DNA of 64,000 bases from Lytechinus pictus (lineage: Eukaryota). The stretch is from NCBI RefSeq assembly GCF_037042905.1, contig NC_087256.1:18724001-18788000 (forward strand), given 5' to 3'. Of this stretch, positions 1 through 64,000 are shown one piece after another (positions within the stretch are counted from its first letter, which is position 1; each line of letters starts with the position of its first letter). The position numbers were made by a program, and so were the translations under genes. The notes below the pieces were generated by a model. The model did not search any database. It was not told the origin of the DNA and saw only the letters and a program-made list of their open reading frames with translations.

Positions 1-1913
1 CGGCAAGATTGTAAACTATAAAATCAATGACGAAAATGGGAAGTAGGTCAAGGGGTTTCGCCGGTATCGCAATCTCAAAATTCTATTCCAATCGACTAAT
101 GCGCGCTGTGCTGGAAATCCATTCTGAAAAAGTGTGACCTAACTTTGCGGACCAATGTTTTTGTGAAGATTTAAACAAAAACTCAAGTTGAAAAGGTGAG
201 ATATTTATATCAGACTGACGATAAAATGCTTTAGAATCAGTCAGTACCACATTGAACTCCATTTGTGATGACATCCGCTTGCAAAAATGATGATATTGTG
301 ATGCTTGTTGAGAATTTCAGATTTCTTCGGAACGGGCGCTATCCATGACAAATTTGCCGATCTTTTGTCAATATTTTCATGAATACTGAACTCATCCTAA
401 AGAAACTTACGCGAAAAGGTAATTTTAGGTCGCTTTTCATGTTGATGATGTCAGATTTTAAGGATATTGGCTAGTTTTTTAGATAATGACCGTCCACGAA
501 GTATGGACACACGCAAAGTTTGGACTCGCTGCCATTAAAGAAAACGAGTATTTTGGAGCAGCATTGTTGTCTCCAAAATACTCGGTGTGTGTGGGCCTAT
601 GCCATCCCGTCCCAGGCTCCATGGAGAGTAAAGCCTACGTCAGTAAATGACTTTTACTCTCCAGGAGCCTCCAGGCTACTCAAGGCTAGCGCTAGCGTGC
701 ATCGACGGCTGGAGCAAAAAAATTGACTTGATTTTCCCCGCCTTCAAATTCGATGCATCGATGTATTGTTGGATCAAATTAAACTCCTGTCGAAAACCGG
801 TTTTCAAAATAATCGATGGGACCTGGATGGGACTACCGTACCGGTACTTATTTCACGATAAGGCCAATGTTTTTGCAGATATGATGCATAGAAAATTAGG
901 CAAGAGTTCCATATGCACCCCTATCCTAACTAAGTGTCCCCGGCCTTAGGCGGCGGCGAGCTGAAGCCATAGCGGCATAGCCATAGCGGACTACGTCTAC
1001 GTTCCTCCATTCCTCCAATCACACTCGCATACCCAGGCAACATTCAACCGCACACGGCCCGGGGGTTTACTATGCACATCATAGGAGACATACGGCACCA
1101 TGTTCATCAGTTTTCTTAACATTTCTGTCTTAAATCATTAGGAGTCAAAAGCAATTAAAAACTTGAAATTGATATATTATTAATTTCGCTTATTCTAAAA
1201 CGTTCAAACTTACCAGTTCATGCGTAATTTAGACTTCTAATTGCATATGACGAGTGGTATCCCGTTCAAATTGCTTGGCCAGTGCTTTCATGTTGCTAGC
1301 GCTACACATTTTCGTCTATTTGATTTGCGCTGCGATATAACCGCTCTAGTTATCCGCGGTCCGCTGTGGACGTACCGGTATTGTTCATTTAGCATGCATA
1401 CACACGTACGTGCACAAAGCTCGACCCGGTTATGTCGCGGATATCGGATACTTTGAAACTGATGACCGCACCCTGTAGCTGGCGCTAGACCTATTTTGAA
1501 AAGAATACTGATCAAGTTTATTCCTCATCAATTCTTAATTTATTTAGTAAAATAACATCGACCTTTTAATACTACAATGAAGGGCGGAGCAATTTTTAAT
1601 TTGGTCAGGCACCGATAAATAGGTGCTCATATTCTCTTAATGATATATCTTCTTAATTTTATGTCTTCTTAATTTCATGTTCTATTCTGGAGTTATATCC
1701 CCTTTTTCAAATGATATTGACATGAAACCGAACGAAGGAAGAGAGGAAAGGGTGAATGGCAGAAAAAAAAAGTTGAAGAAAGTGGAGTATTATTTAAAAG
1801 GAGTTTACTAACATTATCCCCATATTTTATCGGGGAAATTTATAGTCATCTCTAATGTCCCTTCTCAAAATAGGATCGTGTCGCTGTCGCCCCAGCTAAG
1901 GAGTTACCAGTAC

Positions 1914-2198
1914 GTAATAATAATAATACCAACATGCTTATATAGCGCATATCACTGCCAAATGCGTCCCTATGCACTTAATTGGATATTATCCTGTTTT
2001 TAGCCCCGCAGCCTTTTACAGCGCGGTGGCATTTCGAGGAATAAATTCATGCCAGGTACCCATTTACCTCACCTGTGTTGAGTGCAGCACAATGTGGATA
2101 AATTTCTTGCCGAAGGAAATTACGCCATGGCTGGGATTCGACCCACGACCCTCTGTTTTAAAGTCCGAAGACTAATCCACTGGGCCACAACGCTCCAC
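1914..2198 (-). mobile_element. tRNA-derived SINE (sea-urchin SINE2/SURF-like)
   Basis: Minus strand begins GTGGAGCGTTGTGGCCCAGTGGATTAG (A box) and has a GGGTCGAATCCC B-box variant, a conserved body (CTCAACACAGGTGAGGTAAATGGGTACC) and a (TTA)n tail. A near-identical copy lies at 16592-16877. Confidence 0.85.
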
Positions 2199-2289
2199 AT
2201 AACACCATAGTATCACGAATCCGGGCCTTTCCTCACCTTTAACTTTATTGTTTATTTTTTTCATTTTTCTTTTTATTTCTATTTTTATA

Positions 2290-3740
2290 CTTCTACACAT
2301 TAAATATTCGAGTTAAAGATTGCCTCAAATTAAAGTATTTGGTATGGTCACTAGACCTGGAGAAGGCATTTGATTTAATCTCGTCTGAATTATTGTTAAA
2401 GAAATTTATCTTATTTTGGATTTGATCAGGAGGCAGTAAAATGGTTTCGCATCTATTTCTATGGTAGGCAGCAATCAACGGTTGTCAATCAACTTGTCCG
2501 GTTTTCGTAAATCGGAGTGCCTCAGGGGAGTATCCTAGGCCCCCTCCTCTTCTCCTCTTTATTATCACTCTAAATTATTTGGTCAGATCTGTAGAAAAAT
2601 GTTCCTTCTCCTTATATGAAGATGGTAGGCACATGCATTCACTTTGCATCTAAAGAGCCCAGAAATTTAGAAATGACTATCAACAGAGTTTGAAGGTTAA
2701 TTTCTAGATGGTTTTCTAACTTAATCAACACCGAGTAAGTGTCAATTTAAGTTATTAGGATCTAAAGCAAAGCTCCGTCTATTTGATGATATAGAGTACA
2801 AATGCAACATCATTAATTAAGGATAAGCCAATGTAAATATCTTGGCGTAATAATACACAACTCTCTAACCTGGACACCCCCCCCCCCCCCCCCCCATTGA
2901 CAGTGTTCGGAAAAAATCTTTACAGATATTTAAAACGCGTTCGATGTCATATACCAAAATCACAGCTCTTATGCTGTACAAGGCTTTAATCCAACCGATA
3001 TTTGACTATTGTTGTACAATCTGGAGAAATGGCAAATAAGAACCAACTAAAGAAAGCTCCAAGTTGTACAAAATAGGGCCCTGAAATCTGTCTTACAAGT
3101 TAACAGTCGATTTAGTACAGCGAATATATAACATTTTGAAGGTTGATCAACTCAACAATTAAGAGATGGAACAATCAGTCAAATTTTACCATTATTAAAT
3201 TGGCCAATAATCTAGTTCCATCTGTTCTTTGTACTCGAATCACACTTAAATCACGAGAATATCTTCTAAGAAACATAAACCGACAAATTCAATTACCAAA
3301 GCCTCATACTATAATAATTATCTCAAAACAGTCCCCTTTATTCAGCTTCTAAATTATTCAATAACCTACCCGCATCCACTCGATCAGAAAAAAAAGCGAC
3401 ATTTGCACGTCTCATATCACTTTCTTACTTCAATTCTCCACCCCGACCACCCTTGTTGATACTCACATACCTCATTTCATTTTATTTTAATGTTTGATTT
3501 TGACATTACTTTAGATATTTCATCTCTTTATTTTTTCATTTTTGTTTGCTCCAATTTTACTTTTGCCAATTTTATTTTCTTCATTTTTGATATATTATGT
3601 TTTTCGTTGTTCTTATTTTTGTAAGCTCAATTTCATGTTGGCATTATTTGTTATCATCATTTGTTCACGGCCTTGCTGAAAAGCAGCTGAAAGCAGGTTT
3701 TTTAACCGTGATTAAAATAATAATTACAATACAATAAAGA
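2290..3740 (+). pseudogene. Highly degenerate 5'-truncated non-LTR retrotransposon (CR1/L2 group) RT and 3' end
   Basis: Interrupted RT motifs LDLEKAFD (~2350) and GVPQGSILGPLLF (~2515), then CKYLGVII and IFDYCCTIW, with many stops and frameshifts and an AAT/ACAAT tail near 3720. Confidence 0.7.
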
Positions 3741-4135
3741 TGAAGATATGATAAAAAAAAATGAATTGATACGAATTTTATTGATACATCATTTTCGTCG
3801 ACAAGACGATATAAAAGTTAGTTACCAAAATTAATAAGAGTGAATAGGCTACCATAAATTTTCGTATATGTGCCTACATTTGTTTTTTTTTTCTTTTTTT
3901 TCTTGTTCATAGAGATAAAGTTCCGGACGGATCACATTCTCCTACATCATGTAGGCCAAAATATATCGAAGGGACTAAAAGATAATTAAAAGTGATAAAT
4001 TCAGAAAAACAATCATATTTCACCATGATTTTCAAGAAGAAAAAAAAAATACTCATTCATAAATAGTCCTGTTTACTTTTGGAATTGAAAATTATTTTAT
4101 CAACTTTCTATATTGAGAGAAAAATAATTCTAGCA

Positions 4136-4230
4136 ATGGCGTATCGTTTCCCTAAGCAAGAAATTGATTCGCAATGAGATGCACTCAACCCAGGTGAGGT
4201 AAATGCGTACCTGACAGGAAATTTTTCCTT
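4136..4230 (+). mobile_element. SINE fragment, same family as 1914-2198
   Basis: GCAAGAAATT...GCACTCAACCCAGGTGAGGTAAATGCGTACCTGACAGG matches the SINE body. Confidence 0.6.
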
Positions 4231-4249
4231 TGGGTTCCTTTAGGCTAAG

Positions 4250-6108
4250 TAATAACTAATACCTTGCCACAATCTTGCTGTACTTATGATCATTTCTTGC
4301 CACCCCAAAATTTGTTGAATTCATTTTTCCTTAGCCGCATACAACCTAGTGAAATAATTAAAATTGTGTCTGAACTTCAGCCAAACAAAAGCCCTGGTTA
4401 TGATGGCATTGATTGTAATGTTTTTAAATAAGCAATTCATCTTTTATTCACACCTTTGTGTATTATTTTTAATTTGTCAATAGAAAAGGGAGTTTTCCCT
4501 AGTTCCCTAAAATTAGCCAAAATAATGTGTACCCATATATAAAAAAGGGGATAGATCTGTATTATCTAACTATAGACCAATTTCTATCCTATCTGTGATT
4601 TCTAAGTTATTGGAGAAACTTATACACAAACGGTTATTGTCATATTTATGTTACAATTATATTATATCCAAGAAACAGTTTGGTTTTAGACCCAATTATT
4701 CTACCTATATGGCATTAATTGATTTTTGTGACAAAATAGCGAATGCATTCGAAAATAAGCAATTTGTTATTGGGATCTTCTTAGACTTATCAAAAGCTTT
4801 TGATTGTATAAATCATGACATTCTTATAGAGAAAATGAAATATTATGGTATCAGAGGTCTTGCTTTAGATTGGTTTAAAAGTTATCTTTACAATCGCAGA
4901 CAGTACGTACGTTTCAATAATTATTCATCCCCTATACAAAACATTAATATTGGTGTTCCTCAGGGACCTGTTTTAGGTCCTCTACTTTTTATTATGTATA
5001 TAAATGACTTACATTTTATTAGTAATATATTAGATTCTGTATTATATGCAGATTATAGTAATTTTTTTATAACTGGAAATGATATACAGAATGTCTGTGC
5101 AATACTAAATGGGGAATTGTGTAAGATAGGCCAGTGGTTTTTAGCTAACAAGCTGAAACTAAATACTGACAAAACATCGTGCGTGGTATTCCACACAAGG
5201 AATAAGCATATTGATACTAATTCTATTTATATAAAAATTGATGGTTCTAATATTCCAGTTGTAAATACCACTAAATTTTTGGGAGTAACTTTAGATAATC
5301 ATCTTATTTGGATTACCACGTAAATGAAATATGTTGTAAAATATCAAGGGCAATTGGTGCAATCAGTAGGGTAAGTGAAATTGTACCAAATCATATTCTT
5401 TTAAAACTATATTTTTCTATGATCTTTCCTCACCTTATTTATTGCAACATTGTATGGGGAAATTGTACAAAGTATCTTTTAAATAGAATTTCTGTTCTTC
5501 AAAAGCGTGCAATACGGATAATTACAAACTCTTAGCCCTACACTCACTCAAATATTTTGTTTAAAGAAAAACAATTATTGAATATCTATGATATTCACAA
5601 ATTTTCTACATGTATATTTATGTATAAATATGTTCATAACTCCTTGCCAAACTTTTAGGTAATTATTTTATTTAAAAAAAATATGTATATGATATGCGAC
5701 AGAACGATAATTTGTATGTACCAAATTACAAATATAATTTTTCTCGATCAACCGTTAAATATTCAGGACCGAGTATATGGAATAGCCTTCCTAGTAGCCT
5801 GAAATCTTGCCAAAGTCTTTCGACTTTTAAACGAACATTTATAATTTTTCTTCTGAACTCATATTAATTTGCCTTATCCGTTCCCCCCCCCCTTTGGTTT
5901 TCGTTTTGGTAAATCTTTTGTGTTATAGGGATTGACCTTTGAAAGGTCTTGAGGCCTACTGTTAATCCCACCACTTTCTGTTAATATTTACTATATTTAT
6001 AATGTACCCTTTTGTATTCACGTTTGAATGTATTTTTTAATGTGTTTTTATGCTATTGTACCTGTATTTTTACCAGATTGTGGAAATAAATAAATCTAAA
6101 AAATCTAA

Positions 6109-6112
<4 letters not shown>
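4250..6112 (+). mobile_element. 5'-truncated LINE (CR1/L2 group) with frameshifted reverse transcriptase
   Basis: KSPGYDGI and NYRPISIL motifs upstream. ORF 4595-5323 has QFGFR, FLDLSKAFD, GVPQGPVLGPLLF, YADY (mutated YADD) and KFLGV. It continues by frameshift in 5308-5535 (YCNIVWG, LQKRAIRII) and later WNSLP, ending in an AATAAA and ATCTA-type tail. Confidence 0.9.

Positions 6113-6174
<62 letters not shown>
6113..6174. repeat. (TA)n microsatellite
   Basis: Direct reading. Confidence 0.95.
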
Positions 6175-6176
<2 letters not shown>

Positions 6177-6707
6177 CTCATGAGATAGAGACACGTATCT
6201 CACCCAACAAATTAATGCGAGCGCGAGCTTAAAATTTCTTTATATTCTGACCTGAAAGCTTGATATTCTAAGCATTTTTGGTACCAATAATTAAGATGGG
6301 TTTCTAAAAAAACAATAGATGCAAGCGCGAGCTGAAAATTTTGATATTTCGATCTGAAAAAATTTGAGTTTAATGGACGTTTTTAATAAAGAACAAGATA
6401 TATATCCGACAAAAGATTATTGCAAACTGAAAACGGGACATTCTATTCACCTATTTGATCATGAAAAGTATGGGTTTTGCTACAGAAATGATGCGAGCGC
6501 GAAGCGCGAGCTGAACATTTTTTATATTCCAATCTGAAAAGCGGACATTTTGAGCACGATTTTAGACAAAGAACAAATTCTTATTTTTTATTTTTTGCAC
6601 ATGCGGAATTATTGGGGGGGGGGGGGCAAAACGATATGTTTGCCCCCCCCCCAATATTTTCATTGATGGGGCGATCCCCCTGCCCCCCCCCCAGGATCGA
6701 CGCCTCT

Positions 6708-6790
6708 GGTAGTAGTAGTAGTAGTAGTAGTAGTAGTTGTAGTTGTTGTTGTTGTTGTAGTAGTAGTTGCTGTTGTTGTTGTTGTATTAC
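6708..6790. repeat. (GTA/GTT)n compound trinucleotide microsatellite
   Basis: Direct reading; it explains the poly-Q/T/S ORFs here. Confidence 0.9.
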
Positions 6791-7054
6791 TAATATTATT
6801 ATCGTTTTCATTATTATAAAATATATTATATCGCCTGACAGAATTAAAAATGAAATGTTGAGAAAGATAGACTAGTTTTAAAGTCTCTCCATCTCCCCTT
6901 CCATCATTTATTTTATTCAGGATAATCTTTTTTTTTCTTAAGAAGGGGAGTGGGGTAGAATTCTTCAGTTTAGAAGAGACAGCACCCCCTCTCCCTCCCA
7001 AATATACGTAAGAGATTCTTTTCTTCAAAAAGGAGGCCAACTGTCGACCTCTTA

Positions 7055-7165
7055 GGCCAGAATTCTCAAAGGGTGGCTAACTTAGCCCGGGCTGACTTAG
7101 GCCCATCGGCTAACTAACCCCGGGGGGGGGGGGCTAAGTTAGCCACCCTTTGAGAATTCGGGCCT
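7055..7165. mobile_element. Short palindromic MITE (Harbinger-like)
   Basis: Inverted arms AGGCCAGAATTCTCAAAGGGTGGCTAACTTAGCCC / GGGCTAAGTTAGCCACCCTTTGAGAATTCGGGCCT, flanked by TTA. Confidence 0.65.
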
Positions 7166-7678
7166 TACAGAGTGAAGGGAAGGGTGTGGGGGCTCCTTCA
7201 CAAACGATGCATTTGGTGAGACGCTCGTTAATAGGAGTTTATGCCCCATGATGCACGACGAATTCAAGAACATTGAAAATTACTGTCAAAATGCCATTCA
7301 ATGACAACGAAGAAGTCTTGGTCAAAAATTGGTGAATCAAATCAAATCAAAAGTTTCGTCCCAGACACTGGCTTGTCTTGACAAAAAACGACATCTGGCT
7401 CCAAAAACTGAGAACGAAACTGTTGTTCCGGTTAACCAGTATTCGAAAAAGAAGTCCAAGCTGCTCTTTGTCATTTGATGGGCATTTTCAATACACTTTC
7501 TGTGTTCTTGAATCCTTCATGCACCGCGGTGCGAATACTCGTTAATTATGATCACCAACACGTGTCTAATTTCACAGTCACGTCAGCAAAAGCGGATCCA
7601 AACGGTCCGATCATTGGTAACGACTTAATAACTTTCATCTGTCCGGAGACAATATCCCTGGTGTGACTGTAACATAGT

Positions 7679-7911
7679 CAGGGGTGGATCCAGGATTTTC
7701 CAAAAGGGGGGCACAATTTTTGAAGGAAAAAAAATCGGGTATTTCGTACCCGAAAAAAATTGACAAGCAAAAAAAAAAAGGTCTTCACTTAAAAAAAAGG
7801 CACACCTCTGTTTTCATGGCATTTTTACATTACAAATGTTTAATTTTGCTTCTCAACAGGGGGGCACGTGCCCCCTGTGCCCCCCCCCCCCCCCTCCTGG
7901 ATCCGCGCCTG
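7679..7911. mobile_element. MITE with CAGG termini and 8-bp TSD (hAT-like)
   Basis: CAGGGGTGGATCCAGG ... CCTGGATCCGCGCCTG, with TSD AACATAGT/AACATTGT. A related copy lies at 38067-38313. Confidence 0.7.
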
Positions 7912-8370
7912 AACATTGTAATTAGTTGGGGAATCTTTAATGATGAAGAAATATCAATCATAAACAGCTTGTACGTCAAATCACCGCGCACGCTTATGCA
8001 GCTCTCCGAAATAATGACCGTTGAATGACGCTAGGGTATATAGGCTCATAATACGCCTACCTGCACTTTCATTGTCTTTCTTCTTTAATTCCGTCTCCAG
8101 GGAGTCCGACAGGAAACGCATCCTCAAAACGCTTCGCATTATTAGAGGATCTTCAAACAGGATTGAGGAGAAAAAAAAACACGTCCGAGAGGCCAAGATG
8201 AAGAATATTGAGAGCTACTCCAGTAGTAGTGACAGCGAGATAAGCGGAATAGTTAATGAAGACTGGTAATGAAGCACTCGAACACACTTCCATTTTTTTA
8301 ACATCGTATCAATTTCATTGTGGTCGCAATGACATCCATTCCTGCCATTATTGAATAATAAGACCATAAG

Positions 8371-9942
8371 ATGGTTCCGACTGTTATAATCTCGCTGACT
8401 TTTTTCTCCATCCTCGCCTTCTTCGGCATCCCGCTGAACACCGTCACCCTTCGTGTCATGCTGAAACGACGTCGCAAAACGAGCACGCAGATCTTCATCA
8501 TCATCCTCGCGATAACGGACCTCTTCGTCTGCATCGTCACACCCATGCTGTGGTATATCTTGGTACCGACAAACATGTTTTTCACGGATGTTTCATGCAT
8601 GACCATCACCTTCATCGCCGTATTCTCTTTACACCAGTCCATCTTCATCGGCGCGACCATAGCCCTCGATCGCTACTTCCTGATCTGCCGACCTTACAGC
8701 CAATTCATGACAAAGAAGCGGGTAATTGCCATAATGGTGGCTTGTTTGATATTTTCCTTCATCCTGGCGTTCTTAATTGCCTACTATTCCAAGGCGAGGT
8801 TGTATGAAAACAACGTCTTTAAATGCGATCTCGCAGGAGGGTCCATTGTATTTGAAAGGATGATGATAGCCGTGATGGTGATCTGTGGCAGTTGTATCGT
8901 TGTGTTGTATTGGAAGGTGTATCGAGCCCTTCGACTGCAGCGAAATCGTGTCATGGTTCACATGAACAACAACTTGAGGATTCCATCTAACCGAAGCCAA
9001 ACCAGAGAATCGTCGACGACAAGGAAAGATTCGGTGCGAATCGGCATCAAAAGGGCATATTTGGATAACACAGTGGCCACGGGAATAGATATCACCAGGT
9101 CTTCACATTCCAGTCCCAAGAATTATGCTCAATCTAACCCATTTAGTGCAAAAGAAACACAACTTCACGGCGATGTCAAAAAGCTGTTTAACGAGTCGCT
9201 CACTCCGGTCAATGACGACGATGTTCATAATGTCAATGCTGCACAAGAAACACAACTTCATGGCGACGTCAAAAAGCTGTTTAACGAGTCGCTCACTCCT
9301 GTCAAAGACGTCGATGTCCATAACGTCAATGTTACACAAAAAACACAACTTCACGGCGACGTCAAAGAGCTGTTTAACGAGACTCTCACTCCTGTCAATG
9401 TTCATAACGTCAGTGTTACACAAGAAACACAATTTCACGACGACGTCAAACAGCTGTTTAACGAGTCGGTCACTCCTGTCAATGACGTCAATGTCCATAG
9501 CGTCAGTCATGTCAATGGGGCATGCACATCGACAGGACAACCGCCATTCGCACCGTCAGATTCCAAAGCTACAGTAGATGTAGGCGTTGTTGTAACGCAT
9601 CACCGTCATCGGAGTGCCGATATCAACAATGCCGAGCGGTCACCCGCCCCTGTCACACCCGCCGATCGTCAAGCCACCAACATCATGCTCGTCATCACCG
9701 GGGTATTCTTGATCACGTGGATACCGGCGATCGTAGTCAATCTCGTCCCCGAAGAAGCATTGGTAGAGATGGCCTCGACGAATAACCATCTATATCTCTT
9801 CGTGTTTTTTCTCAAGCACACTGTATACATCAGCAACGCGGTCAATCCTCTCGTATACGGGTTCATGAACACTCGATTCCGGAAAGAATGTTTGAACGAA
9901 ATTAGATACCTAAGGTCTTGTATGGATTGCTGGTCATCTTGA
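8371..9942 (+). CDS. Intronless rhodopsin-family (class A) orphan GPCR, 523 aa
   Basis: Seven hydrophobic segments: GIPLN (TM1), LAITDL (TM2), Cys at the top of TM3 and DRY, ECL2 Cys, LYWKVY (TM5), FLITWIP (TM6), NAVNPLVY (TM7), and helix 8 NTRFRKE with C-terminal Cys. Confidence 0.92.
   Translation: MVPTVIISLTFFSILAFFGIPLNTVTLRVMLKRRRKTSTQIFIIILAITDLFVCIVTPMLWYILVPTNMFFTDVSCMTITFIAVFSLHQSIFIGATIALDRYFLICRPYSQFMTKKRVIAIMVACLIFSFILAFLIAYYSKARLYENNVFKCDLAGGSIVFERMMIAVMVICGSCIVVLYWKVYRALRLQRNRVMVHMNNNLRIPSNRSQTRESSTTRKDSVRIGIKRAYLDNTVATGIDITRSSHSSPKNYAQSNPFSAKETQLHGDVKKLFNESLTPVNDDDVHNVNAAQETQLHGDVKKLFNESLTPVKDVDVHNVNVTQKTQLHGDVKELFNETLTPVNVHNVSVTQETQFHDDVKQLFNESVTPVNDVNVHSVSHVNGACTSTGQPPFAPSDSKATVDVGVVVTHHRHRSADINNAERSPAPVTPADRQATNIMLVITGVFLITWIPAIVVNLVPEEALVEMASTNNHLYLFVFFLKHTVYISNAVNPLVYGFMNTRFRKECLNEIRYLRSCMDCWSS
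9151..9510 (+). repeat. In-frame coding minisatellite, 93/93/84-nt periods, about 4 copies
   Basis: Units start at 9151, 9244, 9337 and 9421 and encode ETQLHGDVKKLFNESLTPV...HNV. Confidence 0.92.
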
Positions 9943-10171
9943 ATCACATCAATATCTGCCAGATAAAACAGATACCATTTGACGTTTTACTCTATTTTCT
10001 GGTGCAAATTGTTTGATTACGAAACACTGTGCACTTCATGATCTGTCTGCGATCTGATTTTTGTTTGGTAGGCGTATTCTTGGAGCGGGGAGTTCCTACT
10101 AGATCTCAAAATTCTCACGAGCAAAAGAAAATGGGAAAATTGGTGGAATATTCAAGGCAGGTTGAAAAATA

Positions 10172-10619
10172 CACTGTTAAAAATACTAGTAATTTTACAA
10201 AGAAAAATCGTAAATTTACAGGATGTTGAACTTTTAAAAACAGACGACACAATGATTTAACAAGCCAAACGTGTTTATGCATTGATATGTAAAGTAGAAT
10301 TACAGGTTAAATGTAAAACAAAGTAGACTATAATATATTTGTAACAATCTTTGTAAAAATACCAACGAACTATCGTGTTTTTACGTTGATTGCAGTGCAT
10401 CTATCGTATGGTGTCCGTATTTGTAAATTAACGGCGATGTTCATGTTAAATGAATATTAAAATGGTGTTTGGTTTTTTTTTACCTTTTTTCTTACAGTTA
10501 TCCTGTTTTGGTTTTTTTTTGCATTTTTACAGCCCATCGTAATTTAACAGTTCATACTGTTTGTGAGTCCCAGCTGCTAGTAATTATTACTGTTTTTTAC
10601 AGTTTTATTTTTAAAAGTG
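10172..10619. mobile_element. Non-autonomous CMC/EnSpm-type MITE
   Basis: CACTGTTAAAAATA ... TATTTTTAAAAGTG (14-bp TIR, 1 mismatch) with TA duplicated on both sides. Confidence 0.7.
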
Positions 10620-11174
10620 TACATAAAATGGGATATTACAAAAACCAAAAACATTAATTGCAAATGAAAGCAATCGTACAATAGAATTAAATAAGTAAAT
10701 TTGCATTAACATTAAAAAGAATTGGGTTTAAGGGGAACTTACATGAGCAAAGATCAAGCAAACATGACATCGACAAAGGAACATTCAGTTCATCTGAATT
10801 ATGGTAACAATATCGGAAAGAGCAGGAAAGGGAGAAATAAAACAGTTAATAATTCACTTTATAGTCTGAAACATAGTGTGGATATGGGCTTTCAAAGCGA
10901 AATACCACATACTTTGCATTAGGTGTTGATGTTTATGATAAAACAGGAAGATATTAATGCACATTAAAATATATGAGCAAAAACATAAAAGTTTTGGCAT
11001 AAATTCTGTTTTTCCAAAAATATTAACATCAGGGGGAAACTTTGGAAAATTGGATTATGAATATACAATAATTCACATTCGGGACAGCAGCGTAGTCTCG
11101 TGACTGTGCATGGACAACGACATGTTATTTGCAATTCTTCGTCGGGTGCAAATCTTCGGATGATCTGCTGTCCT

Positions 11175-11342
11175 GGGGCCCGTTTCATAAAGAGTTGCAA
11201 CTGTTGTAGCTTTGCCATTATGGTAACTACCATGGTAACCTTGATTTTGATTGACTGCAGCAGCTGAGCCCTGTTGCCATGGTAGTCGCCATACTGGCAA
11301 AGTTATATACAACAGTTGTAAAGTCTTTATGAAACGGGCTCC
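11175..11342. mobile_element. Palindromic Harbinger-like MITE
   Basis: GGGGCCCGTTTCATAAAGA ... TCTTTATGAAACGGGCTCC. Related elements lie at ~17051-17225, ~24505-24676 and ~49393-49660. Confidence 0.7.
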
Positions 11343-11424
11343 AGTCCACCAACTTTCGACAAAAGCCACTGCATGTGCTCTTCATTGTGATTTATCTTTC
11401 ATTTTCAAAGGAGTTGGTGTGTAA

Positions 11425-12600
11425 AGCCCCTTTCACAATTGACGTACGATCACTTGCGACCTTTTGGTCGTGCGACAGGCTGCAACAGGCATCAATCGCC
11501 AGTCATCTCATAATATCGCACAGAGGCTTTCACAGTTGCAACAGCTGTCGTACAACAAAAACAACCAGTAAAACCCGTTGCACGAGTAAGTCGCTTATGA
11601 TCCTATTGTGCTCGTGCGATCACATGCGAGTGTTGCCCGAGGGATTGCGAGGGGAACGGTCGCACACAACGGTAGTGCAATGTTGTAAGCCGTTGCGATC
11701 GGTCTTGCAACAGTCTTATGGCCCATCATATTATCGCACCCAGTCGCAAGACAGGTCTCTGTACATGTAGGTCGCTAGCACATGTGCAAGTGTTGTACGA
11801 CCTCCAGTCGAGTAAATGCGACTACTTAGTTGTGCCACCTCTCGCACCAAGTCGTGCAACGTTGAACAACACTCCCACGATGATCGCCCGACCGATGGTA
11901 CGACCCCGGATACGAGCTGATGCGAGTGAATCGGTCGTATTTGATTGCGTTCGGATTTTGAACATGTTCAAAGTTCAGATGTGACCAGTCACGACCACCT
12001 CGAGTTCGTGCGACCGTCTACAACGACTGCGAGTGCTCGCAAGTCACCAAGAGATCGATCGTGCAACAGCAGGAAAAAAACTGTTGCAGGCGGTCGTAAA
12101 CTGGTCGGATGTCAATTGTGAAAGGGGCTGTACGGTCGCATACATGCGAATGCAACGGTAGTGGAATGTTGTAAGCCGTAATTTCGATCGGTCTTGCAAC
12201 AGTCTTATATTATCGCAACCAGTCGCAAGACTGGTCTCTGTAGGTATCTAGCGCATGTGCAAGTGTTGTACGACCTCCAGTCGACTAAATGCGACTATAC
12301 GTAGTCGTGTCACCTCTCGCACCAAGTCGTACAACGTTGAACAACACTCACACGATGATCGCCCGACCGATGGTACGACCTGATGCGAGTAAATCAATCG
12401 TATTTGATCGCGTTTGGATTTTGAACATGTTCACATTCAGATGCGACCAGTCACGATCACCTCCGACCACCTCAAATTCGTGCGTTCGTCTACAACCACT
12501 GCGAGTGCTCGCAAGACACCAAGAGATCGATCGTGCAACAACAAGAAAAAACTGTTGCAGGCGGTCGTAAACAGGTCGTACGTCAATTGTGAAAGGGGCT
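11425..12600. mobile_element. PIF/Harbinger-like non-autonomous element with tandemly duplicated right part
   Basis: TIR AGCCCCTTTCACAATTGAC with TAA TSD (11422-24 and 12601-03). The right TIR occurs twice (~12129 and 12600) because ~11656-12129 is repeated at ~12132-12600. Confidence 0.8.
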
Positions 12601-12671
12601 TAAAGGGGCTTTCACAATTATTGCTCGTGCGATCATTTGGTCACAATGCACACAATCGCAACGGTTGGAAG

Positions 12672-13160
12672 TAGCGGCCACCTGTCTATAGTGACCACCT
12701 GCTTATAGTGGCCACTTAGAATTCCCCCGCAGGAAATTAATGTGTTGTATAGACCCTGTCTATAGTGGCCACCTGCCTAATGCGACCAGTGGCCACTCAT
12801 TTTGCATCCCTCGGTCAATATACTACCCTCTATAGCGGCCACTAAAATCAGCTTCACTGAAGCTTTTGACTCTGACAGTAATTGAATTTGCTAGTCCTTA
12901 CATATTTTGCAGCTGCATCTAAACACGAATCGTACTCTTAAAATAATGATTATACAATTAACATAAGTATTTGGTGGATTGGAATAGATCCAGGTATGCA
13001 ATTTTATATTTAAAAAAATAACTCATTAGAGACACATACTGTATGTCCAGTATATTGCACAATATCTACAATACATAGCAAATTCAAGATGGCCGCCAAC
13101 CTGTCTATAGTGGCCACTTTTTTGGTTCCATTCGGTGGCCACTTTACACAGGTTTGACTG
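12672..13160. mobile_element. Left-truncated Tc1/mariner (pogo/Tigger-like) MITE
   Basis: Right end CAGGTTTGACTG followed by TA; repeated CTATAGTGGCCAC motifs. Confidence 0.6.
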
Positions 13161-13339
13161 TAGTCGCACCGCCAATTATTGGGAAAGGGCTTTATATTGA
13201 GCGGCTCCTTAAATGCGAAAAACTCTCCAATGTCAGAGGACAAGACCACATAACTACTGTTCTCGAAGTCGGCATCGAGAAAAACACTGATTGTAAATTA
13301 TTATGTATTGTAAAATGTTTGAAATAATGTGAGTTTTAA

Positions 13340-13895
13340 AGGGGAATGAAACCTTTGGAACAAGTAGGCCTGTGTCAAAACAGAAAAATCAAAGAATAAG
13401 AACAAGAAAGTTTGAGAAATATCGGACAAATAATGAGAAAGTTATGAGCATTTGAATATTGCAATCACTAATGCCTCTCATTGGCAATGCGACAAGGATG
13501 TGTGATGTCACATGTGAACAACTTTCCCTTTGATGGACTATAAAATACCCCCAAAATGTATCTTTTTTATTTTTCTAATGGTGATACAAACTCTTTATCC
13601 ATGATGTATTCTTTAAAATTCTGTATTACATGCCCTCCTAGAGAAAGAACACATGATCTACTTATAGATGTAATAAAGAGGTAGTTTAAGTGAAATATAT
13701 ACTAAAGTAATGGAGAGTTGTTCACAAGTGACATCACATCTTTGTCGCATTGCCAATGTGAGGATCTCCATTATAATGATCGCAATATTCAAATGCTCAT
13801 AACTCTCTCATTATTTGTCCGATTTTTCTCAAATCTGTTTCTTTGATTTTTCTGTTTTCATACAAGCTATCTTGTTCCAAAGGTTTCATTCTCCT
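13340..13895. mobile_element. Kolobok-like fold-back MITE
   Basis: TTAA|AGGGGAATGAAACCTTTGGAACAAG ... CTTGTTCCAAAGGTTTCATTCTCCT|TTAA with ~190-bp inverted arms. Confidence 0.8.
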
Positions 13896-14875
13896 TTAAG
13901 TAGGGCCCCGTTGTGAAGCAGCTTGAAAGGGACCACCCAAAATCATAATGGTTAGTCGCCACATACAGATTCAACACAAGGAACAGTCGTTTTCACGAGC
14001 ATGATATTGCAAAAAAAAACCGGGTATATCTTTATAACTATTAATAATCTCACACCAGATTGATAATAGTGTGAAAATTTTACCCAATTCCATTAATTTG
14101 ATGTACAATTAATTCACTATTTACGTCTCGCTGTTCATTTGAAACTGTCCATGTTCACAACTCTTGCTATGGCAAACGGTCCGAAACCACCCATATTGTC
14201 GAGACACTGGCATCTTTGTTTTCCCACTGAATTATCTGTAAAGGTCAAAGAGGTCGAGATTGATTATCATCTCAATGCTAAATAGATTACCTACATGTTG
14301 ATGTATAATACTTTATGACTGGTATAATGGTTACATCTCATTTTTCTCCCAAACTTTGAGATCGAGCAGGCAGAACATGGCATATTTCTGTTTAAAACGT
14401 CACGTGACTAACGTATGATAGTTTCCGCTCCTAGACCCTTTTCATTTGGAACAATTAAAACTATCCAAACAAAATTAACTAACACATTTAATGTTGAAAG
14501 TAACAATGTTCTTGTACTATACAGCTTTGTCTACTGATATTTATAATATAGCTACAGTTTGAGAGGGCAAATATTTAGTAGTATCGAGTCTGGAAACGAT
14601 TTTGATTTGCAATAGGGTCTGCGTACATATAGTATAAACTAGCAGGCTGCATCGTCTGCTACGAAAACCAAATGAGCGAACATGACCGAAACTAACCCTT
14701 ATGTAATAAATCAATAGATAAATTAATGGATAAATGAATGAATAAAGAAAACGGGTTATAAAACATAGGCTATTAGCGTCAAGGTCGACAAAATGAGTCG
14801 TTACGTCAGTGCACACTTTAATTCCCTCCTTAATAATTGTACTAGAGAAAATCATCTTCATTTGGGACGTTAATT

Positions 14876-15970
14876 TCAATTCCTTTCAATTCATTTATTC
14901 ACTTCAATTCATTTATTTATTCAACCATCAAAAGGATAAAAACAGTACAATATATATTATTAACAAAGTATCAGGAAAAAAATAGATGGTTCGGAGACCC
15001 CGAAGAAGCGATGCTTATAAAAGGGGTCACCACGATACATTAATACATTACAAATAACAAGTGTGAAGAAATGTATAATTCAGATTATTTAAAACAATAA
15101 CAGAAAAATGCAATATAATGTGGTTTGATCAAATGATTACAAAATCAAAAAGAGTCAAAATCTTAGATCAAAATTAAATGACACACTCCTGCAGCAAGGA
15201 TTGGGTAAAGGGGGGGGGGGTGGGGGTGGGAAGAAGCCCTAATGTATGATGTGAGATTATAATGCATACCATCAATAAACGGAAAATAACATTTTCCTGC
15301 ATAAAAATCTAGATCTTGATAAGATGGAACTATTTTTATATCATTTGGAATTTCATTCCATAGTTTGGGGAAGTAAGTCTTTAAAGCAATGAACGTTCGA
15401 ACATGTGGAGGGCGCAGGCATTTGCTATGACGAGTATTTGTGAGAATGGATTTGGGAATTTGAAACAAAAATGTCGCTGAAGAGACTGAGGTGGTAAGAT
15501 TCTGGCATTGAGCTTGTACATAAAAACTAGGGAATTTAATGATATCAGATCTTTTAAAGCTAATAAATTTGATTGTAAAAGCAAAGGTTTTGTATGACCA
15601 TTAAAAGGAGCATTTGAGATAATTCTTATTGCTTTTTTTTGTAAAATTGTCAATTTATCTAAGTGTGTTTTGAATGTATGACCCCATACAGTGTTACAGT
15701 AATTTAAGTGAGGAAGTATGATACTGTTATAAAGAGTAATAAAAATTGAATGGGGAACAAAATGTCTAATTTTAGAAATAACTCCAATAGATCTTAAAAA
15801 TTTGGTACAGATTGAATTGAGATGTGGTTTCCAAAAAAAAAATTGAAAAAAATTTACTTGTGTTATAAAATGTCCACCATGAAAAATATCTAGAGAATGA
15901 GGGTCCCTCCTGCCTCCAGTTCGAAAAATGACATACTTTGTTTTATCTAAATTAAAAAAAAAGTTTGTTG
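14876..15970 (-). mobile_element. 5'-truncated LINE 3' end (CR1/L2 group)
   Basis: Minus ORFs contain LNYCNTVWG, LQKKAIRII and PKLWNEIP, followed by a 3' UTR and an AATAAA/TTGAA tail near 14880-14925. Confidence 0.8.
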
Positions 15971-16591
15971 CAAACAAACCAATAATCTAATTTTCTTAAT
16001 TAATTGAAAGATCAATTTTTGTTTATTCCTTCTCACGAACACGATGAGCTGCTGAGCAAACGCAATTCGTTGACATGGCAACCAATCGGAGAAAGCACCA
16101 TGGAATGCAATAGAAAGAGAGAGGGGGAGAGATAAAAAAAAAAAAACGAGATATTTATCCAGAGGCGGAACCTCTGAATTTTTATCATCCAAGAATTTAT
16201 TATACCGATGTATATTGATGTAAGTTTTGAAAACAAGGTAAAACATTACAAAATTCCCAAATGACGTGAGTAATTATTGCGAGTTACATCGTTTTACTTT
16301 AAAGGATTTATCTGGCTCAGCCAGAAGACAAAATAGAAAATAAGAATGAAAATCAGAGAGAGGGGGGAGAGAGTATTATGCAGGAATAAAACGTGTGACA
16401 TTTCACTTTTATTAATTTGTTGCATGGATACACAGATACGTACTTCCATAATAAGCTTGTCATTTATATTTGTTTAGAAAATCATTATTCACTTTTTTAC
16501 ATGTAGTGTTTTCACTCGTCGAGCCTCTAAGTTCAAGACACTGTTTTATCTTCAACACTTTTTTTCGTGGTAAATTTTTTTCCCGCTGATG

Positions 16592-16877
16592 ATAATAATA
16601 ATAGGCATTCATATAGCGCCATCTATCTAGAAATAATCTTTTCCGATGCGCACTGTTTATTATTATTATTACCCCGGCTTTAACTCGAGCTGCCTTTAAG
16701 CGCTCAGTGCATTCAAGGAATTAATCCTGCCGGGTACCCATTCACCTCACCTGGGTTGAGTTCAGCACAATGTGGATACATTTCTTGCTGAAGAAAATTA
16801 CGCCATGGCTGGGATTCGAACCCACGACCCTCTGTTTCAAAGTCAGAAGACTAATCCACTGGGCCACAACGCTCCAC
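16592..16877 (-). mobile_element. tRNA-derived SINE
   Basis: A box TGGCCCAGTGG, B box GTTCGAATCC, same body as 1914-2198, and a TTA tail. Confidence 0.87.
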
Positions 16878-18282
16878 AAAGTTATTGATTTATAAACTTA
16901 TTAAACTTATGATAAACTTATAAGACTTAGTTTCATTATTAGTTTTAGTTTACTTTGATTAATATTTATGGATATACTTTGCTCAGTTTGTATCTGTTTA
17001 AAAGAAATAATAATAATAATCGCGGTATATTGACCCAGGGTAGTCACTTCAGGTGGGTGTTTCATAAAGCTGTTCGTAAGATAAGAGCGACTTAAAGAAC
17101 GACTGGTGATCCTTTCTTTTAGTAAATGGTATACACCATTGGCAATGGTTTAGCGCGTAAGAAAGGATCACCAGTCGTTCTTAAAGTCGCTCTTAACTTA
17201 CGAACAGCTTTATGAAACGGCCCCCTTCCGAAAACTGTTCTCCCAGCGGGCCCTGCTATTATTATTAAAAGTAAGTCCCCAAAATCCCAAATTTTTTTTT
17301 ATTTCATGGCTGTAATTTCTTTTTAAGGAGCTAGAAACTTAATTAGAATTGTATCTTTAGTAAGGCCATCGCATACCTTACGAGTGGTCCACGATCCGAT
17401 TTTGGAGCAAATCGCAATTTGCTCATTCTTCAGAAAATGTGAATGAAAAGTATTTTTTATTTGACGTTCAACTGAAAGAATACTAATATAACAATTTTGG
17501 ATGAGAAAAAAGAAAAAAGAAAGGAAAAAGAAATAAATATTTGAATTTTACTTTATTCATTTACTTTTTTTTTCTCAAAGAAAACAAACGTTAATAATAA
17601 AATATTTATGATGGCGATAATAGTCAAATTTGACTGGTTGCCAAATAAAAATAAGAACCCCCCGATGATTGTAAGCCTTTATTTGGGGGTGAAGGCCAAA
17701 TAAATTTCAAATTGTAGCCAGTCGTAGGATTTCTGACGTCATTACGACTAGATATTCAATTCGCTTTTATTCTAAAAAGGATGATAGCATAGTCACAGAC
17801 ATGCACGGAATCACAATAGCCTTATTCATGTATTTTGTACAGTCGTGGTTACTGAAAAGTTAGAGTCAGGTTCGGGGGCCTATGTTACAAGTCATGTGTT
17901 TCCTCTTTAAGGGGGAACTAAACAGAACCTGGGGAGGAACTTCTTGTTAAAGGACAAGTCCACCCCAACGAAGTGTTGCTTTGAATATAAAAATTCCAAC
18001 AAGCATAACACTGAAAATTTCATCAAAATCGGATGTAAAATAAGAAAGTTATGACATTTTAAAGTTTCGCTTAATTTCACAAACAGTTATATGCACACCC
18101 TGGTCGATATGCAAATGAGGAGACTGATGAAGTCATCCACTCACTATTTATTTTATTATATGAAATATGAAAAATTCTAATTTCATCCTCATTGTCAAGT
18201 GAAACAACAATTAATTCCTCCCTGAACATAATGGAATTAGCATTCTTTGATACTATACACTCTTAAAATAACCTCTTCAAAT

Positions 18283-18590
18283 TCTGAAAAGATTTCCTTG
18301 TCAAATATTTTCGAATAGAAAACTATTCAAAATGAATAGTTTTCTATTCAAAATGATTAGAAAACTGTTCAAAATGAAAAAGAATCGTTTCATTTTGAAT
18401 GACAAAGATAAAAAGATTTCCTTGTCAAATATTTTGAATAGAAAACTGTTCAAAATGATTAGAAAACTATTTAAAATGAAAAGAATCGTTTCATTTTGAA
18501 TGACAATAACAAAAAGATTTCCTTGTCAAATATTTTGAATAGAAGACTATTTAATGAAAATAGAGAATCGTTCCCTTTTGAATGACAAAA
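18283..18590. repeat. Left subterminal repeats of the EnSpm-like element
   Basis: Three copies of AAAAGATTTCCTTGTCAAATATTTT(C)GAATAGAA plus multiple (C)TATTCAAAATGA motifs. Confidence 0.8.
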
Positions 18591-19261
18591 TGCCCGGGGC
18601 ACGTATACTGACCTAAAAAATGTGCCGCCGCAAACACCCTCTTCACGCCTTAATTGCCTGCCGCTCCGTAGACCCCATATAAATTCAAGCACAATATTTA
18701 GTTCACAAGCCCTTTTTGAAAATTCTTAATCCCTTTTGGGGGAAATTTAATATCTAGACCCCCGGCCATTTTAAGCAAATTTCAGATTTTTTTGCTTCCA
18801 GAGCAATTGACAAAAAATAGCTCTCAACTTCAAACGGCATTTGACCCCCCCCCCCGTCAGAAGCTTTGCCCGGCCCCCCCCCCCCTCCAAGTTGCCCCCA
18901 ATAATTTTCGGAGTGAAAAATTAAAGGGTTGAAAATGAGAAAGAAAAGAAAAGGGAGGGTTTTTTTGTCCGGCTTTGCCCCCCCCCCCACATTTTGTTTT
19001 GCCCCCTATTTGCCCCCCCCCTTAAAAATCCTGGTGCCGCCACTGCTTTTAAGGTCACTTCGGTTATAGATCTCCTTTTCAGAGTCAACTCGGTTATACC
19101 TGTCCCCCGTTTCAGAAACCGGGGCCGCACATCCCTACCAAACCCAAAGTTGAGTGCCCCCCCCCCCCCCCGACAAAATGACGTGGATGCTGAAAATTTT
19201 TGATACGTATTATATTCTCTTCAAAATGACGTTGTCTTCGATGAAACATTTCATTGGTCAA

Positions 19262-19366
19262 ACTTGTTGACTGACGTCACCGCGCCGGCCGCGCGCGCGC
19301 AGCTAGCGCAGCGCAGACGATCATTTGAAATCAGTCGCCATATCATGAGTGTATACCGCGGTAAGT
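19262..19366 (+). promoter_or_regulatory. Probable promoter and first exon of the transposon transcript
   Basis: CRE palindrome TGACGTCA (19272-79), a CpG-rich GCGC run, Inr-like TCATTT/TCAGTC, and a strong donor CG|GTAAGT at 19361. Confidence 0.5.
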
Positions 19367-19837
19367 TATCCAGTTTAATCTGTAAGATATTACATGATTT
19401 TGTCGGTGAAGTAGTTTTATTTTTATATGTATTAATATGCTCTATTCTCTTGAACAAATTTCTTGTATCTGCAACAGTGCCATCATACGATTTTCGGTCA
19501 AAATGCAACTCACAAAATGTCAATGCAACTCACAAAATGTCATGTACGATCACTGCGATGCTACTCGATGCACTGTATACGTTATGATTTATGATTGATG
19601 TACGGTAGCTTAGCCTTAGCCTACTGCATTCGACAGTCTGCATGCAGTTTGCACAATGATTAGTCTGGAATTGATGTTGTTTTATGATGTTCACCCCTGG
19701 GCCTGGCCCTGGCCCTGGTCTCGCGGCTAGCACTAGCAGTCTCAGTCATAAGACAGCAAATGGAACTCGAGTAAGTTAGGCTTGGAAGTTGGGGCCTGGG
19801 CTAGGCTAGGCCTACCTTAGGTCTAACGTTAGGCTAA

Positions 19838-20359
19838 CCCAGAGAGCTCCCGCCCGCACAGCGGGCGGGAGCCCAGAAGCTTACCGTGTATTTTACCATT
19901 GTCACCGGACTAGGGTGATTTATGGTCTAAATATTTCTCCAAATGAATTGTGAAAATGGAAAGTATACAATTACCACGATTATATGGATGAAGGTCTAAC
20001 GAGTGGCAGATTCCTGACATCTGGGCACAGTCTGGAACCTCAAAAAAACGAAAAGTTCTCTCCTTCTACCCAGTCTCGATCGGCCATTTTGTTACGATTT
20101 TTAACAAAAATGGCCGATCGAGACGGGGTAGAAGGAGAGAACTTTTCGTTTTTTTGAGGTTCCAGACTGTGCCCAGATGTCAGGAATCTGCCACTCGTTA
20201 GACCTTCATCCATATAATCGTGGTAATTGTATACTTTCTGTTTTCACAATTCATTTGGAGAAATATTTAGACCATAAATCACCCTAGTCCGGTGACAATG
20301 GTAAAATACACGGTAAGCTTCTGGGCTCCCGCCCGCTGCGCGGGCGGGAGCTCTCTGGG
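19838..20359. mobile_element. Near-perfect 522-bp fold-back piggyBac-like MITE
   Basis: CCC...GGG termini, ~257-bp arms almost identical, centre near 20097, flanked by CTAA and TTAA. Confidence 0.85.
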
Positions 20360-20884
20360 TTAACGTTAGGCCTATCTAACTAGTATTACTAGGCCTAACT
20401 TTAGGCCTACTAGGCCTAGTAAGTTATGGTTAGCAATATAGCATGTCGAGTCGTCTTGAGCAAGGCAAGGCAAAACAAGGCAGACCCATGTAGGCCTAGC
20501 TATAGGCCTAACTGTTAGATCCCGGCGGGGCCTAGATCTATCTAGTAATCTACATTACGAGTATATTCATGAAGCGTGGATTGTATAGGCCCTGAAGGCT
20601 AAGGTATTCAGCGATCTCATGCACAAAAATGTCAAGAAGCATATTTTTATTCCAAACCTCATTTCATACTAGGCCTGGGCCCTGACCCAGGCCAAGGCTA
20701 GACTAGATCAAGGCCTAGCCCTAGCCTAGCCTAGGCCCTAACTTAGTTTAGGCTTAGGCCTAACTTTAGTATTTGATATTCAATTTTTTTTCAATGAATG
20801 CCTAAGTTATGGCTTCACTGTCTTGAACTTGAAGGTAGCTATAGCCTAGGCCTAGTAGGCCTAACTTAGGCCTACTACTGATTT

Positions 20885-21977
20885 TTTATACCCCCGCCAC
20901 ACACAAGGTGTGTAACTGTAAGGGGGTAGGCCTAGGCCCTATATAGGAATCACCGTGTGGCCGGGCGGGCGGGCGGTCCGTTGCAGAATCTTGTGGATCA
21001 AACTCCCTCAGTTTTTGATCAATTGACTTGAAATTTAATACATGGGTCCATAATGATATGTAGAAGTGCAAGATATATTTTTCGTCAAAGTCGGGAAATG
21101 CGTTGCCATGGCAACAGCATTTTTTGAGTGAAATTCATGCAAAAATCTTGTGGATCTAACTCCTCCCTCAGTTTTTGATCAATTGACCTGAAATTTAGTA
21201 GGCCTACATAGGTCCATAATGATGTATAGAAGTGCAAGATATATTGTTCATCAAAGTTGAGAATTGCGTTGCCGTGGCAACAGCATTTTTTGAATGAAAT
21301 TCATGCAAAAAATTTGTGGATCTAACTCCTTCCTCAGTTTTTGATCAATTGACCTGAATTTTTAATTAGGCTAGTAGGCTTACATAGGTCCATAATGATG
21401 TATAAAAATTCAAGATATATTTTTCGTCAGAGTCGAGAATCGTGTTGCCATGGCAACAGCATTTTTTGAATGAAATTTGTGCAAAATTTTTGTGGATCAT
21501 ACTACTCCCTCAGTTAAGGACCAATTAATTTGAAATTTGGAACATTAAGTCCATATTGATGTGTATAAAATATAAGTGCAAGATATAATTTTCGTCAAAG
21601 TCGAGAATTGCGTTGCCATGGCAACAACATTTTAAAATAAAATTGGTGCAAAAATCTTGTGGATCATACTACTCCCTCATTTTTTGACCAATTGATTTGA
21701 AATTCGGTGCATGGGTCCATAGTGATATGAAGAAGTGCAAGATATAGGCCTAATAGTTAAAAAAAACGAAGGTTGCACTGTTGATTGGATTCTCAGTGAA
21801 ATGTCATTCTTTGATATATCTGATGATGCATAGTTTTTGCCCTAACTGATAGACTTCAAAATATTTCATTTTTTCTTTTCTTTTTGGGGTTATTATAGTG
21901 GGATATTATTTTTTATGTAGGTAGAGCGCTGCTGGCGGGGGTAGTATTATTAATCACTGATAGTGATATTTCTAGTT
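20885..21977 (+). mobile_element. Helentron/DINE-1-like non-autonomous element (HINE) with central tandem repeats
   Basis: Subterminal inverted repeat TACCCCCGCCA (20889) / TGGCGGGGGTA (21933-43), a 5' hairpin, a GGGC microsatellite, ~160-175-bp tandem units (about 4.5), a 3' stem-loop ATCACT-GAT-AGTGAT, and a CTAG end between T runs. Confidence 0.75.
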
Positions 21978-24900
21978 TTTTTATGTAGGCCTAGGCCTAT
22001 ATTATATGCATGCAAAGAGAGTCTTTGGCAAAGTGTCAAGATTGACATTGAGATAAAACTAGCCATCAGTGTCATAACTACCAGGCATGTAGCTGGGGGG
22101 GTTGGGGCAGTCACCCCCCAAAAAAAAACAAAAAAAGGAGAGAGGGAGAAAGGGGGAGAGAGAAAAAAAAATGAAAAAGTAAGAGAAGTTAGGGAAAGGG
22201 CAGATGTAGAATCACAACAAAGATTGTCTTCTTTTGCTAATGATTTCAGGAAATTTCAAAGCTTCCACGCTTAGCGCAGGAGGGGGAAACTCAAAGCCTA
22301 CCAGAAACCTGTGATTTTATTTCAATTCGTTTCAGAAATCAGAGTTTCTCAGTTGGCCTTTCTTGTAGATTTTAGTACTTTATTACTATGTGCTTTGATG
22401 AATTATCCCACATTTTAAGAGTAGCCGATTCGAAACATTTTCTAAGCATTATGGATCTTTAAGATTAGGCCTCAATATTTTTATCATAAAGGAAACCCTC
22501 TGTTGACATAGTTGTGACTGACTACGCATGTCAACACCTAAAGGCTAAGGGCACAGCCGTCTTGTAAATTCTAGAATAATATAATTAAAATAATGGAATT
22601 TCAACAATGAAAATTTCAAAACTCATTTTAGGTGACTTATTGTGGGCTTTTGAGATAGTAGGTCACATATGTAGACCACCCCCCCAAAAAAGGGCTTGAC
22701 ACACACCTGTCAGGTGGTCAGATGAGGCCAAATAAAAATAATTTCAATTTTTTTTCTCGTCCCCTCCTTCCTTTTTTTGGGGCCGCCTTAATTGCTTTGT
22801 TATTTGATATTTTTGTTCTGAAATGATATGAATAAAAATATGAGGACTTCTAGACAATGATATACCAAAAAACATTAATATGCAATTACACCTTGTTTCG
22901 ATCCTCTGTAGTGTAGTACAAGTGTTACTAAATTTGTGAAGAATGTGTTGAAGTTGACCCAATAGCATTTTTGTGTATAAAAAAAAATCAAATATCAAAT
23001 AAATAACATGGAACCCCCTCCTCATTTTCGAAAAATCCGGACGAGAAACTAGGAATTGATTTTACTTGGCCTTACCAGTAAAAGTCACTGTCAGGCAATT
23101 AGCTTAGTTTGCTGGTCTGATATGACCGATATGTATATTGTCAGGGCTAGTAAAAAAGAACAAATCCGATCGAGGGGGGAAATTAGAGACATTTGCATAT
23201 ATTTACATGTATTTCAACAAATTCTAATTGCAACAGACTTTGTATTCAGGACTTTTTTATTTTCTCAGAATATTATATAAGTGATCTGATAATGAACAAA
23301 AATAAAGCCCTGTGTGATTTCAAAAAGATGCAAGTCTACTACCTCCCCTCCCCGGAACTTTAATTCCCAAGGCCATATAACTTGTTTTATAAAGATGTTT
23401 GAAACAAGAAAATAAAAAGGCCTCCATCTTTTTGGGGGGCACCGCATATTGAAAATATAGTGCTATAAACCGTAGGTATTCAGAAATTAATTCAATAAAA
23501 AACAAAGAGCCCCTCCTATTTTTCCAAAAACCAGAAGAGAACCATTTTTTTTTTGTTTTACTTGGCCTTAAAATGTGTTTTTTTTTTTTGGGGGGGGGGG
23601 TTTGTTGAAAAATTACTGGAAATGAAATATTGTGTGCCTACAAAATCAGATCAGATATTGTCTTTTAAAGCGAGCGTGCATGATTTCGCTCAGTGGCACA
23701 TCTAAAATGGGTTAAGTCAGAGCAATTTATCGCGGCAAGTCATGTCAGAAGCCACTCCAGAGACATTTTTCAGCAGTGGCAGTACTAAGGGGGGGGGGGG
23801 AGGGGACGAATTCCCCTGGAATTTTTATTTTTGAACACTAAGCTTATAATGCCATGTAGGCCTACAAGAATTTCATATATATGTGAGACATAATTTGGTT
23901 CCAAGAGCAAATATCGATCGGGGGGGGGGGGAGGGGTACTAAACTTTTGTTTTGGTATGGGTGTGAGATTCGCAGGGCTGAAAATAGGGGCTTAAAGAAT
24001 GGAAAGGCACCAAAATAGGGGCTCAAAGAACTGATTTTTTAAAACTAATTTTTGGCCCATTTTAAAGCTTGAGAACTCGTTGCCAGTTTTATGTTTACAA
24101 GTTCCATTATTGCCCTTGCCTTATAGACAACTGTATTTTTTACCCACACCTATTGATTTTTTATGTTGTAGAAACAGCAGCAACATACAAACCCACCACT
24201 CTAATGGTTTTCTCAAAATCGAAAAAATTATGAAATTAGAGGGGATAGTTTCCATCTTATAAATGTTCTTATGTCTCCAGAGACAAATAATTAACATTCC
24301 TGTATGAGTGCTTCTTAATTCAGCTCTAGTCTATCATGTCAAATTAAATCAGATAGAAATTTAGTTTGAGCTCTATTTGAGGGGAAAAAATTTAAATAAA
24401 AAAGAAATGTGTCTCATAATCGCCCAAGAGTTAAATTTTAGAAAAATTTATACCCAAGGAGTATTAAAATGACATTTTGATGATCAAAAAGTTTGAAGTC
24501 ACCTGGTGGGTGTTTCATAAAGCTGTTCGTAAGATACGAATGACTTTACGAACGACTGGTGATCCTTTCTTGTGCTCTGTGATATCCCTATGTAATTGAA
24601 TTATGACCTAAGAACATGTTCCAGTCGTGCGTAAAGTCGTTCGTAACTTTACGAACAGCTTTATGAAACACCCACCTGATGACCACAGATAGTGTGTTTA
24701 TTTTGCTCAAAAGGACTGATTTCAATACAATTTTAGCCTCTTTAGGGGGTAAAGTGTATCATTGATGGGGGTTATTAAATTTTTGTTGCTGAAATAGGGG
24801 TGTTGTAACTTTATCGCCGTCGACTTTTTGTAAATTTGGACCCCCCCCCCCTCACAAGAAAATGCTAGCCCTCGTAGGAAAGAGATAGAAACAGATTTAT

Positions 24901-25090
24901 GCAAAACTAATTTTCAACATTTGAGGCCATTAGGAGAGGGTCCTCTATATATGAGTTAAGTCAAATTGAAAATGTGATGTCAAATTAAAAAGTTGAACCA
25001 AACTTTTAACCCCGATAATGATTATCTTCCCTTTTTATACAGCTCCTTCCTTTTCACGGATCTCCTTCCAGATTGGAGTGTGTTGTCATC

Positions 25091-28000
25091 ATGGATGACT
25101 TTGTTAAAGAGAAACTAGTGATGTGGGGGCTGGAAAGATTTCTGGAAAATTTTGAAGGTAAGCTTTTGTAATCATAACTGTTCAACTGTCGCAAAATTTG
25201 ATATTGTTGCTTGAAGAATTTCTCAGACTGAGCAAGTTTAATTGAGTTTAACACTGCATTTGGTATGCAAAACAGTGTTAAATATGCACAGTAAATGCAT
25301 GCCTAAGCCTTCCGTATTTGAATGTACGCAGCACGCAAGACATTTACTGCCGTTCAATCAAAGTCCGAGAATAACGTTGGGCGTTCATGGTTAGTAACAA
25401 ATCACTTTACACACTTTTTTTATCCGTTCGAGAAATTCCTCAAGCAACAATAAAATAATATTCCATCTATAATGTGAGCCTGTCTGGCTATGGATTTGTT
25501 TGGCCATGCTTTGACCTACGGAGCTGTTTGGCTTGTAGGGGGTTAGCAAGCTTGAAGGTGTGTGATGTCAAGCTTCCAAATTTTGCACTCATTTTTACTT
25601 GGAATATTTATAATGAGCGATCAACTTTAAATTGTTGTTCAAAATAAAATGTTTTGCCGACAGACTTACCCAACTTTCTGGGCAGTATGTAACCAGAACA
25701 ATTTTGTCCCGCCTTATGTTTGTTGTTGAACCTATGACAAATGTGTACAAAATAGTTTTGAATTAAAAGTAGGAGTGGGCTTTATACAGGGGTCAAAAAC
25801 ACTTTTTTGGTAATTTAATTTTTACAACAGTGTTTTTTTTGTGGGAAATGACTTATCTCAATATAATATGGAAAAATTTTGGACTATGTGTTTACCAAAA
25901 AGGTGCGCCATGCCCTCTTATGTCAGCTCATAGCTATTGAAATTGTGGGAAGGAGCAAAAAGTTACTTAATTTCACTCATTTTCAGTGAATATTTCTGTA
26001 CCTTTGGTGTCAAATTAGATGCAAATGAAGTCAAAATACAAGATTTTGAAAGTTCTGTAAAAATCAGACATTTCGTTTTTGTGAAATGCGCCATCATAGG
26101 TTAAAATGTAGCATGAGGGTGCTTTTCATTCTTTCAAAATTTTTTTGAATTTTTTGCTTATCAAAGGATACCAGAATAAAGATAATACTAAGTTTGACAT
26201 CCTCAAGAAGTTTGAGCTTTCTATTGCAAATGGTTTATCTGTAGCGACTATTAGAGTATCCGATTAGAATCGATATGTTTCCCATCAAATTACACAGAGG
26301 AAAATTTTGGTCGGTAAAGAGCGTGCATTATTTACAGGGGAAGGGGCAAGGAGAAACTTATGGGGGAGGGGTGTCATATGATTTTCAGTTGGTCAAATAT
26401 TAAAGGGCATTTTGGGGAATTTGGGTCCTTGCATGCTTAGAACACAAAAGGGAAGATGCAATGCATTAATATGTGTGAGATAAACATAGTGTGCCTCAGG
26501 TTTTTTGCGCCATTATCACTTACGCTAATATTGCAGAAAGATTTTGCTTACATGCGCACTAGAAAGCCATGTGAAGAACTTTGAATCTTCCTAATTTTCC
26601 AAGATTTGTGTAGGTCATCAGCAAATATTATGTTTCAAACTTCAAAAGTGTTTCTTGAATTTGATACCAATTAAATTCTACCAAATTCAGCTACATTGTA
26701 TGTATTATGAAGATTCCCCAACTACTGCTCCATGAGATCGAAGCGAGAACTTCGACTCAAGAACCACTAATTTTTTTTCTTTCTAATTACACCCCTCATG
26801 AAAACCTGGTAAAAACACACATGCCCACAATGCCTGTAATCTGGATCATGAATAACACGGAATATGGTCATATGGTTTTATTTGTAACAGAACAAGAGAT
26901 TGACCAAGAAACCCTCCTTCTCCTTGATGATCAAGCTGTGAAAGCGGATTTGATAAAGCCACTTGGTCCAAGATCAAAGCTGCTCCAAAGGATAAAGGAA
27001 TTGAAGGTACTTTTATTTTGACTTTTACTCTGTAAAGGAGTATATCGGAAACACTATTCTAATGGAATATAATTGTACTTGTCCCAAGTGTGGTGAACTT
27101 ATAGACGGTGGCAGTAAAGCAATTTTATGGCATTTACAGAATCGACATGGTGTTATTAAGGGCCGTATTTTTACAGAAAGTATAGTATGTATGCAGGAAG
27201 GGTGCCAACGAACATTCTCAGGCAGAACGGAACAGTTCAAGCGCCACTTGATGAGTCATGCTTGTACTAGAGAACCACATGGCCATGTCCCACCACGTCC
27301 ACATGGTAATTTTGATAATGCTGCAGATGTTGACGCAGGCAATGATTTTGCTGAAAACATTGATGTTGACATTGACCCAACAGAAGGGGATGCTGAGATG
27401 TGGGATTATTTTGGTGAGGATGAAATTAAGGAACGGGCTGTCATGCTGGTTGCGGGTCTGCTGGCAAACAGTAGCATTGTCCATACCACAGTTAATGAAG
27501 TTGTAGAAAAGTCAGCTTCTTTAGTTAAAGACACGTGTATGTATATAAAATATAAGGTGCAAAAATTCGGTGCAGAAACTGGACTTGAAGAAAATGATGA
27601 ATTTCAAAGTCTCCTATTGGATATAGATATGGTTTCCCACCCGTTTGATAACATGGAAAGTCAATACAAGCAGAAGAAATTCTTCAAGAACAGTGCAGCT
27701 TTTATTCAGCCTGAACAAACTACAATAGGTATTGCATATTATCCATGTAATAACCGTTTAACAGGCAATGTGCAGCAGGTTATGAAGACTATCACATGCC
27801 AGTACATTCCAATTAAAAAGCTAATAACCTTATTGCTTGAAAAAACAGATCTTATGAAACTAGCTGTAAGCTATGTACCAAGCACAGATGGTATGATGCA
27901 TGATTTTCAAGATGGTTTTTTCTGCAGGCAAAGTAGGTTTTTATCTAGCACTCGTACAATCAAACTAATTCTGTATGTAGATGACTTCGAGGTTACCAAC

Positions 28001-31000
28001 CCTCTTAGTCCTAAGTCTGGGACTCACAAACTGACAGGAGTGTATTTCAAAATTGCTAGTGTACCACCTCAATACCGGTCAACTTTAGCAAACATATATT
28101 TGTTGATGCTGTTCAATTCAAGTGACGCAAAACTTTATGGATATCCTGTGATTTTGTCACAATTGCTGAAAGATCTGAAGGTGCTTGAGTCAGATGGTAT
28201 AGCCATTCATACCGACACTCTTGATGGAGTTGTAAAGGTTGGGATAGCACAAGTAGTAGGAGACAATCTAGGGATTCACTCATTGTTTGGTTTCAGCGAG
28301 GGCTTCACAGCAAACTTTCCATGCAGAACTTGCCGAATGCCACGTGCTGACATAAAGCATGCTTTACTTGAAAGAAAAGAAGTAATGCGGACACCTGAGA
28401 ATTATCAACTGGACCTTAATAGGAATAGCTTACAAGAGACTGGTATAAAATCACCATGTATCTTGAATGAATTGACACACTTTCATACTCTAGACAACAG
28501 AGCACCAGACATCATGCATGACATGCTAGAGGGAGTGTGCCCCTTGGAGGTGAAATTGGTGCTGCATGAACTTATCAGAAAACAAGCTTTTACATTAGAA
28601 ACATTAAATGCCAGGATTACGAGTTTCAATTACGGCCTACCTGATGCAAGTAACAAACCCTGCCCCTTCACTAGCAATCAGCTTCGTTTTCCTGATGGTG
28701 CTGCAGGACAGCATGCAGCACAAATGTGGTGCCTTGTCCGTCATATTGGAGTTATGCTTGCGGATCTTATTCAAGAAGATGATGAGCACTGGGAACTTAT
28801 CGTAGCTTTGAAACAATGTATGGATATCATTTTTTCATCTAAGATAAGCAAGGGACATACCTTGTTCTTGGCACAATTAATTAGAGACCACCACATGCTC
28901 TTTTTGCAACTCTTTCCTGATCGTGATCTGAAGCCGAAACACCACTTCATGAGCCACTACCCTTCAGCAATGCAGCTGCTTGGACCTCTCATTATTTATT
29001 GGGTGATGCGTTTCGAAGGAAAGCACAACTTTTCTAAACGTTTGGCACACATTGTGTGCAATTTCAGAAATATTGCCAAAACTCTAGCCTACAGAAACCA
29101 AATGCAGCTTTGCTATAACGTATTAAGCAATCAGACAATGACACAGAAATCTGTTGAAACAGGTCCTGGTTTATCTGTGATGTTAGCATCATTGGAAGGT
29201 GCTGAAATTATATCTCAGACATGTAGCATACCTTTATATGATGATATATATGTTGCACAGTGGTGCAAGGTTTATGGTACTGAGTATCGTGAAAATATGA
29301 TGGTGGCAGTTAGCAAAAATGACAATGGAGATGCCCAATTTGGAAATGTGAGAACAGTGCTTGCAGTTGGTACAACAGTTTTTCTTGTGTGCCATTTGTG
29401 GCATACATATGGATTTAAAAGACACTTCCATGCTTATGCGGTACAACCTAAAGAGCCAAAGGAAATAACTGTGGTTCAAGTTGAGAATTTGATTGACTCT
29501 AATCCCCTGCATGCTACTAAATCCTATGATGACGATGATGACTTGTATTACATAAGCACAAGATGTATGTTGTAGGTGAGTAATTCAATCGCAAAAAAGA
29601 TTGATTTATTTTGCTAAGTTACTAAAACAGGATTTTCAATCTACTGCAGGTCACAAACCATTAATTTTGAGCCAGAGCTCGATATACAATGCACATGTAG
29701 AGGGTGCACAGCACACATGCACAATGTAGATAACATTTTTTGTTTGCATGTAGAGTTTCTGACCTGCATACACATTGTGCATGTGAAGAAATCTGATTAA
29801 TTCGTTACAATTTCAACTCACAACTCACTTCCTTTATGACTGCTTGCTGTTCATAGCAATGTAACTTGACACTTTGACGGACATGCAGGATCCAAATTTT
29901 TGGTCTAAAAACTTGGATGTTAATACTGTATATAAGTTTTCAAGTTTTACATGTAATAGAAACTCTTAGTTTAAAAAAAAAAGTCGATGCTTTGACATAA
30001 AAACAAACAGACCAAAAAAAAAAACAAAGGAGTACATAGACCTTCATGTTTGAGTAGCTCAATAGCTCAGGAACTCCTGAAAGAGCTTGTAAACCAGCTA
30101 GGGAGTTTTGTAAAGATTTAGTGATTCTACCTGATCTTAGTACAACTCTTGTATGAAACTATAAGTAGTATAGTGATTAAATGCTGATTGGAACTTTTGG
30201 AATTTTGAATAAATTATCTCTGGGAATCCATTGAGCACTCTGTTTTGGGAATTGTGAAAACAAATTTAATGATTTACTGTATTAATAACCATCTGTTCTG
30301 CACTTCACTACTTGAGGGACCATCATTGATCTCTGAAGATTGCACGTTCTCTGAAGATATCCCAAGTACTAGCAACTCCTCACTGTCTATCCCAAGTGGT
30401 TCATCAACATCTATCATCAAACCACCAGAAGATATCCCAAGCACCAGCAACTCCTCAACGTCTATCCGAAGCAGTTCATCATCAACATCTAAACCACCAG
30501 AAGATATCCCAAACACCAGCAACTCGTCAGTGTCTATCCCAAGCAGTTCATCAACATCTATCATCAAACCACCCGAGGCTAAAAAGATCAAGATGGCTCA
30601 TGTAAGTTTTTAATCAACATTAAGGGAGGTCAGAGCCTTGCGACTTCTGTAAAATTGTTTTCATTCATTGTAACTTGAAAACTGATAATGTATGCTGAAT
30701 AAATGTAGACACTTTTTAAAAGGAAATTTCACAAGAAATCTAATTATAGCATCAGATTTTAGATTAAGAACTTGCTTTTCAGAAACTCACCAAAAACAGC
30801 AAGTTATTTATCCAATTTTTTTAACAAGCCTAGAAAAAATACTTTTGGGTAAAAAATGGGTAAACATCATCTAAATCGATAGTTCTTGGGTATGTTTTTT
30901 TTTTTTTTTAAGTTAAATTCCTATTTTTCAAAATATTTGTCAGTAAAGGCAAAAATCATTTTTTTAAACCAAAAAAACCCATGATTTGTAAAGCAGTTAT

Positions 31001-34000
31001 TTGACACATATTGGCTGTTTTTTAGAAAAATATGAAATTAATTTAAAAAAAAGGTATGAAAACAATCCCAGAAACTATCGATTTGGATGATGGTACCACA
31101 TTTAACGATTGTTGGCGCAAAATGAAGAAAAAAAATGTACTAGCTAGGCTCCTTGTTTGTTCCTGTTCCTATAGTATCTCTCTCATATTCTAGATGTGAA
31201 GGCCCCGGCACATACATGGATCACTTAAAGCATCCACTTATGACCTTTCTTTGTAATCACTTCTGATCTGCAGGACATACGAGCCATCTTGTCCAAACGG
31301 AGAGAGGGGGAGGAGCTTATAAAGGAGATGGAGGAAGGGTGCATCAGCTACAATTCACGAAAATTGATAGTGAACACATTGGTCTCACACCTGATAGAGA
31401 CATATACAAAGTGGTAAGCTAAAATCCTATGAGCAGAAAAAGGAAATGCTAGCGTATTTAGATGTGCTATACTATGTGGTAGTTTATTTGCTTATTTGCC
31501 TTACCAATTGACTCCAGTGATCAAATAGATGTCAAGGATTAAAAGTTTGACCACAGACACATACATACCATTTCAAAAGCAATCCCTTTCTCTTGTAGAT
31601 GACACAAAAGTTAATTATCAACTTAACTGGTGCATTGCATACCAGAAATAACCAGACACTTGGTATAAAAATTGTATACATGTAATCTTATCTAAGAAAT
31701 TTCACATAAATTTATATTTTTTTACATTTTCATGGCATAATTGAAACTTGTGTGTTGATATTTAAACACAGCTTTTGAATTGTTTATCACATTTACATAA
31801 CAAATACATGCAATGAGCTGACATTACATGTGTATTATGCAGGTGCTTGGAAATAGTTTGGTGTGATACATACACCTTGCACTGTTTGTCTGCTTTATTA
31901 AAGGATGGGAGTTTGGAATTACTAAAATCAGAAAATGGGTGGATCAAAATTTTGCTATATAAAGGATATTCTCAAAGCAGATCACCAATGAAGCAGAAGT
32001 TCATCAGACTACAATTCAAAGCAGGGAATAATTTTGCTTCCCAGATTTGATTAGAAATTTTTGGAGATGGGAAAATATTTAAAACAAATTATGTACAATC
32101 CCATGGAAAAAAAATTGTGACACAAAGTAAATTTTGTGTAGCAGCCCTGCAAAAAAGCAAAGCAAATTGCGATGCGATACTAGGTAATTTATTCCCTGCA
32201 AAGAATTGCATTTAATCTCTAATATATATAGCCTTTTAAAACAATATTCTTAAACATTCAATTTTCATTTTTCTAAAGGCCTAAAACAGAGCAAAAATTG
32301 GCAATGGCAAAATGCATTGTTACCCAGTTTCCTGCGTTGGACAATGATGATCATGATGCTTACGTAAGTTTTGAGTTCATTATGTTAGTTCATGGCTAGA
32401 TAAATTGTGTGTAACATTGTTACTTGTTAAAGATAGGATCACCCATTTACAAGCCATGTTCATCATTGACTTTAGGCTCATGATGACCAAGATAACCATT
32501 GTTTATACTTAATATCAGCTAATGCTAAATGACCCCCTGAACACGTTATCTGCAGCAGGTTATTATTTACTCAACCAGACAAAAGTGGATGAAACTTGAT
32601 ACAACTGAAAGTCTAAATGCTTAAATCATTGAAAGGTTATTGTCTCAGATTGGGCAAGCCTTTATTAAGGTAAATCTGATTGACCGTACAGTTACCCCAA
32701 AGGGTAATACAAATTCTTATGAACAGTGATCTCTACTTCTAAAATTCAATAGTTTTGTTTTACTTTTTTTACTCTTTTACTTTAAAGTTGACCTGGTTCA
32801 CTCCAGCAAGCCAAAACAAAACAAAAGATTCATCAGGTTACATTGAAATGCGGCTAAGGAACGTCAGATATCGTGATCCTGCCAGAACGCCAAAAGAAAG
32901 CAACAAGAAAGTGCAAGCAAACTTGCCTAATACAGAAGACCTGGATCTGTCGTCAGGTAAGGAAGAAATATAACAACTGAACATTACATAACCTTAGTTA
33001 ATTGGTCATGGAGATCTAATAGGGGTATTTGTGTCTGCCAGGGAAGCATACACAGAATTAGTCTCAAATAATACCCATGCATGTGTATAGTGTCTTTTAA
33101 AAAGTGGGTTTAAGCAATCATGCTGACACATTCAAGCGACATCTGAATATACAAATTAGTTGCGCTGTAACGAAAATGAGGCAATTTTTCGTATCGATCT
33201 GAATGATATTTTGGAGATCTGCGCCACAAGTTCCTTCCTTTTTTTCTGTACCCTTTTTGTTTGTACAAAATAGTGAAATCAGTCAAGAAATATTCAGGGA
33301 AGTGGTTAATTCTTGACATCTTAACAAATAAACTCCTAGTGCTTTAAGGCTTCACATGCTTCATCTATTCAGCACCATGCACATTACAGTGTATGAGCCT
33401 GGGGGTTGAGCGTGCATCATGCAGGCTGCGACGATTTTTTCTTCACTTGATTGCCTGGTCAGGCAAGCTTGGCCTTAAAACTGCTTGACCTTGCTAACAA
33501 GCCGCATAACAAAACGGTCTGTGCAAAGTTAAAAGTCAGAATATGTTTATGGTTTGTAACTATTTAAGACATGTATAATTTTTGGATGTGTGTAACTTAA
33601 CATTACGAAAATAGCCCATTTGGAGTTCCACCGCTGTTGGGGTATCAAACTGCGGTAATATACCCCAAAATACGTTTGAAAATCTCATTTCTCATTTGAA
33701 CATTTCCAAGCCCCGATAAACCCATCTTGGCCATGTAATCCCCGTTGTCTCAATTTCACCTCCACAGGCCAGTAAAGCCAAGGACGAAATGATAAACAAC
33801 AGCTGTGCTATTACGTAAGACTTCTCTGCCTGAAGAAGGAACTTCGGAATTAAATTATTGTCTTCGATATTTAATCACGTTTTCAAAGGCATATTGTATT
33901 CAGACATCCAATATTAGTCCTTTTTCAATTTCGAACGAAGAAAATCGACCTCGAAATAAGGAAAATAAGCGAATAAAAATTAGGTTATGCTTTGCATGCA

Positions 34001-37000
34001 GGGACTGCCCTTAAAGCGCTGCGCACACGATGCATTCACCGCGTGTATACACGGAACTCCATAGCAGGCTCTTAGACACGTTGCAATCCATCGTGTGTGA
34101 CCCCCTGCTGTGCTGGGCTGTCGAGTTATCTTCAGAGCGAGGTCAAGAAATAGGTGTTTTGATACTTAAATTTCTTGCTTGGGGGCAGATCGGGATTATA
34201 GTGGTTGGAGAAGAGAATTGGTGAAAACGATTTGGGGTATACCCCTTTCAAATGGAGGTATTTCGTCATGAGTGATAACATTGATGCAAGCTAACTTACG
34301 ATTTGATATTAATCATTGTTGCCCAAACCAAAAAATGATTGCCCAGGGCAATCAGGCAACCAATTGTCACAGCCTGCCCACATGTTTTATTTCTTGTGTT
34401 AATTTTTTACTGTCATCAGGTGAAATGGAACATTTGCTTGTGACTGTCATGACTTATAAATAAACTAAAAAGGCATAATGCATTAACTCCCTGAATTTAT
34501 TTGCATATTTAGATAGAGATGAGGAAGTAGATGCAAAAATAAAGTGGCTTCAGGACCACAAAGAGCCAAGGCAACAAGTTCGATCATGGATGAGGGATAC
34601 CTGTAAGGCGAGGGCAGGCTACATTAGAGACAATAAGGACAAACCTGTGCAAGAGCTTTTACTGTTGTTTCCACGTTTAATTGACACAGAAGGAATGGTA
34701 AGTTTTCAATGGTACTGACTAGTAAAGTCTTCCTGCTTTTGCAGTAATTCCTGCTTTTTTAATTTATGATTTCCAGCTTGATCTTGCACTTTTATCTAAT
34801 TTCAGCCCGTTTTGAAGGCTTTTAAAAGCCCAGATTCATTCACATTTTCAGGTTTTTCCTTCAGGCCAGCTTGCATTTCTAAGACGATGGCACAGTTCTG
34901 TAATGTGATGTGAAAAAAATAGGGGTGTCTACATAGGGTGGCAAAATATCACAGCTCTCACAGTTCACAACTTATACACTTTTTAGCTCCCTGCGTTCAA
35001 ATTTTTTGCAGAGCCATTTTTTGACCAGTCAGCTTAGTAAATTATTCAATTTTATGTATATGTAATTCTTGTAGTTTCCACTTTAATAGAGCAAATAGAA
35101 TGTACAAAACAGGTTTTCTTTATACTAATGACAAAACATAAAACTATTCGATTTTAACTTTGTCTTTATACAGGTTGACCAGGATTTCCGAATTCTTTTC
35201 CCACAATCAGCAGATAAGTTATTCCTCACATGGCCGAAATTTTGCAGACATGTCCTGAACTATGCTGAAAAGCAGGTGGATTGGAGGCTATACCTTAACT
35301 TCAAAGGTGCTGTTGAAACAGGTAAAATGGTGCTTATGTCTAACAGCTTCACTCTTCTTTCAAACCTACAGTCAGGCCATGCCATGCCCGTCACTTTGAC
35401 AGGTAACTTCCCTTTTTGACGGGCAAGTAATGAACATTTTATACAAATTCAGCCCATTTTGGACAGGCACTCTTTCAAAAATGAGGGGCAACTCCAAAAT
35501 TCTAACTAAGGCCCTGCCTACAGTAGTGAATATGCAATTTGAAATCCATTCTACATGTATGTATTATAATAGCTTGGTGAAAACCTGATAATCCAGACTA
35601 TGATTGTCCCATTTCAGTAAGTGGGATTAATGTTAATGTTAATTAATTAGAGCGATGTGAACTATATCAACATTTTTTTACAATTTGCAGTAATAGTAAT
35701 AAACTACAAATATGTCTGGAAAAGTATTTGTTTCTTTTAAATATGAATATTATTATTAATTCATTTACTTTGTCGTACGAAAACTTGCTTCCTTCATCAT
35801 ATCATTGCTGAGATGATAAAAGCCTTATATCTCAACAAAAAAGTGAAATGTTCAGGAGAGCATAAATACATTAATTGCTTTCAATACAAGATTACAGATC
35901 ATGTTCATGTAAGTTGCAAGGTTCAGTAAGTTCATTGTACATGTAGGACATAATATTTGCAAATTGAAATGCAAAAGTTTGTCAGAACAAAATCTGAATT
36001 AATTAGCAACAACAAAATCTTTTTTAAAGTCATTTTCATCAAAATTTGACATGCAGATCGATTTTTATCATCTCTACGCCAATATTGGGATCTTAAATTT
36101 ATGCTACTGACATGTACAGTGATTTTAGTATTGAAGGATGAAAATTTTTGTTAAAAATTTGCTATTTCAAGATAACTCTAATTTGACCTCTGTCAACATC
36201 ATTCTCACCCACCTAAGACTATAATATAACCAATGATATTATAGTCTCATTCACTGGTCTTGAGTCGTATTTGATAACCACCTCTTTATCTCCAATTTGA
36301 AATTGTGTGATATGAATGGAGGACAAAGCCCGTGTTTGATGCTGGGAAGGGGGTCTTAGTAAAAGGGTGGGTACAGGGATGTGTGGCCCGAATAGGGTCC
36401 TTTTTGGCCTCTCTTGTTTACCTATGGCCCCTTTTTTAAAAATTGGTGTACATATTAATTTTTGAGGAATTTTTCTTTGGTTTACCGATATATTGTCAAA
36501 AAGTACTTATTTGCATTCCAATTTACTTGGTATTAAAAAACACTGATTAGTTTTAAAAAGGCCCCTTCCAAAAGCAACAAAAGTAAATGGTTAACACATG
36601 GGTTGCAAATTTGCATCTTCTTAGGTTTACTCATCAAAGGGTGGTTGTTGGAAATTTTGGGTGTTCGGGCTGCACATCTGTACTTAACTTTAATCTCAGG
36701 TTAGATGTGATAAAATGAGCACAAATTAATCTTAGTCTGTCCTGGAGTTTACTTCTCTGCAGGTGTTTTTGCCGTTGCTATCATGTCACGTTTGCGGCGT
36801 CTGTACGCGCTTTCATATGCACTTGTTTGATTCACAACACGCTCCCATAACTGGTTGATGAGCAATTTACTCTTGCTATGCTGCGGCATAAATTGTTCTT
36901 GTACAGATGTGACTTTGATGTGAGTTTGAGAGAAAATAAACATTTGGAAGAACTATAATTTAGAAACTTACAAATGTAGTTGTATCTTGTCTCCTATGTT

Positions 37001-38987
37001 TCAGATGAACAGGAGGTAAACTTATCTCTGCAGGTGTTGCCTATGCTGTTTCCACCGGGAAAGAAGAAAGGGGCAAAAGGGAGAAGTGGTTCTTCAACGA
37101 TGGATGAAGCCCGCAAGGCATTCGTGCAGCGCAAAGAGGTGAGGAACAAATTTTATTTTTACTATTTGGCACACACTGTTTCAGACAGATCAAGCAGAAA
37201 TTAAACAAATACCCAGAGCCTGCTATTAAAAGGACAGGACTGAGATTATTTTAGTGATATTACATAAAACACACAGTGGCTCATTGCAAAGGGTTGTAGC
37301 ACCTGGGCAAAAAGTAGAAATTGCTCTCCTACAGTATATCTGGGGCACTCCTATGACTCCATGAAAGCCTAGACAAAAATATGACATTTTGTGAAAGAAA
37401 CTGCAGTAAACTCCTTTCTGGATGGAATTTTTTATAGTAAAATTTAAATAATTTGACAAGCCCGCTATAGTGCTCTATAAGTTTGAGTCAGTTAAATCAG
37501 CTATATGACACAAAAACTAAGCAATTGTGGCAGCAAGGGTATTTACACGTCTGAGACGCATAGTGTGTGTGTGTGGGTGAATTTTCGTCTTTTTTAACCC
37601 CCAAAATTTGACATTTGAAAACGTGGATCCGTCAGAAAAATCTGCAAACAGACGTGTTTATTTTGAATCTTCACAGAAAAAATAATCAGTTTTAAGGCTG
37701 GTGTCAACCTGTCAATGTTTGAAAAGGTTTTGCTCTGTAAATCAGCCTTAATTATTATTCCTAGTAAATGAGTGCGTTTGTAATCCTAATAGGAATATGA
37801 AGCTATCCATTATGAGACAATATATGACAGTGCATTTAGCGGTCAACACAGTGAAGCTACACATTATAACTAAACGCGAACTGCTCTACTTGGTTTGGAA
37901 TATTGTATGTTTGAATAGGGGTGTACATTTTTCAATAAAAATGTTGTTTTTTTTGGGGGGGGGTGTTGACATCATCTTTGGTTTGAAAATTACTCAAATT
38001 TGTGACTGAGAATGAGAATAAAAGATAGAATTAATTGTTTTGCCTGTCATATATCGTCTCATAACGCAGGCGCGGATCCAGGATTTCTGGGGGGGGGTTC
38101 AAACTGGGAAAATTTTCTGACAATAATTTGAAACCTGACAAGCAAAAAAAAAAGAAAGAAAAAGCTTATCACTCCTTTTTGAAATCTGACAAGCAAAAAA
38201 AAAAGTCTTTATTACTCCTTTTTGAAATCTTACAAGAAAAAAAAAAAGGTTATCACTCCCTTTTTTCCCCCGCTCGCCCCCCCCCCCCCCCCCCCCCCCC
38301 GTATCCGCGCCTGTCATAATGGATGGACGTACATTACAAATGATAGTACTGTTCCGTAGTGATTACTAAAAAACCTGAGAAATTAATTTTAAAAAAAATT
38401 TCTTTGAAAACTGTTCTGGAGGAAAATATGTTTCAGTGAGAATTGAGTTCAACGAATATTGGCATGTATAGCTGCTGGCTGTATTTCCCTGCATTTATCA
38501 GAACTTAGTCTGGCATTCAGTATAGCCCTCCGCTTCACAACCCTCACTACATTTGCCTGTTTTACTAAGATTGAAATGATGCACTAAATATTCCCTCCTT
38601 CATTTGTGGATGGTTCTGCTATCTCACTTGTCACCAATTTTATTTGTATTTCATATGCAGATTGGTACAAACATACCAGGCTTCTTGGACCAGAAGACTC
38701 AAACACAACCGTTTGTGTTAATTCAAGGTGAAATTGACAAACCAGAACAAGTGTTTGTTGTTGTGGAAAATAGCACCATCCCATGTACAAGTCTCCTGAA
38801 AGGAATTGATATATGCATGAAACTAGTGTATATCCTTGATATGGATTATGCTTGGCAATGTCAACATGTTTGGGACTTTCTGCAGAAGAATGTTTACAAA
38901 CTTGGGCAGGTGAAAGGTAGAGGTACCTCAGTTCCAGCAGTAACACTTCTCAAAACCTATCTAGAAAACAAGGTAAAAGAAGTTTAG
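25091..38987 (+). CDS. Transposon-encoded SAM-domain / SAMD3-like protein, 10 coding exons, 551 aa
   Basis: Manually spliced GT-AG exons 25091-25157, 26891-27006, 30317-30601, 31274-31413, 32279-32363, 32788-32956, 34513-34697, 35174-35321, 37005-37138 and 38661-38987. Phases 1,0,0,2,0,1,0,1,0 are all compatible, giving 1656 nt with no internal stop. N-terminal SAM (VKEKLVMWGLERFLENFEEQEIDQETLLLL...IKPLGPRSKLLQRI), then AKCIVTQFPAL, GYIEMRLRNVR, FPRL, QPFVLIQG and IDICMKLVYILDMDY...VWDFLQK, which I recognise as SAMD3-like. The exon 3 acceptor is an uncommon GAG. Confidence 0.85.
27062..29575 (+). CDS. Intact EnSpm/CACTA-family DDE transposase with N-terminal C2H2 zinc fingers, 837 aa
   Basis: CPKC..H..H and CMQEGCQRTF..H..H fingers. 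Catalytic-region motifs LYVDDFEVTNPL, HKLTGVYF, GDNLG, FPCRTC, DIMHDMLEG, PKHHFMSHY and WVMRFEGKH. Single uninterrupted ORF inside TIRs. Confidence 0.9.
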   Translation: MEYNCTCPKCGELIDGGSKAILWHLQNRHGVIKGRIFTESIVCMQEGCQRTFSGRTEQFKRHLMSHACTREPHGHVPPRPHGNFDNAADVDAGNDFAENIDVDIDPTEGDAEMWDYFGEDEIKERAVMLVAGLLANSSIVHTTVNEVVEKSASLVKDTCMYIKYKVQKFGAETGLEENDEFQSLLLDIDMVSHPFDNMESQYKQKKFFKNSAAFIQPEQTTIGIAYYPCNNRLTGNVQQVMKTITCQYIPIKKLITLLLEKTDLMKLAVSYVPSTDGMMHDFQDGFFCRQSRFLSSTRTIKLILYVDDFEVTNPLSPKSGTHKLTGVYFKIASVPPQYRSTLANIYLLMLFNSSDAKLYGYPVILSQLLKDLKVLESDGIAIHTDTLDGVVKVGIAQVVGDNLGIHSLFGFSEGFTANFPCRTCRMPRADIKHALLERKEVMRTPENYQLDLNRNSLQETGIKSPCILNELTHFHTLDNRAPDIMHDMLEGVCPLEVKLVLHELIRKQAFTLETLNARITSFNYGLPDASNKPCPFTSNQLRFPDGAAGQHAAQMWCLVRHIGVMLADLIQEDDEHWELIVALKQCMDIIFSSKISKGHTLFLAQLIRDHHMLFLQLFPDRDLKPKHHFMSHYPSAMQLLGPLIIYWVMRFEGKHNFSKRLAHIVCNFRNIAKTLAYRNQMQLCYNVLSNQTMTQKSVETGPGLSVMLASLEGAEIISQTCSIPLYDDIYVAQWCKVYGTEYRENMMVAVSKNDNGDAQFGNVRTVLAVGTTVFLVCHLWHTYGFKRHFHAYAVQPKEPKEITVVQVENLIDSNPLHATKSYDDDDDLYYISTRCML
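30354..30575 (+). repeat. In-frame Ser-rich tandem repeat (about 3 x 23-25 aa) in exon 3 of the SAM gene
   Basis: EDIPSTSNSS..SI.S.SSTS(II)KPP repeated three times. Confidence 0.85.
38067..38313. mobile_element. CAGG-ended MITE with 8-bp TSD in the last intron
   Basis: CAGGCGCGGATCC ... GTATCCGCGCCTG, with TSD TCATAACG/TCATAATG. Confidence 0.7.
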
Positions 38988-39048
38988 GGAGGCATATGTT
39001 TGTACAACACATTTAGGTGAATTGGTGTATTTAAGCCTAATGGATGTA

Positions 39049-39610
39049 CCCGGGGGGGCCACTTACATTGACGAGTGGATACCATGCGCGACCAAAAAAA
39101 CACGTAAAAAGGATGTCTTTTTCAAGATAGGGCACGTTACGTACGTAACGTGATAAGGGTGTCAAAAACACAAATATGATGAAAAAAGGGTATCTATTTC
39201 GCTAGGAAAGCTACGTGTTTAGGGTCAAATTTGCGGGGATGATAAAACAAAATTAAAATGCTGTATAAAGGATGTCCTTTTTGCCCCAACACTACGTATT
39301 TAGAGTCCCGATTTGCGCGAGGTGAGGAAGGTGGGGCCTTAAAAACCAAATGGTGTGTAAATTAGGTAAAACCGACGGACCCGTGACACAACTATAAAAT
39401 ATCGCTGTATACTTGTTTAGGGGTTCATTTCAGGGAATACTTGCCAAGAGTATAGTTTTGTTTCCAATACTTGTTAAGGGTAGGGTTTCAGACGCCAATA
39501 CTTGTTAAGGGGTGCATTTTCAGATCATGGAAAATACGTGTTTAGGGTGCTTTTCGAGACCCCGTGGTCGCGCATGGTATCCACTCGTCAATGGAAGTGG
39601 CCCCCCCGGG
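39049..39610. mobile_element. Young MITE with CCCGGGGGGG termini and perfect 8-bp TSD
   Basis: TIR CCCGGGGGGGCCACTT(A/C)CATTGACGAGTGGATACCATGCGCGACCA; TSD TGGATGTA on both sides. Confidence 0.88.
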
Positions 39611-39789
39611 TGGATGTACCTATAGTGTTCTGATTTTTGTAGCTTTAAGAAGTGGTAATCTTTGATAGGTAAATAACTTGCATCATTTGTGAAGACAAAT
39701 CCATGCACTCACAGTTAGTGATTTGTTGATACTTTCTTAACCAGACAGCAATTACAACCAACATCAAAGTAGGAGTGCATTGATTTGTC

Positions 39790-40745
39790 TAATTTTAATT
39801 TCAGTGCCATAATGTTTGGGATTTCTTAATTGCAAACGAATGTATACACACTGTGGCAGGGGAAAGGCAGAGGTACCTCAATGCCAGCAGTAACGCATCT
39901 TGTAGAAAACAAAGTAGAAGAATGATATGAAAGTAGGCTTTTTCTTTTGAGATATGAATGTTGTGCTACAAACACTACTTCTCAATATATTCAGGTATGC
40001 TGTAGGTGTGCATTTTGTATCTAACTGTGTATAATTTTACCAAATTTAGGTGTGCTGAAAATCGCACACCTCAAGACTATTTTAGGTGTGCTATCGAACT
40101 TGTACGCCTCAAATGAAAAAGCCTGATGAAAGTTTAAACTTCAACAAGTACTACATAAGTACTACGCTCACCTGGAACATTTTCACTAGTCCAACATATT
40201 AGCGCAGTGATACCTGTCTAAAAACGGCAACCTCATCTGGTATAACATCATAAAAGATTACATCATGAAAACATTACAATGTTGCTCCACCTGGCCCCTT
40301 GGGTAAAAGAAAATTGAAAAGATGTACATATTGTTTTTTGTATGATGTCATACCAGTTGTAGACAGGTATCACAGCACCTCTGTCTGCAGAAGATTAGCG
40401 TAAAACTTATTAACTAGTGTTGAAGTTCAAACTTCGTATTATGTTAAATATCACTACGTATGAATATCTACTCGGATATAAGATTATAAAAAGTGTAGGA
40501 AGGCATATCTTTTCGCAGCACATTTATGTGATTTATCTTTTAAAAACTGATGCTTGTCAGTGCCAACATGTTTGGGATTTTTTACTGGGCAGGGAAAAGA
40601 CAGCGGTACCTCAGTGCCAGCAATAACAGCCTATATATAGAAACAAGGTAAAGAGGTTAAAGTGCGTAGCCTACTGGGTTGTATATATGTGTTAGGGTTT
40701 TTGTAGCTTTAGAAGTATTTATCATAAATAGGTAAATAACATGAA
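39790..40745 (+). pseudogene. Two degenerate duplicates of the 3' end of the last SAM-gene exon (~39790-39925 and ~40545-40745)
   Basis: ATGTTTGGGATTT...GGCAG...GGTACCTCA..GCCAGCA...AGAAAACAA motifs repeat the sequence at 38850-38987. Confidence 0.75.
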
Positions 40746-41699
40746 ATAACAGAGAGAAATGTGGAGGCAAGCACATTGTGCAAATGCCAACATTTAAAGA
40801 AAGAATGCAACCAAAAGTAACAAGTTTTGTTTACCAGCATAAGTAGACAAAACTTGTTTTCATTTGAAAATTGGGCTGGAAAGAAGCGAGTATTGGACCA
40901 TTCTCATAACTGGCAAGTTCAAAAGAAATTTTTGTTTTCTAAAAATCTCACAATATTGCTTGAAATTGTTGTACAGATGTATAGATACAGATTTTTTTTT
41001 TTCAGATTGGTCAAGTTCAGTGAATTAAGGGTGAAAATCAATCACCAATGTCAACAATTTTCTTGTGCAATAATGTTCTTGCACCCAAACCCCTACTTGT
41101 GAAGTCAAGTGGGTAAGTCATTCAAGTTGTATTTTTAAGGAGGTAGGGCAACCAAAACAAAAATTTAGCATGTTTTATGCGCTGTCTCAAAATATCACCT
41201 CTTTTTTTTATAGAAAAATGAGATATGCATCTTAAAGCAAATTATCTGAAAACCTAAAAATGACATTGATATTCATATTCAGGCCAAATCAGTGATTTTT
41301 TTTGAAAAACTCACATGATTTAAATCATGATTTAAATCGACATGATTTAAATCAAACAACCCTGGATGGGTTCTTCATGAGAAGTAGATTACAAATTTCT
41401 CAGGATGGCAATTGAAAGTTTGTATTGCTCACACCAAAGAGAAACCATAAATTCTAAATTTAAAGACACTTTTAAAAATGCAGCTGTTGAATGCCAGTAA
41501 ATCAGGACTCAAACCAGAGAAACCGTTCGATTTTGTCGCCGCCTCAGAAAAAATATCTCAAACTTTTAACATTTTAACATTTAAAAAATGTTAAAATTTT
41601 AACATTAAAATTTATCATTTTAACATTTAAAAAATGCAAAATCTGGTTTTAGCTAATCTCAAGCATGTAACTTTATACAACCTATTCCTTTGTCCTTAA

Positions 41700-42294
41700 A
41701 GGGCAAGTCCACCACAACAAAAAGATGATTTGAATAAAAAGAGAAATATCAAACCAGCATAACGCTGAAAATTTCATCAACATTGGATTTAAAATAAGAA
41801 AGTTATGACATTTTAAAGTTTCGCATAATTTCACAAAACAGTTATATGCACATCCTGGTCAGTATGCAAATGAGGGAACTGATGTGGTCATCCACTCGCT
41901 ATTTCTTTTGTATTTTTATTATATGAAATATGAAATATCGTAATTTTTTTCTATATTACAAGTTTTAAAAGGGCTTGACTCCTTCCTACATGTGGGGAAT
42001 CCACTTCTGCAACATACTGCAATTAAACAAAGAGCTCCCTTATTGACAAAACTACAAAATTTGAAAATATTCTATATTTCATATAATAAAATACAAAAGA
42101 AATAGTGAGTGGGTGACGTCATCGGTCCATGCTGACCAGGATGTGCATATAACTGTTTTGTGAAATTAAGCAAACTTTAAAATTTCATAACTTTCTTATT
42201 TCAAATCTGATTTTGATGAAATTTTCAGCGTTATGCTTGTTTAATTTTTTTTCTTTTGATTCAAATGAACTTTTTGTTGGGGTCGACTTGCCCT
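41700..42294. mobile_element. Intact Kolobok-like MITE related to the split host element
   Basis: TTAA|AGGGCAAGTCCACC ... GGTCGACTTGCCCT|TTAA with long inverted arms. Confidence 0.82.
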
Positions 42295-42764
42295 TTAAAA
42301 GGAGATGTTAACCTAGAGCTGTGAATGCTTTGTATACCAGATGTAGCTCGAGAATTGCAAACCCTATTTTTGTGGAAACAATTCTTACTATGAGAAAGCT
42401 TTACAATGGCTTAAAGGCATTGGTCAACATGGTGTTCAATTTTAAAAATCTGAGCTGCATGTTCTTACATGTATGCTATCAGGATGTCTATTGGAATATA
42501 GAAATGAACCTGAGGGGGGGGGATGCTTGAAGTTTTATCATTTACAGAAAAAACTTTTTAAAATTGGATAACTTCAACTTATCATCCCATGACTACTGTG
42601 CAGGAATTATTGTCTTACACTACATAATAAACATAATGTTCATAGATTATGTCTTGATAGTGAATATGTGACTTTCTTTTGTTTTTACTTATGTAATATA
42701 CCTTTCTATAATTTGTTATGTTTTTTATATTGTTAATGTTACCAATTCCTGAATTTGGTGTTGC

Positions 42765-42770
42765 AATAAA
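42765..42770 (+). promoter_or_regulatory. Candidate polyadenylation signal of the transposon transcript
   Basis: AATAAA with T-rich upstream and GT-rich downstream sequence, just inside the right subterminal repeats. Confidence 0.35.
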
Positions 42771-42832
42771 ATGTGTTATATGTGAAAGCTAACACTGATG
42801 ATTCTCCTGTTTTCTTTATGTGTGTATGACAA

Positions 42833-43130
42833 TGATTCTATTCATTTTGAACAGGATTCTATTCATTCTTGAATAGAAAGACTACTCATTCTTGAATAGG
42901 AATACTATTTAACTTTGAATAGGGTATATTCCAATTTAACAAGAGGATGAAACTGATTCTATTCATTTTTAATAGGATTCTATTCATTCTTGAATAGGAA
43001 AACTATTTAACTTTGAATAGAATACATATTCATTTATTTGAATAGATTTTCCTCTTCATTTTGAAGAGAACCTTGTAAGTGTCCCTCGGAAGAGGTTTTC
43101 TATTCAAATCTGAATAGATTCTATTAAAAA
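42833..43130. repeat. Right subterminal repeats of the EnSpm-like element
   Basis: Multiple ATTCTATTCATT(C/T)TTGAATAG(G) units. Confidence 0.8.
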
Positions 43131-43289
43131 ATGAAGAGGTTTTTTTTAGAGTGTATGGTTCTGTCAAGTTGGTCCTTATTGTCAAATCTGTACAAAATGA
43201 AATATTGTATAATTGAAACAATAAAAAAACACAATAAAAAGTGAGTGAGGGACATCATCGTCTGTCTTACCCTGATAGCAGACACGGTC

Positions 43290-43820
43290 GTAATGACGTC
43301 ATTAACTGATCGTAAAGTGGTAATACTCGTCATGTCGTCGTATTTATGACGTTCTTACGACGTCATTTTGACGACTTAGAATGGCAACTTTCTTTTGCAT
43401 TTTTATTTGACCAGACTATGACGTGATTACGACGTCATTTACTGACCAATTTACGACAAGTAAATTTTCTTTCTTATATGACCAAATTATGACGTGATTA
43501 CGACGTCATTTACTGACCAATTTACGACAAGTAAATTTGCTTTCTTATATGACCCAATTATGACGTGATTACGACGTCATTTACTGACCAATTTACGACA
43601 AGTAAATTTGCTTTCTTATATGACCAGATTTTGACGTGATTACGACGTCATTTATTGACCAATCTGCGACAAATAAATTAGCATTTTTATATGACCACAT
43701 TATGACGTGATTATGACATCATTTATTTACCAAACAACGACAAAGAAATTAGCGTTTTCATATGACCACATTATGACGTGATTATGACATCATTATATTT
43801 ACCAATCAACGACGAGGAAA
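43290..43820. repeat. 71-bp subterminal tandem array (about 6 units)
   Basis: Units at 43409, 43480, 43551, 43622, 43693 and 43764 contain TGACGTGATTACGACGTCAT. Confidence 0.9.
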
Positions 43821-45024
43821 TTTACAAGTTTAATTTCAAAGCCACATACTATTTTGCCATTTTTTCAACCTTGCCATGTTAGCAAGGCTATTTCTACTTA
43901 GAAAAGAAAAAGTAAAACTAAAAAAAATAGTACAGAATTTTTTTTTTTTAGGTAAAAGTATATCATTCTTCAAAGAAAAAAAGCTTCAAAAGCAGTGGCA
44001 AAATAATCATTTCTTAACTGGTTGCCAACCAAACCAAACAAGAGGAAGCTTATATATCAAAGAAGTTTATATCTATTTTAAAACTTTTTTTCGTAATTGG
44101 TGTCATGCCCCGGTGTCATGCAAACCCCCTAACTAGTTAACTCACCCCCCCCCCCACCCCCGGGCTCGGCCCCTATAAAAAATTCATGATCCGATCCGCC
44201 GGGCGTCGGGCCTGCGCATGCGCGCTGCACTGCATGCAACTAACTGGCAAGTTGCAATCATTTGAAAAAGGTACGGTATAGGTATCATGGTATATTTTTT
44301 ATGCGCCTGTTTTTCGCCGTTAAATGTTGCAGCCTAATTTTGGATCGAGAATTAAGTGCGACGAAGATGGCCGTTAATAATAGTTCTACTACTTTAAGAA
44401 CACGGGTCAGATTTGGACAATGACTTCGAAGGCATATTCGCAGTAGACCAAACAGTAAGTTAGATAACCATTTGCTAAGATTTTCTTTTCGGAGCGCGGC
44501 TTGCAGCTACGTACCGTAGGCGTAGCTAGCTTGCCTTTGGCTTTAGATTTCGTGCACTGACACTCGCCGGCCGGCCGGGGTGGCTGCTCCGAGCTCCGAG
44601 CGCCGGCATATTGTATAGGACAGGCTGCGCTGGTGGGCTCAGGGCCCAAGTCTGCACACTTTAACTAGGTAAATGCCAGTTGTAACGATATCAAAATGAG
44701 GTCGTACAGAATCCAATGAAATTACCACCAAATTATCTGTTTATAAAGACTAGGGCCTATATAAATGATATACCGGTATGTGCCAAAGTATTCTGGAGGA
44801 AATTGTGTAATTGCTGAGAAATCAATGACAGCAAAAAAAGCACAGCCTAGGATTCGGGTTCAAGCGTCGGGCCGACATTCAGAATCAGAGCAATAATAAT
44901 TAATACACTGTCCCACACTCCCACGTGCTTTTATCTGTGTTGGTGATCTTCAGTGTGAACATTTTTCAGCGTAGATTTCAAGATTACACAAAGTTCAGAT
45001 CCTCGATGATATACTGACAATTAA

Positions 45025-46252
45025 CCCTAAATCTCCCGGGGTATTTTGATTCTTGTCATTCCGGGGGGGGGGGGGGGCATTATTGCCTCCCCCTTATAAG
45101 ATTTTAGCCGCGGATTGCGCGATCACAACGTAAATTTGCATGATGGTAGAGAATGACGTAATCTACGTAGTTGCATTGGTAAATTTCACTGAATTGATAT
45201 ATTTTTATTTTATATGAATTATGCTAATTCATGAAATCATACTTCAGGGACTCAGTTTTATCATTATGAGGGGAGCAATAAAAAGCTCTCCTAAAACTTT
45301 TAAAGGGAGCATTAGGGGAGCACTACAACGTTCTTCTTTGACATACAAGGGGAGCTCTCTTGTCCGATTTAAAAATGGATAGAGGAACGTACACTAAATA
45401 AAGTTACAACCCACAACCAAACGAGACAAACAATCAGATATACATGTAGATCTGATCTATGCGATATTTATCTTATTGAACTTGTTAATGTCATTCTGGC
45501 AAGTGTGTTTAATTGCTTACAATATAATTGTGCGTTATTTACGAAACCTTGACAGCGAATGAAGTTTTCAAAGACGACTGGAACAGTTTTATCATTGACT
45601 GACACTCTTGTTAAGCAATTGCTGAGGCGAGTGATAAAATTGCTCTACCAAAAATGGATTAAGGAGAGCGGTAGCGAGTGATCACTCTCACTCCCCTTAA
45701 AACTGAGTCCCTGATACTTTTTGCCCTGATTCACTAAATAAAGCTCCTAGAATGCTATTTTTTGGGTGAAAATATTCTTTATAGCATTCCTAACAATTGT
45801 GAATGAAAAAAATTCTGGTACCAAGACCGATTTCTTATCTATTTTATTGTTTTTTTTATTTCTTATGTATTTCTATGTTTTTTTACTTTTTGTTTTTTAT
45901 TGTATTTTCGATGGAAATCGTTCCAGACTTAATTCTAATCATAAACAAGGCAAAATTAATTAAGTTTAATCCGTAAAAGTAGAAATAATGATAAATTTAT
46001 GAATTTTGGCTAAATACACAATTTGCATTGGATTTGTACATGAAATCATGTTTATGAGCAATTTTGGGTCTGACATGCACTTACATAATGTCGTAACCGT
46101 GTACCCGGGCATCACAAATTTGGTCTCAAAATTTGCGCGAGACTTGAAAGTAAAAAGTCAGTGAGCGGCGCGATCAAAAATTTTTGCGCGACAGCGTAGT
46201 GATAAAATTTGTTGAGGGGGGTCAAATTGACCCCCACCCAGTTTAATAAGGG
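45025..46252. mobile_element. piggyBac-like non-autonomous element with a nested CAGGG-ended MITE (~45244-45713)
   Basis: TTAA|CCCTAA ... TAAGGG|TTAA; nested TIR CAGGGACTCAGTTTTA / TAAAACTGAGTCCCTG. Confidence 0.65.
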
Positions 46253-46329
46253 TTAAGGCCGTCACATGAAATGCCCTATATTCATTATTTTTCTACCAAA
46301 AGCACCATTTTGAGTAAGATTTTTAATTA

Positions 46330-46546
46330 ATAGATCTGTTTGACATTTCAGGAGAAAGAGAGGGAGACACAAAACCACCTGTCTCGGTGTCACACATGAG
46401 GAGTTGAGGAGGAGATGGAAGTCGGTGAATATGACCTGGCCTGGGGGAGTTTTCCAGAAGAAGGCCCAGAATCGCCAGATGCCAGGAGTGGAGATCCTTC
46501 GTTGCTGCCCTACATGCTAGGAGGCATCGGGCAGTAGGTAAGTAAG
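46330..46546 (+). mobile_element. RTE-type LINE extreme 3' fragment
   Basis: Degenerate KTT..., MTW, KKAQNRQ and VAALHA C-terminal motifs and a TAAGTAAG tail. Confidence 0.55.
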
Positions 46547-47649
46547 AAGGCTATTTCGGACGTAAAGCTTATTTTTTCTGTTTGGGATCATTGGGAATCT
46601 CTATTATCAGAACCACGCGCAAACTTGGGGCACCTTATAATCTGTCAATGGTCCTGACTGTACTTCGAGGACTGATATTTTTATCATTTTTTCATTGTAT
46701 TTTCATTCACGGAGCCTAGACAAGTCTCTGTTGCCTGTAGAACTTTGTACACTAAGATGGATTTCCCTAGAAAATCCACCTTTCCCACAATTTTGGGGCA
46801 AACATTTAATTTGTCCAATTTGTAAGCTTTTGTACTCTAAATGCATACAAAGGCTTAAAGAATGTTAATCATAGGAAGGTAAAAATTTTGAAGGATCACT
46901 TTCTTCCAATTCCCACGCTATATAACGCAATGACATGAACTTTAACTCGAGTGACGTACGTATGCAAGAAATACAGAATTGGTGCACATGCATAGCTGAT
47001 TGATTGTGCTAGTACTGGTACTAGATTCCAGGCTGACATAGTGGATCGGTTTGGACGTTCTAATTTCAATGAAAAGTTTAGATGGTAAATTGGCGCTAAT
47101 AAAATTTTGCATTGGTCGATCTCGCGATGCCAGAAAACTAATCCCACCTCAAAATTTGTCGGATTTTTTTGCAAAATATATATTTAATTGATCCTTGACC
47201 TGAATTTAAGCCAAATCAGGCATAGGGAATGGCTGTATTTCAGCCTCGAAGTTCGAATTCTCAGTCCTGACAGTCCTGGTTACCCCATAACCATTTAAAA
47301 CACATAAAAAGGCTTGAATTAAAATCATAATTATAAAAAAATAATGTTTTATGTGTTAAATAAATTGATTCTAAAATTTCCTTCCTTATACAGAGATGGT
47401 CAAAGGTCTTGAGGGCATCATGCCCCCCCCCGACTTGACTTTACATGTTAATATTTGAAGTATAAAATATGTAACAAACCCCACATCGTTTTTTAATCAT
47501 TTAAAATAAATTGGAAATTAATATTGAAACCATCCAGTTTTTAATGAAGATTAATAAATAGTTTATGTAGAAAAGGTTTTTATGTTTCTCTTCTTCTGTT
47601 ATTTTTGCAGATGCTGTAATTTGAAATGGAAGGTGTCCTACCAATAAAT

Positions 47650-48290
47650 TTTCATCCCACCTGAACTGCCTTGCTTGCCTGCTCTATTTTTCATCATCGT
47701 TCGTTTCGGCCTGTATGAAGTGAATTTCACATTGATTGGTGGAGCTGCTAAGTTGGCATTACAGGGCCACACCGGGGTATGATCCTTGGAGTTGAACATC
47801 ATGACTGCTGGTCGGCGAAGGGGATGGGATCGATCAATGTCGCATGGAGTAAGATGGATACCAGTCTGCTTTGCTTCATTTCGAACAATCTCATACGGAT
47901 ACGGATATTATTGCGACAGGAGTACTGCTCGATGTGGTCAAGCCTATTTGACAAAGCATTATGGTGTTAGTCATGTTATCAGAAACAGATTTTTTAAAAT
48001 CACGGAGTTGCTTCAATTTAGTATCGATAGATATTTCAAGAACGTATGGACTAGTGAGCTTTTCATCAAGAATTTCACGTAATTTATTTTCGCGCTTATC
48101 TATGTCATCATTGAGTTTTTGTCTCTCGCGTTCCATTGCCACGGCCACCGCTCTTTGAACGACTGTATCAATATGATCTAGGTATGCTGGGCTTTGTTTA
48201 GATCCAGTTAATGATGAAGCAGAGGATAGTGTACATGCGTTAGCCGAGTGCAAGCGGCCTCTTGATCTGGTGGATATCTTAGACATGTTG
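47650..48290 (-). pseudogene. LINE ORF1 (coiled-coil plus RRM) remnant
   Basis: The 131-aa ORF is coiled-coil-like. After a frameshift it reads RLDHIEQYSCRNNIRI and later DIDRSHPL, matching the LEQYSRRNNIRI and IDRAHR motifs of L1-type/CR1 ORF1 proteins. Confidence 0.7.
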
Positions 48291-48629
48291 TTAGAGATTA
48301 CGTAATGATATAATTGAAAAATGGGATGGGCTGTGCATCTGTCAACTCACCAGTCAACCAATTAGAGACGGCCTTCCAAAGTGACACAGCACGAAAATAT
48401 CAATATGGGACTGGTCTAGTCAACACATAGATCCTGAAAAAAACCATGGAGACCGCAGACGCAAAATGACTTCCATACATAAAGATATGATGCACAATTT
48501 CCAGTGGGTTAAAAAAACTGAACACATGCTATGCAGATACACAGACTATCATAAGAACTTTATCAAGCATAGGAAATCTGGTATGAAATCTCTCAGCTCA
48601 CATAAAAAGCCAACGTAGCTACATGTAGG

Positions 48630-49900
48630 GAAGAAAATGAAAATGCGTAATTGCTGAGAAATGAGCAAAATAAGCATGTAATTCAAATGTCAGTTATTTT
48701 TCGAATCGATTATAATACACTGTCCCACATATGCTTTTCTGTGTTCATAGCGATCATCAGAATTATCGATTTTAAGTTTAAATAATTCATGATTTTACAA
48801 AGATACAAGTTTACATTAATGTACCAGATGTAGATTATGTACAATATATTGACCATTAACTTTGATTTTATAGATTTTCTCAAGAAATAATTGTTTGCTG
48901 CAACTACTGTCTTTTCCTTCTAAGTGATAGTGTTATACAACAGTTCCACAAACTATTTTCATCAGACTTATTTATGTATGATTCTTTCACCCAAATGCCA
49001 GCTTCCATAAATCCTGAAAACTTTGCAACTCAGGCATTTTTTTTTTACATACAGTATATTTTTTCCTACATTACATAGTTGCCTTAAGTTAATAGCCCAC
49101 CTCTAGTAGTAACTATCTTAAAAGAGTTCGAACAGAATCCAACAGAATTACCAGCAAAGTGTATGTATATATAAAAGATGTGTGCCAAATAGCTCGGGAA
49201 GAAAATGTGTAATTGCTGAGAAATGAGCAAAATAAGCATGTAATTCTATCAAATGTCAAGTATTTTTCGAATCAATCATAATACACTGTCCTGTCCCACA
49301 TATGCTTTTCTGTGTTAGTGATCATCAGAATTATTGATTTTAAGTTCAAAATTCATGATTTTACAAAGATACAAGTTTACATTAATTTACCAGGCCCCCG
49401 TCTTACAAAGAGTTATGATTGATCCGATCAAGCGCAACTATGGACGGCCAGCAACGTTAACATCTATTAAGCATGTTTGTTCAAAATATTTTCTAGCTAT
49501 GATGTGTGTTCATGCATTCATTGTTTTCTCAAAAATTTGCTGCGCTTCTCTTTGCATACATAGGACATTGTGCAAATTTTTCGTAGAAAAAAATTATGAC
49601 ACTGATGGGTTTCCTTAGAGTTATGATTGATCGGATCAATGGTAACTCTTTGTGGGGCCCAGATCTAGATTATGTACAATATTTTGACAATTAACCTTAA
49701 TTTAAAAGACTTTCCGAAGAATTAATTGTTTGCTGCAACTACTCTCTTTTACCCCTACATGTAAGTGATAGTGTAATACAACCCAAACTTTTCATAAGAA
49801 GTAATGTACATGTATGATTCTTTCACCCAAATGCGAGCTATCATAAATCCTGAAATTATTCCAACTCGTGTATTTTTTTTTACATACATTACATAGTTGT
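48630..49900. repeat. Tandem duplication of a DNA-transposon fragment; the second copy is interrupted by a MITE
   Basis: GTAATTGCTGAGAAATGAGCAAAATAAGCATGTAATTC at ~48647 and ~49209. Both copies run to TTACATACA..TTACATAGTTG; the MITE at ~49393-49660 is only in copy 2. Confidence 0.75.
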
Positions 49901-50449
49901 CTAAAGTTGAAGGTATATTTAATTACAATTTCAACGAAAAAGCTTTATTCTTGGAAATCATTATGCCTCTGTTATGTATTAATGTGTATTTATACATGTA
50001 CAATTGTATGTATTGGTATAACAAACATTGTAATTTCATTCCTTTGACCCTAATACTGCATTTTCATAGAATGATAGAAAAGTGTTTTTTTTTTCAATCT
50101 ATTTAGAGTTTTCAACTTTTTGTTTTCCCTTTTTTTTGCTGGTAATATCATGTTATGCAACTTTTATTTATTAATAGAATATTTGCCACGATTTCGTAAT
50201 TGAAATGCGTACATGTATTTGATTTCGTTTTCCATTTTTGTATATATTCTTTTTTTTTTTGGGGGGGGTCATGTTCTTGAGACTGAGACAAGTTATGCAA
50301 GGCCCTGGCATGGAGGATCATTATATTACTGGGAATGCTAGACATTGTCAGACCACCTCAGTAGTCACCAAATATAGATAATCCTCAATGACAAGGTCTT
50401 TGAAGTGATGTGTGTATGTACATTGCATGTAGAATTTAATGTTAAGGTC

Positions 50450-51020
50450 ATTATCACGTCAGAATACGTTAAGATATCATAGTTGACTCCAAAAGACGTC
50501 ATATTCATTTCAATATGCGACGTCAATATGACGTCTATTACTAGTCAGCAATATGTTGCAAAGTCGTCATTCAGACGTCGTAGATGACTTATAAAGACGT
50601 CATAATTACATCAATATGACGTCTGAAACTGGTCAGGAATACGTTACAAAGTTGTCATTAAGACGTCGTAGATGACTTTTAAAGACGTCATAATTACATC
50701 AATATGACGTCTAAAACCGGTCAGGAACACGTTGCACGGATGTCATTAAGACGTCGTGGTTGACTCTCGAAGACGTCATAATCACGTCAATACACGACGT
50801 CAATCTGACCCTTGATACTGGTCAGGAAAACGTTGTAAAAACGTTGCAAAGACGTCATTAAGACGTCGTAGTCACTCTTGGAGACGTCATAATGACGTCA
50901 ATATACGACGTCATAATGACGTTATTCGCGGGTGCAAGATCCCGTGATTAAGACGTCATGTTACGACGTCAATATGACGTGAGACTCGTCGTAAAAATGA
51001 CGTAAATAAAACGTCATTTT
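50450..51020. repeat. ~88-bp subterminal tandem array
   Basis: GACGTCGT at 50574, 50662 and 50750 and further GACGTC sites. Confidence 0.85.
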
Positions 51021-52872
51021 TACCAGTTTCTGCTATCAGGGTATTTGCATGTCACTGAGTTGTACATATCACTGTTTTGTGAAAAATAAGCGCAACTTTC
51101 TTATTTTACATTCGATTTTGATGACATTTTCAGCATTATGCTAGTTTGATTTTTCTCTATTCATTCAAATCAAAAAATTTCTGGAGTGGACTTGCCTTTA
51201 AAAGGGGAAAGTGGGCATTTGGTAGAGATTTAAAGGATAGGCCTACAGATTAAAAAAAAACTAGACTGTGGACATTGCGCTAGTACTTCGACAAAAACAG
51301 TTGACTTTTGTTGTCCGATATGGGTACTATTTTATAAGGTTAAAGGGGTCATTATTCTATCAGATTGTGTATTGACACTTACCTTCGATACAAGAGTCAT
51401 CGTGCATAAAAATAGGGCATTTATCAGCTAAAGGGGGATAATTTTGATAAACCAAAATTTACACCTTGGCGTGATTAAGTAAATGGGATAACTCTGGATG
51501 ACATTATTTGATGGCGGTATGTATAAGGACTGATATTTGACATGACATAAGATTGACTGGGTCGGCTTCTAAAAATCACCAGGCAAAATGAATATTTAAA
51601 GAAAAACATGGAGATGGAAATGATGGAGATTAAAAGAAAGAGGGTTGCCAGGTTAAGAGATGACTTGTTACAGACCACGAAGTTATAGGAGAGTACAAAC
51701 TTCACATGCAATATCCCAATTGTCTATAGACAAAATATTTTTTTTCAATTCACCATTTTAAGGTTCGTTTCCATCATATAAACCCAAATGGTTACTGAAA
51801 AAATAGCGGTGTTTTATGTATAGGTCACATCTACGTATATACATGGAGCTGTAAATGACACGTATTTGGTGCCATGCAGGGCAAGGCTTTATTTGAGGTA
51901 TTTTTCTTCATTAATATCATCGTGAATAGCTTGATGGATCCAGGGGGGGGGGGCAAAGCCGGCCCGTGCCACCCCCCTCCTCTGAGAGGCACAATTAAAA
52001 TTTGTAATATAAAAATGCCATTAAAACAGAAGTGTGCCCCCCCCCCCCCCCCCTTGAAAGTGAAGACTTTTTTTTTTGGCTTGTCAATTTTTTTTGCGTT
52101 GACGAAATGCAGAATGTCCTTATTTTGGGGTTGAAAACCTTTTTTTTTACTTGTCAAATTTTTCTTCGGGAAAATGTGCCCCCCCCCCCTTTGGAAAATC
52201 CTGGATCCGCCCCTGTACGCGCCATACGCACTGTTGAGAACAATATCACAGGGAATACAAAATCTAGCGACCGTGTGTAGTTCAATTAAAATACAATTTC
52301 TTAGGTTTATCGACCTATAAAACCATAGCAGTTCATTAACCTAAATTGGTATTGATCATGCATGCTTGACATATTAATTATCATTTCACTCTTTAAAGGT
52401 TCATATACCAGCGTGCGATACTGGCACTGGTCCGACGGTCCCAGACCGGTAAAAATTACTGTCGGGCCAGTAACTTTTCAGAAATAGCCAGATTTACTGG
52501 TCCGACATGCGCCCAGTAAGATTATATCTAACTGATGTATATTTTCTTCTCTTTTGTAAATTATGAAAATGACTCTGGCGTCTCAATAAGCAATAAAAGA
52601 CAGCAAAATAATCTCAAGTTTTTTTTATATTTTTCTTTATTATTTGGGACCAGTAAATCTAAGGTTCGGTCCAGTAAAAAATTGAAAAACTAGGTATGTA
52701 CTGGTCTGACATGATCAGGTCGGACCAGTAAAAAAAAAGGTTATTGTGGAGCCCAGCATATACTATCAAAAATCTCATACACTGTTGAGAAAAATAGTAT
52801 ATTCCACATGTTGATACCTATAAGTTATCAGAAAAAGCTGATTATTGTTATATTGCATTGAATATTTTGCTG

Positions 52873-53042
52873 CACTCTAAAAAACGAAGAGCTAATTTAG
52901 CTCTTAAAGAGCGTGTATAGTGACTGCACTTTGGAGCGCTGATTTGTCTAGTTCAAATTTGAACGAGGAAAATCAGCACTCGAAAGTGCAGTCACTATAC
53001 ACGCTCTTTAAGAGCTATATTAGCTCTTCGTTTTTTAGAGTG
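52873..53042. mobile_element. 170-bp palindromic EnSpm-type MITE
   Basis: CACTCTAAAAAACGAAGAGC ... GCTCTTCGTTTTTTAGAGTG, ~75-bp arms, 2-bp TSD TG. Confidence 0.85.
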
Positions 53043-53285
53043 TGGGAAGACAAAAAAAAGGAAAGGAAAGGGGAGGGAAAACACTTTTTTCCCTTTCTTT
53101 ATCTCCTTTTGTTATTTTCATTAAATTTGACTTCCTGTTTAATTCTTCTTTTCTTCATTTTTTTTATGTGTATGTTTTCTCTCCACCCCATTTCCCCCAA
53201 TTACATAATTCAGATTGAAAAAAAAAATCCTCTCACAGGCGCTCTCTTGATTCGCTCTCTCACATTGCATCTTAACCAATGCCCA

Positions 53286-54500
53286 AGGGCGGATCCAGCT
53301 TTCGCAAATATGGGGGGATTCACCCATATTTTTCCCGATCGGCAGCTCAAAGTTGATTTTGGTTTGTTTCTTTAAAGGGGTATTCGTATTCTAAGCTTAA
53401 TTCTTAAAAACAACATAATGTTTGTGATCCTGAACAAAATGCGTATGTAAATAATTACTGCGAGCGCCAAACGCGAGCAGAAATTTTTAATATACGTTCT
53501 GGCCCGATCGAAAAGGGACTTGTTAAGGACTGTTTGCAGTTAGCCATGAAGACGATACATATTTCAACAATCAAATACTGCGAGTGTGAAGCGAAAGCTG
53601 AAGATTTTTTTACATTCCGATCTAAAAATTGACATTCTAAGCACTTTTTGTAATCGTGAACAGGATATGCTAAACAATGCAATCGCGAAGCGCGAGCGAA
53701 AAAAAAAAAGATTTAGACCTAAAAATTGGAAACTATATACATGTTTTGTAAATCATGAAAAGGATGGGTAATTGGGTATCTTCCTCCATTAATGAAGCGC
53801 GAGCAGAAAAAATGATATTCCGATCTGAAACTGGATAATTCTATGCACGTTTTAAAAGAAGAACATGCAAGCTGCATTTTTCAATAAACGTGCGTTCGTT
53901 TTTTTAGATGTAGACCTAGAATCTGGGCATTCTAAATACGTGATTTATCATGAAAAATAATAATGAGAGCGCGAAGAGCGAGCTGAAAATATTTGATATT
54001 CCGATCTGAAATATTTGTTGATATGTTGATATTAAGGATTGAAAATTAACACTTTTGTAATTATGACTATAGGATGCATAAGTTTATACATTTTTAACAA
54101 TCAATGCAAGCGCAAATCGCAAGTCGTAATTTTTAGGCCCTGGGCAAATTATGTTTCATAACAGTATGAAAAAAAAAAGTTTCTTATGTAATATTCAGTA
54201 GCATAACATAAGAATAATATAATATAACATTATAATGAACAATAATTTCTTCTTCCCCACTACGTTTCTCTTTCATTCTCCCTCTTTTTCTCCTCCCCTT
54301 TTTTGCCAGCCGATGGGGGGGGGGGGGGGGCACGTGCCCCCATGCCCCCGTATCTACGTCTCACTTCGAGCCGAAATATGTGTTGTATATTGGGTTCAAA
54401 TCTTGAAATTTTAAGGTTCATATCAGCCTATTAAGCAAGATATATAAATATCATCGAACATGCAATACGAGCGCAAAGCGCGAGCGAAAAATTTATAAAG
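53286..54500. repeat. Interspersed repeat with recurring GCGAGCGCGAAGCGCGAGC motifs (related sequence at ~6215-6710)
   Basis: Starts AGGGCGGATCCAG; the motif recurs roughly every 110-130 bp. Confidence 0.6.
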
Positions 54501-55189
54501 TGAGATGAAATATTTTTTCTTTGTATTTTCCAAGTCTTCCCCTCACCTTATTTTATTCACTTATCTTCCTCCTCCCTTTTTCTCTTCTTTTTCCCCTCTC
54601 TTTTTCTTTTTTATTTCTTTTCCTTCTTTTTCTTGTTTCTTTTGCTCCGCAAATAGGGGGCTGGGCCCCTCGGGCCCCCTGGATTCGCCTATATGAATGC
54701 CTGTCAGTATTATAATATTTTGCTTCTCAAAGGGGGGGGGGCACATCCGGTCCGTCTTCCCTTCACCTTATTTTATTCACTTATCTTCCTCCTCCCTTTT
54801 TCTCTTCTTTTTCCCCTCTCTTTTTCTTTTTTATTTCTTTCCTTCTTTTTCTTTTGCTCCGCAAAATAGGGGGCTTTTATTTGTGTTTTAGTTCACTTTC
54901 TTTCCATATGACAAACAATATAACTTTCATAATGAAGGTAAACTCATGGGCTATATTTGCCAAAGTCTCGCCTCAATTTCAAACAAAAATAGCGAAATTA
55001 AATTCTTGCCCATACTGGAATTCCAACCCCATAACCTTACACAATATATAAATTCATTATTGTACGCTCAAGGTAGATCGGCAGTGGGAACCAACATCAT
55101 TAATTACGAAGATGTACTATAATTACTGGTCAATGCAGCAAATGAGGTCGTCGTCATTATTATGCAATCATTGTTAGGTATGATATAGC

Positions 55190-56110
55190 TTTTAATTACT
55201 CTCCCTTCATTGCATTTCTGGAGAACCCGCATCCCCTGCACGCATGGCAGTTTACTGCTAATGATATAGGAATAAACCTTCATTAGTTTCTGAAGATATC
55301 TATACCATTGTCTTATATCAAACCTTGTTGGGTATAGCGATGGATGTATTGTTTCTATCATATATTTTATCACGAGAACTTTTTCAACCTGTTTTTTATG
55401 CCTTCTGAAGTGGTTCACGAGGTATAGATATAGCTTTCAATTATATCTTCTCTTTATTACACTGCTGGAGAATCCGCATCTCTCATCTCCTCAAGCCTCT
55501 CGTGCATAATAGATGGTGGCTTGCTGCGAATGATAATAGGAATAGCCTGTATTCATTTTTCGTCTCAAGATATCTACCATGTTCACGATGCTGTTTTCTC
55601 AATATCAGGTGGATAGCGGTGAATGTCACGGTATTAAAAGATTGTGTTTTCTGAGGGTTTTTTCGCGAGAACCTTTTTCACCTGTGTTACCTCATAATTT
55701 TCGTCTAATGCCATTTCTGAAATTTGTTGAAGAGGTATATTAGGTCTTATCCTCTCTTCATTGCATATCTGTATGGAGCATCCTTTGCCTTAAAGTTGGT
55801 GGTTGTTGTCATCAATGACATAGGAGTAATCTGCATGATTTTATGAATCTTTCAAATATCTACCATGCGCCGTTTATCAGCATCTGATGGATAGCGGTGA
55901 ATGTATTTTAACTGATTTTTTTCGTCGCGATAACTCGTATTCGTTCTGTTTTATGCTAGATAATTCTGAATTTGTTGACGAGGTATAACTTTCATTTATC
56001 TTTCTCTCATTGCATTTCTGAAGAAATCTCATCTTTTTCATAATAGCTGGCGGTTTATACTGCGAACTAGTTTCTGAAGATACATGTATCTACCATCCTG
56101 ATTTGGTTTA
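55190..56110. repeat. Old degenerate tandem repeat, ~230-290-bp period, about 4 units
   Basis: Recurring CATTGCATTTCTG, TATCTACCAT (~55300, 55571, 55857, 56087), GATAGCGGTGAATG and GAGGTATA. Confidence 0.6.
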
Positions 56111-56895
56111 CCGTGAATATACTTATTTTTAAGATTGGGCTTTTAATTTCTCTGGAGAACGAGAATAAGCCATCATTTTGGGATTTGACGAGGAGAGCAG
56201 GGGAGACGCCCAATAGTTGCCTAAAATTGTGTGATATTAGGATGTATACACCTGTTAAGAGTATACCACTTCCAGATATCATGCAGAAAGTTGTTTTTTA
56301 TAGCTTCGAGTGGAGTTGTATGATTAGAGATTCGCATCTGGCGACGAAATAATTACGCGTTGTTGATGGTTAATTGCCACTGTACAGCAGATCCCGAGCC
56401 TCGTAATCAATTGCGTTCTTACTTGGAATGGTACCCCCCCCCCCCCTCCCCCAAATCGGGCCAATTGGGCCAAAATCAATCATTTTCTCTCGGTTGCTGT
56501 GGATTTCCCTGAAAGAAATAATGTTCAGATACGTTGTTATTCTCTTTATTCTAGTTATTCTACCAACAACAAAACAGTGTTCATCTTTTCAAGCATGACA
56601 GCTTTTCTTCAGACTTTTCTTGGTTGAGCAGACATATTGAATGCATGCATCGGGTCTACCATCAAAAAAGGTATTGTGGAATACATGGTTCTCGATTTTC
56701 TCTCTGCCTCTCTCTCTCTTCAAAATGAAATGCTCTATTCGGTGAAAAACACTGTGTCAATATCGACTCACAAAATACACAATGATACCACGGCCTGGGC
56801 ATAGCGGGTAAACTTTAGAGGTGTCGAACGCCCCGATTGGACTCTGATACTTCGTGTTTTTTTTTTTTCCCGAGTCCCTTTTTTTTTCTGCAAGA

Positions 56896-57035
56896 ATGGC
56901 GGAGCGTAGATGGAAAAAGGTTGGTCTTGTCGTGTCATTTGCGACAATGATCAGCGAGGAAGCAGCAGCTACTCACACACAGACTGTGATTGAGGATATA
57001 GAGAATTCTGATGAGTTGATTGCCCCTGTCAACAG
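56896..57035 (+). CDS. EXOC6: EXOC6/Sec15 alternative first coding exon 1a
   Basis: MAERRWKK...MISEEAAATHTQTVIEDIENSDELIAPVNR ending AG|GTAGG in phase 2, compatible with the exon at 60735 and similar to the Sec15 N-terminal helix. Confidence 0.65.
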
Positions 57036-57479
57036 GTAGGTTTATCATTTACATTCCTGGCATTCATGCTTATACATGATTTTATGCAGGTATATTATAA
57101 GGCTTATATACCGGTCTATATACTAATCTTCCATGTGATTAGGGATTAACGTTTGATCACAGATACGCGGCCTACAACTTTTATGATCCCTTGGAAGTTC
57201 CAACTAATGATTATCCAATATCCACTATGCCTCGGTTCATTTTGCATTCTGCACCATTATAATAATGATCCCAAATAATGAATGGATAAATGAATGAATA
57301 AAATAAAGAATTGACGAACGAATGAATGAGTGGCGGAAAGTGAGTGAATAAATAAGAGGAGTGATTAACTATTATGGATTATAACAAAAATTAATGACAG
57401 CCGGTGCAATGATGCACAGTCGCTCATGAAATCATTGAGAGTGTGTAGCACATAACAAACGGGTTTTCAAAATAGGCCT

Positions 57480-57812
57480 ACAAAATTATTATTATTATTA
57501 TTATTATTACATATTATTTGTACTGCGCTTTTCCCATTAGGCCCAAAGCGCTTACAATGAATTAATTAATGTAATATTTTAAAAACTACAAAGTACGAAA
57601 GAGATGAGTTTTTAATGACTTTTTGAAAATTGCTTATGTTGGAGACTGTCTAATTATTAGTGGCAGGTCGTTCCAGGATTTTGAAGCCGACACCGTAAAA
57701 GTTCTGTCACCAGCTAATGTACGAGTTAATGAATATGTGAGGCGAATGTGATCACTGGCCGACCTAAGTGCTCTAGTTGGTGTATACAGATTCAAGCAGT
57801 TACTTAAATACT
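57480..57812 (-). mobile_element. L2-type LINE 3' end
   Basis: YTPTRALRS...GDRTFTVSASKSWNDLP, AAGCGCTTTGGG...AAAGCGC 3' stem and (TAA)n tail. Confidence 0.75.
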
Positions 57813-58686
57813 GATGTTTTTTAAAAATACTAGATTTTTTCATTATAATTTAGTTATAGAAATAAATAAGTATTGTATTGAACCAATTAAGGCATGCGAT
57901 TAAAACATTCTGGTATCGATGGAGAGTAAAAAAATGCCAACAAAGTTGACTTGAGGGAGTGCATCATGGTGGTTAGAAATGATGATGCCGATATGTCTAT
58001 ACTAGATTTCAAGATCCATATTGTGGCATTTTCACATCTAGATCAGTTTGGTCATAAAAAAGTGAGATATTGATTATGAGCTGGCGATATTAATGGCACA
58101 CACGAGAAGGTAAAATAGATTTTGGTCGATGTGTTTGATAAAAGTTTTTTTTATAATCCCGTGATATATTTACTTAACTCTAGATAGTGTAGGCCTATAC
58201 TGAGTTCAGTGGATGTTTTATGATTGTAGGCCTATACTTTATATTTATCTTGAAAAGTATGAAAGTGCTCCCGGAAAGTGCACTGGATGACACGTCAAAA
58301 GTCAGCAGACTTTTGTGGCGCCCCGATCGCAGCTCTGGCGCCGCACCCCTCCTTTACCCCTATCACGAGGTGCACGGCGCCTGACTGGTATCCGGCTGGT
58401 ATCGGGGCTGGTATCATAATTAATGTATTTAAAGCTCTGATGAGATGCTATCTTTATACGATTAGAGAAGAATAATAAAATTATTGAATGAAGAAAAAAA
58501 AATCAACCCTCTATTAAGTTCCTTCATCAACTTTCAGTTGATCATTTTCGGAGTTGATATTATTTTCATCTCACTCATATTCACGGGGCTGATGCACTTT
58601 CTCAATGAAGGCATCATCCTTATCGCATTTCCATTGACACAAGGCCTACACATTATATAGGCGGTGACCGGTGGTACCGATGCCCG

Positions 58687-61600
58687 ATGAAAATGATGGC
58701 GTCAGTCGAAGAACCAAAACAAGACCTAGATAGACTCATTCACATCATCGAAGACTCTGATTCAACCTCAGTCGGCCAGATATTCAGGTTCAGTTCTTTT
58801 TTTAACCATGGTGTTGAAATAAGTTTAGGTGGATCGGCGGAAGTGTTGGATAAAAACTGTGACTCAGCTCAGCGAATGTTATTAATTTACGTGTGTGGGG
58901 CTAAGGGGAATTGCACTGCACAATACTACCACTGTACCAGCTAGCTAAGCGAGGTTCGCAGGCGCTCTATTGGCTTGCTACTGCACAAATGATAGTGTCT
59001 TGTGTCTCGTGAATGCAATGTTTGATATTTGAATTTGTTGGTGGGTGCTTATTGAAGGAAAATGCTGTATTGTCCAACTGTTATTTACAGCACAGCTGCT
59101 TCCCTGCTAGTGCGGTATGTAGATCTAACCTTTCACTCATTTCAGTATTCCTGTATTATCGATTGCATTTTGTTATTTCCTTGAATTGAAGTTGAATCCT
59201 TGTGTCATTTTAAATTGTAGCCTGCCCTTGGCCTTGTCCTGGCCTTGCTGCGAATGAATGGTTCAACATATTTGTAAGTGAGATACTACTTGTATCAGTT
59301 TAATATGGTGAGAAACAATTGTAAATATGTGCCAGATATTCTTGAGGCCAGGTAGGGTTGGGTTCGTCTTCTGCCTTGCATCTGCAATTTAATGAAGTTT
59401 TTTACATTGTCACAATGAACAAAATATCAGTGAAGATCGAGACCCCTGCTGTTTTTTTTTGTTATGAATAAATTCAATCAATGGAAATGTATCATTTTTC
59501 AATACTACTATGCAGCTGTTGCTGGAATCGTCTGATTTCATTCTGGGGAAATGCTGGACAGATATTTGAGATCAAATAAAGTTCATTCCAAAGAAACGAC
59601 TAATCATATGCATTAGTTTAATGCATCTGATTAAAAATGGCATGGGCTTATCACTGGAAAATCAGGGCAAAAGGCCAAAGACTTGTATGTTATTCTTGAT
59701 GAGGATTTTATTTGTGTTATTTCTAACCCTTCCTCCTTTTAGCCATTGTTGATTGTACATGTAAACATTGAGTCAAGCCAAAACAAAATTGTTATTTGAC
59801 AGATTGACAGATAATGAAAGCCTTGCTTGATTTCTTTGATCCATCCAAAATCATTCACAAACCAATTGTGTATTAAGCGTGTAAGACTTGCATCTGCTAA
59901 CTTGAAGTTGAAAACATTCAGAGAGATTACTGTTTCAGCATTGCATTCTATGTTTCTGATGGAATATCCATGACAATATGCTAGCGAACCTGAAATATTG
60001 GATAACCAGTGCGTTTAAGCACATAACGCATCCTGACTATATACTCCATGCTGAGGAATGGATTTTTATGCTTAACATTCGTGGGTAAAATCTTTGCCAT
60101 TTGTTTTCTTTTATTTGTATTCTCACTTTTATTTCAATGTACGAGTATGGATGCTTGTCTCATTTATTACTTAATACTGTTCAAATTATTTTTTTGTGAT
60201 TAAACATGGATTTGTTCACCCTTTGTCAGATAATTCATTCCATATGGCACAAGACTTCACATCACGTTTTCTGTATGAAAAATACCCCATTTCTAGTAGG
60301 TTTACAAGTATAGGAGTTTTTGAGGTTTTAATTGTGCTATGCCTGGCTAAAATAGGAAGTTGTATCTCGCTCCATTATTTACTCTGAACAGGTTTAGTTG
60401 AATCCTGCAAAAAGAATATTTGTCTCAAAGGAAATTTGCAGCCCTTTAATACTTCATTGACTTGGGGAATCTAAAAATTCATCAATTTCTTCTGCCAAAC
60501 ATTTACATTGTTGACCTTTTTTTATTTATAAAACAAATAATGCACAGGTTTAAGTTTGTGATGCTAGTGGGCTATGCAGGCATCTCTGGTATTTATAATA
60601 AGCCTTTTACTTCTTGCACCATTGCAATACCCTTAAGTGTGCTGAAGCAATTACTAGTATTACACTCACCAGTGCATTATTTGTTTTTTATTTTTATTAA
60701 ATGTTAATATTTTTTTTATTGTTATTTTTTTCAGAGCTATCCAAGATGGCAAAGGACAGCAAGAGTTTGGAGAGCATCTCAAAGCCCGCATCGCGGACCA
60801 TGATAGGGATATTGAGAGGATGTGTAATTTTCATTACCAGGGGTTCGTAGATAGTGTGGGGGAGCTTCTGCATGTCAGGGCACATGCAAAGAAACTAAAG
60901 GTTGGTACAGTAGATGATGATGATGCTGATGATGATGATGATGATGAAGATGATGATTATGATTATGATGATGATGATAATGATGGTGATTAGTGATGAT
61001 GGTGATGGTGATTTATGATGATGATGATGATGTTAATGATGGTGATAATGATGATGATGTTGTTAATGAAGGTGATGATGACATTTTAGGGATTTGATAA
61101 TGAAAATGATTATGATATGTAGCTTAGCTCGGTGTTATATGGATGTTCGTCAAGTCTTTTGGTAATACTTTGTGGACTGGTGGTAGTATTGTACTGTTGA
61201 AAGGACTTTTGATGTACTTGGGAAGAAAGAACGAATGACATACAGTACATACATTACCTTCTGGTGGGATGACAGACTGCCCCCCGACAATTGTCATCAT
61301 CTTCTTCCGTTGAGTACAGTGCTCGTTAGAGTACTAGTATATTTGTACTTCAATGAGACAGCAATCACAAAGACATTTGGTGCAGTTGAACAAAACTATA
61401 TAGTGCAAATAAAAAGACGCATCTCGACTGGAGAGCTAACGGAGGTTGAGAGGTTCGAGGTGGCTCCTGAAAGACTCAGTTGACGGAGCCAAAACCACTA
61501 TTACAGGCAGTCCATTCCACAAGCAGATCATGGTACTTGGGGAAAAAGCTGTGTTGGTAGGGGAGTATTCTACAAATGCTGTTGTTTGAATTGTAGGGGA

Positions 61601-62187
61601 TGTCCTCTGGTCAGTTCAGACGAGGCATACAGGAAAGGTGATGCAACTAGCATGGCGACTAGGCTTTTGACGATTCTTTACATCATGATGACTTTGTTGG
61701 ATTGTTGCGAGACCCTTCCATCATGACACCCTTCCCTCAACCCCCCCCCCCTCCTTTCTCTTTAAAAGAGAGGAGGGAAAGGGGAAAAATGCATTCAATC
61801 CTACAGTATGGTCACTGACACTAATTATAATTAGTGTAGAGAAACACTTGAAAAGGACTATTCAAGAATGAATGGGAAAATCAAATTTATTCTTGAATAC
61901 ACGTAAACATAAGAAAAGAAGATTCCTCCAAATATATGTTATTAGTTATTGCAAATTTATGAAAAGGTTTGACATCCCTTTGCTTCTCTAGTCCTTTACC
62001 ACTTTCATATTTGATGAATATCTGATTTATTTTCTCTTTTTTTTTCAGGATGGGGTGTTACAAACCAATCAAGCGTTGCAGAAATCTGGCAATCCCGTTA
62101 TTGAGAAAGCAGAAGAATTGCAAACCACAAGAAGTATGTTACGGAACATCACTGCAACAGTCGACCATCTTCAGACGTGCCTGCCAG
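58687..62187 (+). CDS. EXOC6: Exocyst complex component 6 (Sec15), 5' partial: exons 58687-58787, 60735-60900, 62049-62187; the gene continues beyond the window
   Basis: Spliced translation includes LIHIIEDSDSTSVGQIFR, HDRDIERMCNFHYQGFVDSVGELLHVR and RNITATVDHLQTCLP, which are hallmark Sec15/EXOC6 motifs. GT-AG junctions in phases 2,0,1. Confidence 0.93.
60913..61082. repeat. (GAT)n degenerate microsatellite in an EXOC6 intron
   Basis: Direct reading. Confidence 0.9.
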
Positions 62188-62249
62188 GTAAGCCATTGTA
62201 AAGTTCAGTGGATGATAGTAACATTCTATAAGGGAGTTTATATCTGAGC

Positions 62250-62540
62250 ATGTGTGGATAAAGTTTCTAAGATATCATGGGGGAACAGGCCTTTTAATGC
62301 AGGGCCAAACCTTTGGAATTCTCTTCCACAGAAGTTTGAAAACCCAGACTTCAGTGACCACCTTCAGGGACAACGCGAAAACATACAATTGTACCTGTAT
62401 AAGAGTGCTCTTTGACAGACATCGACCTATTATAATTGTTCAAACATGTATATGTAATTTGTTTTTGTTGTTCTGCTCTGAAGCGCCTTGAGCATCAAGA
62501 TGGAAAGTGCGCTGTACAAGTCTTGTATTATTATTATCAA
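62250..62540 (+). mobile_element. Degenerate L2-type LINE 3' end
   Basis: GEQAF..AGPNLWNSLP remnant, AAGCGCCTTGAGCA...GCGCT stem and TTA tail. Confidence 0.55.
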
Positions 62541-64000
62541 GTAAAGGTCATTTTTACTAAAATCTAAATCCACTCGCCTAAATTTCTTAGAGAGGTTTTC
62601 CTGACATAGCAACACTCAATTTATGTAAACCGGATTATAAACCCCAAGCCTCATTGACTATGAAGCAGGTGAATAGAATGGCCCATCTCTTTGTGCTCGT
62701 AGATGAAAGGTGCATTTTGTTTGACAAAGTCTTTTACAACATATCTCCTTGTACTTCTTAAATTTTATGCTATTCTTGTGCCCTGTACATGTATGAAATA
62801 TTCATTATTGATAAAACCCTAGTGGGATCTCTAGGAAAACCAACTGCATGTAGGCTATCATCATACACTGTTAGCTACATATTGTGACAATCATCAAGCA
62901 ATACTACGTGCATTCCAACAGTTTCATTTCTTTTTAATTGAAAGCACCAGACAAATATTTTGTACATGTGGGACCAGGAAGTAATTTGACCTCTAATTAA
63001 CATATTTGTACACATACATGTAAATAAGGAAACGGAGATGAAGAGCACACTGCTTCCTTCATGTATACACAATTCATTAGTACTTTGTATGACAGTATAG
63101 ATAGTTAGAAATGCACTGAGTGCTGGAAGGGCAGCTCAAGCTGAAGCCAGGGTAGTGTGCCCCGGAAATATTATTTCTAGATAGATGGCACCATACACAT
63201 GTAAATGCCTATTATTTTTATCATTATTATTATTATTGTTAAATCATTATAACTATTGTAATCAACTTAGCTGAAAATTATGAACACTGCCTAGACAGGT
63301 CTTGTTTTGAGAAAAGTAAACTGCCTTCTGAATGTGATCTGACAAATGTTAAGCATATGATGAGGATGCCAATGAAAAACAAATTACCACCCTGAAATCT
63401 GATAGAAGTTTAACTTTGCCCCCCAAAATGGCAGTTATTTTGTATATATCAATATCAATGGTGGATAGAGCTTCCACTCGCTCTTTTGAGACCACCGGAA
63501 ACAATAAAAGTACTCCAAAAGATCAAGCACGCACAAAGTTCCACACTTTTTCTAATGTGTATGCCAGTGCGTACGTGGAGTACCTACATGTAGCATTTTA
63601 GTATGGCCCCATATACTGTTTATTGTGTCATGGAGTTCTTTTCCTCAGCCTCAAAGGTTGTGTGTGTGAGGAATTGCGTGCGTACATACAAGCTCCATCC
63701 AGCTTATGGATATCAAAGATATTTCCTGCTATTATATGCTTTTCACATTGCATTTCCTTAACCCCATACTATCGTTTTTTTTATTCACACTGTCTTTCTT
63801 AACCCCATACTATCTGCTTAGCCGGGGTTAACGCCTTAACCCCGGACTATCCCACAGCTCATGAATATTGATTATTTTACCATACAGAGCGTGATTAACG
63901 TGCAATTTCGACTTCTGTGATTGGCTAAATTGCTTAGCCCCACTTTTCCTTAGCCCAGTTTCGTTTCACACTGCATCTCTTAGCACCGCAATTGTGGTGC

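What the first reader, a model, noticed from the sequence alone, without database searches (positions are those of the whole stretch)
18258..43153. Giant two-gene EnSpm/CACTA-like transposon pairing a transposase with a spliced SAM-domain (SAMD3-like) protein
Seen: TIRs, a TA TSD and subterminal repeats delimit one 24.9-kb unit. Inside are an intact 837-aa transposase and a 10-exon 551-aa gene that the ORF track shows only in fragments; its ten coding exons splice in frame, while the many secondary insertions fall only in introns or UTRs. Established: plant En/Spm needs a second protein (TnpA) that binds subterminal repeats, and SAM domains often polymerise. Inference: this protein is a dedicated accessory factor (a TnpA analogue) that could use SAM oligomerisation to coat or synapse the ends, and vertebrate SAMD3 may derive from such a gene. 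I cannot tell whether this pairing is already catalogued.
Basis: partly seen in the sequence, partly recalled or inferred. Interest (0 to 1): 0.9.

Follow-up and report, generated by a model that had tools for sequence, protein, structure and literature searches.

The report
Two-gene CACTA-like transposon with SAMD3-like gene
This is a real, recently active 23–25 kb cut-and-paste DNA transposon whose transposase gene sits inside an intron of a second, spliced SAM-domain gene resembling vertebrate SAMD3, and the same pairing is found in sea cucumber, ribbon worm, springtail and fish genomes.

Summary
Window 18258-43153 is bounded by 22-nt CAC...GTG inverted repeats, a 2-bp duplication and arrays of a GAATAG motif. 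Eleven other copies in the genome, over 99% identical, end at the same bases.

The 837-aa ORF is intact. Its core has a RAG1/Transib-like fold and the D..D..CxxC..HxxxH..E signature of the EnSpm/Mirage/Chapaev/Transib clade.

The 10-exon chain gives exactly 551 aa, with GT-AG at every intron. A 3.5-kb transcript contig supports the first three junctions.

The transposase ORF lies inside intron 2 of the SAM gene, as tnpD lies within tnpA in maize En/Spm. This layout recurs in at least eight diverged families of this genome, and in Holothuria, a nemertean and zebrafish. Two other fish carry the genes in tandem.

A model of a sea-cucumber homologue's non-SAM body matches only human and mouse SAMD3 in Swiss-Prot (E 1e-8). 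No Pfam family or solved structure matches it.

Not shown: that the protein binds the subterminal repeats, oligomerises or is needed for transposition, and the direction of the SAMD3 relationship. Only three insertions are private to this copy.

Another first-stage note (s1-317490) reports the same kind of element elsewhere in this genome. I found no paper linking SAMD3 to transposons.

The parts
18256..18257 (.). Left target-site duplication (TA)
   Evidence: TA flanks both ends of this copy. 2-bp duplications are seen in 6 of 7 fetched copies, including one CA/CA.
18258..18279 (+). 5' terminal inverted repeat, starting CACTC
   Evidence: 20/22 match to the right end. Similarity among 11 copies starts here.
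18290..18600 (.). 5' subterminal repeat array (TGAATAGAA-type motif in both orientations, inside ~100-bp tandem units)
   Evidence: 6 GAATAG/CTATTC sites here against 8 in the 24-kb interior.
25091..25157 (+). SAM gene exon 1 (ATG, first half of the SAM domain)
   Evidence: Homology to the N-termini of P0203 and P0205. A transcript contig joins 25157 to 26891.
26891..27006 (+). SAM gene exon 2 (second half of the SAM domain)
   Evidence: Pfam SAM_1, E 8.8e-5, 23.2 bits. RNA joints on both sides.
27062..29575 (+). Transposase ORF, 837 aa, inside intron 2 of the SAM gene. It has two N-terminal C2H2 zinc fingers and a RAG1/Transib-like DDE core.
30317..30601 (+). SAM gene exon 3 (Ser-rich repeated linker)
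   Evidence: RNA joint 27006 to 30317. The loose end after 30601 reads the start of exon 4.
31274..31413 (+). SAM gene exon 4
   Evidence: Homologue-guided, GT-AG, in frame. Its start is read by the transcript contig.
32279..32363 (+). SAM gene exon 5
32788..32956 (+). SAM gene exon 6
34513..34697 (+). SAM gene exon 7
35174..35321 (+). SAM gene exon 8
37005..37138 (+). SAM gene exon 9
38661..38987 (+). SAM gene exon 10, including the stop codon (most conserved part of the SAMD3-like body)
   Evidence: 652 database relatives, with the match at the protein's C-terminus in nearly all full-length ones. 96 own-genome matches.
19824..20360 (.). Insertion private to this copy: hairpin element with 256-nt arms and an ~11-bp duplication, upstream of the genes
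   Evidence: Absent from all 7 other fetched copies.
33600..34270 (.). Insertion private to this copy, in intron 6
39041..39610 (.). Insertion private to this copy: MITE with 47-nt TIRs and a 10-bp duplication, 54 bp after the stop codon (probable 3' UTR)
42836..43125 (.). 3' subterminal repeat array (same motif, both orientations)
   Evidence: 12 GAATAG/CTATTC sites.
43132..43153 (-). 3' terminal inverted repeat
43154..43155 (.). Right target-site duplication (TA)

Best explanation
Window 18258-43153 is an autonomous copy of a recently active cut-and-paste DNA transposon. It belongs to the EnSpm/CACTA-Mirage-Chapaev-Transib (CMCT) clade.

Shown:
- The element's one mapped spliced mRNA (3.5 kb or more) encodes a 551-aa protein with an N-terminal SAM domain and a SAMD3-like body.
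- The whole transposase ORF is removed from that mRNA as part of intron 2.
- The transposase region is itself represented in RNA-derived contigs at lower depth.
- The two genes have stayed together, on the same strand, through divergence down to about 34% transposase identity in this genome. They are also linked in other echinoderms, a nemertean, a springtail and teleosts.
- Two copies with the same internal deletion lack the transposase and SAM exons 1-3. They sit at two loci, each with its own TA duplication, so the ends suffice in cis and the proteins act in trans.

Inferred:
- The transposase binds DNA through its two C2H2 fingers. It cuts at the CAC termini with a RAG1/Transib-like DDE core (D307, D401, E652; C421-x2-C424; H628-x3-H632) and integrates with a 2-bp stagger, mostly at TA.
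- The transposase is translated from RNA that keeps intron 2. There the SAM frame stops 12 nt past the donor, and the transposase ATG follows 40 nt later.
- The SAMD3-like protein is an element-encoded co-factor that the lineage needs to propagate, the functional counterpart of En/Spm TnpA or the Harbinger Myb-like protein. It most likely helps assemble or regulate the end complex on the subterminal GAATAG repeats, possibly through SAM self-association.
For: Boundaries, TSD and copies.

Activity:
- Twelve copies are more than 99% alike. Seven have intact transposase ORFs.
- The SAM CDS and all 18 splice dinucleotides are intact in 5 of 5 full-length copies.
- Variable sites number 15 of 4170 in coding DNA against 151 of 18090 in non-coding DNA, Fisher p = 0.0009.
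- Copies C11 and C21 share the same deletion, 24621-31005.

Transposase class:
- Invariant D307, D401, C421, C424, H628 and H632, and E652 nearly invariant, across 33 homologues. This fits the C(2)C and H(3-4)H signature, the CA..TG termini and the 2-5 bp TSD described for this clade in PMC12730594.
- Sub-threshold but colinear Pfam Transposase_21 hits in 14 of 33 homologues, and DUF4218 hits in 4.
- The AF2 model (pLDDT 87) matches the RAG1 core at E 2e-9, and also BbRAGL and HzTransib.
- The profile's N-terminus matches tandem C2H2 fingers at E 1.8e-5.

SAM gene:
- A 551-aa chain that aligns end to end with RefSeq models from five species.
- RNA joints 25157|26891 and 27006|30317, plus the exon 3-to-4 read-out, in a 3526-nt contig of depth 16.5. 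Transposase contigs have depth 4-6, and the rest of the introns has none.
- All 12 near-identical exon-10 hits lie in element copies, so there is no retrocopy to explain the spliced form.

Pairing:
- 23 of 25 transposase loci at 34% identity or more have an exon-10 homologue 5.5-12.5 kb downstream on the same strand. The two identities are correlated, Spearman 0.72.
- SAM exon 2 lies 20-180 nt upstream of the transposase start in 19 of 23 loci.
- Holothuria, Lineus and zebrafish show the same nested layout. Triplophysa and Sarotherodon show a tandem layout. Folsomia shows linkage.

SAMD3 likeness:
- The modelled body of a sea-cucumber homologue (pLDDT 87.8) hits only SAMD3 human and mouse, E 1.3e-8 and 3.7e-8, over about 350 residues. 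The next hit has E 0.09.
- The Atlas feature search puts a SAMD3 cluster at 0.96.
Against: - There is no functional evidence for any role of the SAMD3-like protein.
- The transposase has its own zinc fingers, so it may not need a DNA-binding partner.
- The body has no significant match to any solved DNA-binding fold. The best is a homeodomain/HMG-like three-helix match at Z 4-5, which is within noise.
- The 5' structure of the transposase mRNA is unknown. Raw RNA-seq runs gave only 0-23 reads.
- The closest sister family (65% identity) shows no SAM exon within 1.5 kb upstream.
- Eight transposase loci at 31% identity or less have no detected partner exon.
- The window's own transposase has no Pfam hit.
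- The run that supplied the spliced contig is labelled RNA only by a guess.
Confidence: 0.65

Rival explanations
1. The SAMD3-like protein is a regulator, not a synapsis factor. It would control the element's own transcription or chromatin state, or its copy number, as TnpA also does at the Spm promoter. The transposase alone would then be catalytically sufficient.
For: - The transposase carries its own tandem C2H2 fingers.
- The spliced SAM mRNA is the more abundant product, as reported for the short transcripts of En/Spm and SmTRC1 (PMC1636069).
- No DNA-binding fold was detected with confidence in the body.
Against: Nothing tested here separates regulation from assembly. The dense subterminal motif arrays call for some multivalent binder, which could be either protein.
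Confidence: 0.2
2. The two products are coupled through a shared SAM domain. Using or skipping the exon 2 donor yields either SAM-body or SAM-transposase, and the SAM domains then bring the two proteins together. The window family would be a derived state in which the transposase has lost the fusion.
For: - In the own-genome family at C9:10394809-10397295 (locus L020), SAM exon 2 and its linker run in frame, without a stop, into the transposase, giving an open frame of 966 aa.
- The same N-terminal sequence is spliced to the SAMD3-like body in RefSeq model P0198.
- Transposase homologue P0034 has a partial SAM domain at residues 10-43 of the same ORF.
- SAM exon 2 lies within 180 nt of the transposase start in nearly all families and phyla examined.
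Against: - In the window family, Holothuria, Lineus and zebrafish, the SAM exon and the transposase are in different frames or are separated by a stop.
- No RNA shows a fusion transcript.
- The SAM homodimer prediction gave no verdict.
Confidence: 0.1
3. The SAM gene is a captured host gene, a passenger that the transposon happened to pick up, and it has no role in the element's life cycle.
For: Large DNA transposons do capture host gene fragments, and SAMD3 exists as a host gene in vertebrates.
Against: - The complete gene stays intact and linked to the transposase through divergence down to about 34% identity in this genome, and in four phyla.
- All five full-length copies keep the ORF and every splice site.
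- The gene is expressed and correctly spliced.
Confidence: 0.04

Closest known systems
Maize En/Spm (CACTA), with tnpA and tnpD
   Same: - CAC-type termini, a short TSD and arrays of a short motif in both subterminal regions.
- One unit encodes both a transposase and a second protein.
- The transposase ORF lies in an intron of the gene for the second, more abundantly expressed product (PMC1636069 as read).
   Different: - The second protein shows no similarity to TnpA in Pfam scans. It is instead a SAM domain plus a SAMD3-like body.
- The TSD is 2 bp, not 3 bp.
- The transposase is a single uninterrupted exon with C2H2 fingers.
- The Pfam tnp2 domain is detected only below threshold.
- Whether the transposase RNA arises by alternative splicing is not shown.
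SmTRC1 and other animal CACTA-like elements (DeMarco et al. 2006, PMC1636069)
   Same: An animal element with a 2-bp TSD, several spliced transcripts and a short abundant transcript lacking the transposase domain. The authors proposed that transcript as a TnpA analogue.
   Different: - Their accessory products had no detectable relatives in other animals.
- Here the accessory gene is a conserved family found across Bilateria, with a recognisable SAM domain and a vertebrate host-gene look-alike.
- Their TIRs start with CCC; these start with CAC.
Transib and RAG1 (with RAG2)
   Same: The core fold is the best solved-structure match. It shares the D..D..CxxC..HxxxH..E arrangement and CAC termini.
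   Different: - Similarity is at the fold level only, about 10-13% identity.
- The TSD is 2 bp, not 5 bp.
- The partner gene is unrelated to RAG2.
- No sequence-profile hit to RAG1 was found.
Vertebrate SAMD3 (Q8N6K7, Q8C4H2)
   Same: An N-terminal SAM domain followed by a body of about 350 residues. That body is the only significant Swiss-Prot structural match to the homologue model, and it is colinear: model residues 24-388 against SAMD3 155-505. The proteins are of similar length, 520 aa against 551 aa.
   Different: - Only 14-16% identity in the structural alignment, and TM 0.42.
- SAMD3 is a host gene and is not known to be linked to a transposase.
- No sequence-level test or phylogeny could be run here.
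PIF/Harbinger two-protein transposons (transposase plus Myb-like protein)
   Same: A DDE transposase paired with a conserved, element-encoded second protein.
   Different: The transposase superfamily is unrelated and the second protein is unrelated. The genes there are separate, not nested. This comparison rests on my own knowledge plus the mention in PMC12730594.

Membership tests
CMCT clade (EnSpm/CACTA, Mirage, Chapaev, Transib and relatives) | DDE catalytic triad | tested here: met
   D307 and D401 are invariant, and E652 is present in at least 90% of 33 homologues. The RNase-H-like core is modelled at pLDDT 87.
CMCT clade (EnSpm/CACTA, Mirage, Chapaev, Transib and relatives) | [quoted passage not shown] | tested here: met
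   C421-x2-C424 and H628-x3-H632 are invariant and lie between D401 and E652.
CMCT clade (EnSpm/CACTA, Mirage, Chapaev, Transib and relatives) | Termini 5'-CA..TG-3' and a TSD of 2-5 bp | tested here: met
   CACTC...GAGTG termini. A 2-bp TSD in 7 of 8 copies, counting the window: six TA and one CA.
CMCT clade (EnSpm/CACTA, Mirage, Chapaev, Transib and relatives) | Core fold shared with Transib and RAG1 | tested here: met
   Foldseek against PDB: RAG1 E 2e-9 over 560-680 columns, BbRAGL 6e-6, HzTransib 1.6e-4.
Pfam Transposase_21 (tnp2, plant-type CACTA transposase) | Match at the curated gathering score | tested here: not met
   The window protein has no hit. 14 of 33 homologues hit below the cut-off, best 23.5 bits against 28.6. 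The DUF4218 hits are colinear but also below the cut-off.
Subgroup within CMC (EnSpm, Mirage or Chapaev) | Phylogenetic placement among Repbase reference transposases | not testable with these tools
   No reference CMC transposase sequences were available. A 2-bp TSD is said to be typical of Mirage and of animal CACTA-like elements (my memory).
En/Spm-type two-protein system | Second protein encoded in the same unit, with the transposase ORF inside its intron | tested here: met
   Exon chain and an RNA joint, 27006|30317, skipping the ORF.
En/Spm-type two-protein system | Second protein homologous to TnpA | tested here: not met
   Pfam scans of the exons and of 35 homologues gave only SAM, with no TnpA-type family.
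En/Spm-type two-protein system | Second protein binds the subterminal repeats and is required for excision | not testable with these tools
   The repeats exist. Binding and requirement need bench work.
SAMD3 family | N-terminal SAM domain | tested here: met
   Window exon 2: SAM_1 at 23.2 bits against a cut-off of 23. Homologues P0203, P0225 and P0294 score 26-35 bits.
SAMD3 family | SAMD3-type body of about 350 residues after the SAM domain | tested here: met
   The only significant Swiss-Prot AFDB hits are SAMD3 human and mouse, E 1.3e-8 and 3.7e-8, probability 1.00. The Atlas feature score is 0.96. The model was built on a Holothuria homologue (37% identical to the window protein), not on the window protein itself.
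SAMD3 family | Significant sequence similarity or phylogenetic grouping with tetrapod SAMD3 | not tested
   No authentic SAMD3 sequence could be fetched. The word-based search reached only TE-type relatives, a few of which UniRef names SAMD3-like.

The most novel reading that the evidence does not exclude
A bilaterian-wide lineage of CACTA/Transib-clade transposons carries a dedicated SAMD3-like co-factor gene that hosts the transposase in its intron. Vertebrate SAMD3 would be a domesticated copy of that transposon gene. In some families one splice choice would make either a SAM-transposase or a SAM-co-factor, so the two proteins would assemble through a shared SAM domain.
Probability: 0.35. 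Interest if true: 0.85.

Novelty: new variant of a known kind. Interest (0 to 1): 0.72.

Why it matters
- It gives animal CACTA-like transposons a conserved, recognisable second gene. The only animal precedent I could read (SmTRC1) found accessory products with no relatives.
- It shows that the En/Spm-style 'transposase inside the co-factor's intron' layout is old and widespread in Bilateria.
- It offers a concrete origin hypothesis for SAMD3, a vertebrate gene whose approximately 350-residue body matches no Pfam family or solved structure here. It would also explain the many 'uncharacterized' or 'SAMD3-like' gene models in fish and invertebrate annotations as transposon genes.
- The family is young and has intact copies and natural deletion derivatives, so the co-factor question can be tested directly.

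Tried and rejected
- Pfam on the transposase alone: no hit.
- Profile search with alignment A1 in the 5.8-billion-protein set: only the query's own relative came back, probably because low-complexity linker words swamped it.
- Foldseek against PDB, VIA-align against 48,161 PDB representatives, and a profile-against-PDB sequence search for the SAMD3-like body: nothing significant. The best is Z 5.6 on 73 residues, and the homeodomain/HMG-like matches at Z 4-5 are within the tool's stated noise.
- Pfam on 35 body homologues at E up to 1: no recurring family.
- Complex prediction on a SAM homodimer (zebrafish homologue residues 1-66, two copies): 'no answer', score 0.00. This is evidence neither for nor against.
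- Raw RNA-seq runs X9-X11: 0, 9 and 23 reads at about 6% sampling, too few to map the transposase mRNA.
- The loose 5' sequence of six X11 reads ending at 28640 is not in the window and remains unexplained.
- The Yuan and Wessler 2011 paper could not be opened, so I took the motif definition from PMC12730594.
- An independent small transposase element nested in the intron was rejected. No inverted repeat brackets the ORF, and the adjacency of exon 2 to the ATG is conserved across phyla.
- A conserved frame relation between the SAM exon and the transposase was rejected: zebrafish differs.

Full report
**1. Is the unit real?**

The left end at 18258 and the reverse complement of the right end at 43153 share a 22-nt inverted repeat with 20 matches. 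It starts CACTC, and TA sits on both flanks.

Searching the window's own 812-Mb assembly with about 400 bp from each end gave 11 left ends and 12 right ends at 98-100% identity. Similarity starts and stops at the same bases, give or take the TA. Pairing these ends gives elements of 12.8 to 29.7 kb.

I fetched seven copies. Five are flanked by TA/TA and one by CA/CA, which shows a true 2-bp duplication and not a TA that belongs to the repeat. One is ambiguous.

GAATAG, counted on both strands, occurs 6 and 12 times in the two subterminal stretches of about 300 bp. It occurs 8 times in the 24-kb interior.

**2. Copies and activity**

The four full-length fetched copies are 23.0-23.1 kb and about 99.4% identical to the window copy.

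The window copy is longer only because of three private insertions. None touches a coding exon:
- 19824-20360, a hairpin element.
- 33600-34270, in intron 6.
- 39041-39610, a MITE with 47-nt TIRs, just after the stop codon.

All other embedded repeats are shared by every copy.

Among the 12 copies:
- Seven have an intact transposase ORF.
- One has a 2-bp frameshift near codon 286.
- One has stop codons.
- Three are internal-deletion derivatives.

Two derivatives, at different loci and each with its own TA duplication, share exactly the same deletion (24621-31005). The deleted form was therefore mobilised in trans.

Variable sites are rarer in coding DNA (15 of 4170) than in non-coding DNA (151 of 18090), Fisher p = 0.0009. 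The SAM CDS and all splice dinucleotides are intact in all five full-length copies.

**3. The transposase**

ORF 27062-29575 (837 aa) has no Pfam hit of its own. It has full-length relatives of 30-59% identity in echinoderms, a nemertean and teleosts, all unnamed.

In an alignment of 33 homologues, D307, D401, C421, C424, H628 and H632 are invariant, and E652 is nearly so. This is the D..D..C(2)C..H(3-4)H..E arrangement that PMC12730594 gives as the shared signature of EnSpm, Mirage, Chapaev, Transib and RAG1. The same paper gives CA..TG termini and 2-5 bp TSDs for this clade.

Further evidence on its class:
- Fourteen of 33 homologues give colinear but sub-threshold hits to Pfam Transposase_21 (tnp2). 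Four hit DUF4218 and one hits Plavaka.
- The AlphaFold model (pLDDT 87) finds the RAG1 core as its best solved match, E 2e-9 over 560-680 columns. BbRAGL and HzTransib follow.
- The N-terminus matches tandem C2H2 fingers.

I therefore place it in the CMCT clade. I do not file it under Pfam's tnp2 family, and I cannot assign a subgroup.

**4. The second gene**

The last large ORF fragment (38661-38984) has 652 database relatives, and in nearly all full-length ones the match lies at the C-terminus. Full-length relatives from Lytechinus, Amphiura, Anneissia, Holothuria and zebrafish guided a tblastn of the window.

Choosing the GT-AG sites that keep the frame gave ten exons. It aligns end to end with the independent RefSeq models.

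Exons 1 and 2 form a SAM domain. Window exon 2 scores 23.2 bits against SAM_1, and homologues score up to 34.8 bits.

The transposase ORF lies between exons 2 and 3, 55 nt after the exon 2 donor.

**5. RNA**

One run holds a 3526-nt contig of depth 16.5 that joins 25157|26891 and 27006|30317. It then continues from 30601 into the first bases of exon 4.

All near-identical exon-10 copies in the genome lie inside element copies, so no processed retrocopy explains this contig.

The transposase ORF is covered by separate contigs of depth 4-6, while the rest of introns 1 and 2 has no cover. This suggests a distinct, rarer transposase RNA but does not define it. The junctions of exons 4 to 10 rest on homology only.

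**6. Is the pairing conserved?**

Within this genome:
- 23 of 25 transposase loci at 34% identity or more have an exon-10 homologue 5.5-12.5 kb downstream on the same strand. The two identities co-vary, Spearman 0.72.
- An HMM of SAM N-termini finds SAM exon 2 at 20-180 nt upstream of the transposase start in 19 of 23 loci, covering at least eight diverged families. It does not find it in the 65% sister family within the 1.5 kb available.

In other genomes:
- Holothuria leucospilota, Lineus longissimus and Danio rerio show the same order: SAM exon, transposase ORF, body exons. In zebrafish a RefSeq model splices across the transposase.
- Triplophysa and Sarotherodon have the SAMD3-like gene ending 30-40 bp upstream of the transposase.
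- Folsomia has transposase fragments just upstream of the gene.

**7. SAMD3**

A model of the body, built on the closest named homologue with 34 relatives, reached pLDDT 87.8 and pTM 0.85.

Against Swiss-Prot models, the only significant matches are human and mouse SAMD3. They score E 1.3e-8 and 3.7e-8 at probability 1.00, with model residues 24-388 aligned to SAMD3 155-505. The next hit has E 0.09. The Atlas feature search agrees.

No solved structure and no Pfam family matches the body. Homology with SAMD3 is therefore likely. Its direction is untested.

**8. Mechanism**

Shown: the architecture, the expression of the spliced product, conservation of the pairing, and trans-mobilisation of deletion derivatives.

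Inferred: that the SAMD3-like protein is a needed co-factor acting at the subterminal repeats.

One family in this genome (locus L020) has SAM exon 2 in frame with the transposase, giving a 966-aa open frame. The same exon is spliced to the body in RefSeq model P0198. This suggests that in some lineages one splice choice yields either a SAM-transposase or a SAM-co-factor. In the window family a stop and a frame change separate them.

**9. Literature**

Searches for SAMD3 with transposon terms, and for EnSpm with SAM domain, found nothing relevant.

DeMarco et al. 2006 (PMC1636069) described animal CACTA-like elements with 2-bp TSDs and short spliced accessory transcripts that had no relatives elsewhere.

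Repbase and Dfam could not be consulted.

A first-stage note on another piece of this genome (s1-317490) describes the same kind of element.

Noticed in passing
L020 = G000:C9:10393309-10398795 (own genome, diverged family, 35% transposase identity): SAM exon 2 and a Pro/Ala/Gln-rich linker run in frame, without a stop, into the transposase, giving an open frame of 966 aa. The same N-terminal sequence is spliced to the SAMD3-like body in RefSeq model P0198 of Lytechinus pictus. That match also hints that the window's genome is Lytechinus or a close relative.
   Followed up: partly
G000:C12:19099140-19126898 (about 335 kb downstream of the window): A tandem array of at least 10 units with a period of 3059 bp. 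Each unit holds a degenerate piece resembling exon 10 of the SAMD3-like gene, most with a TGA stop inside. This looks like a satellite derived from a related element.
   Followed up: no
G000:C1:43.01-43.27 Mb and G000:C31:0.2-0.45 Mb: Many members of different families of this transposon lineage, both intact and broken, cluster in these two regions. They may be transposon-rich traps or clusters.
   Followed up: no
window 17984-18175 and 41696-42298: A MITE-like repeat with internal inverted symmetry lies just outside the left end of the element. It occurs again, inverted and 78-89% alike, inside the element's 3' region, where all copies share it.
   Followed up: no
window 19824-20360: A private insertion forming a near-perfect hairpin: 256-nt arms, 98% complementary, a 16-nt loop and an ~11-bp duplication (TAACGTTAGGC).
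   Followed up: partly
window 39041-39610: A private 570-bp MITE with 47-nt G-rich TIRs and a 10-bp duplication (TGGATGTACC), inserted in the probable 3' UTR of the SAM gene.
   Followed up: partly
window 28640 (inside the transposase ORF): Six RNA-seq reads of run X11 begin with about 82 nt that match nothing in the window and then continue from 28640. This could be a chimeric transcript, a related family or an unknown splice.
   Followed up: partly
window 30317-30601 (exon 3): The linker exon encodes three tandem copies of a Ser-rich unit of about 25 residues (EDIPSTSNSS...SSTSIIKPP). Homologues also carry low-complexity acidic or Ser-rich linkers here, but the sequence is not conserved.
   Followed up: no
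P0205:1-70 and the Atlas clusters: Arthropod clusters that resemble this protein family carry Pfam DUF4769, and the zebrafish N-terminus weakly hits the start of that profile (E 0.019). DUF4769 may be the arthropod counterpart of the SAMD3-like family.
   Followed up: no

Follow-up and report, generated by a model that had tools for sequence, protein, structure and literature searches.

In the Drosophila P element, splicing of the third intron decides whether active transposase arises. In maize En/Spm, a short mRNA drops the transposase ORF, and a long mRNA keeps it and runs into the accessory exons (PMC1636069). The CACTA element SmTRC1 of Schistosoma mansoni has alternatively spliced variants, of which the short form without the transposase domain is more abundant; one clone carries two ORFs in tandem, and the accessory proteins have no detectable relatives in other animals (PMC1636069).

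The stretch of Lytechinus pictus DNA analysed here (64,000 nucleotides, the window) contains one intact DNA transposon, which spans positions 18258-43153 (24.9 kb). Its transposase ORF lies in the second intron of a ten-exon accessory gene that begins with a sterile alpha motif (SAM) domain (Table 1). The sequence-only reading had already placed the transposase in an intron of the SAM gene, which is supported here, and all of its coordinates were found correct by direct reading of the sequence. Both genes belong to one CACTA/EnSpm-like element.

Table 1. Features of the transposon, by position in the window
Feature	Position	Strand	Description
Left end	18256-18281	+	TA flank at 18256-57, then TIR opening CACTCTTAAAATAACCTCTTCA from 18258
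Left subterminal repeat array	18300-18570		TGAATAGRA / TYCTATTCA in both orientations
Exon A	25091-25157	+	ATG and first half of SAM domain; phase 1 end at G/GTAAGC
Exon B	26891-27006	+	Second half of SAM domain; preceded by acceptor ...taacag; phase 0 end
Proximal donor	27007 onward	+	AAG/GTACTT at 27006/27007; weak, no G at +5
Read-through stop	27019-27021	+	TGA; closes 65-aa SAM-only ORF (MDDF...KELK+VLLF, exon A included)
Transposase ORF	27062-29575	+	Intact, 837 aa, within intron 2; from ORF reading and alignment
Distal donor	29576-29581	+	GTGAGT, flush with transposase TAG (29573-75)
Possible poly(A) signals	30176-30213	+	ATTAAA at 30176, AATAAA at 30208; intronic, some 100 nt ahead of the acceptor of exon C
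Exon C	30317-30601	+	Ser/Thr-rich linker, lysine-rich end; phase 0 to 0
Exons D-F	31274-31413, 32279-32363, 32788-32956	+
Exons G-J	34513-34697, 35174-35321, 37005-37138, 38661-38987	+	Stop in exon J
Right end	42836-43155		Subterminal array and TIR ending ...AGAGTG at 43153; TA flank at 43154-55

Termini and transposase

On sequence grounds, the region forms the central part of a single autonomous DNA transposon that is CACTA/EnSpm-like and falls in the CMCT clade. The left terminus and the reverse complement of the right terminus match at 24 of 30 terminal bases, and the CACTCT...AGAGTG ends have the 5'-CA(C)...(G)TG-3' form with TIRs by which CACTA/EnSpm elements within the CMCT clade are recognised. 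Termini of the type TA/CACTCT(T)AAAA also flank homologous elements in Lineus (L006) and A. japonicus (L012). Subterminal repeat arrays, a mark of CACTA/EnSpm elements, are present as well: 12 of the 14 matches to the TGAATAGRA-type motif in the window fall no more than 300 nt from the ends of the element, with about two expected across the whole window. The 3-bp target site duplication of EnSpm proper is absent, and TA stands on both flanks of the elements in the window, L006 and L012; in the window the bases beyond the TA flanks differ (ACTATA and TATGGT), which leaves TA as the putative duplication. Target site duplications measure 3 bp in EnSpm and 2-5 bp in the wider clade, and that of ESTA is TA (PMC12730594); the flank in the window fits the range of the wider clade and resembles that of ESTA. 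A blastn comparison of four related elements (L009, L005, L010 and L012) with the window found no shared DNA.

The predicted transposase consists of two N-terminal C2H2 fingers followed by a D...D...CxxC...HxxxH...E core. In alignment A1, residues D307, D401, C421, C424, H628 and H632 are invariant and E652 is nearly so, and the window transposase carries every residue that is invariant across 21 homologues. The D, D, CxxC, HxxxH, E signature has been described for the CMCT clade (PMC12730594), and its presence here points to the same placement. No Pfam match was obtained for the window transposase itself; Transposase_21 (PF02992) was matched by seven of the 21 homologues (best E=1.9e-5) and DUF4218 by two, and the two such matches whose bit scores were read fell below the gathering score. 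The structural neighbours in the atlas are Plavaka and Transposase_21 proteins, those of Transposase_21 having TM values of 0.67-0.69.

The SAM-domain accessory gene

The phases of the ten-exon gene model are all consistent, and its 551-aa product, which has no internal stop, can be aligned over its entire length with RefSeq/GenBank proteins from a brittle star, a feather star, a sea cucumber and a carp; the end-to-end RefSeq homologues begin with SAM. Exon A is conserved in L002 (73% over 26 aa) and in L005, and because an acceptor precedes it, an untranslated leader exon probably lies upstream. Exon B alone matches Pfam SAM_1 (E=1.2e-4). The exon C acceptor (30316/17) has an unfavourable G at -3; the exon keeps phase, and its lysine-rich end resembles the end of the matching exon in the A. 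japonicus homologue. A 522-aa homologue with SAM and C-terminus is encoded on a Logan contig of 1927 nt and must therefore be spliced. Homologues of the gene occur in echinoderms, a nemertean, octocorals and fishes.

Pfam gave no match to single downstream accessory exons, and PDB fold and sequence searches with the accessory protein returned the SAM domain alone. A Pfam scan of 23 accessory homologues (E<=0.1) yielded SAM and six weak matches, each in a single member; plant transposon families were absent from these matches, as was homology to TnpA. The A. japonicus homologue is 36% identical to the window accessory protein over residues 1-545; along its full length, the AlphaFold model of this homologue matches SAMD3 of mouse (E=3.7e-14) and of human (E=1.5e-13), the next match being 0.015, with low TM-scores (0.33); the atlas features give 0.96 to a SAMD3-like cluster. 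Through this model, the accessory protein may be described as SAMD3-like, with an N-terminal SAM and the predicted C-terminal architecture of SAMD3. Sequence searches did not reach SAMD3; a profile search also missed it, probably owing to a word-index effect. From the models we infer that SAMD3 may have been domesticated from the accessory gene.

Nesting and alternative donors

The nesting recurs in nine other loci (L001, L002, L005, L006, L007, L009, L010, L012 and L013), which include those of a sea urchin, a brittle star, sea cucumbers, a nemertean and a fish, and remnants of it are present in L011. The recurring order is SAM exon 2, donor, short spacer, transposase ATG and downstream exons, and in each of the nine an exon B homologue precedes the transposase ORF. 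The distance from this donor to the ATG or first aligned codon is 24-105 nt in six loci, 238 nt in L013 and 1.9 kb in L010; L005 has no clear exon B donor, and its read-through stop is 22 nt from the ATG. In L001, accessory exons were not found in the 3.2 kb downstream of the transposase. Contigs L003, L004 and L008 run colinear to the genome and are therefore uninformative on splicing.

The element most likely has one main transcription unit, and we consider it fairly probable that donor choice within a single such unit sets the ratio of accessory protein to transposase. Use of the weak donor at 27006/7 would remove the whole transposase ORF with intron 2, and the resulting transposase-free mRNA would encode the 551-aa SAM-domain, SAMD3-like accessory protein. 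If the weak donor were skipped, the transposase ORF would be kept and the strong donor at 29575/6 would join it to the same downstream exons, giving an mRNA in which the 65-aa SAM-only ORF and the transposase ORF are followed by the accessory exons, spliced into a long 3' portion. The protein ratio would thus depend on the donor used, as with tnpA and tnpD in maize En/Spm. Both donors are presumably used in this copy. The transposase ATG (27062) sits 40 nt past the read-through stop and 55 nt from the exon B donor; because the SAM ATG is in a strong context and three further ATGs stand ahead of that of the transposase, the second ORF of the proposed mRNA would be translated inefficiently. Ribosomes may reach the transposase ATG by reinitiation, as the sequence-only reading proposed, or by way of an alternative 5' exon or an internal start site; its further proposals, that NMD limits this mRNA and that the SAM-only peptide acts as a dominant negative, are conjectures.

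The donor statistics are post hoc, were computed with a generic matrix drawn from general knowledge, and count related loci as independent. By them the proximal donor scores 4.4, where the remaining donors of these genes average 8.2, and its weakness is conserved, with G at +5 in two of nine loci against 20 of 23 other donors (Fisher P=0.001; Mann-Whitney p=0.009 for proximal versus other donor strength), whereas the distal donor is a full consensus site (10.9-11.0) of a quality found within 9 nt of a given point at only 0.2% of element positions (p=0.002), and good donors 0-8 nt past the transposase stop are enriched across the nine other loci, the window being left out (Fisher P=0.0055). The expectation that relatives would keep the post-stop donor was thus borne out by enrichment and by its annotated use in L009, and failed in L001, L007 and L012, where the donor is absent (three of nine); L002 and L010 have a weak one. 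Hosts usually silence such elements, and internal insertions have swollen the window element to 24.9 kb, versus 10-11 kb in its relatives, as might befit a silenced copy in which the GT after the stop arose by chance and no functional switch exists. We regard this as highly improbable, however, since both ORFs are intact, the splice sites and phases are all kept, and a full-consensus donor recurs in distant relatives.

Two related loci bear on whether the transposase mRNA runs into the accessory exons. L009, a Lytechinus pictus paralogue with a transposase only 34% identical to that of the window, has two isoforms, both computed RefSeq models, that share one acceptor: the donor of X1 (3381>6384) precedes the transposase, and that of X2 (5902>6384) is 1 nt past the transposase stop (5899-5901). 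In A. japonicus L012 the transposase ORF fills the intron, with 50 nt before it and 54 nt after it, and lacks its own poly(A) signal; the transposase mRNA must therefore run into the next exon. With the next acceptor 54 nt past the stop, a second donor is unnecessary there.

These observations weigh against the transposase being a separate nested gene, one that starts within intron 1 or exon B, is polyadenylated at a site of its own ahead of exon C, and seldom or never uses the GTGAGT in this copy. The ATTAAA and AATAAA motifs of the window could end a transposase mRNA before exon C, public annotations of A. japonicus and Holothuria list the transposase as a separate gene, and three of nine relatives lack the post-stop donor; furthermore, L003 and L004, which come from two runs, share their first base, 462 nt ahead of the ATG in a related element. 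However, this common start may be a mere assembly break, and the short spacers between exon B donor and ATG (55 nt in the window, 24-105 nt in six relatives) leave no room for a promoter there. With the A. japonicus intron, the use of the post-stop donor in L009 X2 and the enrichment of such donors also counting against it, a separate gene seems unlikely.

Another arrangement would reproduce the tnpD scheme exactly: a leader exon would be spliced to 27037/38, both SAM exons would be skipped, the transposase ATG would become the first AUG, and the distal donor would link the downstream exons. This would solve the translation problem, and it draws on the acceptor ahead of exon A in the window and in L002, which points to a leader exon, on pyrimidine-rich acceptors 5-33 nt before the ATG in L001, L002, L010 and L012, and on the A. 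japonicus RefSeq isoform X3, which leaves out SAM exon 2 and so indicates that exon skipping occurs thereabouts. Yet the candidate acceptor at 27037/38, through which the sequence-only reading had proposed entry to the transposase, has an ordinary score (p=0.20), acceptors ahead of the ATG do not score above background across the loci (Fisher P=0.067), and the annotated isoforms examined contain no such acceptor. The proposed entry is accordingly not supported, and the scheme built on it is quite doubtful. Removal of a mini-intron at 27007-27037 would fuse SAM and transposase in frame, but an intron cannot be as short as 31 nt; offsets between SAM exon and transposase vary among relatives (0, 1 and 2), so a conserved fusion was rejected. 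L009 is the exception, as its frames run on.

Comparison with known systems

Maize En/Spm and Schistosoma SmTRC1 already exemplify the logic of a transposase removed or retained by alternative splicing; the lineage with a SAM gene seems not to have been described within the searchable literature, in which nothing relevant was found on SAMD3 with transposons or on sterile alpha motif with CACTA. Splice-controlled transposase dosage, which is thoroughly studied in maize En/Spm, would now have a counterpart in an animal element that is intact and whose architecture is common to echinoderms, a nemertean and fishes. For the uncharacterised vertebrate SAMD3, the models suggest a likely origin and a first functional hint, namely that it may descend from a transposase partner that possibly bound subterminal repeats. 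Many fish and invertebrate gene models named "uncharacterized" or "SAMD3-like" are transposon genes, which is relevant to annotators. It is a speculative and rather improbable extension that the lineage, widespread in animals, carries an ancient self-limiting circuit built on the weak donor before the transposase and the strong one after its stop, in which each transposase mRNA would first encode a free SAM that interferes with accessory oligomerisation, NMD would cap the mRNA, and SAMD3 and the cyprinid si:dkey-286j15.1 would be tamed accessory copies.

As in the P element, the splicing of one intron would decide whether active transposase is produced. In contrast, the retained intron of the P element truncates one protein, whereas the intron in the window holds a whole transposase ORF between exons that encode another protein, and the transposase superfamilies are unrelated. 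SmTRC1, likened here by description, is also an animal CACTA-type element with alternative splicing; unlike the accessory proteins of SmTRC1, that of the window contains a SAM domain and is conserved among echinoderms, a nemertean, octocorals and fishes.

In both the window element and En/Spm, the accessory gene carries the transposase ORF within an intron and in the same orientation; the two also share CAC...GTG ends and subterminal repeats, and the window transposase may be distantly homologous to Transposase_21. They differ in that the window element has a SAMD3-like accessory protein, 2-bp TA flanks rather than 3 bp, and an animal host. Furthermore, the host intron of En/Spm follows an untranslated leader whereas that of the window follows two coding exons, so that the retaining mRNA would open with a complete SAM-only ORF. 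With the nesting, the single shared element and the recurring post-stop donor in its favour, the parallel with En/Spm, drawn originally from the sequence of this one copy, holds for the layout of the element and probably for its splicing.

Nesting of the transposase in the accessory gene

Downstream of the transposase lie blocks that are conserved and colinear with the Holothuria (L005) and Lineus (L006) loci, and these blocks, together with canonical splice sites, give a ten-exon model of the SAM-domain accessory gene in which all phases fit and the product (551 aa) contains no stop. The product aligns from residue 1 to about residue 545 with RefSeq/GenBank proteins that start with a SAM domain, from Amphiura, Anneissia, Apostichopus japonicus (36% identity, E=9e-103) and grass carp, and a 522-aa homologue is encoded on a 1927-nt Logan contig that is too short for introns. 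By sequence comparison, these end-to-end alignments and the intron-free contig place the exons for SAM and those further downstream in a single gene, whose second coding intron holds the transposase ORF, as the sequence-only reading had proposed; direct reading of the sequence also bore out each of its coordinates. A public gene model of Holothuria leucospilota (P0056, 1216 aa) runs the SAM exons into most of the transposase and then into the C-terminus of the accessory protein, all as one polypeptide; this composite is probably a prediction artefact, but it shows that the frames at both junctions are open in that copy.

Table. Features at the 5' end of the accessory gene and around the transposase ORF (window coordinates)
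Feature	Position	Strand	Remarks
Accessory exon 1 (exon A)	25091-25157	+	ATG at 25091
SAM exon 2 (exon B)	26891-27006	+	phase 1 entry from exon 1; alone matches Pfam SAM_1 (E=1.2e-4)
Proximal donor AAG/GTACTT	27006/7	+	end of SAM exon 2
Read-through stop TGA	27019-21	+	closes 65-aa SAM-only product
Transposase ORF	ATG 27062 to TAG 29573-75	+	837 aa, uninterrupted; ATG 40 nt past read-through stop
Distal donor GTGAGT	29576-81	+	directly after transposase TAG

Every related element fetched has SAM exon 2 on the upstream side of its transposase ORF. The transposases of these elements are only 33-57% identical, so the non-coding DNA around them cannot be aligned. The donor-to-ATG distance is 24-105 nt in L001, L002, L006, L007, L009 and L012 (in L009, to the first aligned codon), 238 nt in L013 and 1.9 kb in L010; in L005 no clear donor was seen after the SAM exon, and the read-through stop is 22 nt before the ATG. 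In six loci (the window, L001, L005, L006, L007 and L012) the read-through stop precedes the ATG by 12-40 nt, and in L002 the two overlap as TGATG. In the carp locus L011 the matching intron holds only transposase remnants. In the paralogue L009 (3142-5901) the transposase lacks a separate ATG, its frame running on from the SAM exon across the donor, and intron retention would yield a SAM-transposase fusion protein.

Two splice donors around the transposase

One line of evidence for a splice switch comes from L009, the divergent Lytechinus pictus paralogue (LOC129263337), for which RefSeq annotates three isoforms, two of them reproduced exactly here. Isoform X1 joins 3381 to 6384 and X2 joins 5902 to 6384, the transposase stop being at 5899-5901; both predicted donor types are therefore annotated as used there, with one common acceptor. 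A RefSeq isoform of A. japonicus, X3 (L012:4182-4196 and 8066), splices SAM exon 1 straight to exon 3, which leaves out both SAM exon 2 and the transposase and shifts the frame.

Donors were scored with a generic matrix, and for each locus the top-scoring site in the 0-8 nt that follow the transposase stop was ranked. The post-stop donor ranks at p=0.002 in the window and p=0.013-0.058 in L005, L006, L009 and L013, but is unremarkable in L001, L002, L007, L010 and L012. Fisher's combination over the nine other loci, window excluded, gives P=0.0055. The proximal donor, which has to be bypassed if the transposase is to be retained, shows conserved weakness, a new observation: seven of nine loci have GTACTT, GTACAT or GTAATG there, and G at +5 occurs in 2/9 against 20/23 for the remaining donors of these genes (Fisher p=0.001; p=0.009 when scores are compared). 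The window scores are 4.4 (proximal) and 11.0 (distal).

A transposase mRNA ending before exon C is allowed by the sequence, with ATTAAA and AATAAA at 30176 and 30208 as its possible end; in L012, which has no poly(A) signal there, only 54 nt lie between the transposase stop and the following acceptor, so a transposase-keeping RNA must continue into the next exon. Entry through the acceptor at 27037/38, also proposed earlier, found no backing, its score being ordinary (p=0.20) and acceptors before the transposase ATG showing no enrichment over the loci compared (P=0.067). Leaky scanning to the transposase ATG is unlikely, since the SAM ATG sits in a strong context and another three ATGs come before that of the transposase. 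SAM read-through in the window ends TTT TGA C (27013-27022), with the transposase frame (+1) open from 27005, which resembles known +1 frameshift sites (a slippery codon, then a stop); a frameshift here, if it occurred, would fuse SAM to transposase, but the likeness is probably coincidental because relatives do not share it (frame offsets 0, 1 and 2). Reinitiation, NMD and a dominant-negative SAM peptide are conjecture.

Element ends and transposase family

The element ends at 18258 and 43153, with TA flanks on both sides and terminal repeats consisting of CACTCTTAAAATAACCTCTTCA and an imperfect complement (24/30 bases matching). TA/CACTCT(T)AAAA ends also bound 10-kb elements around homologous genes in Lineus (L006) and A. 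japonicus (L012). TGAATAGRA motifs, about two of which are expected in the whole window, number 14, and 12 are no more than 300 nt from the element ends.

A Pfam search with the transposase gave no match. Its atlas neighbours carry Plavaka or Transposase_21 (structural TM 0.67-0.69 to Transposase_21 clusters), and full-length homologues occur in sea cucumbers, Lytechinus pictus, the nemertean Lineus, cichlids and cyprinids. Invariant positions in an alignment of 21 homologues, seven of which touch PF02992, include D307, D401, C421-x2-C424 and H628-x3-H632, followed by a nearly invariant E652; this D/D/CxxC/HxxxH/E pattern is the signature of the EnSpm/Mirage/Chapaev/Transib/Plavaka clade (PMC12730594).

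Several smaller repeats were also seen. A near-perfect palindrome inside the element, upstream of exon A (19835-20362), whose 256-nt arms are 98% complementary and separated by 16 nt, probably represents a nested foldback or MITE insertion. Copies of a repeat that resembles a MITE and has inverted ends lie at 41696-42298 (inside the element near its right end), 17984-18175 (just outside its left end) and 51094-51202. Two small inverted-repeat elements (24498-24683, 400 nt upstream of exon A, and 17049-17226) have a 31-35-nt terminal sequence in common. Outside the element are an intronless rhodopsin-type GPCR ORF (8371-9942; 7tm_1, E=2e-30) and a reverse-transcriptase fragment (4595-5323; RVT_1, E=7e-25).

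Spread of the accessory gene and comparison with known systems

A PDB search with the accessory protein found SAM domains only. The AlphaFold model of the A. japonicus homologue (P0234, md29ad0793be8, pLDDT 82) has full-length fold matches to mouse and human SAMD3 (E=3.7e-14 and 1.5e-13; next match 0.015), and vertebrate SAMD3 may derive from this transposon's accessory gene; a literature search for a connection between SAM or SAMD3 and transposons of this kind found none. The cyprinid accessory homologue si:dkey-286j15.1 (L011:3001-16823; 94% identical between two carp species, 66% to zebrafish), with only decayed transposase remnants in the matching intron, is possibly a tamed copy. Octocoral homologues (P0270, P0271 and P0273, from Dendronephthya and Paramuricea) share 51-59% identity with the A. 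japonicus protein, more than those of sea urchin, brittle star, feather star and Holothuria (31-40%, alignment A3); horizontal transfer is possible.

Both the nesting and the two-donor design are real and are conserved, and they characterise a new, animal version of the En/Spm scheme; that the window copy uses both donors is predicted from sequence, as are all steps past splicing. The parallel drawn earlier with maize En/Spm stands, layout and logic being the same, and among animals an alternatively spliced CACTA element is already known in Schistosoma SmTRC1 (PMC1636069). In contrast to both, the accessory protein here is a conserved SAM-domain protein; unlike in En/Spm, the host intron comes after coding exons, which puts a SAM-only ORF at the start of the long mRNA; and the element flanks are TA.
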